Shown here: positions 1-64,000 of the stretch, one piece after another
Layout of the letters: every line of letters starts with the position of its first letter
Numbering within the stretch: the first letter of the stretch is position 1
Assembly (NCBI GenBank): GCA_049968335.1
Contig: JBMFQZ010000013.1
Location: 15,965 to 79,964, forward strand
From: Verrucomicrobiia bacterium
Lineage (GTDB): Bacteria > Verrucomicrobiota > Verrucomicrobiia > Limisphaerales > JAKPVM01
Reading direction: 5' to 3'
Length of the DNA stretch: 64,000 bases
Notes under the pieces: generated by a model
Databases searched by the model: none
Told to the model about the DNA's origin: nothing
What the model saw: the letters and a program-made list of their open reading frames with translations, nothing else
Position numbers and translations under genes: made by a program

Positions 1-159
1 CACAACGCGCTTCGCCCCGGTTCAAACGGCGGCGGGTCTAACTTTGCCTTTTTCGACGGCAGCGCCCGCTACCTCCGTTGTTGGGGCTCAGTGATCCCGA
101 TCAATATGTGGGCAGTAACCGACCAGTGGCGAACAAACACCGTCGCAGTTCCAAAATAG
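1..159 (+). CDS. 3' end of a gene truncated by the window edge; the C-terminal tail resembles DUF1559 / prepilin-type (type II secretion pseudopilin-like) proteins
   Basis: Frame 1 reads HNALRPGSNGGGSNFAFFDGSARYLRCWGSVIPINMWAVTDQWRTNTVAVPK, then TAG at 157-159. An H...N.xFxDGS.R motif close to the C-terminus is the signature of that family. Confidence 0.4.
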   Translation, partial: HNALRPGSNGGGSNFAFFDGSARYLRCWGSVIPINMWAVTDQWRTNTVAVPK

Positions 160-167
160 TTCACACT

Positions 168-208
168 AATCTCCGCGTCCCGATTATTCTCTCCGCTTTT
201 CAATAAAA
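168..208. repeat. Direct repeat copy 1 flanking htpX (two TCTCCGC cores plus TTCAATAAA)
   Basis: AATCTCCGCGTCCCGATTATTCTCTCCGCTTTTCAATAAAA. It aligns with 1292-1328 apart from a 3-nt and a 1-nt indel and about 3 substitutions. Confidence 0.6.
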
Positions 209-273
209 TAATACACTGAATTCAATGCGCAAGGTTCGCGTTTCTATCTTTACCTATCTGAATGTAAATAAAA

Positions 274-1194
274 TTACATTCCTCTTTTCAAACGCTCAAT
301 TCTCTCTTCAAGCGGCGGGTGCGTTGCGAATAACCGGAGAAAACCGCTCTGTTTGCCAGAAATTTTAAATGACTGAAACGCCGCATCATTGCCAGTTGCT
401 GGCTGAGCCTCCAGATTTTTCTCATAAAACCTCCGCAACGCTTCAAGGGCGTTGATCATATTGTAACGCCCGGCAAGTTCAGCGCCGCCAGCGTCCGCCC
501 TAAATTCGCGCCAGCGCGAAAACCAGCAAACAACTATTGCTCCGAACAAAGAAAACACAAACTGGAACAACATAACAAAAAGAAAATAAGCCAGCCCGCC
601 GCCGCGATCATCATCCGAGCGACTCATCGCGCGCGTTACCACAAACGCAACCACCCGAGCTAAAAACATCACAAACGCGTTAATTACACCTTGAATTAAA
701 GTCATCGTAACCATATCGCCGTTTGTGATATGCGACACCTCGTGCGCAATTACCCCTTCAATCTCATCCCGCCGCAAATTCTGCAACAACCCGGTTGAAA
801 CCGCCACAAGCGACCGCGACCGCGTCGGCCCAGTGGCAAAGGCATTGATTTCGTCGCTCTCATAAATCCCGACCTCAGGCATCGTTTCAAGCCCAGCCTT
901 TCTGGCTGTTGAATGGACTATCTGGACAAGTTCCCGCAGCGCCGGGTCTCTGACATCTGGCGGTATAACGTGAACCCCCATCATCCACTTTGCCATTATC
1001 CGTGAAAGCGCAAGCGAGATAAACGCCCCTGCCATACCCCAGATAAGGCAGACAACAAGCAGCGACGAATACATCCCTTGCGGCAATTTGTTTTGTATGC
1101 CTAGCAGACCGAGCACAAGCCCGATCGTTGTCACCACAAGGATGTTTACCAATATGAAAAGCAATACTCGTTTCGCAATGTTGAATGTCTTCAT
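274..1194 (-). CDS. htpX: Zinc metalloprotease HtpX (peptidase family M48)
   Basis: 306 aa with hydrophobic N-terminal and central segments, an HExxH motif (IAHEVSHITNGDM) and a C-terminal FATHPPLEERI, all typical of HtpX. Confidence 0.9.
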   Translation of the reverse strand: MKTFNIAKRVLLFILVNILVVTTIGLVLGLLGIQNKLPQGMYSSLLVVCLIWGMAGAFISLALSRIMAKWMMGVHVIPPDVRDPALRELVQIVHSTARKAGLETMPEVGIYESDEINAFATGPTRSRSLVAVSTGLLQNLRRDEIEGVIAHEVSHITNGDMVTMTLIQGVINAFVMFLARVVAFVVTRAMSRSDDDRGGGLAYFLFVMLFQFVFSLFGAIVVCWFSRWREFRADAGGAELAGRYNMINALEALRRFYEKNLEAQPATGNDAAFQSFKISGKQSGFLRLFATHPPLEERIERLKRGM

Positions 1195-1291
1195 AATCTT
1201 CTATCTTAAAAATATAATAATAAAAAATGCGTTATGAATGGCGAATTGTCAACTCAATCCAAGCCATCCCCGCCGCCGATTGCTGTCGCAA

Positions 1292-1328
1292 AATCTCCGC
1301 CAGATTATCTCTCCGCTATTCAATAAAT
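1292..1328. repeat. Direct repeat copy 2 flanking htpX; overlaps the stop codon of the 513-aa gene
   Basis: AATCTCCGCCAGATTATCTCTCCGCTATTCAATAAAT, in the same orientation as the copy at 168-208. Confidence 0.6.
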
Positions 1329-2861
1329 CTTATAACTGGCTCGGGGCAAAACCTTCACGGCTTTAGACTCCGCTTTCTCCTTGTTTGAAATTTGCGCATC
1401 TCCGCTGATTGATTCGCCAATTTTGCTGCCAGATATTTCAAGCGCCCGATAAAAAATAGCATTCTCATTCTGATAAGTTATCGGAATAATCGCAGAACCG
1501 GTATTTGTAATTGTTATCTCGGCTACTACAGCCCAGTTTTGAGACAGACCTAAAACTGTTGTTGATTGAATCTGATACGTAGCATTATTTGCCCCGTAAA
1601 GAATCAAACGCCTTCCCCCATCTCCGCTCAATGTCGCTTCAAGAACCGGTTGCGCTCCGACTATGATAATCTTTCCAACAAGCGCGTAAGTATTCGCCAC
1701 ATACTGTCCATTTGTCTTGCTTGCCTGAATGCCGGAAATTACGGGAACTATAATCGTTGACGGCAAACCAGAGCCTACAAGAAAGTTAACCGCCGCAATG
1801 TTTTTCACCTCGCCATTTAAATTAAGCCCTGGCTTTAGAGGCAATTTCACTATCCAGTTGCCGTTTTGCGTAGCTATTGTCGCTGCGGCATCGTCAATCA
1901 ACGGCGAGAGAGAACCGAGCGCAGGGTTCATCAACATCCCCTGCGGCAATTGAACTGTAACCTGCAAGTTCGTCACCGGCGCAGTGGTTTCAACTGAAAT
2001 CTGGATACTGCCATTTTGGCCGGACCTGACAATCGCCTGACTTAACTCCACGGTAACCTGTTCATATCCTGTGCCAACCGTTAAACCGCTGACGGTTGCG
2101 ACTGAAAAGCCGTTTGTAAAATCAAGCGCAAACTCCTGAACAACCGAATCGCCATCTCCTAAAACCGAGACAACAAATTGTTGCTCACCCTCCGGCGAAA
2201 AATTGCCGCCCGTTATCGCAAATAACTCGCCAAGATTAAACACAACATTATTGCTCGGGCATCCATCTCCAGCAACCGCTGCCAGCGGATAGGCGGCGTT
2301 TGTGTGTAAAAGCGTCAGAACCCTTCCCATCGCGTTTGTCCCGGGAATATTCACAACCAGCAGTCTTGAATCAAGCAGAAAACTATTCGTTTTCGCAGTC
2401 CTCACCGAAAGCAGTCCGTTCTGCGGATAAACAAGCGTCTGCCCGTTCGTCATTCTGGAAATAATGTTGAAATAGTAAGTCGTGTCCGGTTTGCAGTTCA
2501 ACACACGAACTATGTAATATCCGGACTGTTCTATTCTCTGGCGAATCTGCGTTTTTGATTCTCTTCTAAAATAGGCATTAGCCGCCGAAGGAGAACCTGT
2601 ATGCAGCGGAAAATATTCTATCCCCACCTCGCCTTGAAGATTTGCGCTCCCATTTTGATCGGCGTAAACATTTATCCCCGGCGCAGACTGCGGCGCCCGC
2701 CAGATAACCGTAAACATAGATGGGGTTACATTCGCCACAACCACATTTGTGATTGATTCCCCCCAAGCCGGCGCAATTGACCAGACCAGCATCATACTGC
2801 CAATCGCGGCTCTCATCATTCTATTTACCGGCCGTTTCATTATTTCTAAAATCGTTCGCAT
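1320..2861 (-). CDS. Secreted hypothetical protein (FN3-like N-terminal module, beta-sandwich modules, C-terminal 'YQIQS...W...FYRA' module)
   Basis: 513-aa ORF with a signal-peptide-like N-terminus (MMLVWSIAPAWG). It begins 14 nt after the upstream rhodanese-like gene. VANVTPSMFTVIWRAP resembles an FN3 first strand. No catalytic motif was seen. Confidence 0.6.
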   Translation of the reverse strand: MRTILEIMKRPVNRMMRAAIGSMMLVWSIAPAWGESITNVVVANVTPSMFTVIWRAPQSAPGINVYADQNGSANLQGEVGIEYFPLHTGSPSAANAYFRRESKTQIRQRIEQSGYYIVRVLNCKPDTTYYFNIISRMTNGQTLVYPQNGLLSVRTAKTNSFLLDSRLLVVNIPGTNAMGRVLTLLHTNAAYPLAAVAGDGCPSNNVVFNLGELFAITGGNFSPEGEQQFVVSVLGDGDSVVQEFALDFTNGFSVATVSGLTVGTGYEQVTVELSQAIVRSGQNGSIQISVETTAPVTNLQVTVQLPQGMLMNPALGSLSPLIDDAAATIATQNGNWIVKLPLKPGLNLNGEVKNIAAVNFLVGSGLPSTIIVPVISGIQASKTNGQYVANTYALVGKIIIVGAQPVLEATLSGDGGRRLILYGANNATYQIQSTTVLGLSQNWAVVAEITITNTGSAIIPITYQNENAIFYRALEISGSKIGESISGDAQISNKEKAESKAVKVLPRASYKIY

Positions 2862-2875
2862 AGACTTTGCAATGG

Positions 2876-3667
2876 TTAATTGTTTTTGTCTGATTTCACA
2901 GGCGCTGTGAAGGTTGTTCCAGTCCGTTGCAACCCGGCTTTCCCCTGCCGTTCAAGTATCTTTTCGCCCCCGGCAAGGATTACAAACCGGCTTATTCCAT
3001 TTGCCTTCAAAGTCCTTGCCATCTCCTGAGCCTTGCCGTCCCCATTGTCCACAATCACAAATAACGGCGTGTATTGCGCGGCTGAAAGCGATTTTTTATT
3101 TATCCCAGAAGCAAACGGCGATTTGACTATCTTTGCCTTTGGAAATTCAGATTGCAAATCGGTCAACGCCGGCGCTTGTTGTTTCCCCGCAAGCGACTTG
3201 TTTTCAACAACAGCCGTTCGCAAATCCACAATCACAGTGTCCGCGCTCTGCAACTTCTTCAGCGCGTCATAAGTTATATACGGCATCTCTTCCCTCGTCG
3301 CCCCGGATTGCTTCGTTGTCGTCCCGATAAATGTTTCCCACGCGGCAAAACCCCCTTCAAGTATCTCGGCTTGAACCTGATTTTTCTTTTTTAAACCATC
3401 TATCGCAGCCGCAGATTTGTTCTCATGCAAACCCTCGTCATAGACTACGACGAGTTTTGCCCCGGGCAACCGTTTCTGGTCGCATATCGCAAGCGGTATA
3501 TTTATAGCGCCGGGAATATGCCCCTTTTGATATAAATCCGTTGGACGAACATCAACAATCGTTACATCCTCGCCAGCGTCAATTTTCTTCTTCAACTCCG
3601 CCGGCGTCATCCCGTTGACATCCAGCAGAATCATTCCAATTAAAAATATTCCAGTTACTTTTTTCAT
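2876..3667 (-). CDS. Secreted tandem rhodanese-homology-domain protein, predicted catalytically inactive
   Basis: 263 aa with a signal peptide. There are two rhodanese-like units (TIVDVRPTDLYQKGHIPGAINIP... and TVIVDLRT...). The positions where the active-site Cys follows the beta strand read LVVVYDEG and LFVIVDNGDG, so Asp replaces Cys in both. Confidence 0.7.
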   Translation of the reverse strand: MKKVTGIFLIGMILLDVNGMTPAELKKKIDAGEDVTIVDVRPTDLYQKGHIPGAINIPLAICDQKRLPGAKLVVVYDEGLHENKSAAAIDGLKKKNQVQAEILEGGFAAWETFIGTTTKQSGATREEMPYITYDALKKLQSADTVIVDLRTAVVENKSLAGKQQAPALTDLQSEFPKAKIVKSPFASGINKKSLSAAQYTPLFVIVDNGDGKAQEMARTLKANGISRFVILAGGEKILERQGKAGLQRTGTTFTAPVKSDKNN

Positions 3668-3673
3668 ATAGTT

Positions 3674-6600
3674 TTATTGAGGTTTAAAGTTTGAAACAGG
3701 ATTTGCCATTTCAATCAACAACACTGCCGCGTTCGGTATTGTAAAATCATTTCCCGAAATTGCGTTGTTCACAACCCGCGCTACAAGCCATTGTCCAGAG
3801 TCCGAATTAAGCATCCTGACCGCGCGCGCGTTTTGCAGCCCGAGCTGTTGTAACAATTTGTATGCCGAATAATTGTTTGGAAAACCTGCATAACTGAGCG
3901 CGTTCACTCCAGCAGGGAGATTGATTGAGGTTGCGTCATTCGCACCAAGGTCAAGAACCGCCTTTGAATCAAACCTCAACCACAACCACATCCCGGCAGT
4001 AAGGTCAAAATTATCTCCGCTTGGCGCCCCGTTTATCCATCTCACTCTCTTTGTCTCCACCTGCGGCAACAACGATGTGTAAACCGTTATCTCATCTATA
4101 TTCGCCGCGCTATGCCACATTGATAACAACGTAAAGGCGTTGCTCGCAAGATTTGCAATCGTCTCCGTCACTACAACAGCGTTCTGATTTTCAAACACCG
4201 CCTGCAACGATGGCAACTTTGCCGTTTTTACAACCGAAAGATTATTCTGGCTTTCAGACCACGCAACAACGCCGTTTCCAATCGATGGCGACGACTTCTT
4301 GCTAATCGTTCGAGTAACAGGTATAACCCGGCGGCTCGGGGCGTGAATCAATCGCAGGTTTGAATTCTCAATCCCGAAAGAATATTCCTCGCAAACAACC
4401 CACTCGCCTTCAATCCTGGGACGAGCCTCATCCTCGCTCGTCTCTGTAAGACGAATCTCTTTTCCGCGCAACAGGTCGTAGCCATAAATATCAACCTCTC
4501 CGTTGCGGTTGTCCTGCCAGACAATCCAATTGTTATATATCGTCGGCTTGTATTGACCAAAAATATTCGTGGTTATCCTTATCAGATTTCCAGTCTCAAG
4601 GTTTTTATAATATATCTCGCCATAACCCGGGTCTCTGAAGTCCTGCCAGACAACCTGTCCGGTGTGAACATCCGGATCAAGTTCATCCTGCGTGGAGGGC
4701 GCAACAGTGAAATATTGTCCGCTCAACAAATTGACTGCCCGCAATTGATACGGCGCTCCGGGCGTAAGAATATTCTTTTCCTGATAAACAACCCACGGCC
4801 AGTCAATCGCCGGATTTATCTCATCAACATCGGGCGTTGAGGTCAATCTTCGCGGCGGTTCGCTTAAAACAAGGTTTTTGAAATAGATATCAAACGAACC
4901 ATTCGGCAAACGTCCCTGCCAGACAACATAACGACCGTCTGTCTTTGGATTTTGTTGATTCAAAGTTCCTTCAGAAACGCGAACGGGCTGCTGATTGACG
5001 CCGTTTAAATCAAGCGCGTAAATCTGCCATGAACCATCGCTCTGGTCTTCCCATACAATCCAACCGCCTCTGGCAAATGCCCTGCCCGGCATACGTTCGG
5101 ACGCCACTGTCTCTTTTGTCTCGCCGGTAAACTCCTCTATCTGGATGAGTCGTGTTATAAAATTTGTCCTCCCAAGTCCATCATACAGAGTGATCCTTGC
5201 AGTATACCAGCCCGGCGGCGCCGTCAAGTTGTTATCCTTTTTACCATCCCATTCAAACGCAATCAAACCGCTCCCGATATTTGTATAAGAAAAAGTCCGC
5301 GTCCTTTCCAACAGGCTTAAATCATATCCGTAAAGCGGATTCACCACCCATGATATCGTGGTCGGCGAGTTGGTCGGTTGCCATTCTCCATTGATCCGTC
5401 CTATTGCGGCAACGGTATTTTGTCCAGAAACAAGATCGGTTAAAACAATCGGTTGACCAATATCTGTCTCCGCCCTGTAATAGCCACTGTTGATTGTCCA
5501 CCTATATTTATCAATGCTCGCTCCAGAAACCGCTAATTGCGCTGTTGCAGAACGCGACGGCGTCGTTATATTTCCAGATAGCTTTGTCACCGGCGCCCCG
5601 CTATCAACAATCCAACTCACTACAACAGCGTTGGACTCCGGTTGATAATCTCCCTGTCGCGCCCGTCCAAGCAAATATAAACTATGCCCGCCCTGCGCAA
5701 GATTTGTCAAAACAAGCTGCGCCTGCGCAGGCAATTCTACGCTCCATCCGCCGCCGTCAAGCCTGTACTTGTAATAATCCACATAATCTCCGCCAATATA
5801 AAATGTCCACTCAGTTGAACGAGTCGGCGATGAGGGTAAATTTGAAACAGTCAAAAAACCTATAACACCGGAAAATATCTCAACATTCGCATTCACCGGA
5901 GCAGGATTTGGCGACGCGCTGAAGAGAATAGACGCCTTGCCCGGTCTCAACGATACAGCGTCTCCAGAGATCACCAGAGACTTTGACGGCTGTTGAATAT
6001 CCGCAAAATTCAAATCCCCCGTTGCGCCAACAACCACAACCGCGGTTTTATCGCTCTCTCGGTTCTGGCTGGTGTCAATCGCGTAATATTTTATCAAATA
6101 TTCTCCCGGGTTGCGCAGTTTAAACGGCAGAGCCGGAATGAACGGCGAGTTCGTTATACTGTAATACATACTCACCGGGCTCTGGTCTTCGCTGATAAAG
6201 TAAATCTGGGTCTCCGGAGTTACATAATATTTGTTATCCGATTCATAAACAGGTCCGGCAAATTTGATCATTGTTGAAGGCGGCGTGGTGTCGTTCCCGG
6301 TTGAACCATACGTGATTGTGTAGCTGTAATTTCCAAGGTCAACAAGGTCAAGTATGTTCAAAAAATCCAACCTCACGTTGTTTACTTTCGTATATCGGGT
6401 ATTTCTCCAGTAATTATTTGTGTTCAAGATTTTTCCGTCGCTTCTGACAATGCTTGCAATAGGCAGTTTGCCCTGCGCAGGGTCGTTTGCCCTCATATAT
6501 CCCCAGCCGGCAATTTCAGCATTCAGGTTCAACGTCAATGTCGCGCCCGCCCCAGCCTCGCCCGCAAGCGTAAAATTAGTCAGCGTGTTAACAGGCAAAA

Positions 6601-7687
6601 TGTTGCCGTTGTTCTCATAAATCGCGTCCGGCAACATATTTTCATCGCGGTCGGTATCCGCGAGAAAATCTTTTATATTATCGCGTCCAGGCAAATCCAC
6701 GAGCACTTCATGAAGGATAAAATGAGCCTGCAACGATTTGATTATAGAGGTTTCTTCCCCGCCAAGTTCAGACGCATGAGTATAAGAGGCTTTAAATTCC
6801 ACAAACTCGCCCGAGAGCGAAGTTATCATATCCCACGCCCCTTTGCGCGCATCGCCCGGCGGTATATCGCCAAGATTTACAAGCAGCGACGCGCTGCGCG
6901 GCGAATCCTGAACTCTCGCCCCGAGCAATTGCGCAATCAACAGCAGACTCTGTTTGTTCTCAACAATCTTTGGCTGTTGCGAATTTATCTTCACGCTCCG
7001 CGCCATTCCGTAACCGGCGTTTTTTACAATGACACCAAGCGTGAACGGTATCGGGCTCTCAATCTCAGGAGTAAACGGGTCGTCCCCTTGAACATCTCGC
7101 GGCTGGAAATAAGTTATTTCAAGCAATGGCTCCGGTTTCACCGTTATTGTATCCGGGATCGCGAACAATACATCAGACGGAATCGGCGCCCCGCGAATCT
7201 TTCCCGAGAGATTGCATCCAACGCGATAGACGACGCCGTTCGCATTAGTGCCGCCGGCTGAAGGTTTGGGAATAATAAACCATTTAACAACCGCCTTGCG
7301 CGTCGGTCCAATTATGCCAGCGCCATTTATATCATTGATATTCTCCAGTTCAGGAGCCCGCACAAAAAACAATGACGACGCGTCGGCAAGCCCGGGCGCT
7401 GTCGCCGTCGCAGGCCTCTCAAACGTCAGTGATGCCGAAAAGTCGGTAATCGGGTCTTCCCCATCGTTATTCACAACTTCAAGCGTCGCTTCAAACCCAA
7501 TCCGTTCAATCGTCAATTCCTGCAATATCTCTATTTTTATCCTTGTGCATAATCCCTGAAATTGTTGTTGTCCAAAAACAAAACCGGACTGTAAAACCAG
7601 CATCAGCAACGCCAGCGCAACGCGGCATTTAATTGAATAGTGTTTCATAACCTTTTTAAAAGTGTTAAATTTTATTAATTTCTTCAT
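3674..7687 (-). CDS. Large secreted protein: CARDB-like beta-sandwich modules, Ig-like modules and a TolB/PD40-like beta-propeller
   Basis: 1,337-aa ORF that begins 19 nt after the giant gene stop. Signal peptide ALALLMLVLQSGFVFG. Modules resemble PFTLGVIVKNAGYGMARSVKI. Repeated blades carry the WIVWEDQ / YVVWQGR / WVVYQEK / QVVWQDF / WIVWQDNRNGEVDIYGYDL pattern. Confidence 0.6.
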   Translation of the reverse strand: MKKLIKFNTFKKVMKHYSIKCRVALALLMLVLQSGFVFGQQQFQGLCTRIKIEILQELTIERIGFEATLEVVNNDGEDPITDFSASLTFERPATATAPGLADASSLFFVRAPELENINDINGAGIIGPTRKAVVKWFIIPKPSAGGTNANGVVYRVGCNLSGKIRGAPIPSDVLFAIPDTITVKPEPLLEITYFQPRDVQGDDPFTPEIESPIPFTLGVIVKNAGYGMARSVKINSQQPKIVENKQSLLLIAQLLGARVQDSPRSASLLVNLGDIPPGDARKGAWDMITSLSGEFVEFKASYTHASELGGEETSIIKSLQAHFILHEVLVDLPGRDNIKDFLADTDRDENMLPDAIYENNGNILPVNTLTNFTLAGEAGAGATLTLNLNAEIAGWGYMRANDPAQGKLPIASIVRSDGKILNTNNYWRNTRYTKVNNVRLDFLNILDLVDLGNYSYTITYGSTGNDTTPPSTMIKFAGPVYESDNKYYVTPETQIYFISEDQSPVSMYYSITNSPFIPALPFKLRNPGEYLIKYYAIDTSQNRESDKTAVVVVGATGDLNFADIQQPSKSLVISGDAVSLRPGKASILFSASPNPAPVNANVEIFSGVIGFLTVSNLPSSPTRSTEWTFYIGGDYVDYYKYRLDGGGWSVELPAQAQLVLTNLAQGGHSLYLLGRARQGDYQPESNAVVVSWIVDSGAPVTKLSGNITTPSRSATAQLAVSGASIDKYRWTINSGYYRAETDIGQPIVLTDLVSGQNTVAAIGRINGEWQPTNSPTTISWVVNPLYGYDLSLLERTRTFSYTNIGSGLIAFEWDGKKDNNLTAPPGWYTARITLYDGLGRTNFITRLIQIEEFTGETKETVASERMPGRAFARGGWIVWEDQSDGSWQIYALDLNGVNQQPVRVSEGTLNQQNPKTDGRYVVWQGRLPNGSFDIYFKNLVLSEPPRRLTSTPDVDEINPAIDWPWVVYQEKNILTPGAPYQLRAVNLLSGQYFTVAPSTQDELDPDVHTGQVVWQDFRDPGYGEIYYKNLETGNLIRITTNIFGQYKPTIYNNWIVWQDNRNGEVDIYGYDLLRGKEIRLTETSEDEARPRIEGEWVVCEEYSFGIENSNLRLIHAPSRRVIPVTRTISKKSSPSIGNGVVAWSESQNNLSVVKTAKLPSLQAVFENQNAVVVTETIANLASNAFTLLSMWHSAANIDEITVYTSLLPQVETKRVRWINGAPSGDNFDLTAGMWLWLRFDSKAVLDLGANDATSINLPAGVNALSYAGFPNNYSAYKLLQQLGLQNARAVRMLNSDSGQWLVARVVNNAISGNDFTIPNAAVLLIEMANPVSNFKPQ
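4250..5090 (-). other. Beta-propeller region (6-7 'VWQD...DIY' blades) of the 1,337-aa protein
   Basis: Periodic W-[IV]-V-W-[QE]-D motifs about 45-55 aa apart. Coordinates are approximate. Confidence 0.55.
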
Positions 7688-7706
7688 CGTCCAGCGGTTT
7701 AAATTT

Positions 7707-10700
7707 TCACTTGTTAATGTAAAATGCCTTCACAAGTTCATCAGGCGAAAGTCCGCACCTGTCGCGAACAAGCACGCCGTTTGCAAAGAACGCCTGGTCC
7801 TCCTTCAACACAAGTGAATAGACTGTTTGTTTATCTTTCAATTTAGAAACAGACCTTATAACCGTGTGCTTACCATCAGGCTTCATTAACCAATCGCCTG
7901 CTGTCAATTGGCGCGCAAGCGTCCACCCCTTGCCATCAACCCAAAACGCGTGATCGCCAGTTGCAATGACACTCTTCTGTTCCGACCCTTCGCTGCCAAA
8001 TTCAATCCTGTATAACTCATCGCTCGTTCGCTGGGTTACGAGTCTGACCTGCGCCTTTTCTTTCTCTGAATACCCTGTCCTCACCCAATCGCCTATCTTT
8101 ACCATCTGTATCGGTTTGGTCTTTCCATCCGCCATCAATACCGATGTCCCTTCCACAAAACAGACGGGACTGTAGAAACCATAACCTGAACCAGTTGAAT
8201 AACCGCCACCGCCACTGCCACTACCTGGACCTGTCAACTGTTGCGCAAGACAAGTAACAAGTCCCATTGCAAAACTGATAGGCCATGGCACGCTCGGACA
8301 GGGCGACGGCAAGAAACCTAACGGACTGAACCCGGGCGAACAGAATAGCGAATAGACTACAACAAGTCCTGCCGCCGCTTTTAACGCTCCTCGTAAATCG
8401 GCGCACTGTCCATCCCCGCTAAACCTTGCGGCGATCGTCGCGATATCTTGCAAAAATTGGGCTAACCCGACAAGTCCACCGGTTACACAATCTGCATAGT
8501 CTTTCCCATCAAACTTTGGTTTTGCCCCGCTTTTTGCGGCTACGTTAATCCTTGCCTGATTTGTTCCACCGATATAGACCGTCTGCAACGGTACCTCAAC
8601 CGATTCCTGCGGCAATAAGACAGGGATATAATCAATCAGCGGAACAAGTGTTGCATTGGGTAACTCAGTCCCTTCAATGATCACATCATTCAACTGCAAT
8701 AATCCGGCGTTTTTAACTATCGCGATTATCGTTGCCTCAAACCCAGGCGGCACGTTTTCATACTTCACCATCGGCGGCGTTACAACAAGCACAGGAACCG
8801 GAACGTGCGTTTCAAATGTCTGTTCAATCTTTATCTCGTATTTATCAGTAAACGGCACCGGCTCAACGGTAAAATTGACAGTAACAAGATTTCTGGACAG
8901 CCTGACGCTCACAAGTTGCGTCTGGTCAGGTTCAACCGTAACAGTCCCGCTCATCGGACTATGCCCGGGCGCAGTAACAAGATATGACCAGTCGCCTTCC
9001 TGAAGGTTTGTAATCGTGGTATATCCGTTTGCGTCGGTCGTAGAGGACAACTCTTGATTCAAAACCAGATTCTTTATTCTCACAGTCGCGTTCGGCACTG
9101 GGTAAGTTAAAATATTATCAACAAAGAACCTTACGTTCCCGCTCTTGCTTGATGTTACAAGGGTAAAGATGTTTATCTTGAATGTCCCCGTAAGATTCGT
9201 TCCACCGATGACGAGTGAGTCCTCGTGATATTCAAGTGATGTATCTTGCGGCGGCGCAGCCACAACCACGAATGTATTTGACCCACCAACTGGGATATCT
9301 GGAAGGTGAATCAAACCATCCTGCGCAATCGGAAGGTTAACTCTGACCCACCCAGTATTCGTGGGCGGTATTATATATGCGCCAGATAAATCGTTCATCC
9401 CCCGATTTACCACCGTTATTGAGCGGCTCTTGAAATCGCCCCTGTTAACGCTCATCTCAACATAACCAACAGCAGGATCAACAACAGATAACACCGGGAC
9501 TGCTGGCAATAACGTTACATTCCCAACAACAGTTGCCGATGCCCCTTCCCCAGACCTCACAATAAATTCAACTATTGCATTGTCCGGAGCATCCACCGCA
9601 GCGCCAAGGCTCATCTGTAGTGACCTCCTCTCCCTTGGACCCAAAACGAAATTCTCAGGTATCCCGACACTACCTGTTACAGTACTTATTGGCACACTAT
9701 TGGTACCCTCCATCCTATAAGCCCTGAATTCATAACCGAAATTGGACATCTGTTCATCACCCGGATTGACCAGTGTAACTGAGAAGTCTATAGAACCATT
9801 CTTTGACATCCGTATGTCAAATTGCTGCGGTGTCACATAAATTCGGTAAACCTTTATCTCCACTTGATTCAATACATCAAATATATCCGGATGCGCAGCC
9901 CAGATTTTTATCGCTCCGCTTAACCCCCTCTGCGGCTCATAAATAAACTGATAGTTTCCACTCTCATCAGTTACTACATCCTTGTAGAAACGATAACCCT
10001 GCGTGAAGAATCCGATCTTCAACGGCGAATTCGGTTTTGGTTGCCCGGTAGCGCGGTCAATTGCTTGACCGGTGATGGTCACGTTCTCGTTGTTTGCATA
10101 GAACTGTTTATCGGTATTCGCAGTACCATAATAAGGTGTCTGAATAAGCGCGCTAACAAGCGAACCAGTTAACGGTCCGGAAATCGTCTCGTCGCTTACA
10201 GCAATCTTGTTGTAAATCTTCTCAACAACCGCCTCAATATACGCTGCATTTGTCCCAAGCGATGCCGGTATCAAAACATTGCTAACCGTTATCAATTTGA
10301 ACGATTCTGACGGTATCCTAACAAACGCCCGTCCGTCCGGTGCCATCATAATTCCCGCAGGCATTCCACTGTATTGAACACGATTCACCTCCTGACCAAA
10401 CATATTCTTAACCGATATATACAAATCGCCCGGGTCATTCCCCTGATTCCTTGATAACACAACGTCAATAGGAACATCAGAACGATTGTAAATCTTCACA
10501 TCAAACGAAGCCAATCCACCACTAACCGGCTGTTCATTTGCAGACATCTCAATCATCACCCGCGATGGACGATAATTGTCAAAACTAAACGCTTTCTGGT
10601 ATGTGACAGTTGTTGCAGGATCTGGTGTTGCTTGAACCACTTTTACTAAAAATGCCTGTCCATATTGTTCCCGTGCCGATGGAAATACTACAAACCGCTC

Positions 10701-13700
10701 TATTCCGGAATTTGTCTGCAATGTGATAGGCAAATTAATCTGTTTTGTATAACTCTCTTTTGTCGCAAGAGTGCGAAGCAGTTGGATATTATTAAGCGGC
10801 ATTCCGGATTCATTCGCCAAGTTCGTAACCGATAACCTAAATTCATCAAAATATTTTGTTACAAGCGTGCTATTTGTTTGCCCGCGTCCAACCATCAAAT
10901 TCACCGATATAGGATAAATTGTAACAGACCTTGGCGGTCCTTCGGCGTTCGTTGAGTTAAGCGCGCGAACTTCATAAATCACAGCCTGATTACCTATCGC
11001 AAATGGGTCAGTATAAACCCTACTTGTTAATGGTTGAGCGTTCTGTTTAATCCCGTTTCTGTAAATATTAAATGCGACAGCGGTCGGGTCTGATACCTCC
11101 CATCTTAATTGCGGCGCATTCTCAACTACCACATCAATTCTATCCACAGCGCCGACAAGTTGTTCAACCGTTACAACATCGCTAAGCGCTTCATTCCCCA
11201 CGGCGTCAACAGCCGATACCGTGTATGAATTCAACCCGCGCGGTGGTCTATCTATAATGGTCGTTTCAGATGTAGTCGTCCGTATCAAACTATTGTTCCG
11301 ATATATGCGGAATTCGCTTGGATTCTCGCCCACTACTTTTTCCCAGGTAATAACGACACCCTGCGCAGTTAATTGCGCTACCACATTTGTCGGCGCCGGC
11401 GGCGGCGTTCTGTCAGAAACTACAATCCTTACAGCCGATGGCGTGCTCTCCGCACCGCGTCTCAACGCTGTAACAACATACCGATAAGAACCATCGGCAG
11501 GCGGCAAGTCAACATAACTGTTCGTCGCAATACCATCGGCAACAATGACAGTTGGCGGAACAGCGTTTGAACCTACTTCTGAATAAATACGATAGCTCTC
11601 CGCGTTCGTGACACTATTCCAATTAAGTTGAATATAGCCACCGGGTTTTGCCACCGCCATTAGTCCGGTCGGCGCCGCTGGTGGAGTCGGCGTTTCAGTA
11701 TTGTAAACCTCTAAAAACGCGCCAGATTCAATATATTGACCGACATTATCAAGCGCATCTCTTGCTTGCATTGTGAATGAGCCAAACCCGCTGCCCATTG
11801 ACGGATCTAATCGCAAGATGCCGCTCCAATTTGTGCCCGAACCACTCAATGGGATAGTAACATTTGTCCCAATCGGTGGCTTGAATGCGAGCACCGGCGT
11901 TGTGTCCGGCTTCTGCGGTTCACTCAAAGTGAGGTTCACCGAGACATCAACCTGATTGGTTATCTGAACAGGCGCAGCCGGCGCGCACACAATTCTGCCC
12001 ACTGGTGGCGTCACATCTACAATGAACGGCGCTCCTTGCGGTGTCCCTTCAAACGTATTCCCCGCTAAATCAATCCCCGCAACTCTAAATTCCGCTAATC
12101 CAGAGCGGGTGATTGGCGTTATATTCAAATCTGCAACAAAACTATTTAATCCCATCCCCGGAGCGAGAGTGATTGCAATTGGTTCGCCCCCAGCGTATTT
12201 GATGGTCAAATTCGGAACCCCTGTAAGCGGTTCAGAAGCCGTAACTGTTATTTGAACAGTTCCCACGCCTACCGGCGGCGTCTTGTTAAATGCGATGCTA
12301 AACTGCGGCGGCGTTGCATCATAATTATAAGTGATTAAGTCCGAAACCGCGCTCTCATTCCCTGCTTCATCATATCCAACAACCCCAAAATAATACCGAC
12401 CGTCCGGTATCCCCTTCAGCGTATAATCCATCTTCGTCAATATACCGCTCTGTCCGCTTGCCTGTTGAGGCGTGGTAAATTGATTTGTATGCCATAACAC
12501 TCTGAACCTCGTGGCTCTTTCACCTTCCGACTTATATCGCCAGCTTAAATACAATCCATCACGCTGACTATAAAACGGATCGTTCATTATAACCGCTGCA
12601 GGCGGTCCAGAATCAACAACCACAACGCAAGGAACACCGCTCGCGCTGCCAATCTCATCAAACGCGCTCGCAACAATGTTGTTTGCGCCTTCTATCAATG
12701 CGATATTCGTGAACGCAAACGAACCGTCTGCCGCTGCCTGTGTTAAACCTAACGTCGCGCCGCCCCTTGTTAAACTCACGCTAATGAATGGTTCTGCCGT
12801 ACCGGTAAAATTCATCCTGTTGCTTGAAATTACAATCCCACTCTGAGGCGAAGTTATCACTGGCGCCGAAGGTGGTTCAACAGCGATAATTACATTCCGT
12901 TCAAGCACGGCAAAATTGGCAAAATTATCCCGCGCCACGAGTTTGACCCGATGAATTCCGTTTGGATAATTTCTAACATCAACCCGTTGAGAATAACTCC
13001 CACCAGCAACCGAACTTATCAAATTATTGTCTATGTAAAACTCAATCGCAGACATTCCAAGCGTCGCCGTAGCAGTGCCAGTCACAGTTAATGGACGCTT
13101 CAATATCATTCCTTCTGTCAGGTTAAACGATGTGATAACTGGACCAGCCGTGATGTAATTCACAGTGATACTGATAGGCGGATTTGTGTTTCCTGTAACA
13201 CTACGAAATTGCGCGTAAATTGTCTTTTCCCCGCCCCCTTCGCTAAGCATGAACGAAGCAATCGGCTTAAATGGTTCAAACGGTGTCAACGGGAATAACC
13301 AGTTTTCGCTAAAGCGCATAGACTCTGCTGTCCGACAAGCCACTTCAATGTTAACACTCCGCGAACCAACCTGTGTCAAATTGTTCTGAATTCTAATCGC
13401 CGGCGTCAACAGTGGCTCGCCAGTCAGATATTCATTATAATTTACCGTGCCGGAAATGGTGTTTGTTATGTCTGTTAAGTCAGCGCTCCCCCACCAGTTC
13501 TTTGTTGCAGTAAATGCAGCCGCTCCTTGTTCAACCGCATTGGTAATGTTGTTCTTAATTACAGAATTGGTTATAAACATAGTTGCGCCTGCGCCTGCAT
13601 AAATACCGACAGGATTATAAGCAATCAAACCATCCCTTGTGCTCAATGCAGCACTGCCTGAAACAGCCAAACCAGCAACGCTATTGTAAACAGTCGTCAA

Positions 13701-16700
13701 TGCGTCAACCGTCGGAGAGCATCCATTTACAAACAATCCCTTGCCATATTTAATAAAGACGTGTCTTAAAGTTGAGCCGCCAGCGCCAGAATTTAATTCA
13801 ACACCATCCCAATCGCCTGCTTGCGGCACGCCACCCTGAACATCGTTCACGGATGTTAAGACAATCGGATCAAGCGCGCTTCCATTTGCAACTAATGTCC
13901 CTTGTCCAACAACAATCTTCGTCCCGGGCATAAACCGTAATACCGTCCGCGGCGAAATCGTAACAGTCGCCCTGTTTGTTATTACAATTGTTTGATAAAT
14001 GACTAATTCCTGCCCCGTTTCGCCTATGGTTAAATTATTAGTGACAACACCGGCGTATGGATCGCGCCAGACTACTGTGCCTACTGCTGGATTAAACTCC
14101 CCATTTACATTCACGCCCACAACTGCAAAGTAATAGGTTGCTAATCGGTTAAGATTTGAAACTACAACCGAACGGTCGTTTACACCCAACACCTGCCGCG
14201 CTGTCAATCCGCTTACATTTCCAAAATTATTTGTCTCGTAATAGAGCCTGAATCCGCCAAAACCGATTAACTCCGATGTTGAATAATTTTGCCACGAAAT
14301 CCTCGCGGCATTCGCGCCAACAGGAGCAATTGTAATTGCTACCGGTGGCGGAAGCGCTGGTCTTAATATGAATGATAGCGGTGTAACCTCTTGAATAGCG
14401 TTCCCGGCAACATCAACAGCAACTACCGCAACATAATAAGTAGTATCAAGTTTTAAATTATAATAGGTATAACTCCTTGCCGAAGCAGATAACCATGCAA
14501 CATTATTAAGTCCAGCAACCGAGTTGAAATTGTTCGTGCTGATATAAACTCTGAATCCAGCGAGGTCTTGTGGCGCTGCGTAACCCTGCCACGAAATCGT
14601 AGCGGAAACGCTATTTGAAGCGCTTAAGACAAGAGTTGGCGCAGACGGCGGTGTCGCATCAACTACGAATTTCAAAATGTTCGTAGTCTCAATCGTAAGT
14701 CCGTTTGTATCAGCCGCACCAGAAATATAAACATAGTTCGTTCCATCCGTCCCTGCTCCAAACACAATTCCCGGTAATACAAATGTATCATTGCTTCCTG
14801 TGCGATTAGTCCAATAACCAATCTGGCTAAAGATTGCCTGCGCTACCCCTACCGGATTCGTAACCACTATCAGTGGAGCAACGTTTGCATTCATCGTGCG
14901 GTCAAATTGAAGAGTCAGAACAAAATTGCTTGTCGCAGGCACTGGCGCCTGATGGCTTACTAATATGTTTGTAATCACCGGCAATATACTGTTTGCGTCA
15001 TAATAAGCCACGTAATTCATATTTGACGGATCAAGCGTGCTGAAAGTCTTTGAAAATGCGTTTGAATTGTTCAGAAATACAACGTTGAGTTTGAATTCCT
15101 TAAACCTGTAAATATAAGGCGGATTTGTAATGCTCAACGGCGCCGATATTGTAGCAACCTGACCATTTGAGTATGTCCCGCTGCCAGTAACTGTGGCAAG
15201 CCCCTGCGGAACTGTTGCCGTTGTTACATAATGAACCGGATTCGCTTCATTGTAATTTGCCACTACAACCCGATTGCTCTTAACCACAACAACTAATTGT
15301 GTTGAAGTGCCAATTTGCGCCCCACTCTCACTCCAGTGGCTAAACAGATAGCCCTGCGATGGCACAGCCACTAATGTATTTGTTGATCCATAAACATATA
15401 CACCCTGTCCTAACACGGTTCCTCCAGATGGCGGATTGTTTGAGGCGCTTAACTGATAACTCGGCAATCCAAAGTTCGCCACAAGATTCCTGCTGCGGAT
15501 AATCGTAAACGTGTAATTTGTACTCGCGCTCTGAAATACTCCATTTTCAAGCCAGTTTACAAACCGATATGGCATAACATTTGTGTTCGCAATGGCGCTC
15601 ACCGTAACCGATGACCCAGATGGATAAGACCCGCCACCGCTCACAAACCCCGCATCTGGCGGATTCACCGTTATATCAACATTATACATCTGTGTAATCG
15701 CAAAAGTCGTTGTGAACAAATTCTGCTCTGCGCTTGCGTGCCCGATCTGGTTAAATTCATAAATATCGTTCCGCGAGTCTGTGATAACTATGACTGAGAA
15801 ATTCCCTGCCTCTGTTATTGCAACTGGAAGATTATTTGTCACGCCACCGTTTACTGGTAAACTCTCGCTAACCGTTCTTTCAAGATTGAGCAATACCGTG
15901 CCCAAAGTCTCATTCTTCACAATCACCCGCTCCTTGAATCCGCTGGCAGCAACCCCGGTTCCACGGTTAACCGTAATCCACTTAATATTATAAACAGAGC
16001 CAGATTGCGGTGTTATAACCTGCAAGCCTTCAACCACAATATCAGGATATGGCGCAAGATTGATCAAGAATGTGTTATCGCTTGCAAGCGTATTATCCCC
16101 TTCAAGCACAAACTCATTCACCGCGTTAAACGCGTCCGCTTGCACAATCAAGTAATAATTCCCAAAAACACCTTCGGGTATAAGAGCGCTATTTGTGACG
16201 CTATAACTTGAACCGTTGCCTACAATCCCTGTATGTGGAATAACGGCAAGCAAAATATCATCCGCATCGCCGTAAACTTTATTTAGAGAAATAACAACCC
16301 TGTCAGACCATGACGAAACATCGGTAGGCGAATTCCCTGCATTTACAACTTCGTAAGAGAATGTAATCGGACTGCCACTCATAGCCGCATTCGTCGGCGG
16401 ATTAACACTCGTTACAACCAGATTGGCAAAATTAAATGCCCCGCTTGGCGCTACCTGAATGTCAATCACATATTCCTCCTGCAACCCAGCGTTCGGTGTA
16501 TCTGAATTGACCTTGATATAGTAATTGCCAGTCTGTGTTATTCTAACCTCAGCAACCCCATCGTTCGGACGCGACTGCCCTGACTCTGCCATATAAACTC
16601 CAACCGCATTATAAACCCCGACAACAGGCGCAAACTTGCTCAACACTGGCTGCCGTACTGAAACATAAATCGTGTATCCGTTGCTGACTGTCCCAATATT

Positions 16701-19700
16701 ATACCAGTCAACATCTCCAACCGTTCTGATATATCCCGCGACATTGCCAGAATAATTGCTGCCGTTTCTGACTAAACCTATTGCATTTGCCAACGCCAGC
16801 GAGTCGTTAGCTTCCTGTTCAATCTGTTGCGATTCGTCTGCAACTACCACTTTGATCCGATACTCTCCCTGATAACTGCTGTTTGCCGCAACCCTGATGT
16901 AATAAGTCCCATTACTTTGTATCGTCACAACCGCTGATTGACCAAGCCCGTTGTTGTCAGAATTGAATGAGGTTACTGTCCCGCCATCTACATTTTCCAA
17001 ACGAATTGACAACGATGAACTGGATGGATTGCCCGGGTTTTCAGTACACACAACAACCTTCTGACCGGCTTGCGCGTCAAAACTCCAGTAGTCAATATCG
17101 TTGCCAGTTCCAATCGTTCCCCGACAGAATCCCGACTTCAATCCCGCAATTGATTCAATAAACGTCACCGGCGTCGCCACGCTGGCTAAATCGTTTGACC
17201 TATTTTCAATCGTAAATCCATCAAGATTGGTTATTACAAAATAACGGGTAACAGGAATAACCTGGTTCAAATATTTGTCCCTCAAAAGCGTAGTGGTCGT
17301 TAGCCTGTAATTTCCCGGCTGCAGCGGTCCGTCAACAACCGTTAGCGTCAAATTCGTCCCGCCACTATATTGCGCTGGCACTAAGTTGTAATACTCATCG
17401 TCTGCAGTATCAAAAACACCGTCCAATCCAGCAGATTGAACCTTGAATCCGTTAAATGGATCATTCGGATACGGATCAACCACATCAATAAAACCATCGC
17501 CATCAGAATCGCTCCCGCTAAATTCAATCACCCCATATAAAGAAGAGTTATATGATAAATCATTCCATAAACCTGATGCCAGCATTTGAGCATAATCCTC
17601 GCCGCCGCTGTTGTTCGGCTCGCCTGTGTTCCAGTTTAAATAAGTTACCGGCTCTCCGCTGACCCACCTGAACGTCCCTTCCTGCAACTCATCCGTCAAT
17701 CCAATCCAGACCGCCGACGATTGCGCAAAATTGAGTCTCACAAACTCATTTTCAGCCGCGCTGTTTATTGTAACTAAATGCCCCCCGCGACTCATCGCAT
17801 AATACTCAGCATCAACCCACCTCATCGCCGAATCTGTTAATATATAATTATGCCCGCCAAAGGTCTTTAACCGGCTCAAAATATTGAACTCCGGATTCAA
17901 CTCCGAACTGAATCCTAATAAAATCCTGTCAACAACAGAGGTTGTCGCTAACCCGCCCGACGGCAACGAAGACGAAACAAGCGCCAGCGCCTGCGTCTTA
18001 ACCAGTTCAATATTTAACAAATACTGCGCGGCTATACCGTTTGGCCTATTATTTGTAACCGTCGTGCCTGCCCACAACGCGCCATTCAAAATCGTTCCGT
18101 TCGCCCCCGTTGGACTTGCATCGGTGAGAACCCGCCCCGCCCCCTCGTCAAACCGCCAGTAACCAACAAGCCCAGACTCCGTCCCGTTGAGCCTGTTGGT
18201 CATTGTCGCCTGTATTTCTCCCGCGCTCCTTGCAACATTCCAAACCCGCACCTCATCAATATTTCCATACCAGTACTCACCATATCCGCTATATTGTCTG
18301 CCAATGCGGAATTCTGTCGTCTGAGACGGGTTCGGGATTGCCGACCCCTTCACCGCCGCCAGAATACCGTTTGTATATAAATAAGTATTGGAAGCAGTCT
18401 TAACTACTGCAATATGAACCCATTGATACATCGGGAATAGCGCGGGCGTCGTTCCCCAGCCATCGCCAGCGCGAATATACTTATTATAATCGTAACCTAA
18501 ATAAAACGCGTTGCCGCCGCTCCCCTGTGAAATTACCTCTCTGTAATTAGAAGCGCTTTCCGCATACACCCATGCCTCTACCGTAAAATCGCCGCTTGAA
18601 GGTATAACACCGCTACCAAACGTCACATAATCATCAACCCCATCAAACCTTAATGAATATCCTGCCTGACCAGACAGGCTAATCGCCGGTACATTCCCTC
18701 CGTAGAACATCCTTATATAATAATTGCCATCCCCGCCTGCCGGCGCCGTCCAGCTCAAATTAGTTCTATCCAATGTATCAGAGGTCGCAATCAATGTCCC
18801 GCTTTGGTTATATAACTCAACTGCCCCGCCAAATCTCCCGTTAAACGGATATAACCAGTTCAAACTAATCGTTGTCCCAGATTCAACATTCGTTAATTTA
18901 TAAAAATCGCTTGTCTCGTAACTGCCGATATAACCGTAAACCTTCCCATTCAATTTTTGAGTCCCTTGATATAACGCAACCACGTTGGCTTCGCCTGCGC
19001 TATTATTATTTTCCAATTCTACTTGAATATTAGATGGAATTAGAGATACTCTGATTCTATATTCGCCGTAATAGTTATAATATCTACTTACTCTAATCGC
19101 ATATCTACCGCTTGAAGTTGCTGTTATCGTCGGTATCTGTCCAAAGCCAGAATAATCTGAATAATAATTATATATTACATTCCCTTCCGGGTTATATACC
19201 GAATAATATAGGCCGCTACTACCGATATTGTTAGGCGTCTCCATCGCAATTGAAATCTTGTCGCCACCGTTCGCGTAGAAACTCCAGAAATCTACATCAG
19301 ATGAATCCGATAACTTGCCGCGCCCCATACTTACTCTAATTCCGCTACCCAATTGGTCTTCAGTTATTAATCCAGTTATATTTCCAAGCAATATCCGCAG
19401 ATTATCTGTATAATAATCCGCTACCGCAATATCCATTGCGCCGTCATTATTAAAGTCTGCTACCGTTGCGGCTCTGCAATTCATTGAATAAGTCAAAATT
19501 GAGTTAAACTCGCCATTCCCAGTATTCTGCATAACTATTAATCTATTAACGCTATATTCTGGAACTATTATATCCTTTAATCCATCATTATTAACATCCG
19601 CAACTGTCAACCAGTATGTATTATTAAGTCCGGGCGAGTATGATTTCCTGGAACTAAATGTGCCGTCTCCCGCGCCTTTAAATATTTCAACAACACCATA

Positions 19701-22700
19701 CTGCGTGCTTACAACAACAATGTCCTTTATATTATCATTATCTATATCGTCAACAACCGCATAAATAGGCGACCTTCCCACCGCAATAAATGAAGGTCCT
19801 CCAAATGTCCCATCGCCATTCCCCAATCTAACCGCAATATTATTTGCGCTTTGATTAACGCTAATTAAGTCCAACTTACCATCGTTGTTTATATCCTTAA
19901 TCTCAACGCATCGTGTTCCGGTACCAGTTGTTATATCTCCTATTTTCAGGAATGTGCCATTCCCATTACCTTTAAACAGGCTAATATTTCCACCATTATA
20001 GTTTGCTGTAACTATGTCAAGCAGACCATCGTTATCAATGTCTCCAACCTTTACATCTAATGGAGACTGACCTGTTATATTAGTTGAATAAAAGTTAAAT
20101 GTCCCATCTCCATTGCCTGTTAATATATATAATTTACTATCATTATAATTAATCGCGGCGATTTCTAACTTATTATCTAAATTAAAGTCAGCTACCGCGC
20201 AACTTTGCAATGAATAACCAATCGAGTAATTTGTAAATAGATTAAATGTTCCATCCCCATTTCCCTTAAACAGATTCATATTGCCAGAATAACACGGCAT
20301 AATTACATCCATTTTGCCATCATTATTAAAATCGCCCTTGGCAATATAATTTGGCATATCGCTCGCTTGAATCACCCCGCCAAATGAGAATGATCCATCA
20401 CCGTTAGTCCTCGCAATCAATCCAAGCGGCGAAGCAGAAATTAACAAATTATTATTTCTCGTTTCATTAACATATCCGGGAACGCCGCTAACTGTAAAAT
20501 ACCTGACATAGTTTGTCCCTAATGTGTTATTCCCTGTATCGGCGAGATTTGAACTGACGATAAATCGGTAATTACCCGGTTGGAGCGGACCGTCCACTAT
20601 AGTATAGTTCGCTGTAAGTCCAGAAGTATAACCCGAATATACAGTATAAACCTCATCATCCGCTGTTCCGAACTGTAAATCCTGCCCAGCATTTCTTAAT
20701 TCATAATTTCCCGAATTTGTAACCGTTACAGGACCCATATCTTCCGAATACGATACAGTAAATGAGTTTATAATATCGGTTGTCGTCCCGTTGTTAGTTG
20801 GAAAACTGTCCCCGGTTATATATGGCGGTATTAAATCCGCAGTTTCTACATTTAACAAATATGAAGCATAAATGCCTGGCGCTTTGTAATTTTGCGGCGC
20901 TAACGCAATCCAGTATATCGTTCCATTTATATTGCCATTGAATCCATTAGTGCTTGAATCTAAAACCGTATTACCGCTTGATTGATTCATACTATAGTAC
21001 GCAACAAGACCATCTTCTACCCCAGCTAATGATTTAAACATATTTGACACTATTCCGTCTTGAGTTAATGACTTATTCCACAGCCTTACTTCAGCCATTA
21101 ACCCGTTAAATGATGAGGCATAGTTGCCTCTTCCAATCCTTAATACTTCATTATTGTCCACGTTTGCCGCAGCTTCACTATTAGTATTAATCCCTGCTAA
21201 ATTGCCATTAACATATAGATAGAATATTCCATTGCTTCTAACCCCCGCTATATGATACCAGTTACCCGGCGTAAGTAGTCCCGAAGTAACCGCTGAATTA
21301 CCGGATATTGTGCTATAAAAATTCACTTTAAACAATGGCTGTATATCCCCATAAGTGTTTATTTCAAGCGCCCAACCTGGATAATTCTGATAATAGGATT
21401 TGCTAAGAATTACATTAGCGCTATTCCCGCCCAGCGCTAATGGCGGCACATAAACTAACGTCTCAACACTAAAGTCATTAGTCCCAAAGTTCAATTTGCT
21501 ATTATTTGGCGTCGTTATTTGAGCGCCGTTGATGTTAATTCCATTCCTAAATGTATCAGTGAAACCATACTGTCCGCTCGCTACCCTCGCGTAAAATGTT
21601 GAATCTCCTCCGACAGGTATATTATAAACAATATTTGTTCCGGTAAGCGGTGAATTGGTCACAAGTTGTCCCGCCTGATTATATATTTCAAAGACTGATG
21701 GAAATCTATAATCTGCCGGCTGCAACAACTTCATCATAATAGATGAACCATACGATAGGTTGCCAATTCTATAATAATCACCCTCAGAATCATTGATATG
21801 TATAATTCCGCCAATATTTGCCACCCTCTTATTTCCGACTAAATTGAAATTAAGCGCGTTTGCCGAACTTATACTTCCATTATTCTCAGACTCAATCTGT
21901 ATATTTGATCCGTATTTAATTAAATTAAATCTGTATTCGCCTCTATAACTATAATTATAAGACACCCGCACATAATATCTACCACTAACTGGTAACACTG
22001 TAGCCAACTGTCCATATCCCCTATAATCTGTGTAAAACGAACTTATCTCATTGCCACTTGGATTAAGAATACTATATCTTAATCCAGAATTATATGGAGA
22101 ATTCGGATTTTCAGTTGCTATTATAACCTTTTCACCAGCAATTCCTTGGAAACTCCAGAAGTCTACATCATTGTTATCTACTAAATTGCCGCGCCCTATC
22201 ACGCTTGAATATCCCGGTGCAATACTACCAATAAGTATTGATTTATTACCAAACAGTATTGTTACACTATTCCTATAATAATTTGCAGTAGCAATGTCTG
22301 GTATTCCATCAGAGTTAAAATCGCCTACGCAAACACTTATGTCATCCGGATCGTTCGGTATACTATACACACTCTTACCCTCAAAACCACCCCCTGCCTT
22401 CCCAAGCATCACCACCACACTATCATATTGATATGTCGGCACTACTATATCTAACCTCCCATCACCATTCAAATCCGTTAGCATAAACTGAAACGCATTG
22501 TGCAAACTATCCCCATAACTGTTCGCACCACTAAACCCTCCTAACCCGTCTCCATAAAATACCTTAATCGTCCAGTTGCTCGCATCCAGCGCCACTATAT
22601 CTAACTTCCCATCCCCATTCACATCCCCTAACCTCACAAATATACAATTCCCACCTACACTCACACCCCCACCATCACTAAACCCGCCCACACCATCCCC

Positions 22701-25700
22701 TATCAATACCTTAACAGTCTGACTATAATACCCAGCAACCGCTAAATCCACCTTCCCATCACCGTTCACATCCCCATAAGCAACACTCTCTGCTCCATCA
22801 TTGGCTCCTACATTAACCCTGTTCGTAAAATTACCATCACCAACCCCATACCATACCGTAACATTATCCCCATTATAATTCGCTGTCACTATATCTAACT
22901 TCCCATCCCCATTCACATCCACTATCTCCACCCAGTACGGATTATTGCCAACACTAAAATTCACAGCATTGCTAAATACCCCATCGCCTCCATTTATAAA
23001 TACACTCACACTGTGCGAATAATAATTCGCCACCACTATGTCGTTCTTATTATCTCCATTCAAATCCGCTACCCCAACAGATACAGGCCCATCCCCAGCT
23101 GCATAGTTCGTCAATCCCCCAAACGCCCCATCCCCATTGCCAAATAATATGCTTATATTGTCAGAGGTATGATTTGCTGTTACTATGTCAAGATTAGTAT
23201 CAGAATTAATCCTCGCCGTTGCTATTGATTGGGGCTTTGAACCAACACTAAACGTACCCCCTATCGTTAACGACCCATCACTAATGTTTGTAACAATGCC
23301 AAGTGGCGTCGCGCCAGTTGTAGAATCGTTATTCCTTGTTTCATTGACCATTCCCCCAATACCTATTATAGTGAAATATTTAACGTAGTTAGTTGATAAT
23401 GGATTTAAGAACTTATCTTGAATATTTGTTTTTATTATAAATCTGTACTGTCCAGGCTGCAATGGTCCATCAGGAATTGAATAATTTACTGTTAATCCTG
23501 CTGTATATCCAAGTGGATTAACAGTGTAAATTTCATCATCAGATGTATCATATATTCCATCTACTCCTGGAGTGCGTAAATCATAGTTCGTAATATTATT
23601 TATTACTACAGAATTCATATCTTCAGAATAAGTAACTGAAAATAGCGATATAATATCCGACGAACTTGTTACTGGTAATGAATCGGTGATTATTTGTGGA
23701 GATTTGGAATCATTTATATCAACATTGATTATATATTGCGCAGTTAAACCGATAGCCTGAATACCATTAATCTCACGTATTCTGACTGGCGAACCATTAA
23801 AGGTTCCATTTTTAGCATTTATACTTGAGTCATAAGCAATACTACCTGCAATCTCATCAAACTTCCAGTAACCTATCAGTCCGTTCTCGTCCGCCGCTAT
23901 TTGTGGTTCCCTATTTGTGGCATAATTCATTATCTCTGTATAACTCAAGACTCTATTCCACAATCTTACATTATCAATCGCTCCCGGGAATCTATTTTCC
24001 GAACAACATGGCTCTCCTCTAATCCAGAAATCATCATACGGCGTATAATTAACCTCAACCGGTCCTGCCGCTTTCAGAACGCCATTTATATATAAAAATG
24101 CGTTCGTGCCATCGCACATAGCTAATAAGTGTACCCATTCTCCGACGACCGCAGGAGCATCGTTTGTATAAGTTACTGAACACCCACCCGGAGGACGAAC
24201 CATTACGCCGTAATAACCATCCTGCATCGTAATCCCCCAGTCTTTGCAATTCGCTGCGCTGCCCGCAATCGACTTTCTACCTGATGTCAGATAACTCGGT
24301 TTCGCCCAGGCTTCAACACTCCATTTACTCCCAACTGATACTGAACCGACACGAACATAACCATAATTATTATCAAAGTATAAGTACCCCCTCAATCCAT
24401 CCACCTGCCCTGCTCTTACTCTCGCATAATAATAACCATTGCTTCCTTGCGGGATTGTGTAAGTTAAATTTGTAGCCCCATTAGTTGACGCGGCAACCAG
24501 TGTCCCGCTTGAATTATAAATTTCAAATACTCCGTTTAATAAACTAAAATCAGGCTTTGAATATAATAAATTGATGGTAGTTCCAGAATCCTGATACCCT
24601 AACTTATAAAAATCTCCGCTATCATCATAATAATGTATAAATCCTAAGATATTGCCCTTCAAATGTTGCAATGTTGGTTCAAGATAGATTGTATTCGCAT
24701 TATTAATATCGTTATTAGCTTCTGATTCAATCGTAAGTGGCTGCCTTGCCAGTAAAACACTTATTCTATATTCGCCTCTATAATCGTAATTAGATGATAC
24801 CCGCACATAATATGTTCCGCTTACAGTTATATTAATTGGACCTGATTGTCCCCATCCACGATAATCTGAATAAAAATAAGTTATCCTGTTACCGGCTGGA
24901 TCATAGATTTGATAAAATAGTCCGCTATTTTCAGGATTATTTAACGTCTCAACAGCAACAATTACTACATCCCCCTGCTGCGCGCTAAAACTGTAGTAAT
25001 CGTTATCATTGTTATCATATAAACGACCTCTGCCAAAATAACTTTTAACACCGCTCCCTTCTGGATTTTCCACGACATATTTTCTTGAATTACCAGTCAA
25101 AATCGTTACGCTATTTTTATAATAATTTGCAGTAGCAATGTCTGGTATTCCATCAGAGTTAAAATCGCCTACGCAAACACTTATGTCATCCGGATCGTTC
25201 GGTATACTATACACACTCTTGCCCTCAAATCCTCCCCCAGCCTTCCCAAGCATCACCACCACACTATCATAAGAATATGTCGGCACTACTATATCTAACC
25301 TCCCATCACCATTCAAATCCGTTAGCATAAACTGAAACGCATTGTGCAAACTATCCCCATAACTGTTCGCACCACTAAACCCTCCTAACCCGTCTCCATA
25401 AAATACCTTAATCGTCCAGTTGCTCGCATCCAGCGCCACTATATCTAACTTCCCATCCCCATTCACATCCCCTAACCTCACAAATATACAATTCCCACCT
25501 ACACTCACACCCCCACCATCACTAAACCCGCCCACACCATCCCCTATCAATACCTTAACAGTCTGACTATAATACCCAGCAACCGCTAAATCCACCTTCC
25601 CATCACCGTTCACATCCCCATAAGCAACACTCTCTGCTCCATCATTGGCTCCTACATTAACCCTGTTCGTAAAATTACCATCACCAACCCCATACCATAC

Positions 25701-28217
25701 CGTAACATTATCCCCATTATAATTCGCTGTCACTATATCTAACTTCCCATCCCCATTCACATCCACTATCTCCACCCAGTACGGATTATTGCCAACACTA
25801 AAATTCACAGCATTGCTAAATACCCCATCGCCTCCATTTATAAATACACTCACACTGTGCGAATAATAATTCGCCACCACTATGTCGTTCTTATTATCTC
25901 CATTCAAATCCGCTACCCCCACAGATACAGGCCCATCCCCAGCTGCATAGTTCGTCAATCCCCCAAACGCCCCATCCCCATTGCCAAATAATATGCTTAT
26001 ATTGTCAGAGGTATGATTTGCTGTTACTATGTCAAGATTAGTATCAGAATTAATCTTTGCCGCTACAATTGAGTACGGATTTGACCCAACAGCAAAAGTC
26101 CCTCCAGTAGTTAACGAACCATCAGCAATATTAGTAACAATACCCAACGGCGTCGCAGTAGAAAAGGCGCCATTATCTTCAAGTTCATTAACCCACCCTG
26201 CCCCTGCGAGCGAAACAACTGAAAAGTTCCTTGTAAAAATAGAACTCAATCTATTGCCAACAAGGTCTATTATGTTCGTGCCAATTTTAAAAACATACGC
26301 GGCAGGTTTTAGCGGACCGTTAATAATACCCAATGTAATATTTGTTCCTCCGGAAACACTTGCCACCTGTAAATTATAAATTCTGGAACCATCGACAGTT
26401 TGCAAAGCATAGTTCGCAAGATTAGTCAACTGACCCGTTTGAATCTGCTCTGAAAAAACAACAGTTATACTATAAATTAAATCCTGAGTTGAGCCCCCAT
26501 CTGATGGGAGGGAAATTGATTTTACCACCGGCGGTGTAGCGTCGTTGATTGTGATATCAAGATGATATTGATTGCGAATCCCAATATTCGTTGAATTCAC
26601 TCGTAAATAATAACCTCCATCGGACATCACTACATAATATAAATTGCCACTATAATTTGTTTCTACCGCAATACCACTATCCTTCTCTAATATCATTATA
26701 ATATCATTCTTCGCCATCTCGCTCCCAGTCGGAACCGCAGCATTCACGCTAATTGAATTCCCAGAATTCAAAACAAACAACCGATAATAGTCGCCGGCTG
26801 TGTCATCCCTGCCTAAAACGCCCGCAACTTTTGCGCTATAATTTTGCGCTACATTCGTAAATGCAAGTTGAGTTGCTTGCCCCTGCGTGTTGTTCGGTTC
26901 AATCTCAAGTTGCGTTATCCTGCCAATGTCAAATCGTAAATAATATTGCGCCTTTCCGCCCGGGCTCCTTACCTTAACATAATAATCTCCAGTCTGAGTG
27001 ATAGAATAATTCTGAATCGCGGCATAACCTGAATTGCCTGTTGCGGATGTAAGCGATTGATTGAGGGAATTTTGCAGCTCTATAGAGACCGAAACACTTG
27101 CCCCATATGGCAATGTATCAAGCCATAGCGTTAATCTGTCGCCAGCCTGCGCTGAAAAAAGCCAGTAATCAATATCATTCGTTGAACTAAACACGCCGAT
27201 GCCTGTTGCGGTTAAAAATCCGCTCCCCGAAGGGCTTTCTGATGGCGTAACTACTGTGGCAAGGTTAGGACCATCATTGTTAAGCGCGTTTTCAAGTATC
27301 CCATTAACCGGATTTATAATATAGAAAGCGGTTTGAAACTCGGCTACAGGATTTGAGTTTGTATCAAGCAGGGTCGGTTTTGTTTTGAAGCGGTAATGTC
27401 CCGGTTGTAAAGGCGAAGGGGTGATATCAATGAAAATTCCGCGTGGCTGGAGCTGTATCGGCGACGGAGTAAGCGTGTAAACCACATCGTCCGAATCGCC
27501 AAAGATCCCATTTCCGCCATCGCTCCGTAGTTCAAAATTTGCCGGCTCCGCCGCAGACAATGCTAAAAACGAGTTATTTCCATAGAGATATATTGTGCTA
27601 ATCGCAACGGCGTTTGTAGAATTTTGCGCTGGCAATGAAGAAGCGGCAATATAAGTCTGGGCGCTGGATTTAAAGACCGCAACATTATCAATCCCCCAGG
27701 ACTCATTGTCAATTGATTCAAGGTTCTGTCCTTGAAAAGTAATTGTGGCTGAGTTAGTTAAGGCAGTAAATGAAACAGTAATGTATCTGTAAATTGCATC
27801 GTTGTATGAATTAAATCCAAAATTGCCAGTTTGAGTTGGTGTACCTGGAAATGTCTGGCTGCCGCCAAAATTGTTAAATGTGTAATGAAAGATTTGATTG
27901 CCATTAACATTAATGTTTAAATAATCGCTTGAGCCGCCATCCCACGAGTCAATGGCGTAAAAATCAAAGGCGATAGTGTAATTATCCCCGGCGGTGAGAT
28001 TCGTCAATGCTAATGAAATAGCGTTATTGCCATTCCGGCCGGCGAACCTGGTGAATATGGCAGGATAACTACTATCAATAGATAGACCGCTCCATTCTTC
28101 AAATACGCCCGACTCAAAATCGGTGTAATAGGGAGTTGTTGACGGCGTTTGTTGGGCAGCAAATCCGAGCCAGGGGGTAAAAATTGCTGCCAATAGAAAG
28201 GCTGTGGTCTTGTTCAT
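7707..28217 (-). CDS. Giant secreted mosaic surface protein (6,836 aa) with a C-terminal Hint domain
   Basis: Uninterrupted 20,511-nt ORF with an N-terminal signal peptide. Motif-level domain series: jelly-roll ([10 protein letters not shown]). Then three units of Ig-like + FG-GAP/VCBS propeller + 2 PPC + LamG, followed by a C-type lectin. Then PPC x2, CARDB x2, InlB-B-like repeats, FN3 x2, a parallel beta-helix, Ig/FN3 series and many CARDB-like sandwiches. It finishes with a CarboxypepD_reg-like domain, a Cys-rich hydrophobic segment, a Gly-rich linker and a Hint domain. Confidence 0.85.
   Translation of the reverse strand: [6836 protein letters not shown]
7758..8162 (-). other. Hint (Hedgehog/intein-like, BIL-type) autoprocessing domain, 135 aa, followed by only 16 residues
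   Basis: [27 protein letters not shown] (block A with Cys1 at 8160-8162), ATGDHAFWV (TxxH block B) and [22 protein letters not shown] (blocks F/G). The usual terminal His-Asn is Arg-Asp here. It is preceded by the linker [23 protein letters not shown]. Confidence 0.8.
8900..9110 (-). other. Carboxypeptidase-regulatory-like (CarboxypepD_reg) beta-sandwich
   Basis: [57 protein letters not shown]. Confidence 0.6.
10915..11690 (-). other. Three consecutive fibronectin type III-like modules
   Basis: [33 protein letters not shown]..., [23 protein letters not shown]...FRIYRN..., and ...[19 protein letters not shown]... Confidence 0.65.
13490..14060 (-). other. Right-handed parallel beta-helix region
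   Basis: Successive short turns: [77 protein letters not shown]. The region ends in NWWGS. Confidence 0.5.
14075..14665 (-). other. Two fibronectin type III-like modules
   Basis: [24 protein letters not shown]...FRVYIS...[13 protein letters not shown] and [23 protein letters not shown]...FRLYYE...[13 protein letters not shown]. Confidence 0.7.
15000..15700 (-). other. Four InlB-B-repeat-like (Listeria-Bacteroides type) repeats
   Basis: [83 protein letters not shown], and [24 protein letters not shown]...YRFKEFK. Confidence 0.55.
15730..16440 (-). other. Two CARDB-like modules
   Basis: [35 protein letters not shown]... and [32 protein letters not shown]... Confidence 0.6.
17520..17865 (-). 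other. Animal-type C-type lectin domain with intact EPN / WND sugar-calcium motifs
   Basis: [27 protein letters not shown]...[54 protein letters not shown]. EPN is near 17613-17621 and WND near 17559-17567. The domain is followed by the Asp-rich [17 protein letters not shown]. Confidence 0.8.
18190..18665 (-). other. LamG / concanavalin-A-like lectin domain (copy 3)
   Basis: [16 protein letters not shown]...FTVEAWVY...WVHIAVV...LYTNGIL...[16 protein letters not shown]. Confidence 0.75.
19390..20440 (-). other. FG-GAP/VCBS repeat beta-propeller (copy 3, divergent)
   Basis: [95 protein letters not shown], each followed by a GNGDGTF-type turn. Confidence 0.8.
21040..21550 (-). other. LamG / concanavalin-A-like lectin domain (copy 2)
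   Basis: [11 protein letters not shown]...[21 protein letters not shown]...[16 protein letters not shown]. Confidence 0.7.
22275..23211 (-). repeat. Near-identical internal repeat, copy B (FG-GAP/VCBS propeller 2)
   Basis: Aligns without indels to 25119-26055 at a constant offset of 2,844 bp. About 8 differences are visible in ~937 nt, and only one in the last ~790 nt. Confidence 0.9.
23900..24400 (-). other. LamG / concanavalin-A-like lectin domain (copy 1)
   Basis: [14 protein letters not shown]...WSVEAWAKP...[21 protein letters not shown]...[16 protein letters not shown]. Confidence 0.7.
25119..26055 (-). repeat. Near-identical internal repeat, copy A (FG-GAP/VCBS propeller 1)
   Basis: Encodes [30 protein letters not shown]...[17 protein letters not shown]. 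It matches copy B over 312 aa except for one residue (S versus Q in PTYSYDS / PTYQYDS). Confidence 0.9.
28158..28217 (-). other. Sec-type signal peptide of the giant protein
   Basis: [20 protein letters not shown] followed by AQQTP. Confidence 0.6.
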
Positions 28218-28347
28218 AAAATTGTCTGGGTTCTATGTCGGCAAATAGATTTGCGCTTAACACGATGCTCTGGAATCATTGCAATATTCACTTGCTGACT
28301 TTTATTTCATCTGCTCGTGTTAGTAAGCTTCTTGATTCCATTACCGA

Positions 28348-28375
28348 GTGTACAAATAATGAACAAAATGTCAAG
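28348..28375 (-). promoter_or_regulatory. Candidate sigma70-like promoter for the giant gene
   Basis: The minus strand reads TTGACA-16 nt-TACACT, about 130 nt upstream of the ATG at 28217. Confidence 0.3.
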
Positions 28376-28409
28376 AATATTTTAAAATAATTTTGCAATG
28401 CGCAGTATT

Positions 28410-28439
28410 TTGACATCGTTTTTTCAAGCGCGATATGAT
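28410..28439 (+). promoter_or_regulatory. Candidate sigma70-like promoter for pgi
   Basis: TTGACA (28410-28415), an 18-nt spacer, then TATGAT (28434-28439). It overlaps the ATG at 28435 listed by the ORF track, which argues for a downstream pgi start. Confidence 0.35.
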
Positions 28440-28521
28440 TAGCAATAAATTTGCCTTTATTTATTTGTCCCTATTATTAAAATCTAATAGATATAATGTG
28501 GATTTTTTAACTGTAATAATA

Positions 28522-30180
28522 ATGGAGAAAACGCGTATGACAAGAGAACAACTATTCAAACGGTTTCAAACGTTTTATTTGCAAAATGATAGAATCGGTC
28601 TCAGTCTGGATGTTAGCCGGATGAATTTTTCTGATGAAGTATTGAGTAAAATTAATAGAAAAACCGAGCGGGCAATTAAATTTATGGCGCAACTTGAAAA
28701 AGGCGCCATCGCAAATCCCTCAGAAAATCGTATGGTAGGCCATTACTGGCTAAGAAATCCGCGCCTTGCGCCTGAGCGCGCTATCAGCGAAGAAATTCTC
28801 TCTACCATAGATAAAATTAAAAAGTTTACCGCTAAAATTCATAATGGTGAGATTTTGAGTTCAAACGGTAAAAAATTCACTAACATACTTATAATCGGTA
28901 TCGGCGGCTCAATACTCGGACCGCAATTTGTTTCTCGCGCCCTTGGCAATCCATTAACCGATAAAATGAAGGTCTATTTTATTGACAATACTGATCCAGA
29001 CGGTATTGACACTACTTTACAATATATTGATAATCAATTAGATACAACGCTATGCATCGTTATTTCTAAATCCGGAAAGACGATCGAAACCCGCAACGGA
29101 ATGTTAGAAGTTGAACATCGCTTTAATTCAAAAAATATCCCGTTTCCGAAACACTCCGTCGCAATCACCCAGATGGTCGAGGAAAAAAGCAAACTGTATG
29201 AAAAGGCAAAGAACGAGGGATGGCTTGAGATATTCCCGATGTGGGACTGGGTTGGGGGAAGGACAAGCGAAACCTCGGCGGTTGGACTTTTACCAGCTGC
29301 ATTGCAAGGTTTTGATATTGATAAACTGCTTGAAGGGGCAAGCCTCTGCGATGAATGGACCCGAACAAAAGAGGTGCGAAAAAATCCATCAGCGCTGCTC
29401 GCGATGATGTGGTGGTACGCAGGGAAGGGCAAAGGCGAGAAAAATATGGTTATTCTTCCATACAAAGACAGATTAGAACTATTCTCGCGATATTTGCAAC
29501 AGCTTGTGATGGAATCACTTGGAAAAGAATTTGACCTGGATGGCAAACAAGTTAATCAGGGCATTACAGTCTACGGAAATAAAGGGTCAACCGACCAGCA
29601 CGCCTATATTCAGCAACTGCGGGACGGCAGAAACGACTTCTTTGTAACCTTTATTGAAGTTCTTAAAGACAGAGAAGGCGAGGAATTTTTCGTTGAACCG
29701 GATGTCACAAGCGGCGATTATCTGCTCGGCTTCTATTTAGGAACCCGCCGCGCATTGTACGAAAAAGAGCGGGAGTCGATGACTATAACGTTAACGGAAG
29801 TCTCTCCACTTACAATTGGCGCCTTAATCGCCCTATTTGAACGCGCCGTTGGCTTATATGCGCATATCATTAACATAAACGCTTATGACCAACCGGGAGT
29901 TGAAGCAGGAAAAGTTGCCGCAGGTGAAATTATTGACTTACAAAAGCGGATCCTCAAATTCTTAACAGAGCATCCGGAAAAAGCTTACGCGCCAATTGAG
30001 ATCGCGCAGAATATAATATCGCAAAAAGAGATTGAATCAGGATTAAAGCCAGAAGACCTGCAAGAAGATATATACAAGATTTGCGACCATCTTTCGGCAA
30101 ATCCAAAACGCGGGATTGAAAAGATAGCCTCCGCAGTGTTGAATGCCACAGCATTCAGATATTTGCCGAGGATTGAATAG
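28522..30180 (+). CDS. pgi: Glucose-6-phosphate isomerase
   Basis: Typical PGI blocks: MVGHYWLRNP, IGIGGSILGPQ, VISKSGKTIETR, VGGRTSETSAVGL and GSTDQHAYIQQLRDG. The start was moved to the ATG at 28522 (MEKTRMTREQ); the ATG at 28537 is also possible. The 29-codon extension in the ORF track looks non-coding. Confidence 0.9.
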   Translation: MEKTRMTREQLFKRFQTFYLQNDRIGLSLDVSRMNFSDEVLSKINRKTERAIKFMAQLEKGAIANPSENRMVGHYWLRNPRLAPERAISEEILSTIDKIKKFTAKIHNGEILSSNGKKFTNILIIGIGGSILGPQFVSRALGNPLTDKMKVYFIDNTDPDGIDTTLQYIDNQLDTTLCIVISKSGKTIETRNGMLEVEHRFNSKNIPFPKHSVAITQMVEEKSKLYEKAKNEGWLEIFPMWDWVGGRTSETSAVGLLPAALQGFDIDKLLEGASLCDEWTRTKEVRKNPSALLAMMWWYAGKGKGEKNMVILPYKDRLELFSRYLQQLVMESLGKEFDLDGKQVNQGITVYGNKGSTDQHAYIQQLRDGRNDFFVTFIEVLKDREGEEFFVEPDVTSGDYLLGFYLGTRRALYEKERESMTITLTEVSPLTIGALIALFERAVGLYAHIININAYDQPGVEAGKVAAGEIIDLQKRILKFLTEHPEKAYAPIEIAQNIISQKEIESGLKPEDLQEDIYKICDHLSANPKRGIEKIASAVLNATAFRYLPRIE

Positions 30181-30211
30181 ACTACTGTTTAAAAAAGTTT
30201 ATTTTTAAATG

Positions 30212-30261
30212 AAGCGGTGGCGAAGACTGATGTAGCAGTCGCGGCACCGCTTTGTGATTTT
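30212..30261 (+). terminator. Hairpin plus T-rich tail downstream of pgi; also member A (inverted orientation) of the TCACAAAGCGGTG hairpin repeat family
   Basis: AAGCGGTG...GACTG-ATGTAG-CAGTC...CACCGCTT followed by TGTGATTTT, 32 nt after the pgi stop. Confidence 0.5.
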
Positions 30262-30364
30262 AGTTATTATAAAAACGAATAAATAAAGCCAAAACTAAAA
30301 AATTGTCATTAGTTTTGACTTGGCATTTTTATTCTAAAACTATGTGGCATTGCTAAAATGATAT

Positions 30365-30392
30365 AGACCCCGAAGGGGGCTGTTTTATGTTT
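30365..30392 (+). terminator. Short GC hairpin with U-tract (possible 3' end of a small transcript)
   Basis: AGACCCC-GAAG-GGGGCT followed by GTTTTATGTTT. There is no annotated + strand gene directly upstream other than pgi, which already has a hairpin. Confidence 0.3.
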
Positions 30393-30511
30393 AAAATAAT
30401 CTCACAAATTCAATTTAAAATGCTAATGATTCGGGCAGAAACAGAGGTGAATTAAAACAGTAGACAGATAGGAATTTATTAGTATATTTACTGCTATTAA
30501 TTAACGGTTGT

Positions 30512-32473
30512 TTGATGTTCATTTATCCAAAAAATTACGATGTTATTGTTGTAGGCGGCGGACACGCGGGGATTGAAGCGGCTGTAGCAGCGGCGCGGAT
30601 TGGGTGTCAGACGTTGTTATTGACAATCAATCTGGACACCATCGGGCAGATGTCGTGCAACCCGTCTATCGGAGGGCTTGCCAAAGGTCATCTTGCCAGA
30701 GAGATTGACGCAATGGGCGGCGCAATGGGAATGGCTACCGATATGACCGGGCTGCATTTCAGGATGTTGAATACAAAGAAAGGTCCATCGGTCTGGGCTC
30801 CCCGGGCGCAATGCGACAAAAAGGCATATCAGTTTTATATGAAATGGCTGTTAGAACGGCAGCCAAATTTAGACCTCAAACAGGGTTTGGTAGAAACAAT
30901 ACTGGTTAAGAATGAAAAGGTTTACGGGGTTGAAACTAATCTCGGGATTCAATACCACGGGAAGACAGTAATTGTAACCACCGGGACATTTTTAAGGGGG
31001 TTGATCCACATTGGATTTAACCGCGTTGAAGGGGGCAGGGCAGGGGAGGCGGCGGCGGTCGGTTTATCCGGCTCATTGAAGAAGATAGGGCTTGAACTCG
31101 GGAGGTTAAAGACAGGAACGCCGCCAAGACTCTTGCGGAGCACGATTGATTTTAGCAAAACAACCGTTCAGCCAGGAGATGAGCCAGTCCCCTACTTTAC
31201 TTACTGGAAGGATGATTTGTTCCACGTGGAACAAAATGGGTCAAATCCAAAGTTTCATAGTTGTTCAAATGGCAAATATCCCCCCGGCTCAATCCTTGAC
31301 CGTATTAACGGTCAGGCAAACTGTTACATTACATATACAACTCAAAAAACAGCAGAGATTATCCGCTCCAACTTAGATAAATCGCCGCTCTATTCCGGTG
31401 TAATTCAAGGTGTTGGGCCAAGATATTGCCCGTCAATTGAAGATAAAATCGTCAAGTTCCCGCATAAAGAACGACAACAACTCTTCCTTGAACCAGAAGG
31501 CATTACCACTGAAGAAATCTATGTAAATGGATTCTCTACAAGCCTGCCTTATGAAGTGCAAATCCAGATGGTTCGCTCAATTGTCGGTTGTGAAAATGCC
31601 GAAATTATGCGACCGGCTTACGCCATTGAATACGATTTTGCCTATCCGACGCAACTTTACCCCTCGCTTGAAACCAAAGTCTGCGAAAATCTTTACCTTG
31701 CCGGGCAGATAAACGGCACCTCCGGCTACGAAGAAGCTGGCGCTCAAGGTATGATAGCAGCCATCAATGCCGCGCTCAAACTTAAAGGAAAAGAACCAAT
31801 CCTCATTGGTAGAGACCAGGCATATATTGGCGTATTGATTGATGACCTCGTAACTAAAGGGACAATAGAACCATACCGTATGTTCACCTCTCGCGCCGAA
31901 TATCGTCTCCTTCTGCGGCAAGACAACGCAGACCTCCGTCTCTCTGAAATCGGGTACAATGTCGGACTTCTCCCTTATCGACATTATCAAAAAGTAGTCC
32001 AAAAACGAGAGGCTATATCAAGAGAACTTGAACGGCTTAAAAAAACCCGTTACGGCACAGATACACTTGAACAAATCTTGCGACGCCCCGAAGTCAAATA
32101 TTCAGACCTTCCTTACAAAGATGAGACTTTAGACCCGGAAGTTGTCAGGCAGGTTGAGATTGAGGTTAAATACGCAGGTTATATAGATAGGCTTGAAAAT
32201 GAAATAGAACGTTTCAGATCGTTAGAGAATAAACAGATACCGGACAATTTTGATTATTCAAAAGTCCCGAGCCTGCGGAGCGAGGCGCGCCAGAAACTTT
32301 CAAAAATCAGACCAGCAACTATCGGCCAAGCATCCCGTATCTCCGGCGTCTCACCCGCCGATATAAGTATCCTACTCGTCTGGCTCCGTAAATCCGCCGA
32401 ACAGGTATCCCAACCCTCAGATGTTGAAGACGATGCCTATGAAGCGGCTAAAGAAAACGACGATGAGGAATAG
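30512..32473 (+). CDS. mnmG: tRNA uridine 5-carboxymethylaminomethyl modification enzyme MnmG (GidA)
   Basis: YDVIVVGGGHAGIEAA FAD-binding start, then SCNPSIGG, KGHLAREIDALGG-like, GPRYCPSIEDK and QINGTSGYEEAGAQG. The start is TTG 30512 or ATG 30515. Confidence 0.95.
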   Translation: MMFIYPKNYDVIVVGGGHAGIEAAVAAARIGCQTLLLTINLDTIGQMSCNPSIGGLAKGHLAREIDAMGGAMGMATDMTGLHFRMLNTKKGPSVWAPRAQCDKKAYQFYMKWLLERQPNLDLKQGLVETILVKNEKVYGVETNLGIQYHGKTVIVTTGTFLRGLIHIGFNRVEGGRAGEAAAVGLSGSLKKIGLELGRLKTGTPPRLLRSTIDFSKTTVQPGDEPVPYFTYWKDDLFHVEQNGSNPKFHSCSNGKYPPGSILDRINGQANCYITYTTQKTAEIIRSNLDKSPLYSGVIQGVGPRYCPSIEDKIVKFPHKERQQLFLEPEGITTEEIYVNGFSTSLPYEVQIQMVRSIVGCENAEIMRPAYAIEYDFAYPTQLYPSLETKVCENLYLAGQINGTSGYEEAGAQGMIAAINAALKLKGKEPILIGRDQAYIGVLIDDLVTKGTIEPYRMFTSRAEYRLLLRQDNADLRLSEIGYNVGLLPYRHYQKVVQKREAISRELERLKKTRYGTDTLEQILRRPEVKYSDLPYKDETLDPEVVRQVEIEVKYAGYIDRLENEIERFRSLENKQIPDNFDYSKVPSLRSEARQKLSKIRPATIGQASRISGVSPADISILLVWLRKSAEQVSQPSDVEDDAYEAAKENDDEE

Positions 32474-32562
32474 CCCCGATAGCGCTCTCCTTTTCTATTG
32501 TCTGCCATCGCGCAATGAAAATCTTGCTAACGAGTGAAGTTTCCACCCCTTGTTGGATTGCT

Positions 32563-33612
32563 TCAATCTGTCAAAAGCCGCGGCAAATCTTCCTGCCAGG
32601 TTACCTGAACAAACGATAGATACCATGTTTTCCCTCTGTCGTTGTTGCCTTGATAGAACAGGTAAGTTTTGCCATCAGAATCGGCAAAAATGAATGGATG
32701 CCCGGACTCGCTCGCATTCCAATTGTTGGGTTTGCCCGCAGGTAAAAATGGCTTATCAGAAAGCCTCTTGAAGTTCACCCCATCGTCGCTTGGTGCCACG
32801 CCAATCTGCTGTGGCTCGTTATTATAACCGCCGGCGTAGAACATAAAAAATCGCCCGTCTCTATAAATAACAGCCGGCGCCTCAATGCAATTTCTCTCCC
32901 AGTCAAGTTCAGGTTTAAGAATTGGCTTGTTGCAGAGTTGTTTCCAGCAATCGCGCGAGAAATCTGAATTAACATCCGCAGTTGCCACACCTAACATCTG
33001 AATTTTAAACGATGGGTCTCGCGTAGCAAAATAGAGAAATAACCTGTCGCTGCAACGGACAATATCCGCGTCAATAGCCCGTCCGCAATTCCAGTCCCCG
33101 CTCGGGCGGAAGACCGGGTTTGAAGGATTTTTGATGAAATTTACGCCGTCCTCAGACCACGCATAGCATATCGCGTCGTTCCTGCCATTGCCATAAGTCT
33201 GGTAAAAAATGTGGACGCGATTGCCAAGAACAATCGCGCCAAGCGCGCAAATCCCGTTTTTCTCGCATTCCTGTGTGGCATCAATCTCGCCAATTTTTTC
33301 CCATACAACCAGACGATCGCTCCTTGCAATCCCTATTCTCCATCCCTGTATATTCCTGCCTGGCGGTATTGAATAATACAAAAGATACTGATTTTTAAAC
33401 CTGACAACAGCAGGGTCTTTTGCAAACGGACGGTTCAGCCGCGAGGTATCTCCGAACATCATTACCTTTTTTGATACAAACGATGAGACATTCGTATAGT
33501 CAATTCCTGAAAGGTCAAAAAATGCCACTCCTGTAACTAAACAAACAATATGGTAAAAATATTTCATAATTAAGAATACGAGATTTTGGCGATGATTGGT
33601 TTTAAAAATCAA
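32563..33612 (-). CDS. Five-bladed beta-propeller glycoside hydrolase-like protein (GH43/GH130-type fold; family not resolved)
   Basis: Repeated blade signatures: KDPAVVRFKNQYLLYYS, GIARSDRLVVWEK, EAPAVIYRDGRFFMFYAG, GVAPSDDGVNFKR, GHPFIFADSDGKTYLFYQG. Confidence 0.5.
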   Translation of the reverse strand: MIFKTNHRQNLVFLIMKYFYHIVCLVTGVAFFDLSGIDYTNVSSFVSKKVMMFGDTSRLNRPFAKDPAVVRFKNQYLLYYSIPPGRNIQGWRIGIARSDRLVVWEKIGEIDATQECEKNGICALGAIVLGNRVHIFYQTYGNGRNDAICYAWSEDGVNFIKNPSNPVFRPSGDWNCGRAIDADIVRCSDRLFLYFATRDPSFKIQMLGVATADVNSDFSRDCWKQLCNKPILKPELDWERNCIEAPAVIYRDGRFFMFYAGGYNNEPQQIGVAPSDDGVNFKRLSDKPFLPAGKPNNWNASESGHPFIFADSDGKTYLFYQGNNDRGKTWYLSFVQVTWQEDLPRLLTD

Positions 33613-33877
33613 GATGAAATGCTGTATATTTGTATCTTATTGATATCCAACTTCTTATATATTTATACACGCCGGTGTAAATATGATTTTGAAACCGGGT
33701 GAAATAGAATGCTATTATTTAACGGTCGCAATATTATAGAATTACGCTCACTTGTTGCCTCTCTATGTATCTCTGGGGTTTGGCTTTTTACCACAAAGGG
33801 CACAGAGAAAAGCAATTTTGATTGACCGCTTTGGAGTCACATAGATTTTACATTCTTCACTTTTTTGTTTTTTAACC

Positions 33878-33926
33878 TCACAAAGCGGTGTCGCGACCGC
33901 TCTCCGCGGTCTTGCCATCGCAGGCC
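33878..33926 (+). repeat. Member B of the TCACAAAGCGGTG hairpin repeat family
   Basis: TCACAAAGCGGTGTCGCGACCGCTCTCCGCGGTCTTGCCATCGCAGGCC, with inner stem GACCGC/GCGGTC. Confidence 0.6.
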
Positions 33927-34056
33927 AAAAAATGTTTGCTTCGTTGTTTGTGAACGATTAGGGGTTAATAAAACCAAAATCTTCCGTGACGCTCTTTCTG
34001 TCAAAATGTCTAATTAGTAAAGGAGAGTCCTAAGAAAACAACAGAAACACCGCAGA

Positions 34057-34909
34057 ATGGCAAAAAGAGCCAATTAACGATCCTATTTAAGGCTATATTA
34101 ATATTTGTTGTTTGCGTTGTTGCCTTGTGGGGAATTGCAACACTGATAGAAAATCACCGAGGGAATGTATCGGGGGCTATGAACTCAGGAGAATCTATCC
34201 GAATTTCAATCGCTTGCTGGAAATCTAAATCTGCTGGCGGATTTAGTGAAAACTTATCCAGCGAATTTTTCGTTAGTAATTAATATGGCAGAACAAGACC
34301 GTGTTAAAAACCCGGGTTTAATAGTTATGGCGTTAACATCAATGCCAGACCTTTACAGCCCTGCCGCGTTCTGTCCATCTTCCGCAGAAAACTTTGAGGT
34401 CTTTATCTTAAAAATCATCCCGCACGGCTGGTATTATAAAAACTATGTCAATTACTGTGATTATTTATATAAAGTGATGAGAGAAGGTTTTGACATTAAA
34501 AACAACCGTCTGTTTACATCAAAAATAACCTCTGTGACAGACCATCTAATGAGCGAGAAAATTCTTCTATTCAATCTGTTTCCCAAAATCTACAATCAGC
34601 GAAAAACCGTTTCCTCAATTGCCTTTCGCCAGACTCTTATTAATTGCTACAGAGTCGCCTGCGGTATTGAAAAATATCGTATTATAAACAAACATATTCC
34701 GGAGCAATTAGATAGCCTTGTTCCCGAATTCATTGACAGCATTCCGCTGGATATAATTGACGGAAAACCGCTTCGTTACAAGGCTGAGAAAACTGGGGAT
34801 TATACAAATTTATTCTATTGGCTGAGATGAAAAAGACAACGGCGGCAAACCATCAAAACCTCCTTTAGACAAGAATTGTGACTGGAGGCTTGCGATAAGA
34901 TGGCATTAG
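34057..34909 (+). pseudogene. Decayed gene for a membrane-anchored protein (at least 3 frameshifts plus one in-frame TGA)
   Basis: Coding pieces step through frames. MAKRAN* starts at 34057. QLTILFKAILIFVVCVVALWGIATLIENHRGN... follows in the next frame (to 34283). Then comes the 194-aa track ORF 34246-34830 (...GIEKYRIINKHIPEQLDSLVPEFIDSIPLDIIDGKPLRYKAEKTGDY). The last piece is IYSIG-TGA-DEKDNGGKPS...DWRLAIRWH* (34802-34909). The frame shifts sit next to homopolymer runs. Confidence 0.45.
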
Positions 34910-35353
34910 ATTTTATCAGGGGCGATGAGAATGAACCTAATTCTTAACAAACTGGAGAAAATCGCGTCGCGAGGCAATACTGGTAAAAGAGACAAAACCC
35001 TAAGCATTGCCCTTCCTAAACAATTTCCGCAAATCTAATTGGACCCGAGAATTATCATTTTCTAAAACGCTAAAGTTTCAGGTTAAAGTTTAATTGGAGG
35101 GTTGTTTTCATTTATAATCCGAAATAGACGCGCTTGATAAAGTTATCAATTTCTGGATTTTGTGGTATATTTTTGTTAGTTGATGTTGTAAGGGTTACGA
35201 TTCGACGCGGGCGGCGGGTGAATAAACCGCATGCCTGTTTAGTCAAATCTGTTGAGAACAGTTTCTGACGCTGATGAGAGAATGGCGGAGACCTGCGGAA
35301 GGTTTCCTAAAATGAAGGGTGGCTCACCGGCAGAAACATAACAAAAAAATATT

Positions 35354-37978
35354 ATGAAAACGAGACCTTGGGGAGTATATAAAAAAGTTATAGTAGCAAC
35401 TGCAACGTTGCTCGCGATTGCCTCAGGGCTGTTTGTATTTGCTTTTTACAATACCGCCCTTCAGGCTGACGAGAAAAAATCGGAGTCAGCGGCAAACTCT
35501 GGTAATTCTCAAAAAATGAATCTGCAGACCAATGCTGTTTCATTGTCAACTAATTTTGTTGATATATCAACAAATTCAAATTCTACCAATGCAGGGGCGG
35601 TGCTGTTTAAAGCGCCGCCGGATTTTAGCGCCTTGAATCTAAAGCCTGAACTTGAAGAGATCGTAAAGATGGCTCAATCTGGCATTGATGAAGAGGTTTT
35701 AAAACAATACGTTGTTCAGTCCAAGTATTCATACAAAGACTTGACGGCGCGCGACATAATAACCTTGAACGACCTCGGGGTGCCGGCGTCTGTGGTTTCG
35801 GAGATGCTCAAAAAGACAGGCAAGCCGGAACTTGAGCAACAGCCTGAAGAACAGAAAATGGTCGTTGCTTCTACAAATGAGACGATAACCGCGACAGCTG
35901 AAACTCAGATGGCTGGCGCTCAAACGGAGCAAAGAACCGAACAGGCGATTACAAATCAACAGCCGCCGCAGGCAACTCAAACCGCGCCCCCTGTTTATGT
36001 TCAAACTGTAACGCAGACTGTCTATGTCCCTGTTCAAACCGAACAACAGCCGCAGGTGATTGTCCAACAGCAACCGGTTGTTGTCCAGCAACCTGTTCCC
36101 GAGACAGTTGTTGTCTATTACTCGGCGCTGTCGCCTTATGGAAGCTGGTTATATGTTGATGGTTATGGTTATTGCTGGCAACCGCTGGTAGCGGTTACAT
36201 ATCCGGGCTGGCGTCCATATTATCACGGCGGCAGGTGGCTATGGACTGATTACGGCTGGTATTGGCTTTCTGATTATTCCTGGGGCTGGGCAACATTTCA
36301 TTATGGCAGATGGAGTTATCTGCATCATCACGGCTGGGTCTGGTTTCCCGATAGAGTCTGGGGACCTGCGTGGGTGAGCTGGCGCGTGGGTCCAAGTTAT
36401 TGCGGCTGGGCGCCACTGCCGCCGTATGCCCGTTACGATGTTGGCGTCGGTTTTGTCTATCACGGAAGCCATGTAAGTATAGGATTTGAATTCGGTCTGT
36501 CTGACTGGGATTACACATTTGTTGACTGGGGACATTTTCATCATAGATATCCATACAGATACGGAGTCCCTGGCAATCGCGCCCGCGATATTTACAACAA
36601 TACAACAGTTATCAATAATTATATCACCGGAAATAACAACAATGTGGTCATTAATACTGGCGTCGGCACCGAGCACATTACCCGCCTAACCCGCGAAGAG
36701 ATCAGAAAAGTCACTGTTCGGGACGCGCCAGTCGTTGTCGGCAACAGGACAACAATTTCTCCAGAAAGACTTGTTAAAGATGGAAATAATATTGTTCTTT
36801 ATCGCCCGAACCCGCAGCAAACTCCACTGCTTGCAAAGGCTAATCCGCAACAGATAGCGCCGAAATTTGTTCCTGTGAGCAAATTGCAAGGAGAAGCGGC
36901 AGGCAAAACTGTCTTGCCGACAATTCCAAAACAGACGGTTTCATCAAATCTAAAATCTATACCATCAGCTGCGCCGCAAAAAGGCGATATTAAATCTTCT
37001 GGCGTTAAATCCGCATTGCCGGTAACCACTGCGCCGCTTCAAGTTGCCCCGCAACCGTCAGCAGGAAATATAGAGAGTATAAAAGGACGACAACCGATTT
37101 TAAACGAAAACAAGGGCGTTATATCGCAACCATCAAGAACTCAAACAGCGCCTGTTAAATCTCTGCCGGGCAATGTTGCCCCATCCGCGCCATCAGCAAA
37201 ACCATTAGCCCCATCAAAGGAAGCGTTGCCTGCTCAAAAACCAGTTCCGCAAAAGATGGAAGTTGCTAAAACAGAACCGGCAAAACAGACGCAACCGCTC
37301 GTTACTCATCTATGGTCTCAGTCGGCTGATTCTTCAAAGGCAAGCGGCTCAAAACCAGACCCGATATTGAGCAAGCCAAATTACCCATCGTCAACGGTCA
37401 GTCCGATTATTAATTCTCCGAAACCCGCTACCGCGATAACGCCATCGCAATCAACAACGCCGCCTTTAGGCATTCGCTATCGTTCTCCGTCAACGCCTGC
37501 CGCGCCGAGCGTGCCTGTTAATCCGCATCTTGCGCCGGGTTCTTTAGATACATTAAACCAGGCTAGCAGACAAAGCAGCGCGAGAATTGCGCCATCAATC
37601 CCGGCTCAAGTAAATCCAGCGCCGTTGCCAGTTCAACAAACCCCTTCGTATATACCAACCCCGCGCGCAAATGTGACGCCGTTGCCGCAAGCGCAGCCAG
37701 CTCCAGTTCCGGCGCAAAGGAGTATCCCCTCTTACACACCGCCAGCGGCTGGCGGAACGAGGGTAACGCCGTTGCCATCTCCATCGCCGGCTTATACTCC
37801 GCCGCAAACGCCGTCATATCATTCTGCTCCAAGATATGAAGCGCCAAAATCAAGCGGCTATTCAGCGCCGCCATCAGGGGGAGCAGGTTATTCGCGTTCC
37901 TACGGACCATCGCCTTCGCCGGGATACTCCGCGCCATCTTCGCCCCGCGGTGGAGGTGAATTTGGAAGAAGCAGGTAA
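35354..37978 (+). CDS. Membrane-anchored protein with a Trp/Tyr/Gly-rich central domain and a long Pro/Ser/Ala/Gln-rich tail
   Basis: 874 aa with one N-terminal hydrophobic helix. The central block is YGSWLYVDGYGYCWQP...GGRWLWTDYGWYWLSDYSWGWATFHYGRWSYLHHHGWVWFPDRVWGPAWVSWRVGPSYCGWAPLPP. The C-terminal ~400 aa are low-complexity and proline-rich. Confidence 0.6.
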   Translation: MKTRPWGVYKKVIVATATLLAIASGLFVFAFYNTALQADEKKSESAANSGNSQKMNLQTNAVSLSTNFVDISTNSNSTNAGAVLFKAPPDFSALNLKPELEEIVKMAQSGIDEEVLKQYVVQSKYSYKDLTARDIITLNDLGVPASVVSEMLKKTGKPELEQQPEEQKMVVASTNETITATAETQMAGAQTEQRTEQAITNQQPPQATQTAPPVYVQTVTQTVYVPVQTEQQPQVIVQQQPVVVQQPVPETVVVYYSALSPYGSWLYVDGYGYCWQPLVAVTYPGWRPYYHGGRWLWTDYGWYWLSDYSWGWATFHYGRWSYLHHHGWVWFPDRVWGPAWVSWRVGPSYCGWAPLPPYARYDVGVGFVYHGSHVSIGFEFGLSDWDYTFVDWGHFHHRYPYRYGVPGNRARDIYNNTTVINNYITGNNNNVVINTGVGTEHITRLTREEIRKVTVRDAPVVVGNRTTISPERLVKDGNNIVLYRPNPQQTPLLAKANPQQIAPKFVPVSKLQGEAAGKTVLPTIPKQTVSSNLKSIPSAAPQKGDIKSSGVKSALPVTTAPLQVAPQPSAGNIESIKGRQPILNENKGVISQPSRTQTAPVKSLPGNVAPSAPSAKPLAPSKEALPAQKPVPQKMEVAKTEPAKQTQPLVTHLWSQSADSSKASGSKPDPILSKPNYPSSTVSPIINSPKPATAITPSQSTTPPLGIRYRSPSTPAAPSVPVNPHLAPGSLDTLNQASRQSSARIAPSIPAQVNPAPLPVQQTPSYIPTPRANVTPLPQAQPAPVPAQRSIPSYTPPAAGGTRVTPLPSPSPAYTPPQTPSYHSAPRYEAPKSSGYSAPPSGGAGYSRSYGPSPSPGYSAPSSPRGGGEFGRSR

Positions 37979-37996
37979 AATTTAAAGGAAACAATA

Positions 37997-38935
37997 ATGC
38001 TAAGGCGGTTAATTTTAATCTTTATATTACAGGCGTTCTTTGCGCAAATTGCAAAGCCGCAACCGGACACTGTTCTGGTCTATTATACTGGTTTTGAATA
38101 CGAAGAGGGATTTGATCCGCAATACACGTTGATAGGGCAGGGGGGCTGGGCTGGAGAAGGCAGCGCCTGGAACGGGTTAGTCTCCGATGAAAATTATTTT
38201 CCCGGCTTTGGACAACAGGCTTACATCGGCTACTCAAACTCTGCGCCTGTAACAGCGGCTTCTGTCGTCTGGCGTCCGCTCAACTACCAGATATTGACAA
38301 ATTATCCGGCAATCCGCTTCTATGTAATTTTTCAGATCAAAGACTCGGTAAATCGTCAGTATGACGACTTTCGCTGGAGCGTCTATAATATCAACACCCA
38401 GCGGCTATTCTCGCTGGATTTTGACAACCAGACCCTTCAGATAAATTACTCTTTAGACACAGCAGGCGCATTTTATTTTACCGGCTATTCATTTTCTAAT
38501 GACGGGGTTTACGAACTTGAAGTGGCGATGAATTTTGCTAAAAACCGCTGGATCGCTGTAATTAACAATACCCTTATTACACCTGAGCCACTGCCGATAA
38601 CAACGCGGGGTTATGATCTTAATATTGGAGATATTGATGCGGCGATAGTTTTACACAATCCGCAGCAACCCGGCGACAATTATATGGTCTTTGATGAATT
38701 TACCGTAACGGCGCAAACTGTTGCCTATCCGCCAAAATTGACACCGATTATAACAACAAACCAGTATCAGATTTTGCAACTTTACGGCGAGCCAGCGGTG
38801 AAATATTTCATCCAGTTTTCTACAAATCTGTCAAATTGGGTTGACATTTCAACGAACAGTCCGACAACGTCTGGTTTAATCAACTTTACCAACGCATCCA
38901 ATGTTAATCCGGTATTTTATCGCGCAAAGATGTGA
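37997..38935 (+). CDS. Secreted hypothetical protein with a C-terminal 'YQILQL.G....Y.IQFS.NL..W...FYRA' module
   Basis: 312 aa with signal peptide LILIFILQAFFAQIA. It starts 18 nt after the preceding gene. The C-terminal module resembles the one in the 513-aa protein at 1441-1655. Confidence 0.55.
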   Translation: MLRRLILIFILQAFFAQIAKPQPDTVLVYYTGFEYEEGFDPQYTLIGQGGWAGEGSAWNGLVSDENYFPGFGQQAYIGYSNSAPVTAASVVWRPLNYQILTNYPAIRFYVIFQIKDSVNRQYDDFRWSVYNINTQRLFSLDFDNQTLQINYSLDTAGAFYFTGYSFSNDGVYELEVAMNFAKNRWIAVINNTLITPEPLPITTRGYDLNIGDIDAAIVLHNPQQPGDNYMVFDEFTVTAQTVAYPPKLTPIITTNQYQILQLYGEPAVKYFIQFSTNLSNWVDISTNSPTTSGLINFTNASNVNPVFYRAKM

Positions 38936-38985
38936 TTGAAATTAAACAGGATAGCGCGGCAAATCATATTTCTCTAATCTGCTGT

Positions 38986-40683
38986 TTACCATTCAATGCA
39001 GAGTAATGACACTGATTGGCGCGGCATAGAAAATTCAAGCGTGAGAGAACCGTTTTTTAGATCAACATTCCGCTCCGGGTGAAGAGGTGTTAAATCTGAA
39101 GCCCGTTTTAACAGATCAATCTGTTCCGGTGTCGGGTTTTGCGGGGAACCGAATTCTTTCCACAGGCTATAGGCATTGCTGTGACGCTCATCAATCCTGT
39201 AATGACGTAGCCGCGCCAGTTTAACTTCAGGATTCAATCCTTGAATCTTCAACTTAACCTTTTCCTCCTTTGCCGCAATTCCGTCGTCGTGATAATTCCA
39301 GACCAACACTGCAAGCCGATTTGGCCCGCGCGTTGCAAAGGCATCAACATCCGCCCGTTCTCCGCGAACGCCCTCTTTTAACAAAGTGTCCAACAACTCG
39401 CCTGCGGAATTTTGCGTTTGAACCTGTTCAGGCTCAAGCATAGAAAACATTCTAAAGGTGTTAAATACAGGCAGAGGAACGCCGCGCGTTGATAGCACGC
39501 GAAAACCGTCAAACCACGGCTGGTTTTCAAATTCAAAAGCCCACGTTACTGCCCCGATAAGATTTACGCCGTAGCGACGGGCAAGCGCAATTTTCCTCAT
39601 AAAAGTCGCCGCTGTATAACTGGCATATTGAGATGTGTTCCGGTAATTGTTTTGCGGAAAAAATCGCGCCGAACAAGCCGCGCAGCCGTCCGGGTCGGAT
39701 TCGCCTATGATGATTGGAATGTTTTTCAATTCCGGATACGAATTAACAATCTTAAAACCGTTTTCAATGATCCGCAGATGATTGCCGGCATTCATACGGA
39801 CGTGTCCGTCTCTGAATTCCGTTCCGCCTTTTGCGTGAAAGGCTATAAAGTCAAGCGGAGTTCCCTTTTTCCCGCTAACATAATTAGTCCCGTAAAGGCA
39901 ATGCTCAATAAAAGAACGCAAAAATTTTTCCGCGCCTCCCTGTGTGCCTGCGGTATGCGGGCCGCCAATCTTTGCCTGCGGCAATACGGTTTTAATCGCC
40001 GTTGCTGTGTAGTCGTAAAGTTTTTGATATTCAGCCGGAGAACCGCGCCAATAAGCAATATTTGGCTCGTTCCACAATTCCCAGAACCAACTTGCAACTT
40101 CATTTGCTCCGTAACGTTGCGATGAATGTTTCACCCATTCCTCAATCAGTTTCTGCCATTTATTGTAATCCTTTGGCGGATATGCCCATCCCCGGCCTAC
40201 GGCGTCAACCGGCGGACCGTTTGTTACAACGGGGTTTGTGTATGGCTCTGGCTTTATTGAGAGCGCCTGCGGCATAAAGCCAATCTCAACAAACGGTTTT
40301 AACCCGCGCAGGATAAATGAATCAAAAATCTCGTCCAAAATATTCCAACTGTAAATTGGATTCCCCTGACTGTCTTCTTTATACGCGCCGGTGCTTCCCC
40401 ATTTTAACCACGCTGTGCCGTCGCCGGTTGTCAAAAGATGATGCGTTCGGATGCAAACCGGCTGAGGTTTTAAACGGGAAATTTCGTCAAGCAATTGCTT
40501 CCCCTCCGGCATATAAGAATAATTCGGTTCGTCATAGCCAAAAAATCGCCAGATAGGTTGATACCTTCCAGCAGATTTATCCGCAAAGACGGTTATTTCA
40601 ACACCGTCGCTGCTGGTTTGAGAAAAAACAGAAGCCGGTATCGTTAACAATATCCAGAGTAACTGGAGGCAAATTGTTTTCAT
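38986..40683 (-). CDS. Secreted (beta/alpha)8 glycoside hydrolase, GH39-like
   Basis: 565 aa with a signal peptide. Acid/base motif WFWELWNEPNIAYW, candidate nucleophile segment IPIIIGESDPDG, and a C-terminal beta-sandwich. The family assignment rests on motif resemblance only. Confidence 0.55.
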   Translation of the reverse strand: MKTICLQLLWILLTIPASVFSQTSSDGVEITVFADKSAGRYQPIWRFFGYDEPNYSYMPEGKQLLDEISRLKPQPVCIRTHHLLTTGDGTAWLKWGSTGAYKEDSQGNPIYSWNILDEIFDSFILRGLKPFVEIGFMPQALSIKPEPYTNPVVTNGPPVDAVGRGWAYPPKDYNKWQKLIEEWVKHSSQRYGANEVASWFWELWNEPNIAYWRGSPAEYQKLYDYTATAIKTVLPQAKIGGPHTAGTQGGAEKFLRSFIEHCLYGTNYVSGKKGTPLDFIAFHAKGGTEFRDGHVRMNAGNHLRIIENGFKIVNSYPELKNIPIIIGESDPDGCAACSARFFPQNNYRNTSQYASYTAATFMRKIALARRYGVNLIGAVTWAFEFENQPWFDGFRVLSTRGVPLPVFNTFRMFSMLEPEQVQTQNSAGELLDTLLKEGVRGERADVDAFATRGPNRLAVLVWNYHDDGIAAKEEKVKLKIQGLNPEVKLARLRHYRIDERHSNAYSLWKEFGSPQNPTPEQIDLLKRASDLTPLHPERNVDLKNGSLTLEFSMPRQSVSLLCIEW

Positions 40684-40686
40684 AAA

Positions 40687-41232
40687 CTACCACTCCCCCT
40701 CAGCGAGCAATGAAACGGTTTTTCTTGCAATATCTTCGGCAAGCAACGGCAGGGCTTGTCTTTCAGCCGAAGGGAGATCGCTGCCGACGCTTATAGTTGT
40801 TCTGCCTGTAACAGAGCGTTTTATTATAACCTTTCCGGTTGCGCGTTCAACCGCTGTTATCTCGGCTTTCATTTCAAGATAATAATCCCGAACGCTCGTA
40901 ATATCGCGCGGCTGAAAACTCGCCGGCGCCCGGATAAAGTCAGTAATTACGCCATTTACAATTATATCGCCTGTTCCGCCGGTGTTCAGGCGATACGTGC
41001 CGTCTGTCTGAATCCGTTTTCTAACCGCGCTTGTTACCGCCTCGCCGAGGCGCGGCTCAATTGTTTGATTAATAAATGGATTAACCTGAACAGATTTTTC
41101 CCCCGCTTGAATCCCGGCAACCGGTCCCAGTTTATACCCGGCGCAGCCGCACAAAAGGATTAGCGAAAAAACCAGCGCCAGCATTATTTTATCCGCTTTA
41201 AAATTCATAAATTTCCAGCAATATTTAATCAT
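40687..41232 (-). CDS. LptE-like outer-membrane lipoprotein
   Basis: Lipobox LILLCGC followed by AGYKL, then VQVNPFINQTIEPRLGEAVTSAVRKRI and IVNGVITDF, the usual LptE pattern. Confidence 0.45.
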   Translation of the reverse strand: MIKYCWKFMNFKADKIMLALVFSLILLCGCAGYKLGPVAGIQAGEKSVQVNPFINQTIEPRLGEAVTSAVRKRIQTDGTYRLNTGGTGDIIVNGVITDFIRAPASFQPRDITSVRDYYLEMKAEITAVERATGKVIIKRSVTGRTTISVGSDLPSAERQALPLLAEDIARKTVSLLAEGEW

Positions 41233-41481
41233 ACCAGTAGATTACTATAACGCAGATATCAAATGTATTATAAATATTGCATTCCTGTTAAACAATTAGA
41301 TTTATAAAAATATTCATTCATAATGAAGCCTGAGCATTTAAGGAAAAGAGCATTTTTCGGTAAAATTAAGGTTTTTCAAAATTATTTTTAAATGGCTGAA
41401 TAGACCCCGAAGTGGGCGAACTTTTTCCAGGCTGCGTGGTATTAAGTTATTGGCTGCAATTAATGCTAACGATAGTAGAAT

Positions 41482-42090
41482 TCACTTCATCGGCAAAACT
41501 GCGCTACGGGAGGCAATTGAATCTGTCAATTTTGAAACCAGCGCATCAGCCGTTTCCGCAGTTATGAACAACGATTCTATGTCGCTTAACAAAAAGCCTT
41601 CGTCAGTCGCGTTTTTTATCAGGTCAATGAACGGGTCAAAGTAGCCGTTGACATTCAATATCCCGCTTGGTTTGGAGTGGAAGCCGAGTTGCTTTAATGT
41701 AATGACTTCAAATAGTTCATCATAAGTCCCGATACCGCCTGGCAGCGCTATAAAGCCGTTTGAAAGTTCAATCATCAGCGATTTTCTCTCTGACATTGTT
41801 CGGACGATGCGCATCCGGGTGACGGCTTTGTGGGCGAGTTCTTTCTCAACCATTGATTGCGGGATAACGCCGGTGACCGAGCCGCCGTATTTTAGCGCGG
41901 TGTCGGCAAGTATCCCCATCAGACCAATGTTGCCGCCGCCATAAATGATGCCGATACCGCGTTTGACTAATGAAACCGCCAGTTCTTCTGCGGCTTTTTT
42001 ATAGACTGGATTTTTCCCGCAATTAGCGCCGCAAAATACGCAGATGTTCAAGTTCTCCCGGTTAAAATTTTCGCCGCTTGACTCACTCAT
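41482..42090 (-). CDS. LOG-family (TIGR00730) nucleotide 5'-monophosphate nucleosidase
   Basis: IIYGGGNIGLMG and ALPGGIGTYDELFE motifs. Confidence 0.85.
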   Translation of the reverse strand: MSESSGENFNRENLNICVFCGANCGKNPVYKKAAEELAVSLVKRGIGIIYGGGNIGLMGILADTALKYGGSVTGVIPQSMVEKELAHKAVTRMRIVRTMSERKSLMIELSNGFIALPGGIGTYDELFEVITLKQLGFHSKPSGILNVNGYFDPFIDLIKNATDEGFLLSDIESLFITAETADALVSKLTDSIASRSAVLPMK

Positions 42091-43750
42091 CTTTTCTCTC
42101 CTTTGGCAAACTCATCACATATTTCTCCCAGTATTTAAATTCAACATACATCTCTAAAAAGAAGCGCGGACGCATCTCGTATAAACCGACCATCAGCCAT
42201 TCCTTGTTTGATTTTTCGTCAAGTTCGGCGTTTACACCGGCGCCACATATAACAACCGGCGCGTAAGGGTCTTGCGGCAATTTGTCATACCAGCCAATAT
42301 TTTCAAATGACCTCAAATACCACGGCAGGGGCCAGTAATTATGCTCCGGGACGATGACCTTTATAACCATCTTCTTCCCCTCCGGATGAACCTTGCTTAT
42401 CCCTTCAACCACTTTTGTAAGCCGCAAAATGTCCGGGACAGTTTGCGAATAGACATAAGGATTTCGCCAATTCGCATAATGAACGTAATTTGCCAGATAG
42501 GATAAATGAGAAAGGTGCATTATGCCGCAGAGAAGCAATAAACCGGATACGATTTTTATCCAGAGTTTTTTGCTGGCGAAGATAATGCAGCCGGCGCCGG
42601 CGCCGGCGAGTATAATCATTCCGCTCCAGAACCCGAGCGCGCACCAAGGGGTTTTGTATGAAATTGCTGAATAAATTGTCATCAATATTGCGGTATAAAA
42701 CGCGCTGAACCTTACAAACCCCCGATTTACTCCGCTCTTTTCCCCTCTGTTTGTAAAACCATACCAACAACCGATTATTGCGAAGATGAAAATCGCCAAT
42801 TCGCTCCAGACGCAAACCGGACTTCGCGGCGGTTTAAACCAGAGCAGCCTTTCAAAATAGAAATACCACGGATGAATATGCGGCGAACCGCCGCCTGCCC
42901 GTTTAAGCCAGGGGAAATAAGTGCGAACCGAATCAATTATCCCCTGCCAGTTAGTAAATAACGAGGTGAAAAGCGGAATTGAAATCGCCAGCGCGGCAAT
43001 GAATGCTATCAATAAATGCTTTTTATTAACCCTGCTGGATAACAAATTTAAGAATGGAAATTGTCTTGTTAAGGCGCAACACGGTTTTTCCCCGGGGCTA
43101 TTCTGTTTTGATGAAGCGCCGATATAATAGGCATAAATAGATTCAAGAATAACAGCCCCAGCCAGCGCAAAAACGGCGAGAACAAATGTCTCTTTTGTGG
43201 CATACATCAAACCAAGCCCTATTCCAGTTAAGACCGCCCAGATTGTTTTCTGGCTCTTGAAATACCTCCATCCCGCTGCTATAACCAACGTGGTAAAACA
43301 GACAAGCAACATCTCGTGGATAAAATATCTGCTGTAAAAAACCATAATTGGCGATATGGCAAAGAATAGGCTTGCGAAAACAACGCCGGCTTTACCGATT
43401 GCGTCTTTTAAAAACCAGATCAATAAAATTGTGATTAGAGAAAAAATGAGAGGGGTTAATCTGACTGTTTTTTCGGAAAGTTGTGTTAAATCGCGCGCCT
43501 TGCTTATCCAGGCTAATGGCAATGTGAAATAATGAAGCGTTGGACCGTGATATTCATCCGGGTCGTATTTATAACTACCTTTCTGCCAGAGTTCGCCGAA
43601 CTTAATCGCGTTAACCGCCTCATCATTGTGCATCGGGCGCAAGCCGAGTTGCGGCACTCGCCAGAGTACTGCCGCCGCAAAGACAAGCCCGAGCAATATG
43701 TAATAAACTCTGCCCATAAAACAAAAACGCAGACGAATGATTATTCTCAA
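42083..43750 (-). CDS. Polytopic membrane protein, GT39/ArnT-like (TIGR03663-type) glycosyltransferase family
   Basis: 555 aa and more than 10 hydrophobic segments. N-terminal loop RPMHNDEAVNAIKFGELW...YKYDPDEYHGPTLHYF. The 3' end overlaps the LOG gene start by 8 nt. Confidence 0.55.
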   Translation of the reverse strand: MRIIIRLRFCFMGRVYYILLGLVFAAAVLWRVPQLGLRPMHNDEAVNAIKFGELWQKGSYKYDPDEYHGPTLHYFTLPLAWISKARDLTQLSEKTVRLTPLIFSLITILLIWFLKDAIGKAGVVFASLFFAISPIMVFYSRYFIHEMLLVCFTTLVIAAGWRYFKSQKTIWAVLTGIGLGLMYATKETFVLAVFALAGAVILESIYAYYIGASSKQNSPGEKPCCALTRQFPFLNLLSSRVNKKHLLIAFIAALAISIPLFTSLFTNWQGIIDSVRTYFPWLKRAGGGSPHIHPWYFYFERLLWFKPPRSPVCVWSELAIFIFAIIGCWYGFTNRGEKSGVNRGFVRFSAFYTAILMTIYSAISYKTPWCALGFWSGMIILAGAGAGCIIFASKKLWIKIVSGLLLLCGIMHLSHLSYLANYVHYANWRNPYVYSQTVPDILRLTKVVEGISKVHPEGKKMVIKVIVPEHNYWPLPWYLRSFENIGWYDKLPQDPYAPVVICGAGVNAELDEKSNKEWLMVGLYEMRPRFFLEMYVEFKYWEKYVMSLPKERKDE

Positions 43751-43794
43751 TCCGTCTGCGTTTTAAGCAATATTAAATTTTAAAAATTTGCTAT

Positions 43795-44490
43795 TTATTT
43801 GGCTGGGGCATAGACTTCAATTTCTTGAATGCAGTTAAGAGCGCTCATATTGCTGCCTCTGGTGTATGAGCGGACGTAGCGACCTTTTACGCCTTTGCAA
43901 TCAATTATTCTGCCTTCATGGGTTTCAAAATATTCCTTATCCTTACCAATCCCCAGACCTGACGAGTTGTCAACATCATTATTATAAACCGTTACAACAT
44001 CTTTTGTAAAATCCGGGTCGTTAGAAATCTGGACTACAACGTCTCTGAAGACCTGAATCCATCTGTGGTCGTGCCAGATAGCAATTGCATAGATTTCATA
44101 TTCCTGCCCGAGGTCAACCTGCACCCATTGAGTTCCCTTTCTCATTTCAACAACCTGATCATCAAAGGCTTCTTTCTGCCCATCTGTAACCATACTCAGG
44201 TCGCCGCTGATCGGGTTTTTATCGCTGCCGGTCACTGGTTTGCCCTTTGCAACGTTAACGCAACCTTTAGGAACAAAGAACGGAGGTCTTGGTTTGGTTG
44301 GCAACGGTTCAATGTTTGGACCAGACGGCAGATCGTCTGGCGTCCCTTTCAATGTCGGCATAGGCAACTTTAACTTTAAAGGCTCTTTATCTTGGTCTGC
44401 CGACCAGACAAGCGCCTGATTAAGAACCAATACCGCGCTTATGGTTGATACCAGCATCAACCGTCCCATTATGTTATTCAACTTTTTCAT
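43795..44490 (-). CDS. Secreted F5/8 type C (discoidin) domain protein
   Basis: Signal peptide, then VAKGKPVTGS...MVTDGQKE...WVQVDLGQEYEIYAIAIW...VVVQISNDPDF...GRYVRSY...IQEIEVYA. Confidence 0.65.
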   Translation of the reverse strand: MKKLNNIMGRLMLVSTISAVLVLNQALVWSADQDKEPLKLKLPMPTLKGTPDDLPSGPNIEPLPTKPRPPFFVPKGCVNVAKGKPVTGSDKNPISGDLSMVTDGQKEAFDDQVVEMRKGTQWVQVDLGQEYEIYAIAIWHDHRWIQVFRDVVVQISNDPDFTKDVVTVYNNDVDNSSGLGIGKDKEYFETHEGRIIDCKGVKGRYVRSYTRGSNMSALNCIQEIEVYAPAK

Positions 44491-44652
44491 TTTCGTTCTA
44501 TTATTGAAATACCGCTTTTATAAGGAATGGTTACAAAATACTAATCGTCTGAATTAACAGTTAACTTTATCTACACAATCAGGATGCCTGAATAAAAATT
44601 AACTGGATAATGGAAATAAAATCTATTATTCATATTTATAAATATTTTACTT

Positions 44653-47600
44653 ATGAAAACAGTCATTAAAATCGTTGCGGTTCTTCTCATTTTCATTTCT
44701 GTATCGTTAACCTCTGTTTTCGCCGGGGAACGGCTATTTACAAAACCGTATCAACGGCTGGCTAAGATCAAATATGTCAATATTGTTACAAACGCAATCG
44801 CATATCCGGGAAAATACAATGTGGAGCGGATAATAGATGGCGATACGCGCACTGAATATTCATCGCGGGGCGACGGCACAAATACTTTTATTGAATTTGA
44901 CTTTGGCAAGCCATTTAAAATCGCCGCGTTTAAACATATTGACAGAAACGACCCGGCAACAGTGGCAAAAAGCGAATTGATATTAAAAGACGAAAAGATG
45001 AATGAAGTCGCCCGATATGAAGTTGTTCATATAAACAAACGGGCAGGCGTAACGTTCTACGTCTTGCCATCCCCTATTGAAGCCAGATATGTCCGCTGGC
45101 AGGTTACAAAACTCGGTCCGCAAAATTTCGGCACGGTCGGCGGCGCTGAAATTGAGTTTTATGAGCCTACAATTGCTGAAGAAGCCCCGCTGGGGACAAC
45201 AATCAACCCGGAAGTTGAACCAGTAGTGGTGTTAAAAGATGGGGCAAAGGTTAGAACTATCAAGGTTGGCATAAACCATCCATACGCAAAATCTGCCCCT
45301 GCATATCTGCGGGTTTACACCGTTGACACGCTTCAAAATAAAATCATTGAACTCAAACCCGGCAACTCCACTGTTGAAATTGATATTGAAGCCGGCTCAA
45401 CAAAAACCGTAAAAGTGGCGCTTGAATCGGAGGGACTTCAAATAGACAAAAAAGAACTGAAAATTGAAGAACCGCAGATAAAGGAAATCTATATCCTGCC
45501 GCATTCGCACGTTGACATCGGTTATACAGCGCTCCAGACAGATGTTGAGATAAAACAGAGTAACAATATCGAAATAGCGATCAGTCTGATTAAACAAACC
45601 GCAAATTATCCCGAGGGCTCAAAGTTTATCTGGAACACCGAAGTCCTCTGGCCTGTTGAAAATTACCTGCGCGACGCCCCGCCAGAAAAACAGAAGGAGT
45701 TCATCAATTTTATAAAAGAAGGGAGGATCGGACTGGACGCCTTTTATGGAAATATTCTAACCGGATTATGCAGACCGGAAGAATTGTTGCAGATGATGCG
45801 ATACGCCACGCGGCTTTCGGAAATGTTTGGAGTTAAAATTGAATCGGCAATGATAAGCGACGTCCCCGGTTATACATGGAGCACTGTAACGGCAATGTCG
45901 CAGGCAGGGGTAAAATATTTTTCTTTTGCGCCAAATTACTTTGACAGGATGGGCGGCACGATGGTTACCTGGCAGGACAAACCGTTCTACTGGATTAGCC
46001 CGGATGGTCAGAACAAGGTTTTATGCTGGTGCCCGACTCGCGGTTACGCGCTCGGTCATCTGATTGGACCTGGCGAGGCTCTGGCGCGATTTATTCCGCA
46101 ATACCTGCGCGAGTTAAAAGAGAAAAAATATCCTTACGAAATCACCTATATCCGCTGGAACGTTCACGGCGACAACGGTTCACCGGACGAAAAACTCTCC
46201 GATGTCGTTCGCGACTGGAACGAACGGTATGCCTCGCCAAAACTTATAATTACAACAACGGCTGACGCCTTCCGCAGGTTTGAAAAACGTTACGGCAATT
46301 CACTGCCGCAATATCGCGGCGATTACACGCCATACTGGGAAGACGGCGCAGGCTCGTCAGCGTTTGAAACCGCAATGAACCGCGCCTCTGCGGAACGAAT
46401 CGTTCAGGCTCAAGCCATCTGGGCAATCCGCAACCCGGCTCCATTTGACGAACTTATGTCGTATCAAGCCTGGCGTAACGTTCTCCTTTACAGCGAACAT
46501 ACCTGGGGCGCCCACAATAGCGTAAGCGAGCCAGATAAACAATTCGTCAAAGACCAGTGGCGGATAAAACGCGGCTTTGCCGTAGAAGCTGATATACTAT
46601 CTAAAAAATTGCTTGAACAGGCGCTGTTTTCAGAATCAGAAACACCAGAACAGATAGATGTTTACAACACCGCCTCCTGGACGCGGAGCGATTTAGTCAT
46701 TCTATCAAAAGAGATTTCCAAATCGTATGATTGCGTCTTTGATTTATCTGGAAAACCGCTCCCGTCGCAACGGCTCTCAACAGGAGAACTTGCGTTTATG
46801 GCTGAAGCCGTCCCGCCATTTGCGGCAAAAAGATTCAAACTCGGCGCCGGCTCGCCACCACGACCAAAAGGTTTAATCGTAAAACCGACAAAGATTGAAC
46901 ACCCGGACTTTATAATCGGCATCGACGAAAACACCGGCGCAATTGTTTCTCTAATAAACAAGAAAAATGGCGCCGAACTCGTTGATGCAACCGCTAAGAC
47001 CGCTATCAACGATTATTTTTACCTCCCCGGCTCGGATGTTAAAAACCTCCAGCGCAATGCGAAACCGATCATCAGCGTGAAAGAAGCCGGACCGCTCGTT
47101 GGTTCTGTGATTATTGAATCCGAAGCCCCCGGATGCCGCAAACTTATCAGAGAGATTAGAGTGGTAAATGGAGACGATAAAATTCTGCTCGTAAACACGG
47201 TTGAAAAACTGCCGATACGAAAAAAAGAAGGGGTGCATTTTGGTTTTGGTTTCAACGTGCCGGACGCAACGGTAAGAATGGATGTCGGGTTCGCCACAGT
47301 TAGACCAAATGTTGACCAGATACCCGCAGCCTGCAAAAACTGGTTCAGCGTTCAACGTTGGGTTGACGTTTCTAACAAAAAATATGGGGTGTTGCTCGCC
47401 CCTGTGGACGCGCCGCTGGTTGAAGTCGGCGACCTGACTGCAAATCTGATCGGCTCGCAAACAAACCCGGATGTCTGGATAAAAGATTTGCCTCCGTCAT
47501 CAATCATCTATTCTTGGGCTATGAACAACCACTGGCATACAAACTACCGCGCGGAACAGGATGACACGGTTAATTTTAAATATTTCCTCAAATTGCACAA

Positions 47601-47943
47601 CGGATATAGCCCTCTTCAGGCGGCAAGGTTTGGAATTGAATCCTCCCAGCCGCTCATAGCAACCGCGGCAAAAGAACCGCTCCCGTCAAAACCGCGCGTG
47701 ATTGTAAATTCAGAAGATGTAATTGCAACCACATTAAAACCATCCGATGACGGCAAGGCTTTGATTTTAAAACTATTCGGCGCAAGCGGAAAACCGACAA
47801 GGACGAAATTACTCTGGAATGCCCCGGTTCCAGCGGCTGTCTACATCAGCGATACAAGCGAAAAGCCGCTTAAAGAAATCTCAAACGACAATGTTGATGT
47901 CCCCGCCTGGGGCGTAGTCACTTTGAGAGCGGAATTAGAATAA
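44653..47943 (+). CDS. Secreted glycoside hydrolase family 38-like (alpha-mannosidase-type) protein with an N-terminal discoidin-like domain
   Basis: 1,096 aa with a signal peptide. Discoidin-like IIDGDTRTEYSS...ARYVRWQVT...GGAEIEFYE. The metal-site-like ILPHSHVDIGYT opens the catalytic region. Confidence 0.6.
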   Translation: MKTVIKIVAVLLIFISVSLTSVFAGERLFTKPYQRLAKIKYVNIVTNAIAYPGKYNVERIIDGDTRTEYSSRGDGTNTFIEFDFGKPFKIAAFKHIDRNDPATVAKSELILKDEKMNEVARYEVVHINKRAGVTFYVLPSPIEARYVRWQVTKLGPQNFGTVGGAEIEFYEPTIAEEAPLGTTINPEVEPVVVLKDGAKVRTIKVGINHPYAKSAPAYLRVYTVDTLQNKIIELKPGNSTVEIDIEAGSTKTVKVALESEGLQIDKKELKIEEPQIKEIYILPHSHVDIGYTALQTDVEIKQSNNIEIAISLIKQTANYPEGSKFIWNTEVLWPVENYLRDAPPEKQKEFINFIKEGRIGLDAFYGNILTGLCRPEELLQMMRYATRLSEMFGVKIESAMISDVPGYTWSTVTAMSQAGVKYFSFAPNYFDRMGGTMVTWQDKPFYWISPDGQNKVLCWCPTRGYALGHLIGPGEALARFIPQYLRELKEKKYPYEITYIRWNVHGDNGSPDEKLSDVVRDWNERYASPKLIITTTADAFRRFEKRYGNSLPQYRGDYTPYWEDGAGSSAFETAMNRASAERIVQAQAIWAIRNPAPFDELMSYQAWRNVLLYSEHTWGAHNSVSEPDKQFVKDQWRIKRGFAVEADILSKKLLEQALFSESETPEQIDVYNTASWTRSDLVILSKEISKSYDCVFDLSGKPLPSQRLSTGELAFMAEAVPPFAAKRFKLGAGSPPRPKGLIVKPTKIEHPDFIIGIDENTGAIVSLINKKNGAELVDATAKTAINDYFYLPGSDVKNLQRNAKPIISVKEAGPLVGSVIIESEAPGCRKLIREIRVVNGDDKILLVNTVEKLPIRKKEGVHFGFGFNVPDATVRMDVGFATVRPNVDQIPAACKNWFSVQRWVDVSNKKYGVLLAPVDAPLVEVGDLTANLIGSQTNPDVWIKDLPPSSIIYSWAMNNHWHTNYRAEQDDTVNFKYFLKLHNGYSPLQAARFGIESSQPLIATAAKEPLPSKPRVIVNSEDVIATTLKPSDDGKALILKLFGASGKPTRTKLLWNAPVPAAVYISDTSEKPLKEISNDNVDVPAWGVVTLRAELE

Positions 47944-48212
47944 TGCCATTGTTATAATTGATTTTTGAATCAAGAGAAAACCACTCTCTACACCGACGGG
48001 GTTTATAAGACCATTAGATTCATACGGTTAAACGGCATTCTATTTCAATCACTTTATAATGCCGGGTTTAATTTTATTGATTCAGATTTTTACAACCGTT
48101 TAATTTAAAATGAAATCTTTATCAATTTTCTCCGTCTAAAATTAAGAATAGCGATTTTTGACAATTAAACATCTATTGACAAGAGTTAATAAAAATTAGA
48201 TAAAGAAGCGGT

Positions 48213-49514
48213 ATGAAACACAACAAAATCAGCAGACGCGAGTTTTTGCGTCAATCAAAAAAAATCACCATTGCCGTTGGCGCTGGTGTGGCATTGCCAA
48301 ATATCTTCCTAAATAAAACTAAGGCTCAGACTGGAGAAAATCCGAGTGAATTTATCCGCGTCGGTTTTATCGGTGTCGGCGGTCAGGGCAAAAGCAATAT
48401 GCGGGCATTGATTAAGAATGCCGTTGCTGTTTGCGATGTGGATAAAAATAATCTCAAGTCGGCTCACGATATGATTCTGAAGGCGATACCAGACCGCAAG
48501 GTAGCCACATTTGGAGATTATCGGAAAATGATTGAAGATAAATCAATTGATGCTGTATTGATCTCCACCCCAGACCACTGGCATGCTTTGGCGGCTGCCG
48601 ACGCAATGGTTGCCGGGAAAGATGTCTATTGCGAAAAACCGCTGACGTTAACGATTCACGAGGGACAGGTTCTTGTAAAGATTGCGCGCAAATATAATCG
48701 AATTCTCCAAACAGGGAGTCAGCAACGTTCTGACCCGCGCTTTAGAAAGGCATGCGAATATGTTCGTTCTGGTCGGTTAGGAAAGATTCATACCGTCCGC
48801 GTCGGTTTACCGGGTGTTAACTGGACAAAAGAGCCGCTTGTTCCTGATAGCGCACCGCCACCGGAATTGGATTACGATATGTGGCTTGGTCCGGCTCCGT
48901 GGCGCCCGTACAACAAACACCGTGTCCATTACTATTTCAGGTTTTTCTGGGATTACTCCGGCGGACAGATGACGAACTGGGGGGCGCATCACATTGACAT
49001 TGCGCAGTGGGGACTCGGAATGGACGAAAGCGGTCCGGTGGAGATCGAAGGCACAGCTTCTTTTGACCCGCAAAAACGTTATGAAGTGCCGGAAAAATTC
49101 ACCGTCACATATAAATACGCAAACGGCGTAACTTTGTATTGCGAAAGTCCGGCGGCTAAAAATGGAACCACATTTATCGGTGAAAAAGGATCAATTTATG
49201 TTACGCGCGGCAATATTGAATCCGATCCGGAATCAATCCTTGAAGAGCCGCTCAAAGAGACCGATGTCCACCTTTACGAGAGCAAGAATCATCATCAAAA
49301 CTGGCTGGACTGCATAAAGAGCAGAAAACTTCCAATCTGCGACGTAGCGATTGGGCACAGGTCGGCAACCATTTGCCATCTCGGCAATATCTCTATACGG
49401 ACTCAAAAGAAAATAAAATGGGACCCGGCGAAAGAAGAGATCATTGGCGATGCCGAACTTGCCAAATGGGTCAGCAAACCATATCGCGCGCCGTGGAAAT
49501 TGCCCGCAGTGTAA
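48213..49514 (+). CDS. Gfo/Idh/MocA-family oxidoreductase with a twin-arginine signal
   Basis: SRREFLRQS Tat motif, Rossmann start IRVGFIGVGGQG, then ISTPDHWHA and EKPLT motifs. Confidence 0.85.
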   Translation: MKHNKISRREFLRQSKKITIAVGAGVALPNIFLNKTKAQTGENPSEFIRVGFIGVGGQGKSNMRALIKNAVAVCDVDKNNLKSAHDMILKAIPDRKVATFGDYRKMIEDKSIDAVLISTPDHWHALAAADAMVAGKDVYCEKPLTLTIHEGQVLVKIARKYNRILQTGSQQRSDPRFRKACEYVRSGRLGKIHTVRVGLPGVNWTKEPLVPDSAPPPELDYDMWLGPAPWRPYNKHRVHYYFRFFWDYSGGQMTNWGAHHIDIAQWGLGMDESGPVEIEGTASFDPQKRYEVPEKFTVTYKYANGVTLYCESPAAKNGTTFIGEKGSIYVTRGNIESDPESILEEPLKETDVHLYESKNHHQNWLDCIKSRKLPICDVAIGHRSATICHLGNISIRTQKKIKWDPAKEEIIGDAELAKWVSKPYRAPWKLPAV

Positions 49515-49582
49515 AAGTTGATAATTAAACAAATTTGACATCCGTCAAAACACCCGACGCCAGTTCGGTATATGTTGCTATT

Positions 49583-50479
49583 ATGAATTTAATTTCAAAA
49601 ACAATCAGGCGTCGGGTAATAAAAATTGATGAAGAGAAATGCGACGGTTGCGGGGAGTGTATTCCAAACTGTCCGGAAGGCGCCATCGCGATAGTCAACG
49701 GAAAAGCAAAATTGGTTAACGAACCTAATTGCGACGGACTGGGGGCGTGTATTGGACATTGCCCGCGCGGCGCTATTACAGTTGAAGAACGAGATGCCCC
49801 TGTTTATGATGAAATTGCGGTTTTAAAAGAGGTTATAAAACGGGGCGAAACAGCGGTGCGAGCCCACCTTGAGCATTTAAAACAGCATAATGAATTAGAA
49901 CATCTGCGCGTGGCAACCGATTATCTTAAATCTGTTAATTACTATCCCTCTAACATCGCGTCAAAGACGACCGTCCGTTCGGGATGTCCGGGCTCAATGT
50001 CAATGAGTTTTCTACCGAAAAATAGAGTTGCTGAACCCGATAAATCTGCAACTCTGGAAGATTTGACCAGCGGCAATGAAATAAATCCGTCAAAATTAAC
50101 TCACTGGCCTATCCAGCTTCACCTGATCAATTCGCTTTCCCCGCACTATCAGGAGTCCGATTTGTTGCTCGCCGCCGATTGCGTCCCGTTTGCCTTTGCA
50201 GATTTTCATAAACGATTTTTATCGGGAAAAACGCTCGCAATTGCCTGCCCGAAACTTGATACAAACCAGGATGTTTATCTGGATAAATTAGTCCGTCTGA
50301 TAGACGATGCGCGGATTAAATCAATCACGGTTGTAATAATGCAAGTTCCGTGTTGTTTTGGACTTTTTAGACTTGCGCAGAAGGCGGTATCAAAAGCCAC
50401 CAGACCTGTGGCGATTGAACTTGTGGTCGTTAGCTTGCAGGGAAAAATTTTAAAACATAGTTCCGCCAATGCCGGTTAA
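49583..50479 (+). CDS. 4Fe-4S dicluster domain protein
   Basis: CDGCGECIPNCP and CDGLGACIGHCP ferredoxin motifs, with a Cys-containing C-terminal domain (ACPKLD...QVPCCFG). The ATG at 49583 is preferred over the TTG at 49535 in the ORF track. Confidence 0.7.
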   Translation: MNLISKTIRRRVIKIDEEKCDGCGECIPNCPEGAIAIVNGKAKLVNEPNCDGLGACIGHCPRGAITVEERDAPVYDEIAVLKEVIKRGETAVRAHLEHLKQHNELEHLRVATDYLKSVNYYPSNIASKTTVRSGCPGSMSMSFLPKNRVAEPDKSATLEDLTSGNEINPSKLTHWPIQLHLINSLSPHYQESDLLLAADCVPFAFADFHKRFLSGKTLAIACPKLDTNQDVYLDKLVRLIDDARIKSITVVIMQVPCCFGLFRLAQKAVSKATRPVAIELVVVSLQGKILKHSSANAG

Positions 50480-50615
50480 ATTATAAATAATAACCTGAAC
50501 GGTTAACGCTTTAGCGCCGAGCAATTGAATCTATGGATTTATTTTAAAACTGAATTGAATAAAGCGCTTTTTGAGAGAGGTATTAAGTCAAGGGACTAAA
50601 TGCATATTTAATTTA

Positions 50616-50713
50616 GGTATAATATAAAAAGATTTTCCTTCCATATTAAACCATCGGTATAATATGGAAAAATTAATTCTGTATATTATAGTGTAGGTAT
50701 AATATGGAAAAAA
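50616..50713 (+). promoter_or_regulatory. Three copies of GGTATAATAT(A/G)(A/G)AAAA spaced exactly 40 bp apart
   Basis: Copies start at 50616, 50656 and 50696. Each contains a perfect TATAAT. The spacers hold inverted partial copies (TTCCATATTA at 50639-50648 pairs with TAATATGGAA at 50660-50669). The array lies 260-350 nt upstream of lemA. Confidence 0.5.
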
Positions 50714-50812
50714 CAGCAGAGCCGGCGTATATGTAAGGCAGCCAACAGGTTACAGCGCGTTTATCCCGAAACCTTTGCCGAATACGGACATTTAATCTTG
50801 TGATATTTAAAC

Positions 50813-50854
50813 TCACAAAGCGGTGTTGCGTCTGCTCCAGCAGCATTGCAGTCC
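50813..50854 (+). repeat. Member C of the TCACAAAGCGGTG hairpin repeat family
   Basis: TCACAAAGCGGTGTTGCGTCTGCTCCAGCAGCATTGCAGTCC followed by an A-run, as in member B. Confidence 0.55.
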
Positions 50855-50970
50855 AAAAAAATTTTTCAAATTTAAATTTACCCAATATTTGATTTTTTTT
50901 GAAATGCTCAGCCTTCGTTGTTTTCTCCCTTAAATCTTTACTAATCTTTAAAACGTTGTAATTTTTAGGT

Positions 50971-51600
50971 ATGAATAAGGCTTCAATCTGGCTGGGGATT
51001 ATTGTTGTTGGGATAGTGTTGGTTATTGCTGGCGGGTGCGCCGGTTATAACAGGATGGTGAGGTTAGACCAGGCGGTGCAGGCTGCTTGGGCTCAGGTGC
51101 AGAACGATTACCAGAGGCGCGCAGACCTTGTGCCTAATCTGGTAAAAACAGTCTCCGGGGCGGCGAATTTTGAGCGAACGGTTTTGAACGAAGTGGTTGA
51201 GGCGCGAAGCCGCGTTGGTCAAATTCAGCTGTCAAACGCGCCGGATAACCCGGAAAAACTGAAGCAGTTTGATCAAGCTCAGTCGCAACTATCGTCTGCC
51301 TTATCGCGGTTGCTTGTGGTTGTTGAGCGGTATCCGGAGTTGAAGGCGAGCGCCAATTTTCGCGATCTGCAGGCTCAACTTGAAGGAACGGAAAACCGCA
51401 TAGTCGTGGCGCGGCGCGATTTTAACGAAGCGGTTCGCGCCTACAATACGGCGATTAAGAGTGTGCCGTGGGTGTTTTTTGCAGGGGCTTTAGGATTCAA
51501 TCCCAAACCGTATTTTGAAGCTACGCCCGGGGCTGAGAAACCGCCACAGGTCAATTTTGATTTTAATCAGAAGCCGTCATCTGCGTCGGGGACAAAATAA
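50971..51600 (+). CDS. lemA: LemA family protein
   Basis: N-terminal TM helix, then GYNRMVRLDQAV..AWAQVQNDYQRRADLVPNLV...RYPELKA...F..LQ..LEGTENRI..AR..FN, the canonical LemA sequence. Confidence 0.9.
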   Translation: MNKASIWLGIIVVGIVLVIAGGCAGYNRMVRLDQAVQAAWAQVQNDYQRRADLVPNLVKTVSGAANFERTVLNEVVEARSRVGQIQLSNAPDNPEKLKQFDQAQSQLSSALSRLLVVVERYPELKASANFRDLQAQLEGTENRIVVARRDFNEAVRAYNTAIKSVPWVFFAGALGFNPKPYFEATPGAEKPPQVNFDFNQKPSSASGTK

Positions 51601-52398
51601 ATGTTTGCTTGTGTTGTTAACTTCAATCTTTCGGCTGGCAGAGCAAGACGCGCGTTTTACTCTGTGGCGTTGGCGGTTTTATTCTGCGCAGGTCTGGTCT
51701 CTTTTGCGGCTCAACTGCCTCCCGCGCCGTCTCAATACATTGTTGACAAAGCCGGGGTTTTACGCCAGCAGGATATAGCCGATATAGATAAAATGCTTTC
51801 CGATATAGAAAGGCAGACATCTTGTCAGGTTGTAGTCGCGATATATGAATCTCTGCCTTCTGGCGAGGCGCTTGAGGATTACGCAAACCGTCTTTTCCGC
51901 GCCTGGGGGATAGGTAAAAAAGAGAAAAACAACGGGGTGCTGTTGCTGATTTTTATTAAGGACAGGAAGTTGCGGATTGAAGTCGGATATGGTTTGGAAG
52001 GGGTGATTCCGGACGCAATTGCCAAGCGGATTATAGATGAAAAGATCGCGCCGTTTTTCCGCTCGGGCAATTACAGCGGGGGGATAAAGAGCGGGATAAG
52101 CGCGATTAATTCCGCGATAAAAGGAGAGTATAAACCTGTTGCGAATTCCAGGGCGCCTGCGCTTCCGATTGCGGCAATTCCGTTTCTTGCTTTTATGATT
52201 TTCTGGTTGACGACGGTTATAGTTATCTCGCGGATGAGATATCAGTATACGGGCGCGGGCAGGACGCGGCGGTGGGGTCCATTTACTATTACTACTGGCG
52301 GCTACGGTTCTGGCGGCGGCTGGAGCGGAGGTGGCGGCGGCGGATTTAGTGGAGGTGGCGGCAGTTCAGGCGGCGGCGGCGCAAGCGGAAGCTGGTAA
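51601..52398 (+). CDS. TPM-domain (YgcG-like) membrane protein with a Gly-rich tail
   Basis: The ATG abuts the lemA stop. YIVDKAGVL...VVVAIYESLP...NNGVLLLIFIKDRKLRIEVGYGLEG, a TM helix, and a GGGWSGGGGGGFSGGGGSSGGGGASGSW tail. Confidence 0.85.
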   Translation: MFACVVNFNLSAGRARRAFYSVALAVLFCAGLVSFAAQLPPAPSQYIVDKAGVLRQQDIADIDKMLSDIERQTSCQVVVAIYESLPSGEALEDYANRLFRAWGIGKKEKNNGVLLLIFIKDRKLRIEVGYGLEGVIPDAIAKRIIDEKIAPFFRSGNYSGGIKSGISAINSAIKGEYKPVANSRAPALPIAAIPFLAFMIFWLTTVIVISRMRYQYTGAGRTRRWGPFTITTGGYGSGGGWSGGGGGGFSGGGGSSGGGGASGSW

Positions 52399-52407
52399 AG
52401 GAAATAA

Positions 52408-52860
52408 ATGTTTATGAAGGCGCGTGATTTTGTAAAAAAACTTGATGATAAAAAGATCGCTGAGGCGATTGCCGGTGTTGAAAAAACGACATCAGGAGAA
52501 ATTCGCGTCGTTGTTGATTCAAGGGATGCGCGCGACGCGCTTGAAGCCGCAAAGACAGAATTTTTTAAATTGGGAATGGACAAAACGCGCGACAGGAACG
52601 CCGTTTTAATCTATTTTGCGCCAAAAACTCGTCAGTTTGCTCTCTGGGGCGACGCGGCGGTTCATCAAAAATGCGGCGATGATTTCTGGAAAAAGATTGC
52701 CAGCGAGATGACCGATTTATTGCGTCAGGAAAAATTTACAGAGGCGATAGTACTGGCTGTAAATCGCGTGGGGGAGACGTTGACGCGGCATTTTCCGAAA
52801 ATGCCGGATGACACCAATGAACTGCCCGACGATGTGGTTTTTCGCGAGCCGCCGCAATAA
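52408..52860 (+). CDS. TPM-domain protein (TLP18.3/Psb32/MOLO-1 superfamily)
   Basis: IAEAIAGVEKTTSGEIRVVV...RNAVLIYFAPKTRQFALWGD pattern. It is the third gene of the LemA module. Confidence 0.7.
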   Translation: MFMKARDFVKKLDDKKIAEAIAGVEKTTSGEIRVVVDSRDARDALEAAKTEFFKLGMDKTRDRNAVLIYFAPKTRQFALWGDAAVHQKCGDDFWKKIASEMTDLLRQEKFTEAIVLAVNRVGETLTRHFPKMPDDTNELPDDVVFREPPQ

Positions 52861-53053
52861 CCAGGACAATTGGTAAAAGGAAGGAAGTTGGTTTTAAAAT
52901 TAGGTCTGGCGGGGTTAAAGGCGGCTTATCCCGCGCAAAAGGGCTGTTCATAAAAATTGTTGCTTCGCGTGTTGGACTGGTTTCAAAGAGGGGGCTGTCT
53001 GTTTTTTCTTTGCAACTTGCCCGAATCTGTTTTGAGTTTAAATTATATAAATT

Positions 53054-54145
53054 ATGACCTGTGTTGAATGCACGGATGAATTGAAGCAGAAGGTTTGGGA
53101 TGGCGAGCGAATAAGCGCGGATGAAGCCCGCGCGCTTTATGACCTGCCGCTTGAAGAACTTGGCGCGCTTGCCGATAGACGCCGCAACATTGCAAAGGCA
53201 AAGGCGTATGGCGGCAACGGCAATAAAATTGTTACTTATATCGTTGATCGGAACATTAATTACAGCAATGTGTGCAATGTTTATTGCAAGTTTTGCGCCT
53301 TCTGGAGAAGAGAAAAGGCGGCTGACGCGTATGTGATTAGTTTTGATGAGATTGATAAAAAGATTGAAGAGACAATCGCGTTGGGGGGGACGCAAATTTT
53401 GTTGCAGGGGGGACATCATCCCGGGTTGCCGTTGCAGTGGTATCTTGACCTGTTAAGCCATATCAAATCTAAATTTCCTCAAATCAACATCCACGGGTTC
53501 AGTCCGAGCGAATTCATTCACTTTGAAAAAATATTTAATTTGCCGTTAGAAGATATTTTAAAGCAGTTCATACGCGCCGGGCTTGGTTCAATACCCGGCG
53601 GCGGGGCGGAGATACTCGTGGACAGGGTAAGGAAACAGATTTCGCCTCTTAAAGCCACGACCGGCGAGTGGTTGCGGGTGATGGATGTTGCGCACAGATT
53701 GGGATTAAAAACAAGCGCAACGATGATGTTCGGTCATATTGAGACGGTTGAAGAGAGGATTGAACATCTTGACAGGTTGCGGGTTCAGCAGGATAAAACC
53801 GGCGGATTTACCGCGTTTATCTGCTGGACATTTCAGCCGGAGAATACGCGGTTAAAACTGCCCCCGCTTGGCGCGCATCATTATCTAAAAACCCAGGCGC
53901 TGGCGCGGATATATCTTGATAATTTTGAGAATGTGCAGGCGTCATGGGTTACTCAAGGTCCGCAGATTGGTCAGATTGCGTTGAAGTTTGGAGCAAACGA
54001 CCTTGGCAGCATAATGATTGAAGAAAATGTGGTGCGGCAGGCTGGCGCCTGTTACAGGATGGCGGTGAAAGATATGCGCCGCTTGATCAGAGACGCAGGT
54101 TACGAGCCTCACCAACGAGATAACTGGTACAGGCTGGTGAATTGA
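53054..54145 (+). CDS. mqnC: Radical SAM menaquinone (futalosine pathway) enzyme, most like cyclic dehypoxanthinyl futalosine synthase
   Basis: YIVDRNINYSNVCNVYCKFCAF (CxxxCxxC), GGTQILLQGGHHP, IHGFSPSE, IPGGGAEIL, SATMMFGHIETVEERIEHL and GGFTAFICWTFQP. MqnE cannot be fully excluded. Confidence 0.7.
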   Translation: MTCVECTDELKQKVWDGERISADEARALYDLPLEELGALADRRRNIAKAKAYGGNGNKIVTYIVDRNINYSNVCNVYCKFCAFWRREKAADAYVISFDEIDKKIEETIALGGTQILLQGGHHPGLPLQWYLDLLSHIKSKFPQINIHGFSPSEFIHFEKIFNLPLEDILKQFIRAGLGSIPGGGAEILVDRVRKQISPLKATTGEWLRVMDVAHRLGLKTSATMMFGHIETVEERIEHLDRLRVQQDKTGGFTAFICWTFQPENTRLKLPPLGAHHYLKTQALARIYLDNFENVQASWVTQGPQIGQIALKFGANDLGSIMIEENVVRQAGACYRMAVKDMRRLIRDAGYEPHQRDNWYRLVN

Positions 54146-54237
54146 AATAAAATCCGCTGGCGCGTTTAAAGGCAGAATTATAATATTTATCAGTCATACT
54201 GTTTTAGAAAAATCCGCTTTTAAAAATCGGAATAAAG

Positions 54238-56397
54238 ATGATGAGCAATAGTTTAAAATTAACAGGGTTAATATCAGTTGCGATGGTTGGTTCACTTTTC
54301 ATAATGACTTCCTGCGCCCATAACAGGCATCGGTTAAATTATCCTGTAACTGCGCGTACAAATTACGTTGATTATTATCACGGTGTTGCGGTTAGCGATC
54401 CGTATAGGTGGCTTGAAGATTTGAATTCAGAGCAGGTTAAAAAATGGGTTGAGGAGCAGAACCGGGTTACATTTGATTTTCTTGGCAAAATACCCCAGCG
54501 AGAGGCGATAAAGCGGAGGCTCACAGAGTTGTGGAATTTTGAGCGATTCGGGGCGCCGTTTAAAAAAGGGAATCGTTATTTTTATTCACACAACAACGGA
54601 TTGCAGAATCAGAATGTTATCTATACCGTTGAGAGTTTAGACGGCGCGCCAAAGGTGTTGATTGATCCGAATCTGTTTGCAAAAGACGGCACAGTTGCTT
54701 TGAGCGGGCTTGCGATAACTGAGGATGGAAAATATGCCGCCTACGGGATTGCCACCGCCGGTTCTGACTGGCAGGAATGGCGCGTTCGGAATGTGGAAAC
54801 AGGCGAGGATTTGCCGGATAAAGTTGAATGGGTAAAATTTTCATCTGCGGTATGGACGGTGGATGGAAAAGGGTTTTTCTATAGCAGGTTTGACAAACCG
54901 TCTGATTCATCAAAACTGACGCAGGTTAATTATTATCACAAACTTTATTACCATAAGCTCGGTTCGCCGCAGGATGAAGATGTATTGATTTATCACAGAC
55001 CAGACCAGAAAGAGTGGAATTTTAGCCCTGAAACCACGAGCGATGGCAGGTTTTTGATTATTTCAGTCTCTCAGGGAACAAGTCCTAAACGGAGAATATT
55101 TTATCTTGACCTTAAAGCGCCGCAGGCAAAGGTAACGCCGCTTTTGACCGATTTTGACGCCGCGTATGATTTTATTGACAATGATGGCGAGGTGTTCTGG
55201 TTCAGGACAGATTTGAACGCCCCGCGCGGCAGGATTATTGCGATTGATATCCGAAACCCGCAGCGGGAAAACTGGCGGGAACTGGTTGCTGAAGCTAAAG
55301 AAACAATGACTGGTGTAAACGTTGTTGGAAATAGATTTATTGTGACTTATTTAAAAGACGCGCGCAGTCAGGTAAAGATTTTCACGCTTGATGGGAAATT
55401 TGAATATGAACTTGAACTGCCGGGCATAGGCACTGTTTCGGGGTTTTACGGTAAAAAAGAAGATACCGAAACGTTTTTCACATTTAGCGGTTTTACAACG
55501 CCCGGAACGGTCTATCGTTTTGACTTAAAGAGCAGGAAAACCGCGTTGTTTAAAAAGCCAGAGGTGAAGTTTAATCCCGATGATTTTGAAACGCGTCAGG
55601 TCTTTTATAAAAGCAAAGACGGGACGACGGTGCCGATGTTTATTACTTTTAAAAAGGGGTTAAAATTAAACGGCAAAAATCCGACTCTGCTTTACGGATA
55701 TGGCGGGTTCAATATATCAATAACGCCTGCGTTTTCGGTGCCAAATCTTGTCTGGATGGAGATGGGGGGCGTTTACGCAGTGGCGAATATTCGCGGCGGC
55801 GGCGAATATGGGGAGGAATGGCATCAAGCCGGGACAAAACTTAAAAAGCAGAATGTGTTTGATGATTTTATTGCTGCGGCAGAATATCTGATCATAAACC
55901 GTTATACCGAGCCGCGCAAATTAGCGATTGCCGGAGGCAGCAACGGCGGGTTGCTTGTTGGAGCGGTTTTAAACCAGAGACCTGATCTATTCGGCGCCGC
56001 GTTGCCTGCTGTCGGGGTTATGGATATGTTGCGATTTGACAAATTCACAATCGGCTGGGCGTGGGTCTCTGATTATGGTTCGCCGGACAATCCGGAAGAA
56101 TTCAAGGCGCTTCTGGCATATTCGCCATATCACAATGTAAAAAAAGGAGTCAAATACCCGGCAACATTAATAACAACCGCAGACCACGACGATCGGGTTG
56201 TTCCCGCTCATAGTTTCAAATATGCGGCGGCGCTTCAGAACGCGCAGGGCGGCAGCGCGCCGATTTTAATAAGGATTGAAACCCGCGCCGGGCATGGCGC
56301 CGGCAAACCGACATCTCTACTTATAGAGGAATCTGCGGACAAACTCTCGTTTCTTGTTCACACGTTAAGAATAAAACCAGAATTGCCAGCAAGATAA
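54238..56397 (+). CDS. Prolyl oligopeptidase (S9A), lipoprotein-type signal
   Basis: DPYRWLED start, a propeller region, then the catalytic GGSNGGLLVGA serine motif, DDRV and the GHG histidine region. Confidence 0.9.
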   Translation: MMSNSLKLTGLISVAMVGSLFIMTSCAHNRHRLNYPVTARTNYVDYYHGVAVSDPYRWLEDLNSEQVKKWVEEQNRVTFDFLGKIPQREAIKRRLTELWNFERFGAPFKKGNRYFYSHNNGLQNQNVIYTVESLDGAPKVLIDPNLFAKDGTVALSGLAITEDGKYAAYGIATAGSDWQEWRVRNVETGEDLPDKVEWVKFSSAVWTVDGKGFFYSRFDKPSDSSKLTQVNYYHKLYYHKLGSPQDEDVLIYHRPDQKEWNFSPETTSDGRFLIISVSQGTSPKRRIFYLDLKAPQAKVTPLLTDFDAAYDFIDNDGEVFWFRTDLNAPRGRIIAIDIRNPQRENWRELVAEAKETMTGVNVVGNRFIVTYLKDARSQVKIFTLDGKFEYELELPGIGTVSGFYGKKEDTETFFTFSGFTTPGTVYRFDLKSRKTALFKKPEVKFNPDDFETRQVFYKSKDGTTVPMFITFKKGLKLNGKNPTLLYGYGGFNISITPAFSVPNLVWMEMGGVYAVANIRGGGEYGEEWHQAGTKLKKQNVFDDFIAAAEYLIINRYTEPRKLAIAGGSNGGLLVGAVLNQRPDLFGAALPAVGVMDMLRFDKFTIGWAWVSDYGSPDNPEEFKALLAYSPYHNVKKGVKYPATLITTADHDDRVVPAHSFKYAAALQNAQGGSAPILIRIETRAGHGAGKPTSLLIEESADKLSFLVHTLRIKPELPAR

Positions 56398-56545
56398 ATT
56401 ATCCGACAATACAGGGCTAAACTGTATTGGCGTCGCCGCGGCGGCTCGCAAGCGGAGAACAACTCTGCTTTCGCCTTGCGGTGCAAGGCAAGTTTCACAG
56501 CAAAGACTATCTTTGCAAATCCGTTGTCATAAACGGGGTTTGTTT

Positions 56546-59392
56546 TCACTGGCAGGCGCAGACTGGATAACGGTCTCCGAACACATTGTCAACGCGTCCT
56601 ACTGGAGTCCAGAATTTATAATCATATAGCCACTTTGCCGGGAATGCGGCGCGCTGGCGCGTGTATGGTTTGTCCCAGTTGTCGCTTGCGATTGTGTCTG
56701 CCGTGTGAGGTGCGTTTTTGAGCAGATTGTTAGATTTGTCTGCTGAGCCGGATTCTATTTCTGAGATTTCTTGATAGATGGAAATCATTGCCTCGCAAAA
56801 GCGGTCAAGCTCGGATTTGGGTTCGCTTTCTGTCGGCTCAACCATAATTGTTCCCGGCACAGGCCAGGAGATTGTTGGCGCGTGAAATCCGTAATCCATC
56901 AACCTTTTAGCAATATCTTCAACTGTGACATTTTTGAATTTTCGCATATCTAAAATGCACTCGTGAGCGACCATTCCGTTTTGTCCGCGATAAAGCACCG
57001 GGTAGTAAGGCTCAAGTTTTTTCGCAATATAGTTTGCGTTTAAGATTGCGACCTTTGAGGCTTGTTTTATTCCTTCAATTCCTAAAGAGGCGATGTAAGA
57101 CCAGGAAATAGTAAGGATGAGAGCGCTGCCGTAAGGGGAGCCTGAGACAGCTCCGACGTGATATTTATCTGGCTGTTCAAGCGGGCGCGCTGGCAAGAAT
57201 GGAACGAGATGTTTTGCGACACAGACTGGACCTGCGCCGGGTCCGCCGCCGCCGTGCGGGATTGCGAATGTTTTATGAAGATTAAGATGGCAAACATCGG
57301 CTCCGATGTCCACAGGACGGCAGAGCCCGGCGAGGGCGTTCATATTTGCGCCGTCCATATAGACCTGACCGCCGTTTTGATGTATGATTTTGCAGACCTC
57401 AATTATTGAATCTTCAAACACTCCATGGGTTGAAGGGTAGGTGACCATCAGAGCCGCAAGATGGTCTTTGTTCTGCAATGCTTTTTGTCTTAAATCTTCA
57501 ACCTCAATGTTCCCGTTTTTATCGCAGGCTACGGTTACAACAGAGAGCCCTGCCATTGCCGCGCTTGCCGGATTTGTGCCGTGGGCTGATTGAGGAATCA
57601 GGCAGATATTCCGTTGCGACTGGTTTCTACTGTTATGATAAGCGCGAATGATTAACAGACCGGTATATTCGCCTTGCGAGCCAGCCGTTGGTTGAAAGCA
57701 GATTCCTGAAAATCCGGTAATTTGCAAAAGCCAATCGCCAAGTTCTTTAAGCAGTTCGGCATACCCGCGAGTTTGTTCTGCCGGGGCGTAGGGATGAAGG
57801 CGGTTGAACCCCTGCCAGGAGAGCGGCATCATAGCTGAAGCCGGATTCAATTTCATAGTGCAGGAACCAAGCGGTATCATTGACGCAGTAAGCGATAGGT
57901 CGCGCGATTCAAGTTTTCTCAAATACCGCAACATCGCAGTTTCTGAATGATAAGAATTGAAAACTGGATTTGTTAAATATTGACCTGTTCGTATCAACTG
58001 CGGCGGTATCGGAGAGAGTGTTGAATTTAGCAATTGCTCAAAAAATTGCGGTTCTTGATTCTGATTATAGATTTTGAGCAAAAGATGCGCGTCATCAACG
58101 GTTTTTGTTTCATCAAACGAGACCGCTGTGGTGTTCTGGTCTATGACTCTGATATTGACGCCGTTCTGTCTGGCAATTTTTTCGATTTGACTTGAACTTA
58201 TTTTATCGGATTTTACGCAAACAGTATCAAAGAAACTTTCATAGGCGATGTTATATCCTAATTTTTTCGCTCCGTTAGCAAAGATTGCCGCGAGTTTGTT
58301 GATCCGATCGGCGATCTTTTTAAGACCGTCCGGACCGTGATAGACAGCATACATAGCCGACATAATTGCCGGCAGCGATTGGGCGGTGCAGATGTTGCTG
58401 GTTGCTTTTTCGCGGCGGATATGCTGTTCGCGGGTGCCCAGGGCAAGGCGATAAGCCGGTTTGCCGCGAGAATCTTTTGAAATTCCAACAAGTCTGCCCG
58501 GCATCTGCCGTTTAAAAGCCTCGCGCGTGGCGAGGAAACCGGCGTGCGGGCCGCCGTATCCCATTGGAATGCCAAATCTCTGGGCGCTGCCAACGGCGAT
58601 ATCAGCGCCGAGTTCTCCGGGCGATTTTATCAGAAGTAAAGCCATAAGGTCTGTAGCCACCGCGGCAAGGGCGCCATTGCTGTGAGCGGTTTGAACGAGC
58701 GATTCAATATCCCATATCTCTCCTTTAGTGGAAGGGTATTGAATGAGAATTCCAAATACGGTTTCATCTATTTTCGCTTCTGCAAGCGGCGTTACGATTA
58801 ATTCAACTCCGATTGCGTCGCAATGGGTTTTAACCACAGAAATGTTTTGGTGGTGAGCGTCCGCGCTGATGATGAATTTGTTTGCGGCAAGATTTTTTCT
58901 TAGCCGGTGGCACATCCGCATAGCCTCCGCGCAGGCGGTTGCCTCGTCCAGGAGCGATGCGTTTGCGATTTCAAGCCCGGTAAGGTCGCGAATCATTGTT
59001 TGAAAAACAAGCAAGGCTTCAAGCCTGCCTTGCGAGATTTCAGCCTGGTATGGCGTATACTGGGTATACCAGCCGGGATTTTCAAGGATATTGCGCTGAA
59101 TCACCGGCGGCGTAAAAGTGTCGTAATATCCCATTCCGATGAATGATTTGAAAACCTGATTTTTTGCTGCATAGTTTTGAAGCCTTTCAAGCGCGGCGTT
59201 TTCGCTGATCGGTTCGGGCAAATGAATGGTTTCTTTACAAATTATATGCGACGGCATTGCCCGAGATATAAGGTCGTCAAGGTCTTTTGCCCCGACTTCC
59301 ATAGCCATCTGAGCAATCTCATCGCGCCGCGGTCCTATGTGTCTTGAAACAAAACTATCGGTATAAACAATTTTATTGTTATCAGATTTCAT
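56546..59392 (-). CDS. gcvP: Glycine dehydrogenase (decarboxylating), single-chain P protein
   Basis: 948 aa with FVSRHIGP start, [25 protein letters not shown], and the PLP lysine context [18 protein letters not shown]. Confidence 0.95.
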
Positions 59393-59467
59393 AAATTCAA
59401 TTTGTTAAAAAATTATAAAATAATGAAGAATATCGTAATACAGCGCATCAAGATAATCAATTTGTAG

Positions 59468-60346
59468 TTAGATTTTAACAACGGCAGTCCAGAGGGTTGA
59501 GCCGAATTTATTTATGAATTTTTCGCGCAGCGATTCAGCAATCTCTTTTGAGTTTGCAATTGCAAATGTTGTTGAACCGCTGCCCGACATTAAAGAAACG
59601 ACGGCGCCGCGCTCCAGTAGAAATTCTTTATAAATTCCGAGAATCGGATATTTTTTAAACACTGGAGTTTCAAAGCAGTTAAAAAATCCAGCGGCTGCTT
59701 CTTCAAGCGGTTTAGTTTGCAATGAATTTATAAGATGTTGAGCCGTCAGCGGAACGTTGAATAATTCAGGATATTCAGCCAGTTTTTTATATGCCCATTG
59801 CGTAGAGACGCCAAATCCCGGATAAGCCATTAATAAAAATTTCTCTTTAAGCGCTAAGAGCGGCTCAAGCAGTTGAAGTTTTTCTCCTCTGCCGGTGGCA
59901 ATTGCAGGTTGCGGTTGAAGAAAGAACGGAACATCTGAGCCGATGGCTGCGGCGAGGGAAAAAAGTTGCTCCTGAGAAAACGGAAATCCGAACAATTCGT
60001 TTAGACTTAATAATGTATTTGCGGCATTTGAACTGCCGGCGCCGATGCCTGCCGCGATCGGTAGCCGTTTATCAAGATAGATTTCAACGCCCTCATTCTG
60101 GCTTCCTAATTTGTTTAAAAACGCGGCGGCGGCTTTATAGACAAGGTTGCGGGAGTCTGTTGGAAGGGCGGGATTGCTGCAGGTTAGACGAATTCCGACG
60201 CCTTTGCGCGAGAGTTTTAAATAGTCATACAAAGGGACAGGATAGAAGATTGTTTCAATGTCGTGAAAGCCGTCGGGTCTTTTTCTTAAAACCTTGAGAA
60301 ATAGATTAACTTTACAACACGATTCCTTTGTAATCTCAGTCATCAA
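59468..60346 (-). CDS. ispE: 4-diphosphocytidyl-2-C-methyl-D-erythritol kinase
   Basis: KVNLFLKVLRKRPDGFHDIETIF and IPIAAGIGAGSSNAA (GHMP kinase motif). Confidence 0.9.
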   Translation of the reverse strand: MMTEITKESCCKVNLFLKVLRKRPDGFHDIETIFYPVPLYDYLKLSRKGVGIRLTCSNPALPTDSRNLVYKAAAAFLNKLGSQNEGVEIYLDKRLPIAAGIGAGSSNAANTLLSLNELFGFPFSQEQLFSLAAAIGSDVPFFLQPQPAIATGRGEKLQLLEPLLALKEKFLLMAYPGFGVSTQWAYKKLAEYPELFNVPLTAQHLINSLQTKPLEEAAAGFFNCFETPVFKKYPILGIYKEFLLERGAVVSLMSGSGSTTFAIANSKEIAESLREKFINKFGSTLWTAVVKI

Positions 60347-60372
60347 AAAAAGTTAAAATTGCCGCAAGAATT

Positions 60373-60825
60373 TTAATTATCAAAAATTCTGAATCTGCTT
60401 CCGGGCGCGAACGGGATGACGTCGCCGCCGGCAAATCCGAGCGAGGTGTCGGGGGCAAAGGTCTGGTCTTCAATGAGGTTTGGTTTATAACTATCAGGAA
60501 AGACCGGATTTGGAGAGAACTTATTGGTGAACATTGGCTCATAACTCGGGAGCGGGAATGTGACGATTTCATAGGCGCCCATCAAGGTGCGGGCAAGGCT
60601 GCGGTTAAATCCCCGTATGAAGCCGGTGGTATACGCGCTATCGGCTCCTTCCCAGAGCGCAGACTGTTCTACCGAACGACGAATCTCGCCCATTCTGACA
60701 AATTCAGTCACATTTGTTATGCCGCGACCAAGTTTCTTCTCCGGACCGGCGCATCCGCTAACAATCGCGACAAGACCAATGACGGCAAATAAAAACTTCA
60801 ATTCGTTTCGCATACCTGACTCCAC
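60373..60825 (-). CDS. Small lipoprotein resembling the exosortase-system-associated TIGR04073 family
   Basis: Lipobox IVSGC, then KLGRGITNVTEFVRMGEI...GFIRGFNRSLARTLMGAYEIVTFPLP. Confidence 0.5.
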   Translation of the reverse strand: MESGMRNELKFLFAVIGLVAIVSGCAGPEKKLGRGITNVTEFVRMGEIRRSVEQSALWEGADSAYTTGFIRGFNRSLARTLMGAYEIVTFPLPSYEPMFTNKFSPNPVFPDSYKPNLIEDQTFAPDTSLGFAGGDVIPFAPGSRFRIFDN

Positions 60826-60922
60826 ATTACACCTGTTTCTGATTTAGTAAAGCCAAATTATCCCAAATTAACTTTATAATTGCAAACCTTTTATATAAAT
60901 TAAATCCAGCTGATGCTGGTGT

Positions 60923-62284
<1,362 letters not shown>

Positions 62285-62338
62285 CTTAATCTGGTTTATC
62301 CGTTCATTGGTGTCCGGTTAAGACTGATTATTTAAAGA

Positions 62339-64000
62339 TTAAACTATTCTGCCAAATTTTTTTGCCAGTTCTTTATAATTAATCTCTATGATGGTTGGTC
62401 TGCCGTGCGGGCAGGTATAGGGCATCTGGCATTGTTTCAGTTTTTCAATCAGTTCTATTAACTCGGTTTCAGTAAGCGGGTCGTTTGCCTTGACCGCGTG
62501 GCGGCAAACGGTTCTTGCGATGAGTTCTTCGTTTAGTTTTGACGGGCTTAATTCTTCAGACCGGATTTTTAATTCGTCAATCAGGTTTAACACGAATCTT
62601 TTCGGATTAGTTATTTTTAGAAATGTTGGCAGAGAATCAAGAAGGAATGTGCGTTCGCCGAATTCACTCAAGCCGACTCCGAGTTTGTTTAGGACGGCTA
62701 AATGTTTTCTTAAAATTTCCGATTCTTTGGCGCCGATATCAACGGTTTCGGGCAAAAGAAGTCTTTGAGAGGGGGCGTCGCTTCTGTCAAACCGCTCCAT
62801 CATCTGTTCAAACAGGATTCGCTCATGCGCGGCATGCTGGTCAATTAAAACAAGTCCGCGGTCTGATTCCATAACGATATAGAGTCTTCCAATTACGCCT
62901 AAGTATCGGAGCGGGACTTTTAATAACGGCGTGGCGCCGCTACCGGGTTGAAAATTTTGATTAAATTCATTTTGAGACTGAACGGATGTTTGCGGCGGTT
63001 TGTTTAACTCCGCCTGCGGGCATTTGACCTCTTCAATTTCCCGCGATTCTGTTTGTCTTGTTGAAGGTGGATTTAGAGAATGGCTTATCAGCGGTTGAAC
63101 TGCGATCTCTACAGGCAGTGAATTATCGGTTTGAAGGGGCAATTGAGACGGTTCAAACGTTCCGATTAATGGAACCGACGGCGCAGGTTGTTTTAGCGGT
63201 TGCGTTTGGGGTTGCGAGATAAACAGTGATTTTTCTGGCTCGTTCAGTTTGAACAGGACTGAGCGAATAGCGCCAGATACAAATTGACGGACAAGCCGTT
63301 CGTTTCGGAACTTGACCTCTCTTTTTGTCGGATGGATATTCACATCCACGGCGGCAGGGTCAATTTCAAGAAACAGAACGCAGACCGGGTAGCGTCCCTT
63401 CATCAATGCTGTGTGGTAGCCTTCAAGCAAGGCGTAGTTAAGTCCTTTGTTTTCAACTGGACGACGGTTTACAAAGATATGCTGGTCATCGCGCGTGGCT
63501 CTTGAAATTCCCGGGGCGCCGATGAAACCAGTCAGTTTTATCTTTACCCGTTCAATCACCGGAAAAGCCTCTTCGTTTTGATTAATTTCTGAAAAATCCT
63601 CTTTTAACTCCCCTTCAACATCAAGCGGGAGAAATTCCTGTTCCCATTTTTTTAGGGCGCGCAATCGTTCTTTGAGCGCGGTGAGGCGGACGGGGGATTT
63701 TATTGCCGGGAGTTGAAATATCAGGTGTCCATCGCGGATATACTCAAAGGCAACTTCGGGGTGGGCGATAGCGGCGAGGGTTAAGTAATGCTGGATATGC
63801 GCCTCTTCGGTTTGCTGGCTGCGGAGGAATTTGCGGCGCGCTGGGAGGTTGAAAAACAGCTGGCGAACTTCAACGGTTGTGCCTGCCGGGGCGCCTGCGG
63901 CTTTGACCGCCGCAATTTTGCCGCCGTGAACGATAATCTGCGTAGCCTCCTGAGTTGAATCGTTGTCCCGTTCGCGCGTTGTAAGGACAAATTTGCTAAC
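62339..64000 (-). CDS. mutL: DNA mismatch repair protein MutL, 5' end outside the window
   Basis: The reading frame is open to position 64000. Upstream of the Met listed in the ORF track it reads ...GTTVEVRQLFFNLPARRKFLRSQQTEEAHI... The C-terminal dimerisation domain has LIDQHAAHERILFE and CPHGRPT. Confidence 0.9.
   Translation of the reverse strand, partial: VSKFVLTTRERDNDSTQEATQIIVHGGKIAAVKAAGAPAGTTVEVRQLFFNLPARRKFLRSQQTEEAHIQHYLTLAAIAHPEVAFEYIRDGHLIFQLPAIKSPVRLTALKERLRALKKWEQEFLPLDVEGELKEDFSEINQNEEAFPVIERVKIKLTGFIGAPGISRATRDDQHIFVNRRPVENKGLNYALLEGYHTALMKGRYPVCVLFLEIDPAAVDVNIHPTKREVKFRNERLVRQFVSGAIRSVLFKLNEPEKSLFISQPQTQPLKQPAPSVPLIGTFEPSQLPLQTDNSLPVEIAVQPLISHSLNPPSTRQTESREIEEVKCPQAELNKPPQTSVQSQNEFNQNFQPGSGATPLLKVPLRYLGVIGRLYIVMESDRGLVLIDQHAAHERILFEQMMERFDRSDAPSQRLLLPETVDIGAKESEILRKHLAVLNKLGVGLSEFGERTFLLDSLPTFLKITNPKRFVLNLIDELKIRSEELSPSKLNEELIARTVCRHAVKANDPLTETELIELIEKLKQCQMPYTCPHGRPTIIEINYKELAKKFGRIV

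Follow-up and report, generated by a model that had tools for sequence, protein, structure and literature searches.

Export and retention of very large surface proteins in diderm bacteria outside the Proteobacteria are poorly understood, and the locus analysed here raises the question in concrete form: how would a protein of ~700 kDa leave a diderm cell, and what would hold it there afterwards? In the 64-kb stretch of Verrucomicrobiia DNA that we analysed (the window), a single giant gene is followed on the same strand by three smaller genes, called g2, g3 and g4 here (Table 1). From our analysis, the best explanation overall, which we consider on balance probable, is that the four genes make up a self-contained cassette whose product is a very large cell-envelope fibre without enzymatic activity. 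The cassette is a widely conserved and testable case of the problem; it joins four unannotated protein families and ties them to the delivery of Rhs toxins.

A four-gene cassette and its conservation

The original prediction described four same-strand ORFs of 6,836, 1,337, 263 and 513 codons with signal-peptide-like starts and regarded them as one functional unit, an operon for a putative surface mega-adhesin with dedicated partners. The ORF coordinates bear out the sizes and the intergenic gaps, which are exactly 19, 6 and 14 nt for giant/g2, g2/g3 and g3/g4, and each product begins with an n-region, a hydrophobic h-region (short in g3, 12 aa) and an AXA-like site, as called by eye from the sequence. 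A promoter-like site precedes the giant ATG by ~130 nt (consensus scan only), and no promoter-like or terminator-like site was found by scanning the three junctions; since the scans inside the cluster were not above shuffle expectation, they add little to the argument for an operon. Rfam and tRNA scans of the window gave no matches. The nearby gene for HtpX (274..1194) was rejected as a fifth cassette gene, since none of the related loci contains a homologue and it apparently has promoter-like sites of its own.

The synteny check proposed with the original prediction, run next to Hint-terminated giant genes, is more informative. The fixed order of a giant-Hint gene, a g2 homologue, a tandem Cys-less rhodanese-like gene and a g4 homologue was found in ~55 species-level genomes spanning three phyla (Verrucomicrobiota, Kiritimatiellota and Lentisphaerota), including those of the cultured Pedosphaera parvula (g2 homologue P0023) and Pontiellaceae B1224, and 8-10 further metagenome loci have the same order. 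g3 follows g2 in every full locus and g4 lies directly after g3 in 55 loci, while the genes flanking the cassette vary between loci. In one locus (L001) g2 and g3 are fused, the fusion protein being P0108. The constant order, the differing flanks and the gene fusions uphold the view of the four genes as a functional unit with dedicated partners.

Table 1. Features of the cassette, with positions in the window
Feature	Position	Strand	Basis or remark
Promoter-like site TTGACA-16-TACACT	28347..28374	-	Consensus scan
Giant gene ('A-protein')	7707..28217	-	ORF, 6,836 aa; 20,511 nt, 32% of the 64-kb window
Sec-type signal peptide of giant, aa 1-20	28158..28217	-	MNKTTAFLLAAIFTPWLGFA, followed by A; read from sequence
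Variable lectin-like head, aa 21-3590	17448..28157	-	Pfam
Conserved stalk, aa 3591-6045	10083..17447	-	Pfam and upstream giant ORFs of relatives
A-module, aa 6046-6560	8538..10082	-	CARDB-like, CarboxypepD_reg, 'VTVNFTVEPVPFTDKYEIKIEQTFETHVP' beta-sandwich
Cys-containing Ala/Gly/Leu-rich helical segment, aa 6577-6660	8238..8489	-	59-sequence alignment
Gly/Ser-rich linker, aa 6661-6685	8163..8237	-	Ends at the predicted scissile bond between V6685 and C6686
Hint domain, aa 6686-6821	7755..8162	-	PT-HINT profile and solved Hint/BIL structures
15-residue tail after Hint	7710..7754	-	GLSPDELVKAFYINK; too short for a toxin domain
g2 ('B-protein')	3674..7687	-	ORF, 1,337 aa
B-module of g2, aa 40-480	6248..7570	-	Three to four beta-sandwiches straight after the signal peptide
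TolB/tricorn-like beta-propeller of g2, aa ~851-1140	4268..5137	-	TIGR04275 repeats
g3, exported tandem rhodanese-homology protein	2876..3667	-	ORF, 263 aa
g4	1320..2861	-	ORF, 513 aa
Cohesin-like module of g4, aa ~268-400	1662..2060	-	AF2, pLDDT 80-92

The giant protein and its terminal Hint domain

A Pfam profile search confirmed the domain list predicted for the giant, including the terminal Hint; only Beta_helix gave a weak match (E 0.0024, under the cut-off). The families found were FG-GAP/FG-GAP_3 (19 stretches, making three propellers), Laminin_G_3 (three copies), Lectin_C, PPC, Big_5, CARDB, Flg_new_2, fn3 and CarboxypepD_reg. Together, ~6,600 aa of beta-sandwich and propeller modules form a filament-like body behind the Sec-like leader. 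The head is composed of three super-modules (each Big_5-like, FG-GAP propeller, two PPC and LamG); a C-type lectin and a TSP3-like Ca loop come after them. This composition suggests carbohydrate or surface binding. It is also the variable part of the protein: orthologues measure 7,284, 6,850, 3,463 and 3,475 aa, the 3,463-aa orthologue is without the head, and in L001 I-set domains take its place. The GC content of the head-coding part is 38-43%, versus ~47% across the remaining gene.

The part behind the head is conserved, comprising ~3,250 residues of beta-sandwich type that close with the A-module, a Cys-containing helical segment, a Gly-rich linker and the Hint. Its stalk (PPC, CARDB, Flg_new_2, fn3, beta-helix, Big_7/Big_13 and RGI_lyase-like beta-sandwiches) is 37-52% identical to the upstream giant ORF of ~50 loci over the whole 10 kb visible. 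The A-module, ~500 residues just N-terminal of the Cys-rich segment, has matches in Methylomonas (E 6e-96), Eleftheria (E 3e-100), Nostoc (E 1e-25) and Saccoglossus (E 3e-21), and in metagenome loci too. In the segment that follows, C6577, C6605 and C6656 are conserved across 59 sequences, which suggests a putative disulfide-stapled extracytoplasmic helical module. We rejected it as a general inner-membrane anchor, as its Kyte-Doolittle maxima are 1.06-2.07, with many orthologues lacking any stretch of at least 1.6, so that no consistent membrane anchor appears. The Gly-rich linker is placed likewise before the Rhs part in Methylomonas and at the A-B junction in Nostoc.

The Hint domain scores 30.7 bits against PT-HINT on the 680-aa C-terminal slice (gathering cut-off 27.7) and matches solved Hint/BIL structures at profile E values of 1e-19 to 3e-17. 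It has the superfamily features of a position-1 Cys (C6686) and a block-B T-x-x-H (T6753-G-D-H6756), and ends in VRD6819-R-C6821, where the clade consensus is LV-H-[DEQ]-x-C-G, without Asn. Cys1, T-x-x-H, WxDGxGW and D-x-C are each at least 90% conserved across an alignment of 59 sequences from three phyla with 31-60% overall identity; the residue at -1 to Cys1 varies (G, V, A, E or P). As judged from these motifs, the domain keeps the residues for the N-to-S acyl shift (Cys6686, Thr6753 and His6756), the first step of Hint chemistry, and Cys1 could be locked by a disulfide with the conserved downstream Cys in an oxidising periplasm. The original prediction did not recognise the combination of these domains with a terminal Hint as one already described. 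Neither Pfam and NCBIfam nor the literature searched yielded any account of the cassette, which is not proof of its being undescribed. The terminal Hint is no oddity of this giant gene and is nearly universal in the clade, being present in ~68 of 69 members and always terminal where present. The one orthologue from which it is missing altogether, L001, indicates that self-cleavage is dispensable to the cassette.

Behind the Hint, tails of 11 to ~60 aa in 59+10 relatives are unconserved, and no terminal Asn was found in the 59-sequence alignment. The missing Asn and the short, unconserved tails argue that the domain is neither an intein nor a toxin-releasing PT-HINT. We rejected the intein also on account of the end motif (V-R-D-R-C), the lack of a conserved C-extein and of a homing endonuclease, and the terminal rather than inserted position. 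A Hint that is conserved, terminal and without cargo calls for a role that is neither toxin release nor splicing.

Partner proteins, relatives and the export route

The homologues of g2 (more than 800 of ~1,335 aa) show 53-59% identity, with a mean column identity of 68%. Its B-module makes up the first ~440 residues of the mature protein and contains an invariant Cys47; the AF2 model (pLDDT 73) gave generic Ig-like Foldseek matches, and 2,640 clusters at 50% identity carry the module, nearly always at residues ~30-460. The propeller further on scores 106 bits against TIGR04275 (cut-off 85), with a weak TolB match and a precomputed Tricorn_N annotation. A lipoprotein was rejected from the sequence, as Cys47 lies 8 residues beyond where cleavage is predicted, and with Leu at -1 there is no lipobox. 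A PDB profile search gave only a FlgD Ig-like match; the AF2 models of g2 and g4 are all beta-sandwich and their Foldseek matches only Ig-like or cohesin, on which grounds we rejected an outer-membrane barrel or an enzyme for either.

g3 matches rhodanese (PF00581, E 7e-19) and has D/G at 77 and D at 207 in its active-site positions, with no catalytic Cys in 58 homologues; read from these positions, it is a catalytically dead tandem rhodanese fold, that is, a predicted pseudo-enzyme. Since neither domain has an active-site Cys in the 58 homologues, a role as persulfide donor to the Hint thioester (thiocarboxylate chemistry) was rejected. g4 is modelled by AF2 as an FN3-like N-domain, a beta domain, a cohesin-like module and a C-terminal beta-sandwich ending in FYRALE; the whole-chain model is mediocre (pLDDT 68). 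Its third module retrieved cohesins from the PDB by Foldseek (e.g., 1g1k, E 9e-9; TM 0.72-0.78 normalised by target), and g4 is thus predicted to be cohesin-like by fold only, the Pfam Cohesin profile giving no sequence-level match and Pfam/profile searches finding no dockerin in the cassette proteins. The earlier reading of the modules as binding modules rather than enzymes is borne out by the Cys-less g3 homologues and the all-beta models of g2 and g4: the cluster products are non-enzymatic and mostly beta-sandwich.

By our definition, an A/B-module cassette is a locus that encodes an A-module protein, a B-module protein and a rhodanese-like protein. Such loci are the one in the window, those of the ~55 genomes, L082, and those of Methylomonas, Eleftheria and Geothermobacter; a rhodanese-like neighbour is present in 43 of 80 metagenome loci despite short contigs. 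With Nostoc PCC 7120, homologous modules thus extend beyond the PVC group. Outside the clade, the A-protein carries Rhs toxins, or there is a gene for an active transglutaminase-like enzyme. The Rhs carriers (Methylomonas koyamae WP_221054685; Eleftheria terrae WP_301260260 and WP_301260259; Geothermobacter hydrogeniphilus HR-1) resemble the clade in having a homologous stalk with its A-module (E 1e-96 to 1e-100, at 26% identity across ~1,500 aa), in the position of the Gly-rich linker and in the neighbouring B-module and rhodanese-like proteins, whereas an Rhs cage and toxin, plus an immunity-like gene, stand at the position of the clade's Hint. A single Methylomonas protein comprises A-module, Gly linker and Rhs toxin; in Eleftheria and Geothermobacter, Rhs is encoded next to the A-protein. 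Nine of the 80 metagenome loci have A-module and Rhs matches to one upstream ORF, and none has Hint and Rhs together. Methylomonas and Eleftheria have an active transglutaminase-like gene instead of g4; in Geothermobacter a g4-like gene is present and no transglutaminase was detected. The cassette is the toxin-less branch of a wider and apparently undescribed family, other members of which carry Rhs toxins.

The A- and B-modules also occur in one chain, once in Nostoc PCC 7120 (WP_044523664), three times in a protein of the hemichordate (acorn worm) Saccoglossus (XP_006822956.1), and in a crustacean protein. These fused units suggest that animals acquired the same docking pair.

The original prediction saw no RTX/type I, two-partner, autotransporter, LPXTG or PEP-CTERM signal, and our profile searches reported no such family either. 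The claimed lack of a T9SS-type C-terminal tag also stands, with the qualification that an internal, sub-threshold Por_Secre_tail match exists (aa ~1231-1271; 20.3 bits, cut-off 27); with no sorting domain at the very C-terminus, T9SS cargo was rejected. So were a type I RTX adhesin (no RTX family in Pfam, no ABC/MFP genes in the window) and type V secretion (no TPS or barrel match in Pfam or NCBIfam in the four proteins, and beta-sandwich models for the N-terminal part of g2 and for g4). A pseudopilin-like fragment at 1-159, previously the only secretion-related clue, is real but is the C-terminal end of an H-X9-DG-CTERM protein on the + strand (TIGR04294, 21.8 bits, cut-off 19); paralogues of this family are numerous in PVC genomes, so that by itself the fragment is weak evidence for secretion.

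Export had consequently been called unexplained. The window indeed has no outer-membrane export component, but Eleftheria terrae, where the cassette lies within a complete type II secretion cluster, provides a clue: this cluster encodes A, Rhs, B, GspG/F/E, pseudopilins, a secretin, a rhodanese-like protein and the transglutaminase, and the secretin bears a C-terminal Pfam Cohesin domain. In this one genome the cassette families are thereby linked to a type II secretion machine of their own. Type II genes adjoin the cassette in this relative only, and the giant itself has the Sec leader; no secretin or GspE/F/G homologue was found within 10 kb in 158 other loci or in the 64-kb window. Sec/type II secretion is the default route listed for signal-peptide-bearing HINT toxins (PMC3482391), and Omnitrophota giant genes adjoin type II-like loci (bioRxiv 10.1101/2023.11.21.568195).

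Proposed mechanism, alternatives and comparison with known systems

The probable four-gene fibre cassette could work as follows. All four products would first be exported by Sec, after which the Hint would turn the V6685-C6686 peptide bond into a thioester and cut itself off in the manner of the Hedgehog C-terminal domain, leaving a mature giant of ~6,685 residues. Its A-module end would dock on the B-module of g2, as we infer from the fused chains, and g2 (via its propeller), g3 and g4 (via its cohesin-like module) would form the cell-proximal base. To cross the outer membrane, the giant would use a type II secretion-like machine, by analogy with the Eleftheria terrae relative, with the genes for it lying at another place in the genome. 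The clade would be a toxin-less derivative of the Rhs-carrying sister cassettes. How the giant is exported and what becomes of the thioester are both inferred, and four other readings were weighed against this one, along with a broader one.

In the first, an envelope amine or hydroxyl (peptidoglycan stem peptide, phosphatidylethanolamine or LPS), or one on g2, attacks the Hint thioester and ties the giant by its new C-terminus, a self-contained anchoring of sortase or Hedgehog type. As in Hedgehog (PMC7765530), the Hint comes last in the protein and is preceded by a flexible Gly linker, its catalytic residues are strongly kept although it has no cargo, and an invariant Cys47 lies close to the mature N-terminus of g2. 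The Hint-less sister cassettes encode an active transglutaminase-like Cys enzyme: 20 of 26 such ORFs keep the Cys- and His-containing patterns of a papain-like catalytic site, and Hint and enzyme co-occur in none of the 80 loci. Enzymes of this class act via a thioester. The mutual exclusion of Hint and enzyme may, however, only reflect phylogeny. Cys47 is conserved too in the Hint-less animal and Nostoc fusions, so that a disulfide role is more likely for it. The post-Hint tails moreover offer no conserved acceptor-recruiting region, the -1 residue is variable, and L001 manages without a Hint. We therefore regard covalent anchoring as unlikely.

The second reading, to which we give a similarly small chance, takes the cassette for the descendant of a polymorphic toxin that lost its toxin, in which the Hint no longer matters and g2, g3 and g4 hold the giant non-covalently. 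Rhs toxins do occupy the same position in relatives, PT-HINT normally stands directly before a toxin (PMC3482391), and L001 lacks the domain. A useless domain, however, would not keep four motifs at such conservation over three phyla at 31-60% identity, nor persist in nearly all clade members.

A broader reading, again unlikely, would make the Hint a single-use transpeptidase whose thioester is resolved by the envelope or g2, with a transglutaminase-like enzyme acting in trans in the sister cassettes and a furin-type cut in the animal fusions; the A/B modules, the rhodanese-like and the cohesin-like proteins would constitute an unrecognised type II secretion accessory apparatus for giant proteins and Rhs toxins.

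Less probable still is a periplasmic or intramural scaffold, with the giant staying inside the outer membrane and working in the envelope with the TolB-like g2. The absence of outer-membrane export components from the window and 158 related loci, the propeller of g2 and the Sec signals as the only ones on the four products are consistent with it, but the lectin-type head (C-type lectin, LamG, FG-GAP) and the Rhs-toxin relatives favour a protein that faces outwards. The homologue from Nostoc belongs to the RTX (type I secreted) proteins, those from animals form the extracellular portions of membrane proteins, and a secretin is encoded in the Eleftheria cluster. A genuine polymorphic toxin, with the Hint freeing a C-terminal toxic peptide and a downstream gene for immunity, is very improbable despite the Sec signal, the long filament-like body, the PT-HINT score above the Pfam cut-off and the Rhs-toxin relatives: only 15 residues lie behind the Hint here and at most ~60 unconserved ones in relatives, the gene 19 nt on encodes an exported structural protein of 1,337 aa with 53-59% identity, unlike an immunity gene, and an additional 1-2 kb of genes separates A from B in the Rhs-type relatives but not in the clade.

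Among known systems, giant type I-secreted adhesins such as LapA and SiiE, found on Gram-negative surfaces, are likewise beta-sandwich rods of several thousand residues that bear lectin-like or adhesive modules. They end in an RTX/T1SS signal, are made without a Sec leader and have ABC/MFP/TolC genes next to their own. The giant described here, in contrast, has a Sec leader and no RTX, and the window has no ABC/MFP/TolC genes. The predicted cohesin fold in g4 and the Cohesin domain on the Eleftheria secretin recall cellulosomal cohesin-dockerin scaffolds, but no dockerin was found in the cassette, and it has no tie to glycoside hydrolase assembly. The Omnitrophota giants (bioRxiv 10.1101/2023.11.21.568195) are likewise exported proteins of the PVC superphylum with adhesion-type domains and type II/type IV-pilus-like genes, although they are different, much larger proteins with SecA-like domains and transmembrane regions, and that paper mentions neither 'intein' nor 'rhodanese'.

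The polymorphic toxins with PT-HINT (Zhang et al. 2012, PMC3482391) share the signal peptide, the very long filament-like body and a Hint near the C-terminus, whereas the cassette has no toxin domain or immunity gene and instead three conserved structural partners directly downstream; the text of that paper mentions neither 'rhodanese' nor 'FG-GAP'. BIL domains are the closest solved relatives by sequence (2lwy_A, E 2.5e-18; 8w20_A, 1.2e-19), and the cassette Hint is closer to BIL/PT-HINT than to Hog (Hedgehog E 0.0025-0.03). BILs are described as self-cleaving domains of variable secreted bacterial proteins (Amitai et al. 2003 via PMC7765530), placed in hypervariable regions of non-conserved proteins and, in the A-type, ending in His-Asn (PMC7765530). 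The clade domain, by contrast, ends in H/R-[D/E/Q]-x-Cys without Asn and has a fixed place at the end of a protein conserved among orthologues. In Hedgehog/Hog (PMC7765530), as here, the Hint is last in a secreted protein, with its Cys behind a small-residue/Gly-rich junction, T-x-x-H and no terminal Asn, features from which cleavage at the N-terminal junction only, via a thioester, is predicted; the cassette differs in having no sterol-recognition region or any conserved segment after the Hint, and in its cargo, a 6,685-residue bacterial fibre. If the Hint did ligate the giant to the envelope, it would represent a new anchoring chemistry in bacteria, a self-catalysed covalent anchor for a ~700-kDa fibre in diderms and a counterpart of Hedgehog lipidation, sortase and GPI attachment.

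Conservation of the four-gene cassette

The ORF call reproduced exactly the four same-strand genes of the original prediction, with spacings of 19, 6 and 14 nt between successive ORFs, and a basic n-region and a hydrophobic h-region can be read at the N-terminus of all four products, in line with the signal-peptide-like starts proposed there. Outside the cassette, the window (from a Verrucomicrobiia MAG) is free of secretion genes and carries housekeeping and glycoside hydrolase genes and LptE. The gene fragment at its start belongs to H-X9-DG-CTERM, a prepilin-type family; as this family has many paralogues in PVC genomes, the fragment is at most weakly suggestive of a link to the cassette.

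Coordinates of the cassette genes, the neighbouring gene fragment and the direct repeat
Feature	Position (nt)	Strand	Remarks
Giant gene, 6,836 aa	7707..28217	minus	ORF call
g2, 1,337 aa	3674..7687	minus	ORF call
g3, 263 aa	2876..3667	minus	ORF call
g4, 513 aa	1320..2861	minus	ORF call
3' end of H-X9-DG-CTERM gene	1-159	+	TIGR04294, 21.8 bits, cut-off 19; convergent with the cassette
1,068-nt direct repeat in giant gene, first copy	25089-26156		96% identity; giant aa 688-1043
1,068-nt direct repeat in giant gene, second copy	22245-23312		96% identity; giant aa 1636-1991

Homologues of g2 number more than 800, with a near-constant length of ~1,335 aa and 53-59% identity. A g2 alignment run against a single genome of each species gave 78 loci, in which every ORF was compared with the window's proteins. 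In about 55 loci the order is invariant: a giant ORF ending in Hint, the g2 homologue, a rhodanese-like gene (g3) and the g4 homologue. These loci come from Verrucomicrobiota (Pedosphaerales/Limisphaerales, Opitutales, Puniceicoccaceae and Haloferula), Kiritimatiellota (Pontiella and a cultured Pontiellaceae) and Lentisphaerota, and their giant ORFs share 37-52% identity with the window's protein across the visible 10 kb upstream. Since this order is fixed while the flanking genes vary, the four genes travel as a cassette, and the synteny that the original prediction proposed to check, of the three downstream genes beside Hint-ended giants, extends over three phyla. Eight loci, including Kiritimatiellota and one Lentisphaerae locus, also carry an ORF family of ~527 aa behind g4 (L051, 16087-17787, and seven more, among those listed L016, L022, L029, L054, L061 and L063). 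The L051 member, the one representative searched, is an S8 subtilase (PF00082, E 1e-26) followed by an FGE-sulfatase/TSP3 protein; the family may be a clade-specific processing protease.

The giant protein and its partners

A Pfam profile search recovered the modules previously read in the giant protein: three FG-GAP propellers, three LamG domains, a C-type lectin, PPC, Big_5, CARDB, InlB-B-repeat-like domains, fn3, a weak beta-helix, CarboxypepD_reg and the C-terminal Hint. In agreement with the original prediction, the same search reported no RTX, TPS, autotransporter, LPXTG, PEP-CTERM or terminal T9SS domain. Full-length orthologues fall into two classes, one of ~3,460 aa consisting of the conserved stalk only and one of ~6,850-7,280 aa bearing a head of the same FG-GAP/LamG/lectin type as the window's; in one orthologue, I-set domains take the place of that head. 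The G+C content of the head is 0.38-0.43 (window 18000-26000) versus ~0.47 in the stalk and partner genes, consistent with a head that was acquired or exchanged through recombination. The direct repeat spans FG-GAP propellers 1 and 2 while the remainder of both super-modules has diverged, which points to recent duplication or gene conversion; alternatively it could be an assembly error, the source being a MAG. From the length classes with the swapped head, the lower G+C and the repeat, the head is the fast-changing part of the protein. Directly behind the C-type lectin, about where the head passes into the stalk, lies a single thrombospondin-type-3/dockerin-like Ca-binding motif (SGSDSDGDGFIDVVDPYPNDP; window 17457-17519, giant aa 3567-3587), a candidate partner of the cohesin-like module of g4; TSP3_bac repeats occur also in B-family proteins and between the A- and B-modules in Nostoc.

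The alignment of 59 orthologous giant C-termini has a constant layout, in which a conserved beta-sandwich block (the A-module, aa 6046-6560) is followed by a helical segment of ~100 Ala/Gly/Leu-rich residues with three conserved Cys, a Gly/Ser-rich linker, Hint and a short tail. The terminal Hint domain of the original prediction scores above the PT-HINT gathering cut-off (30.7 versus 27.7 bits, 680-aa slice). Cys1 (C6686), the block-B Thr and His (T6753, H6756), WxDGxGW and the end motif LV-[H/R]-[D/E/Q]-x-C-G are at least 90% conserved in the 59 C-termini, the terminal Asn is absent from them, and the tail has 11 to ~60 unconserved residues (15 in the window); the same holds for ten more examples from metagenomes. 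In established Hint chemistry, as summarised in PMC7765530, an N-to-S acyl shift is followed by cleavage at the N-terminal junction, and the retained Cys1, Thr and His together with the missing Asn predict these reactions without splicing for the giant's Hint. It is not an intein (no terminal Asn, no extein), an A-type BIL (no terminal Asn) or a toxin-releasing PT-HINT (only the short unconserved tail behind it). The solved structures closest in sequence (2lwy, 8w20, 6tmm) are bacterial Hint domains of the intein-like and toxin-associated kinds. In layout the Hedgehog C-terminal domain is most similar, although the giant's Hint is without any sterol-recognition-like extension. Roughly half of the otherwise unconserved tails (L002-L071) share a loose terminal motif, [K/T/M]-E-[V/A]-x-x-[R/K/P], which could be a C-terminal recognition tag and which the window's tail (7710-7754, …AFYINK) does not fit. 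Two loci depart from the layout: L001 (ENA contig_84216) has a giant orthologue that lacks a terminal Hint and a 1,610-aa protein made of g2 and g3, and in L015 (JAKQDD010000100.1, 2-13894) no stop codon interrupts the giant ORF, which continues through Hint and the signal peptide of g2 to the rest of g2. Either state may be a natural variant or an assembly error.

None of the three partners belongs to a specific Pfam or NCBIfam family. In the tandem rhodanese fold of g3 the catalytic Cys is replaced by Asp or Gly in both halves in 58 of 58 homologues, and g3 is therefore a pseudo-enzyme. The N-terminal 440 residues of g2, the B-module, were modelled at moderate quality as three to four beta-sandwiches with generic Ig-like matches only (integrin legs, transglutaminase beta-barrels, antigen I/II), and are followed by a FlgD-Ig-like domain and a TolB/tricorn-like propeller. 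The model of g4, also of moderate quality, is all-beta, and its best-predicted part (aa ~268-400, pLDDT 80-92) matched cohesin modules (E 9e-9, TM 0.72-0.78), with no cohesin match in a sequence profile search. Hint looks like the only enzyme-like part of the cassette.

The wider A/B-module family

An exhaustive B-module search against 1.84 billion representative proteins matched 2,640 clusters (1,727 below 1e-30), almost always at residues ~30-460 of proteins of 600-3,300 aa. The B-protein has a rhodanese-like companion gene in L082, L083, Methylomonas koyamae, Eleftheria terrae and Geothermobacter hydrogeniphilus. In Methylomonas the A-module and a Gly-rich linker run on, within a single protein, into Rhs/YD repeats and a toxin-like domain at the C-terminus. 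Directly behind the A-protein gene of Eleftheria lies an Rhs gene, and directly behind the A-like ORF of Geothermobacter lie DUF6531 and Rhs ORFs. A diverse B-module alignment, scanned against metagenome contigs, yielded 80 loci, with rhodanese-like (43), transglutaminase-like (26), A-module (21), Rhs (18), g4 (14) and Hint (10) neighbours. Catalytic-site Cys- and His-containing patterns are kept in 20 of the 26 transglutaminase-like ORFs, and A-module and Rhs matches fall on one upstream ORF in nine loci. Among these 80 loci, Hint occurs with g4 in eight and with the rhodanese-like gene in ten, and never with Rhs or transglutaminase; g4 and transglutaminase likewise never share a locus. The window's cassette is thus the branch that ends in Hint and is without a toxin, in a family that carries Rhs toxins in its other branches.

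Both modules also occur fused. Nostoc sp. PCC 7120 (plasmid pCC7120alpha, L087) encodes a 5,297-aa protein, WP_044523664, with the A-module at aa 1682-2194, the B-module at aa 2691-3111, Calx-beta, LamG, a region that reads as subtilase-like, and RTX repeats, which make type I secretion probable. XP_006822956.1 (7,485 aa) of the acorn worm Saccoglossus kowalevskii is a membrane protein with three tandem A...B units and, in at least the first two, an RRKR furin-type site behind the Cys-rich segment; it also has EGF, CUB, IPT/TIG and cadherin-like parts, and a transmembrane segment anchors its C-terminus. The Halocaridina rubra protein KAK7084501.1 (3,746 aa) also carries a B-module homologue, and the animal proteins suggest that metazoans received the docking pair by an ancient transfer. 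The Nostoc and Saccoglossus fusions are the main evidence for a physical cooperation between the giant's end and the beginning of g2, an interaction that could be studied in Nostoc, a tractable model cyanobacterium.

Probable export route, possible anchoring and relation to known systems

Eleftheria terrae is the sole locus found with the cassette inside a secretion cluster, in the order A-protein, Rhs, ankyrin protein, B-protein, GspG (above the NCBIfam cut-off), GspF, GspE, three small genes, secretin, three pseudopilins, rhodanese-like protein and transglutaminase. The secretin (L089, NZ_CP106952.1, 30022-32406) is a TPR-STN-secretin with a C-terminal Pfam Cohesin domain, in agreement with the fold predicted in g4; its annotation, 'cohesin domain-containing protein', hides the secretin. 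No secretin or GspE/F/G homologues lie within 10 kb in the 158 other loci or anywhere in the window. Sec/T2SS is described as the default route for signal-peptide-bearing HINT toxins (PMC3482391), and Omnitrophota giant genes adjoin T2SS-like loci (bioRxiv 10.1101/2023.11.21.568195). By analogy with this one example, its cohesin-bearing secretin and the matching g4 fold, a type II secretion-like route is the best available explanation of outer-membrane passage.

In the most likely reading, all four proteins would be exported by Sec and cross the outer membrane through a T2SS-like machine encoded elsewhere; g2, g3 and g4 would form a cell-proximal base, the A-module end would dock on the g2 B-module, and the lectin-like head would serve binding. 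Hint would cut itself at V6685|C6686, and the thioester would then be either hydrolysed or passed to an acceptor. The latter would anchor the giant covalently, a reading kept alive by a processing or ligating activity that recurs at the same place across the family; this recurrence is not evidence for anchoring. The activity takes the form of Hint here, of a predicted active transglutaminase-like enzyme in sister branches, of an S8 subtilase beside the cassette in Kiritimatiellota and, as read from the sequence, inside the Nostoc protein, and of the furin-type site in the animal.

Our literature search found no published description of the three partners, and the wider A/B/rhodanese family is apparently undescribed. 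Among known systems, Sec-dependent polymorphic toxins with PT-HINT or Rhs come closest. The cassette is without two of their defining features, toxin and immunity gene, and adds three conserved partners; on sequence and models it is classed here as a variant of that kind.

Follow-up and report, generated by a model that had tools for sequence, protein, structure and literature searches.

The giant protein encoded in the window, a stretch of 64,000 nt of DNA from a Verrucomicrobiia bacterium, ends in a genuine Hint domain (residues 6686-6819), and the evidence for this fold goes well beyond chance. As judged from its conserved residues, the domain is probably self-cleaving. We consider the chances slightly better than even that the last 151 residues act as a catalytically competent autoprocessing module similar to HhC of Hedgehog, carried by the giant subunit of a four-gene extracytoplasmic system. 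The sequence-only reading of this region had taken the feature for something unique to this protein, a view that did not hold. About 90 relatives, mostly from Verrucomicrobiota but not confined to this phylum, share the Hint-terminated end, and the giant gene is part of a four-gene cassette, of which Hint-less variants were also found. Only an exhaustive HMMER scan revealed the family, while word-indexed single-sequence and profile searches were nearly empty. Literature searches found no description of the Hint-terminated giant family or of the cassette; this giant family of the Verrucomicrobiota is previously undescribed.

By inspection, the giant protein has a Sec-type signal peptide at its N-terminus. 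FG-GAP, LamG, PPC, C-type lectin, CARDB, InlB-B, fn3, Big and CarboxypepD_reg domains precede the C-terminal Hint domain, and the designation as an adhesin is a guess drawn from this domain content. The N-terminal half is variable among relatives. The C-terminal body is colinear with relatives of 3,600-7,200 aa at 35%-49% identity, and the colinear C-terminal body common to the giant relatives comprises 2,400-3,250 residues. The C-terminus reads GPGSGSGGGGYSTGSGYGFYSPV/CFVEGTSVLMADGKTKPIQMVKIGDWV, with the slash at the predicted scissile bond, followed by ATGDHAF, by FFANGVLVRDR and directly by the tail. The positions of all features are listed in Table 1.

Table 1. Positions of the giant gene, its C-terminal features and the three partner genes in the window.
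Feature	Position	Strand	Evidence
Giant ORF, 6,836 aa	7707..28217	(-)	ORF call and domain searches
Conserved "constant" C-terminal body, ~residues 3590-6836	7710..17450	(-)	Alignment to relatives
Cys-containing helical region, residues 6570-6663	8229..8510	(-)	AlphaFold, alignment, hydropathy
Gly/Ser/Tyr-rich flexible linker, residues 6664-6685	8163..8228	(-)	Sequence, family alignment
Predicted scissile bond Val6685-Cys6686	8160..8165	(-)	Family alignment
Hint domain, residues 6686-6819, 134 aa	7761..8162	(-)	Pfam, AlphaFold, Foldseek, profile vs PDB
Block B motif T6753-G-D-H6756	7950..7961	(-)	Family alignment
R6818-D6819 at the canonical His-Asn positions	7761..7766	(-)	Alignment
Cys6821-Gly6822 at +2/+3 past the Hint domain	7752..7757	(-)	Family alignment
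Tail, 16 aa, CGLSPDELVKAFYINK (stop codon 7707-7709)	7710..7757	(-)	Translation
Partner 1, P1337, exported, 1,337 aa	3674..7687	(-)	Homology, Pfam/NCBIfam
Codon of P1337 Cys47	7547..7549	(-)	P1337 alignment
Partner 2, exported, 263 aa, two tandem rhodanese-like domains	2876..3667	(-)	Domain search, alignment
Partner 3, P513, exported, 513 aa, fourth cassette gene	1320..2861	(-)	Cassette conservation

The Pfam family PT-HINT (PF07591) matched the isolated C-terminus with 31-32 bits (gathering cutoff 27.7, E = 1.7e-7); the score dropped to 27.5 bits against the same cutoff when the 3,333-aa half of the giant protein was used as the query. PT-HINT was the best Pfam family for the relatives as well and matched 28 of 30 members (top E = 5e-14). 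The match to Hint_2 was weak (E = 0.059 for the window protein; 15 of the 30 members, top E = 3.8e-7), and AXH profiles also showed weak matches in 15 of the 30. When compared to the PDB, the family profile matched the Hint domain of 8w20 (E = 3e-20), Tetrahymena BIL2 (1e-19) and the BIL domain of C. thermocellum (7e-17). AlphaFold reached a pLDDT of 94-98 over the Hint domain with an alignment of 30 sequences, versus 40 from the single sequence. The best Foldseek matches of this model were the BIL domains BIL2 (6y75/6tmm) and 2lwy (E = 1e-11), followed by mini-inteins and Hedgehog 1at0 (E = 1e-6 for 1at0), and the target-normalized TM-scores against BILs and mini-inteins were 0.75-0.88. The hhalign comparison of the family with HhC resulted in a probability of 93%, with only the N-terminal half aligned. 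This profile comparison had been proposed together with the claim of a Hint domain of 135 aa and a tail of 16 aa. The fold and the tail length were confirmed, while the domain turned out to be 134 aa long when aligned with VLVHN in 8w20 and N143 in BIL2.

Cys1 (Cys6686) and the His of block B were invariant in the aligned members (73/73 each), and the Thr of block B was present in 70/73, with Ser in the remaining three. The sequences showing these residues are only 30%-59% identical. That Cys1 and the His of block B never vary at this level of identity, and the Thr hardly ever, implies selection for catalysis. The block A Cys and the intact TxxH motif had already been recognized in the window protein, as had the replacement of the usual His-Asn by Arg-Asp. 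R6818 takes the position of the penultimate His and D6819 that of the terminal Asn; R6820 and C6821 follow at +1 and +2. The terminal-Asn position is occupied by D, E, Q or H, and N occurs neither in the 73 proteins from databases nor in the 84 loci defined by the cassette. At the position of the penultimate His, a residue that serves Asn cyclization, H, Q or R occur, and roughly one family member in three has Q or R.

The +1 position is variable (L, M, R, S and others). Cys was present at +2 in 84/84 and Gly at +3 in 78/84 loci, and this count has no bias toward Cys, as membership was defined by position and cassette and Cys was not a criterion. None of the approximately 90 members has cargo after the Hint domain, which agrees with the earlier statement that there is no toxin or C-extein to release. 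Their tails have 2-64 aa (mode 16, median 18), usually end with K or R, and are poorly conserved in sequence.

The Gly/Ser/Tyr linker described by the sequence-only reading is present ahead of Cys1. Its final residue, at position -1, is Val6685; the family has G 35, A 13, V 6 and Pro 5 times at -1 (n = 73), and the consensus junction is of the G/CF type. Upstream of the linker, that reading had seen a hydrophobic stretch with six Cys. The cysteines exist, but five are located upstream (6577, 6605, 6626, 6640 and 6656) and the sixth is Cys1 itself. Likewise, a region with 3-4 predicted helices (pLDDT 55-70) does exist, but with a peak Kyte-Doolittle value of 1.53 over 19 residues it is only moderately hydrophobic and not clearly transmembrane. 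Some members have an acidic low-complexity linker in its place. A transmembrane anchor in these helices was therefore not supported. Conservation within the region was 65/71 for C6577, 59/73 for C6605 and 69/70 for C6656. An obligatory C6577-C6605 disulfide was not supported either, because C6605 is gone in 14/73 members while C6577 stays.

The giant gene is followed in fixed order by genes for an exported protein of ~1,337 aa (P1337), a rhodanese-like protein and a protein of ~513 aa (P513), and these three partners are strictly co-inherited. The next gene was P1337 in all family loci, starting 19 nt past the stop codon in the window, and no immunity-like small gene was found after the giant gene in these loci. 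By inspection, all three partners have signal-peptide-like N-termini. The chemistry of the Hint domain would thus be extracytoplasmic, and as this space offers no ATP, a thioester that needs no external supply would be useful there. Two intact cassettes (L076 and L134) encode a giant protein that keeps the helical region but lacks the Hint domain, and the L076 protein terminates 11 residues past a Cys that aligns to Cys1.

The N-terminus of mature P1337 is conserved (QQQFQGxC), and the protein contains Ig-like domains together with a TolB-like beta-propeller; its homologs are 43%-86% identical, with 265 positions at least 93% conserved. Sequence and profile searches of P1337 against the PDB gave no match, and Pfam/NCBIfam gave hints to the Ig-like and beta-propeller domains only. 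Cys47 is the sole invariant Cys of the P1337 family (39/39). It is located ~7 residues after the predicted start of the mature protein, and no other Cys of the molecule consistently pairs with it. Homology of the N-terminal domain of P1337 to the last beta-sandwich of the giant protein was not supported, as the similarity was not significant. A reversed CGEQ-like Cys-Gln thioester in the QGxC motif was rejected, as the -3 position is not conserved. In the rhodanese-like partner, the position of the catalytic Cys is occupied by D in 21, G in 12 and C in 7 of 42 proteins in domain 1, and by Asp in 39/41 in domain 2. The protein of the window has Asp at this position in both domains and does not qualify as an active rhodanese sulfurtransferase. 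Since the catalytic Cys is mostly missing, we rejected the idea that this partner feeds persulfide chemistry to the thioester. No family match was found for P513.

With Cys1 and the Thr/His pair intact and the Asn absent, "N-terminal cleavage only", as proposed from the single sequence, is reasonable. According to this model, Cys6686, aided by Thr6753 and His6756, would perform an N-S acyl shift at Val6685-Cys6686 and generate a thioester. Cys6821 could then receive the acyl group, giving a branched thioester, or could latch Cys1 by a disulfide until it is reduced; in Hedgehog, C143 plays both of these roles. The systematic absence of the terminal Asn implies that neither succinimide-type C-terminal cleavage nor splicing would follow. 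Water or another nucleophile would finally resolve the thioester, which would leave a protein of ~6,685 residues with the Gly-rich linker at its end, and the Hint domain would be discarded together with its tail as a 15-kDa piece. All chemical steps, the compartment and the nature of the final nucleophile are inferred. The mostly small residues at -1 (G, A and V in 35, 13 and 6 of 73) support such processing. The Hint-less giant proteins of L076 and L134 look as expected for a protein that needs no processing, and slightly favor simple maturation.

Some observations do not fit easily to processing. Cys6821 is located at +2, which is neither the +1 position of inteins nor the Asn-aligned position of C143 in Hedgehog, and an oxidizing periplasm could trap Cys1 in a disulfide. 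The window protein has Val at -1 and 5/73 relatives have Pro; both residues disfavor the acyl shift in inteins that have been studied. As the Asn position is limited to D, E, Q or H, a residual C-terminal reaction might occur; inteins ending in Asp or Gln reportedly splice.

Hint domains are known from inteins, Hedgehog processing, toxin release and BILs, and the role of bacterial Hint domains without cargo has largely been a matter of speculation so far. The giant family provides a large and well-defined test case for such domains, which includes cultured organisms. If the proposed processing is true, it would show how giant surface proteins of Verrucomicrobiota mature, anchor or are shed, would define a conserved four-protein extracellular system and would offer a bacterial model for the transition from intein to Hedgehog. 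The Hint module could also double as a natural N-cleaving, thioester-generating tag.

The motif pattern of the giant family fits a B-type BIL. Membership in this group would presumably correspond to Pfam Hint_2, and the match to Hint_2 is weak (15/30 members versus 28/30 for PT-HINT). According to the summaries in PMC7765530 and PMC7664689, B-type BILs have all N-terminal motifs of inteins, lack the C-terminal motif and still cleave N-terminally (Amitai et al. 2003, Dassa et al. 2004), while A-type BILs keep His-Asn and lack a downstream nucleophile. The giant family does not belong to the A-type, since it never has the Asn and carries an invariant Cys at +2. Like the BILs, its Hint domain resides in secreted bacterial proteins that do not stem from conserved housekeeping genes, with cleavage (predicted for the giant family) rather than splicing as the outcome, and BIL domains are its best structural and profile matches (6y75/6tmm, 2lwy). 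BILs are described there from hypervariable regions, whereas the Hint domain of the giant family ends a long conserved body with fixed gene partners. PT-HINT domains are located immediately before a toxin, which they release, keep His-Asn and are followed by immunity genes (PMC3482391). They also end very large secreted proteins and represent the best Pfam family here, but a toxin, the Asn and an immunity gene are all missing from the giant family. From class 1 inteins it differs by R6818-D6819 in place of His-Asn, by the Cys at +2 instead of +1 and by a "C-extein" that consists of a poorly conserved tail of 16 aa.

The comparison to Hedgehog/Hog HhC reveals likenesses as well as differences. 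In both cases, the Hint domain closes a secreted protein with nothing downstream to release. Cys1 and T-x-x-H are conserved, the terminal Asn is missing and the junction, taken from the family consensus, is of the G/CF type. HhC has no Asn, but where its Hint fold ends, another Cys, C143, is conserved and relays the acyl group via a branched thioester (PMC12054796). In the giant family, too, a second Cys is strictly conserved where the fold ends and mirrors this recently demonstrated relay, but it sits two residues past the Asn-equivalent position, and C143 sits at it. The general base D46 of Hedgehog has no conserved equivalent: it aligns to Q6729 in a variable column (T13/S12/E11). A sterol-recognition-like extension is also absent, with just 15-16 residues remaining past Cys6821. 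With the missing Asn and an invariant Cys at +2, the Hedgehog analogy drawn earlier is better than could be known from the single sequence, while D46 and the sterol-recognition region have no counterpart. In sequence, the giant family is nearer to PT-HINT and BIL than to Hog, and it is bacterial, resides on a protein of ~6,700 aa and is linked to three partner genes.

It is possible, though we do not consider it likely, that the thioester is resolved in the style of Hedgehog by a specific nucleophile, which would anchor the C-terminus of the giant protein covalently. Candidates are the headgroup of a lipid, glycans or LPS, amines in peptidoglycan and residues of P1337. Such ligation would rely on the same conserved catalytic residues as simple processing and has its precedent in Hedgehog (PMC12054796). 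The strict co-inheritance of three exported partners is consistent with it, the flexible linker ahead of Cys1 would present the thioester, and a variable N-terminus combined with a constant C-terminus resembles other systems with C-terminal sorting domains. The single invariant "orphan" Cys near the mature N-terminus of P1337 also points in this direction. Its role as a Hint-specific acyl acceptor is weakened, however, because six solo P1337 loci, which lack giant, Hint, rhodanese and P513 genes next to them, keep Cys47 equally well, and an internal Cys as acceptor would result in a merely labile thioester link. The missing D46 equivalent and the lack of a binding extension similar to the SRR further argue against ligation. 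Since Hint-less cassettes exist, covalent ligation is not indispensable and cannot be essential everywhere. If ligation is true, it would provide diderm Verrucomicrobiota with a self-contained surface anchoring that needs neither ATP nor a sortase, and a bacterial counterpart and possible evolutionary forerunner of Hedgehog cholesterolysis, including the two-cysteine relay.

Precedents for C-terminal sorting or processing are the CTD of the T9SS, which is removed by PorU, the LPXTG signal of sortases and the self-cleaving intramolecular chaperones of phage tailspikes. These systems share with the giant family a constant C-terminal module on variable N-termini, its removal in maturation (predicted for the giant family) and dedicated partner genes, but in the giant family the substrate itself would carry the protease or transpeptidase in the form of the Hint thioester. 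To our knowledge, its Hint domain has neither sequence nor fold kinship with any of them.

Rather improbable is a conditional shedding, in which the giant protein would be held at the surface through the Hint domain and tail, by non-covalent contacts or by disulfide bonding with a partner, and a Cys1-Cys6821 disulfide would serve as an off-switch until reduction triggers self-cleavage and releases the ectodomain. The reduction could, for example, occur when the protein meets a reducing niche or when a partner exchanges thiols with it. The two invariant cysteines flanking the Hint fold and the extracytoplasmic setting, as judged from the signal peptides, would allow this, and the tail with its conserved length and its usual K/R end could be a docking peptide. 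In Hedgehog, a C1-C143 disulfide must be reduced before processing, as stated in PMC3051819 and discussed in PMC12054796. But the tail sequence is poorly conserved, and the only candidate redox protein, the rhodanese-like partner, mostly lacks the catalytic Cys.

The loss of the canonical His-Asn, the weak AXH matches and the conserved partners, which could bind the domain, would suit a non-catalytic Hint domain that is kept on the mature protein as a structural or docking module, comparable to AXH, a Hint-related fold without protease activity. We regard this as very unlikely: the invariant Cys1 and block B His and the near-invariant Thr are hard to explain without catalysis, and the rest of the assembly can do without the domain, as the Hint-less variants demonstrate. 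A degenerate polymorphic toxin of the PT-HINT type that has lost its cargo, or an atypical splicing of the 16-aa tail with Asp/Glu/Gln in place of Asn, would agree with PT-HINT as top Pfam match and with the C-terminal toxins of typical relatives such as P0001 and P0002, but has hardly any likelihood left, as approximately 90 members across phyla retain a short tail with the xCG motif and none has cargo, P1337 and never an immunity-like gene comes next, the nucleophile is at +2 and not +1, His at the Asn position of some members is unable to cyclize, and PT-HINT by definition stands just before a toxin (PMC3482391).

The family includes the cultured Pedosphaera parvula Ellin514 and Desulfatibacillum alkenivorans DSM 16219. 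The homolog of Pedosphaera parvula Ellin514 (WP_007412597.1) has a Gly-Cys junction.

The C-terminus of the giant protein was re-read and matched exactly the sequence given in the sequence-only reading: Val6685 is followed by CFVEGTSVLMADG..., ATGDHAF, FFANGVLVRD, R, CGLSPDELVKAFYINK and the stop codon. The Hint domain proposed there proved solid and was borne out by Pfam, PDB profile matches, AlphaFold and Foldseek. The Pfam PT-HINT match reached 31-32 bits against a gathering threshold of 27.7, and a single-sequence search of the PDB returned Tetrahymena BIL2, the 8w20 Hint domain and a C. thermocellum BIL. With a profile of 30 family sequences the E values were 3e-20 for the 8w20 Hint, 1e-19 for BIL2 and 7e-17 for the C. 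thermocellum BIL. The AlphaFold model from a 30-sequence family alignment had pLDDT values of 94-98 across the domain, and the top Foldseek matches were BIL domains (E = 1e-11), with mini-inteins and Hedgehog 1at0 ranked after them. Both fold and profile assign the domain to the PT-HINT/BIL branch of the Hint superfamily. Profile alignments placed the penultimate-His position at R6818 and the terminal-Asn position at D6819, which confirmed Arg-Asp in place of His-Asn. Since D6819 aligns to the terminal Asn, the domain has 134 residues, not 135 as read before, and R6820 and C6821 are the +1 and +2 residues.

Features of the giant gene, its product and the neighboring genes
Feature	Position	Strand	Remarks
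Giant ORF	7707..28217	-	6,836 residues
Helical region with Cys residues	residues 6570-6663 of giant protein
Gly/Ser/Tyr linker			after helical region; last residue Val6685
P1337, 1,337 aa	3674-7687	-	first gene after giant gene, gap 19 nt
Rhodanese-like protein, 263 aa	2876-3667	-	after P1337, gap 6 nt
P513, 513 aa	1320-2861	-	after rhodanese-like gene, gap 14 nt
HtpX-type M48 membrane protease gene	274-1194	-	125 nt downstream of cassette

The last 275 residues of the giant protein served as query for an exhaustive HMMER scan, which yielded 9,208 proteins with a Hint domain. Of the 150 best of these 9,208 matches, 87 proteins shared the ending of the giant protein; many of the 87 were 3,000-7,200 residues long, and 2-60 residues were left between the end of the match and the C-terminus. 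In an alignment of 73 C-termini, for which the selection pattern demanded Cys at +2, Cys1 (Cys6686), His6756, Trp6765 and Cys6821 were invariant and Thr6691 (72/73), Thr6753 (70/73), Trp6759 (69/73) and Gly6822 (66/73) nearly so. The penultimate-His position was relaxed (H 39, Q 14, R 11), and the Asn position was occupied by D (43), E (12) or Q (10) and never by Asn. We recounted with members defined by genomic position alone, as an ORF whose end lies directly ahead of a P1337 homolog. Among these, +2 was Cys in 84/84 and +3 was Gly in 78/84 members, and the Asn position was D65/E8/Q8/H3. The lack of the terminal Asn noted for the giant protein thus extends to all 73 and 84 members. The absence of cargo also held, as no family member had a toxin or any other domain downstream of Hint. 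The tail after the +2 Cys was most often 16 residues long (median 18) and K or R was usually its last residue, with E-V-[A/S/T/V]-[K/R] as a frequent ending.

Upstream of the Hint domain, C6577 and C6656 were kept in most members, while C6605 was substituted in 14 of the 73 (Ser in 10). The hydropathy of the helical region was below the usual transmembrane threshold, and in a few members an acidic linker takes the place of the entire region. The giant protein has a signal-peptide-like N-terminus, as judged by eye, and then a long succession of FG-GAP, LamG, PPC, lectin, CARDB, InlB-B, fn3, Big and CarboxypepD_reg domains. BLASTP against 17 full-length relatives revealed that a C-terminal body is colinear over about 2,400-3,250 residues with 35-49% identity; it starts at residue ~3,590 or ~4,410 and reaches the C-terminus; the N-terminal half differs among relatives. 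Judged by these alignments, the Hint-ended giant proteins are orthologous and share a very large constant region. The giant gene also contains a direct duplication of 1,029 nt (96% identity, offset 2,844 nt; window 22233-23261 and 25077-26105), corresponding to residues ~705-1047 and ~1653-1995, where the protein forms an FG-GAP beta-propeller module. The repeat suggests that the variable half recently underwent duplication or recombination within the gene, and it is a possible assembly hazard.

Named members came from Verrucomicrobiota, Bryobacteraceae and Bradymonadia. The closest relative was a Verrucomicrobiota MAG (module 84% identical), and a cultured member of this phylum is Pedosphaera parvula Ellin514 (WP_007412597.1, 5,666 aa). 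With every species represented by one genome, a scan yielded 44 family loci (L006-L049), nearly all from several orders of Verrucomicrobiota, and also Desulfatibacillum alkenivorans DSM 16219 and a Deltaproteobacteria MAG. By this distribution, a Verrucomicrobiota origin of the window is almost certain. Four cassette contigs (L009, L010, L020, L042) are labelled as Akkermansia muciniphila, Bifidobacterium, Bifidobacteriaceae or Saccharimonadales MAGs; elsewhere the cassette occurs in Verrucomicrobiota. These four labels probably reflect mis-binning or mislabelling and not real hosts.

The giant gene and the three genes behind it form a conserved cassette of four genes, whose order was identical at three distant relatives. 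By tblastn it was present at every genome locus with a family Hint and sufficient downstream DNA, and the partner genes were absent beside generic Hint matches of other phyla. The reciprocal test took the P1337 homologs of an independent metagenome collection as its starting point and found the Hint module directly upstream of P1337 at 58/66 loci, the rhodanese-like gene downstream at 61/67 and P513 downstream at 46/51. The HtpX gene is probably unrelated to the cassette, since it adjoined the cassette at no other locus.

P1337 was more conserved than the Hint module, with 43-86% identity and 265 positions conserved to at least 93%. Besides Ig-like domains it has a TolB-like propeller, and no relative was detectable in the PDB. 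Its predicted mature N-terminus is strikingly conserved as A|QQQFQG[LVW]C[AS]RVKI (residues 41-47, window 7547-7567; loci L005-L138). Cys47 is the sole invariant Cys of the P1337 family, and no consistent intramolecular partner for a fixed disulfide was found among the homologs. In the rhodanese-like protein two rhodanese domains lie in tandem, and in each of them Asp occupies the position of the catalytic Cys (VVVYDEG, VIVDNGDG). The protein is probably not a sulfurtransferase, because in the homologs these positions were mostly Asp or Gly and the domain 1 Cys was present in only 7/42; going by its sequence, it probably serves as a binding module and not as an enzyme.

In Hint domains, Cys1 together with Thr and His of block B performs the N-S acyl shift, and the penultimate His and terminal Asn are responsible for C-terminal cleavage. 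The invariant Cys1 and His, the near-invariant Thr, the relaxed penultimate His, the missing Asn and the invariant Cys directly after the fold point to a domain performing only the first one or two steps. The Hint module would cut the Val6685-Cys6686 bond and be discarded together with the tail, and the mature giant protein would then end at the flexible Gly-rich linker. BIL domains mostly perform cleavage rather than splicing, and N-terminal cleavage persists in B-type BILs despite the missing C-terminal motif (PMC7765530, PMC7664689). Hedgehog HhC also has no Asn; where its fold ends lies another conserved Cys, C143, the equivalent of intein C+1, to which the acyl group is transferred to give a branched thioester, and a C143-C1 disulfide, possible in Hedgehog, needs prior reduction (PMC12054796, PMC3051819).

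The acyl group may then be passed to water or to another nucleophile, which would result in ligation of the giant protein. The dedicated exported partners (signal peptides judged by eye) and the combination of variable N-terminus and constant C-terminus favor ligation, but the family lacks an equivalent of the Hedgehog base D46 and a recognition region, which speaks against obligatory ligation. Two groups of exceptional loci argue in the same direction. Six P1337 genes from one sample (metagenome Ga0272440; L088, L090, L092, L094, L100, L109) lie among housekeeping genes (uroporphyrinogen-synthase-like, phosphoglycerate-kinase-like) with no adjoining giant, rhodanese or P513 gene. P1337 thus has a role for which these genes need not be adjacent, and the retention of Cys47 and the mature N-terminal motif in all six speaks against a Hint-specific conservation of Cys47. 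Two otherwise intact, tightly packed cassettes (L076:2-5860, L134:1-5904) encode giant proteins without Hint that retain the conserved stalk and helical region. The L076 protein ends in ...VNGQN-C-EDTPDYDTGSP, with the stop 11 residues past the Cys aligned to Cys1, and the L134 protein ends in an acidic tail. From their sequences, both look like proteins made already 'processed', and their existence shows that the system has no structural need of the Hint domain.

Cleavage by this Hint domain would be a known kind of chemistry; what is new lies in the architecture, the signature Cys at +2, the family of giant orthologs and the fixed gene partners. Inteins combine the terminal Asn with a nucleophile at +1 and a functional C-extein, whereas the Hint domain of the giant protein has none of the three. 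It also lacks the toxin cargo and immunity gene of PT-HINT (PMC3482391). A-type BILs have His-Asn and no downstream nucleophile, in contrast to the missing Asn and the +2 Cys found here. The Hedgehog C-terminal domain is probably nearest in its working, but the family Hint is not a member of it by sequence. No description of the family, the xCG signature (+1 to +3) or the cassette was found in the searchable literature, and NCBI records list the proteins as hypothetical or name them after other domains. The HMMER scan also returned proteins (P0006, P0007, P0037, P0096, P0147) with 3-8 tandem Hint domains arranged head to tail, with joints of the type ...VLVHN-K-CF..., in which Asn and the following Cys are spaced as in the xCG motif.

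Follow-up and report, generated by a model that had tools for sequence, protein, structure and literature searches.

The locus described here raises the question of how two internal segments of a single gene can be almost identical at the DNA level while the homologous sequences that surround them have diverged widely. All coordinates below are positions in the window, the whole 64,000-nt stretch of DNA that was analysed. The gene lies at 7707-28217 on the minus strand, a correction to the earlier reading, and encodes a giant protein of 6,836 aa, as defined by the open reading frame list, the translation, and Pfam scans. The protein begins with a signal-like peptide and contains three units of ~948 residues each, in which an Ig domain, a seven-blade FG-GAP propeller, PPC domains, and a LamG domain follow one another (Big_5 Ig-like, FG-GAP, PPC, and Laminin_G_3 in Pfam terms). 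On the 3' side of the units, Pfam places C-type lectin, CARDB, InlB-B-like, fn3, and Ig domains, and finally a C-terminal Hint domain. The Hint domain (7707-8300) ends the protein with nothing after it; PT-HINT scores 27.5 bits there, just below the 27.7-bit cut-off, and the same region also gives Hom_end_hint and Intein_splicing hits.

Self-BLAST and a three-unit alignment, with HMM segmentation for the first two units, delimit unit 1 at 23706-26549 (aa 557-1504), unit 2 at 20832-23705 (aa 1505-2462), and unit 3 at 18006-20831 (aa 2463-3404), all on the minus strand. A much more divergent third unit had been recognized in the first-pass annotation at about 18190-21000; the unit stands but its coordinates do not. 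Its propeller core shares 36% amino-acid and 50% nucleotide identity with those of units 1 and 2. At the DNA level, the unit-2 and unit-3 Ig domains (23322-23705 and 20448-20831) are 59% identical, with at most 75% amino-acid identity in any 20-codon window, while the unit-1 Ig is only 44-47% identical in DNA to that of either unit 2 or unit 3. In their Ig domains, units 2 and 3 are thus closer to each other than to unit 1, so that the units are mosaics with per-domain histories.

The near-identical segments fall in the propellers of units 1 and 2. Judged by its repeats and calcium-loop motifs, this domain is predicted to be a seven-blade FG-GAP/VCBS propeller. Pfam FG-GAP_3 matches 19 stretches across the three propellers (E = 7.8e-133), FG-GAP hits are found too, and each propeller has seven blades of ~49 residues, with canonical D-x-N-x-D-G-x-x-D loops in six of them, spaced 49-51 residues apart, and one degenerate loop. 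The same features characterize integrin-alpha-type FG-GAP/VCBS propellers, a likeness that is limited to the fold of this one domain. A blade period of 147-150 bp is detectable in the DNA, and two blades of one propeller (22593-22637 and 22887-22931) are 91% identical over 45 nt, as is likewise seen in the other copy; this may reflect a small conversion between blades or a strongly conserved calcium-loop motif.

An exact recount aligns 22275-23211, the unit-2 copy (aa 1670-1981), with 25119-26055, the unit-1 copy (aa 722-1033), both on the minus strand, without gaps and at an offset of 2,844 bp (948 codons). The tract begins at the loop of blade 1 and continues to the final strand of blade 7, and 929 of its 937 bases are identical. 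The eight differences lie at 22377, 22386, 22389, 22395, 22428-22430, and 23076 in the unit-2 copy; they comprise four synonymous changes, one whole codon (TCT Ser in unit 1, CAA Gln in unit 2), and one further synonymous change, leaving the two propeller cores a single residue apart. Seven of them are confined to a 54-bp patch (22377-22430, counterpart 25221-25274, minus strand) that is bounded by perfect identity over 102 bp toward the 3' border and over 645 bp toward the 5' border, the latter being the longest perfect run between the copies; the eighth, 23076, lies outside the patch. The first-pass annotation had described 937 bp at a constant 2,844-bp offset with about eight differences, four synonymous ones and a Ser/Gln codon being clustered and a single change occurring elsewhere, and the recount agrees on each point. 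It had also claimed that identity is elevated relative to the flanks, as the same-offset identity outside the tract, 0.22-0.38 per 100 bp on both sides, bears out. When units 1 and 2 are aligned by codon, mismatches number 8/936 in the core against 918/1,818 in the flanks (Fisher p = 7e-198; binomial log10 P ~ -267). The 3.76-Mb, 91-contig genome contains only these two copies of the tract. The number of units, the phasing of the eight differences, and the exact identity of the copies are as given by this draft assembly, in which a few further differences could perhaps have been smoothed away.

The two ends of the tract differ in character. Beyond the 3' border, a two-codon indel separates the units and all DNA similarity is lost, so that the abrupt boundary claimed earlier for both ends holds at this one. 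It does not hold at the 5' border, where the core is continued by a shoulder of 37 codons (26056-26165 in unit 1, aa 685-721; 23212-23321 in unit 2; minus strand) with ~70% DNA identity between the units, compared with ~50% in the rest of the flanks, and a third-position identity near 0.5. The two copies are separated by segment B (23212-25118, minus strand), which comprises the PPC and LamG domains of unit 1 and the Ig domain and shoulder of unit 2; the flank peptides quoted in the first-pass annotation are present in the translation.

Three independent contigs from related lineages, referred to as L015, L096, and L097, were compared with the window. L015 is a 10.6-kb JGI metagenome contig that shows 0 differences from the window over 26995-31084 and 24 over 27000-35746. 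Over 25112-26994, however, it carries 272 differences without indels (~85% identity). This divergent stretch covers the N-terminal PPC and the Ig, shoulder, and core of unit 1, with dS of 0.49-0.63 and omega of 0.1-0.15, and the contig ends at 25112, just 7 nt after the repeat's 3' border. That end beside the border is circumstantial as a sign that the strain carries the repeat as well. The sudden drop inside the giant gene from 99.7% identity over 8.7 kb to ~85%, with its strain-level mosaic breakpoint at 26994-26995, suggests either the exchange of a divergent allele segment between near-identical strains or a chimeric contig.

L096 (MAG GCA_049969835.1, 1,884 bp) holds only the inter-core segment, starting within the unit-1 core, 56 nt before that core ends, and reaching the unit-2 shoulder, and L097 (MAG GCA_049699275.1, contig JBNAXR010000088.1, 5,558 bp) contains two cores; where the two contigs overlap, they are 99.7-99.9% identical. 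Between positions 1-1839 and 2769-4607 of L097 there are 7 differing sites, each located in the final 150 bases, after which similarity falls to background; the second copy matches the first 1,688 bases of the contig at 100%. The offset between the copies, 2,768 bp, is not divisible by 3, and relative to L096 76 nt are missing at the junction. This gap sits between two ACCTAT words (L097:2760-2800), shifting the frame and splitting the gene call, and the first bases of the contig (1-40) are exactly the sequence that follows the junction. The gap and this start together make a misassembly at the repeat unit likely; since 2,768 + 76 = 2,844, the true period of the L096/L097 lineage equals that of the window. 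The 99.3% identity between the L097 copies may come in part from a collapsed or looped assembly path.

Core and flank have opposite affinities in these sequences. Within a genome the cores are nearly identical, at 99.1% between units 1 and 2 of the window and 99.3% between copies a and b of the possibly part-collapsed L097, whereas between lineages they share only 74.5% (window and L097) or 85% (window and L015). The flanks behave in the opposite way, with 62-85% identity in orthologue pairs and 47-53% in paralogue pairs. In the post-core PPC flank, unit 1 of the window is 79.6% identical to L097a and unit 2 is 61.9% identical to L097b, against ~50% for all paralogue pairs; in the Ig flank, window unit 2 is 75% identical to L097/L096 and window unit 1 is 85% identical to L015, against 47% for paralogues. 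Maximum-likelihood DNA trees are in direct conflict accordingly: the core sequences group by genome (support 100/99 and 96/94), whereas the post-core flanks group by position (100/99 for both clades). The peptides just after the 3' border are also position-specific, SRK/PRK in unit 1 and KSI/KSL in unit 2. The 3' border itself is common to the window and L097 within about 17-20 nt, the L097 tract running further. In the shoulder, paralogue identity (69%) is level with the nominal orthologue identity (68-81%), so that the related lineages lack positional orthology there; at the 34 sites that differ between the two shoulders of the window, L015 matches unit 1 at 19 and unit 2 at 12. The shoulder is therefore read as an older conversion tract that reached further in the 5' direction. 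The clustering of differences near the 3' border, 100-155 bp before it in the window and 32-150 bp before it in L097, suggests overlapping tracts with different ends.

This combination of near-identical cores and independent flanks is the pattern that textbooks give for concerted evolution through gene conversion, here in one domain, and the identity pattern and the conflict between core and flank trees are observed directly. As far as sequence can tell, the locus displays an excess of identity within genomes, flanks that follow position, and homogenization of synonymous sites. We regard the 937-bp near-identity as very probably a gene-conversion tract, formed recurrently and limited to the propeller core. 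The first-pass annotation had favoured intragenic conversion of the propeller core over an old duplication, a choice in keeping with the synonymous divergence, the comparison with unit 3, and the core and flank trees. Its reading is refined in one respect: a single recent event does not fit, as conversion appears to have recurred while lineages diverged by 15-25%.

Other explanations of the near-identity must be weighed against recurrent conversion. Strong purifying selection on protein or DNA might have held anciently duplicated cores identical without recombination, and just one residue (Ser/Gln) separates the two propellers, as it would predict. Yet the synonymous sites are identical as well: between units 1 and 2, the core has a dS of 0.027 and a dN of 0.003, whereas the flanks have a saturated pS of 0.73-0.76 and 29-45% amino-acid identity, and third-codon-position identity is 1.0 in the core against ~0.35 in the flanks. 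Homogenized synonymous sites in the core beside saturated ones in the flanks, again a direct observation, mean that selection at the protein level is no explanation. Nor is constraint, since relative to unit 3 the core (36% amino-acid identity) is conserved no more than the flanks (32-45%), and the core diverges freely between lineages, with a dS of 0.63 and an omega of 0.12 against L015. A hidden gene on the opposite strand was also considered as a cause and rejected, as no long open frame crosses the tract on that strand (the longest has 82 codons). Purifying selection therefore has next to no chance of being the correct account. A single very recent conversion or partial duplication in this genome, with no ongoing concerted evolution, would suffice for the window alone, in which there are only 8 differences to explain, and most distant homologues are without homogenization. 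It is nevertheless unlikely. Near-identical cores recur in the L096/L097 lineage, 25% diverged, where they end within ~18 nt of the same 3' border, which speaks for events repeated over long periods; the L015 allele, with its core dS of 0.63, ends 7 nt from that border, and the shoulder and the clustered differences point to tracts of different ages.

An artefact of assembly, in which one collapsed propeller was threaded twice or a graph loop was traversed so that the true divergence or unit count differs, is conceivable in a 91-contig draft genome. The 645-bp perfect run exceeds any assembler word, and the related contigs break (L015, L096) or misjoin (L097) at the repeat. Cores as different as the flanks (~50%), on the other hand, would share no assembler words and could not collapse. 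The two copies also have 8 private differences, each is joined to its own in-frame, part-diverged shoulder and its own downstream flank, the 6,836-aa frame is intact, and the period of 2,844 bp recurs in another lineage when L096 and L097 are combined. An artefact might change the unit count or mask a few additional differences but could not create the near-identity, and we consider it a shade less probable still than a single event. The assembly hazard that the first-pass annotation had foreseen is nonetheless real, as L015 stops 7 nt past the repeat, L096 comprises the inter-copy stretch only, and L097 has a frame-breaking join. These three public contigs show that genes of this family are broken or misjoined at the repeat in draft assemblies, and for such giant proteins neither the unit count nor the domain sequences are therefore trustworthy without long reads.

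Recurrent conversion remains the preferred reading, and a mechanism for it can be outlined. Homologous recombination between repeat copies is a general means by which such sequences become alike. The recombination mechanism, the rate of its recurrence, and any selective benefit of identical propellers are inferences. Recombination, presumably RecA-dependent, would take place between the cores of neighbouring paralogous units, one core being copied onto the other with the flanks left unexchanged. Each copy has retained its flanks and the frame is open across all 6,836 aa, so that the transfer was non-reciprocal; had unequal crossing-over acted alone, the unit number would differ. Repeated events of this kind would let the unit-1 and unit-2 cores evolve in concert, ~99% identical within a genome and 15-25% apart between lineages, while the Ig, PPC, and LamG domains around them evolve independently and keep their positional orthology. 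The tract stops at the end of the propeller, beyond which there is no usable DNA similarity and an indel intervenes; loss of similarity together with the two-codon indel may be what halts tracts at the 3' limit. The 5' limit probably varied over time, leaving the older, part-decayed shoulder. The last conversion is much younger than the split of the L015 allele, as the core dS of 0.027 between units 1 and 2 is more than 20-fold below the dS of 0.63 between the window and L015.

It is doubtful, if somewhat less so than the accounts set aside above, that the propellers are kept identical by selection as a matched pair of binding sites or that the repeats serve as a built-in switch among two-, three-, and four-unit forms. 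If the matched pair were real, any new allele, for instance the 15%-divergent one carried by a strain otherwise 99.7% identical, would need to be copied to both positions. As a side effect of conversion, the gene contains direct repeats with 645 bp of perfect identity spaced 2,844 bp (948 codons) apart, and a crossover between the copies would delete or duplicate segment B plus one core. Such repeats also disrupt short-read assemblies. The offset is a multiple of 3, so a 948-aa unit could in principle be gained or lost in frame; no such variant is seen in the sequences compared, among which there is no complete gene from a close strain.

Gene conversion among the repeats of surface-protein genes, in bacteria and archaea, is well documented, and concerted evolution by gene conversion has been treated for prokaryotes in general (Wang & Chen 2018, PMC6053082). 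Like the known cases, the present one shows paralogues within a genome that are closer than orthologues, limitation to a tract, homogenized synonymous sites, and independent flanks. It differs from them in that homogenization affects a single domain type, the seven-blade propeller, within a five-domain unit of 948 aa, only two of the three units take part, and the 3' limit is common to lineages 25% apart. Periscope proteins (SasG/Aap, Rib/alpha C, and Sgo_0707 SHIRT arrays) offer a second comparison, as their tandemly adjacent, highly similar domains form a rod, their repeat number varies between strains, and the high DNA identity of their repeats has been proposed to enable intragenic recombination and in-frame length change (Whelan et al. 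2021, PMC8201768). The giant gene resembles them in the high DNA identity between its repeats, here 929/937 bases, but its two identical domains do not form a tandem array, as 636 residues of diverged sequence (Ig, PPC, and LamG) lie between them, and nothing in it suggests a rod. On the structure predicted from its sequence, it is not a Periscope protein. The locus, from an uncultured Verrucomicrobial lineage, is a clean and quantified instance of concerted evolution that affects a single domain within a multi-domain repeat and has a tract border common across lineages; it is a clear but ordinary case that leaves the known picture of surface-protein gene evolution unchanged.

Both the source of the homogenized core and further close relatives were sought. 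With L015 as the outgroup, the eight differences conflict over the source: unit 1 looks ancestral at the four synonymous sites, unit 2 at site 23076. A third genomic copy as the donor of the 7-difference patch was rejected, as the genome has only two copies. Among contigs of other genomes, a degenerate 27-nt core pattern gave only a chance match. A metagenome scan with the core protein returned generic FG-GAP proteins (best identity 41%) and no close relative; such proteins also dominated a further protein search, cluster look-ups yielded singletons, and these searches found no complete gene from a close strain. The best full-length homologues, 35-41% identical, come from Verrucomicrobiota MAGs and Fontisphaera persica. 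Distant homologues contain between two and four propeller units, a range that has no bearing on switching at the strain level, and ~25 of them keep the three-unit architecture. A tree built from 78 propellers of 26 homologues has clades by position in most species, and the propellers of the window lie on a long unresolved branch that does not indicate the source copy. Clustering of propellers within a protein is restricted to the window and a few others (P0022, P0006, P0004). The conserved architecture and the mostly positional orthology of the propellers imply that the units are old, their triplication being ancient, and that homogenization is limited to certain lineages. Three giant FG-GAP homologues (P0006, P0022, and P0020) are built from 732-aa Ig + propeller + PPC units and have much longer internal near-identical repeats, for instance 869 aa at 99.8% in P0006; in these proteins, homogenization or recent duplication spans whole units.
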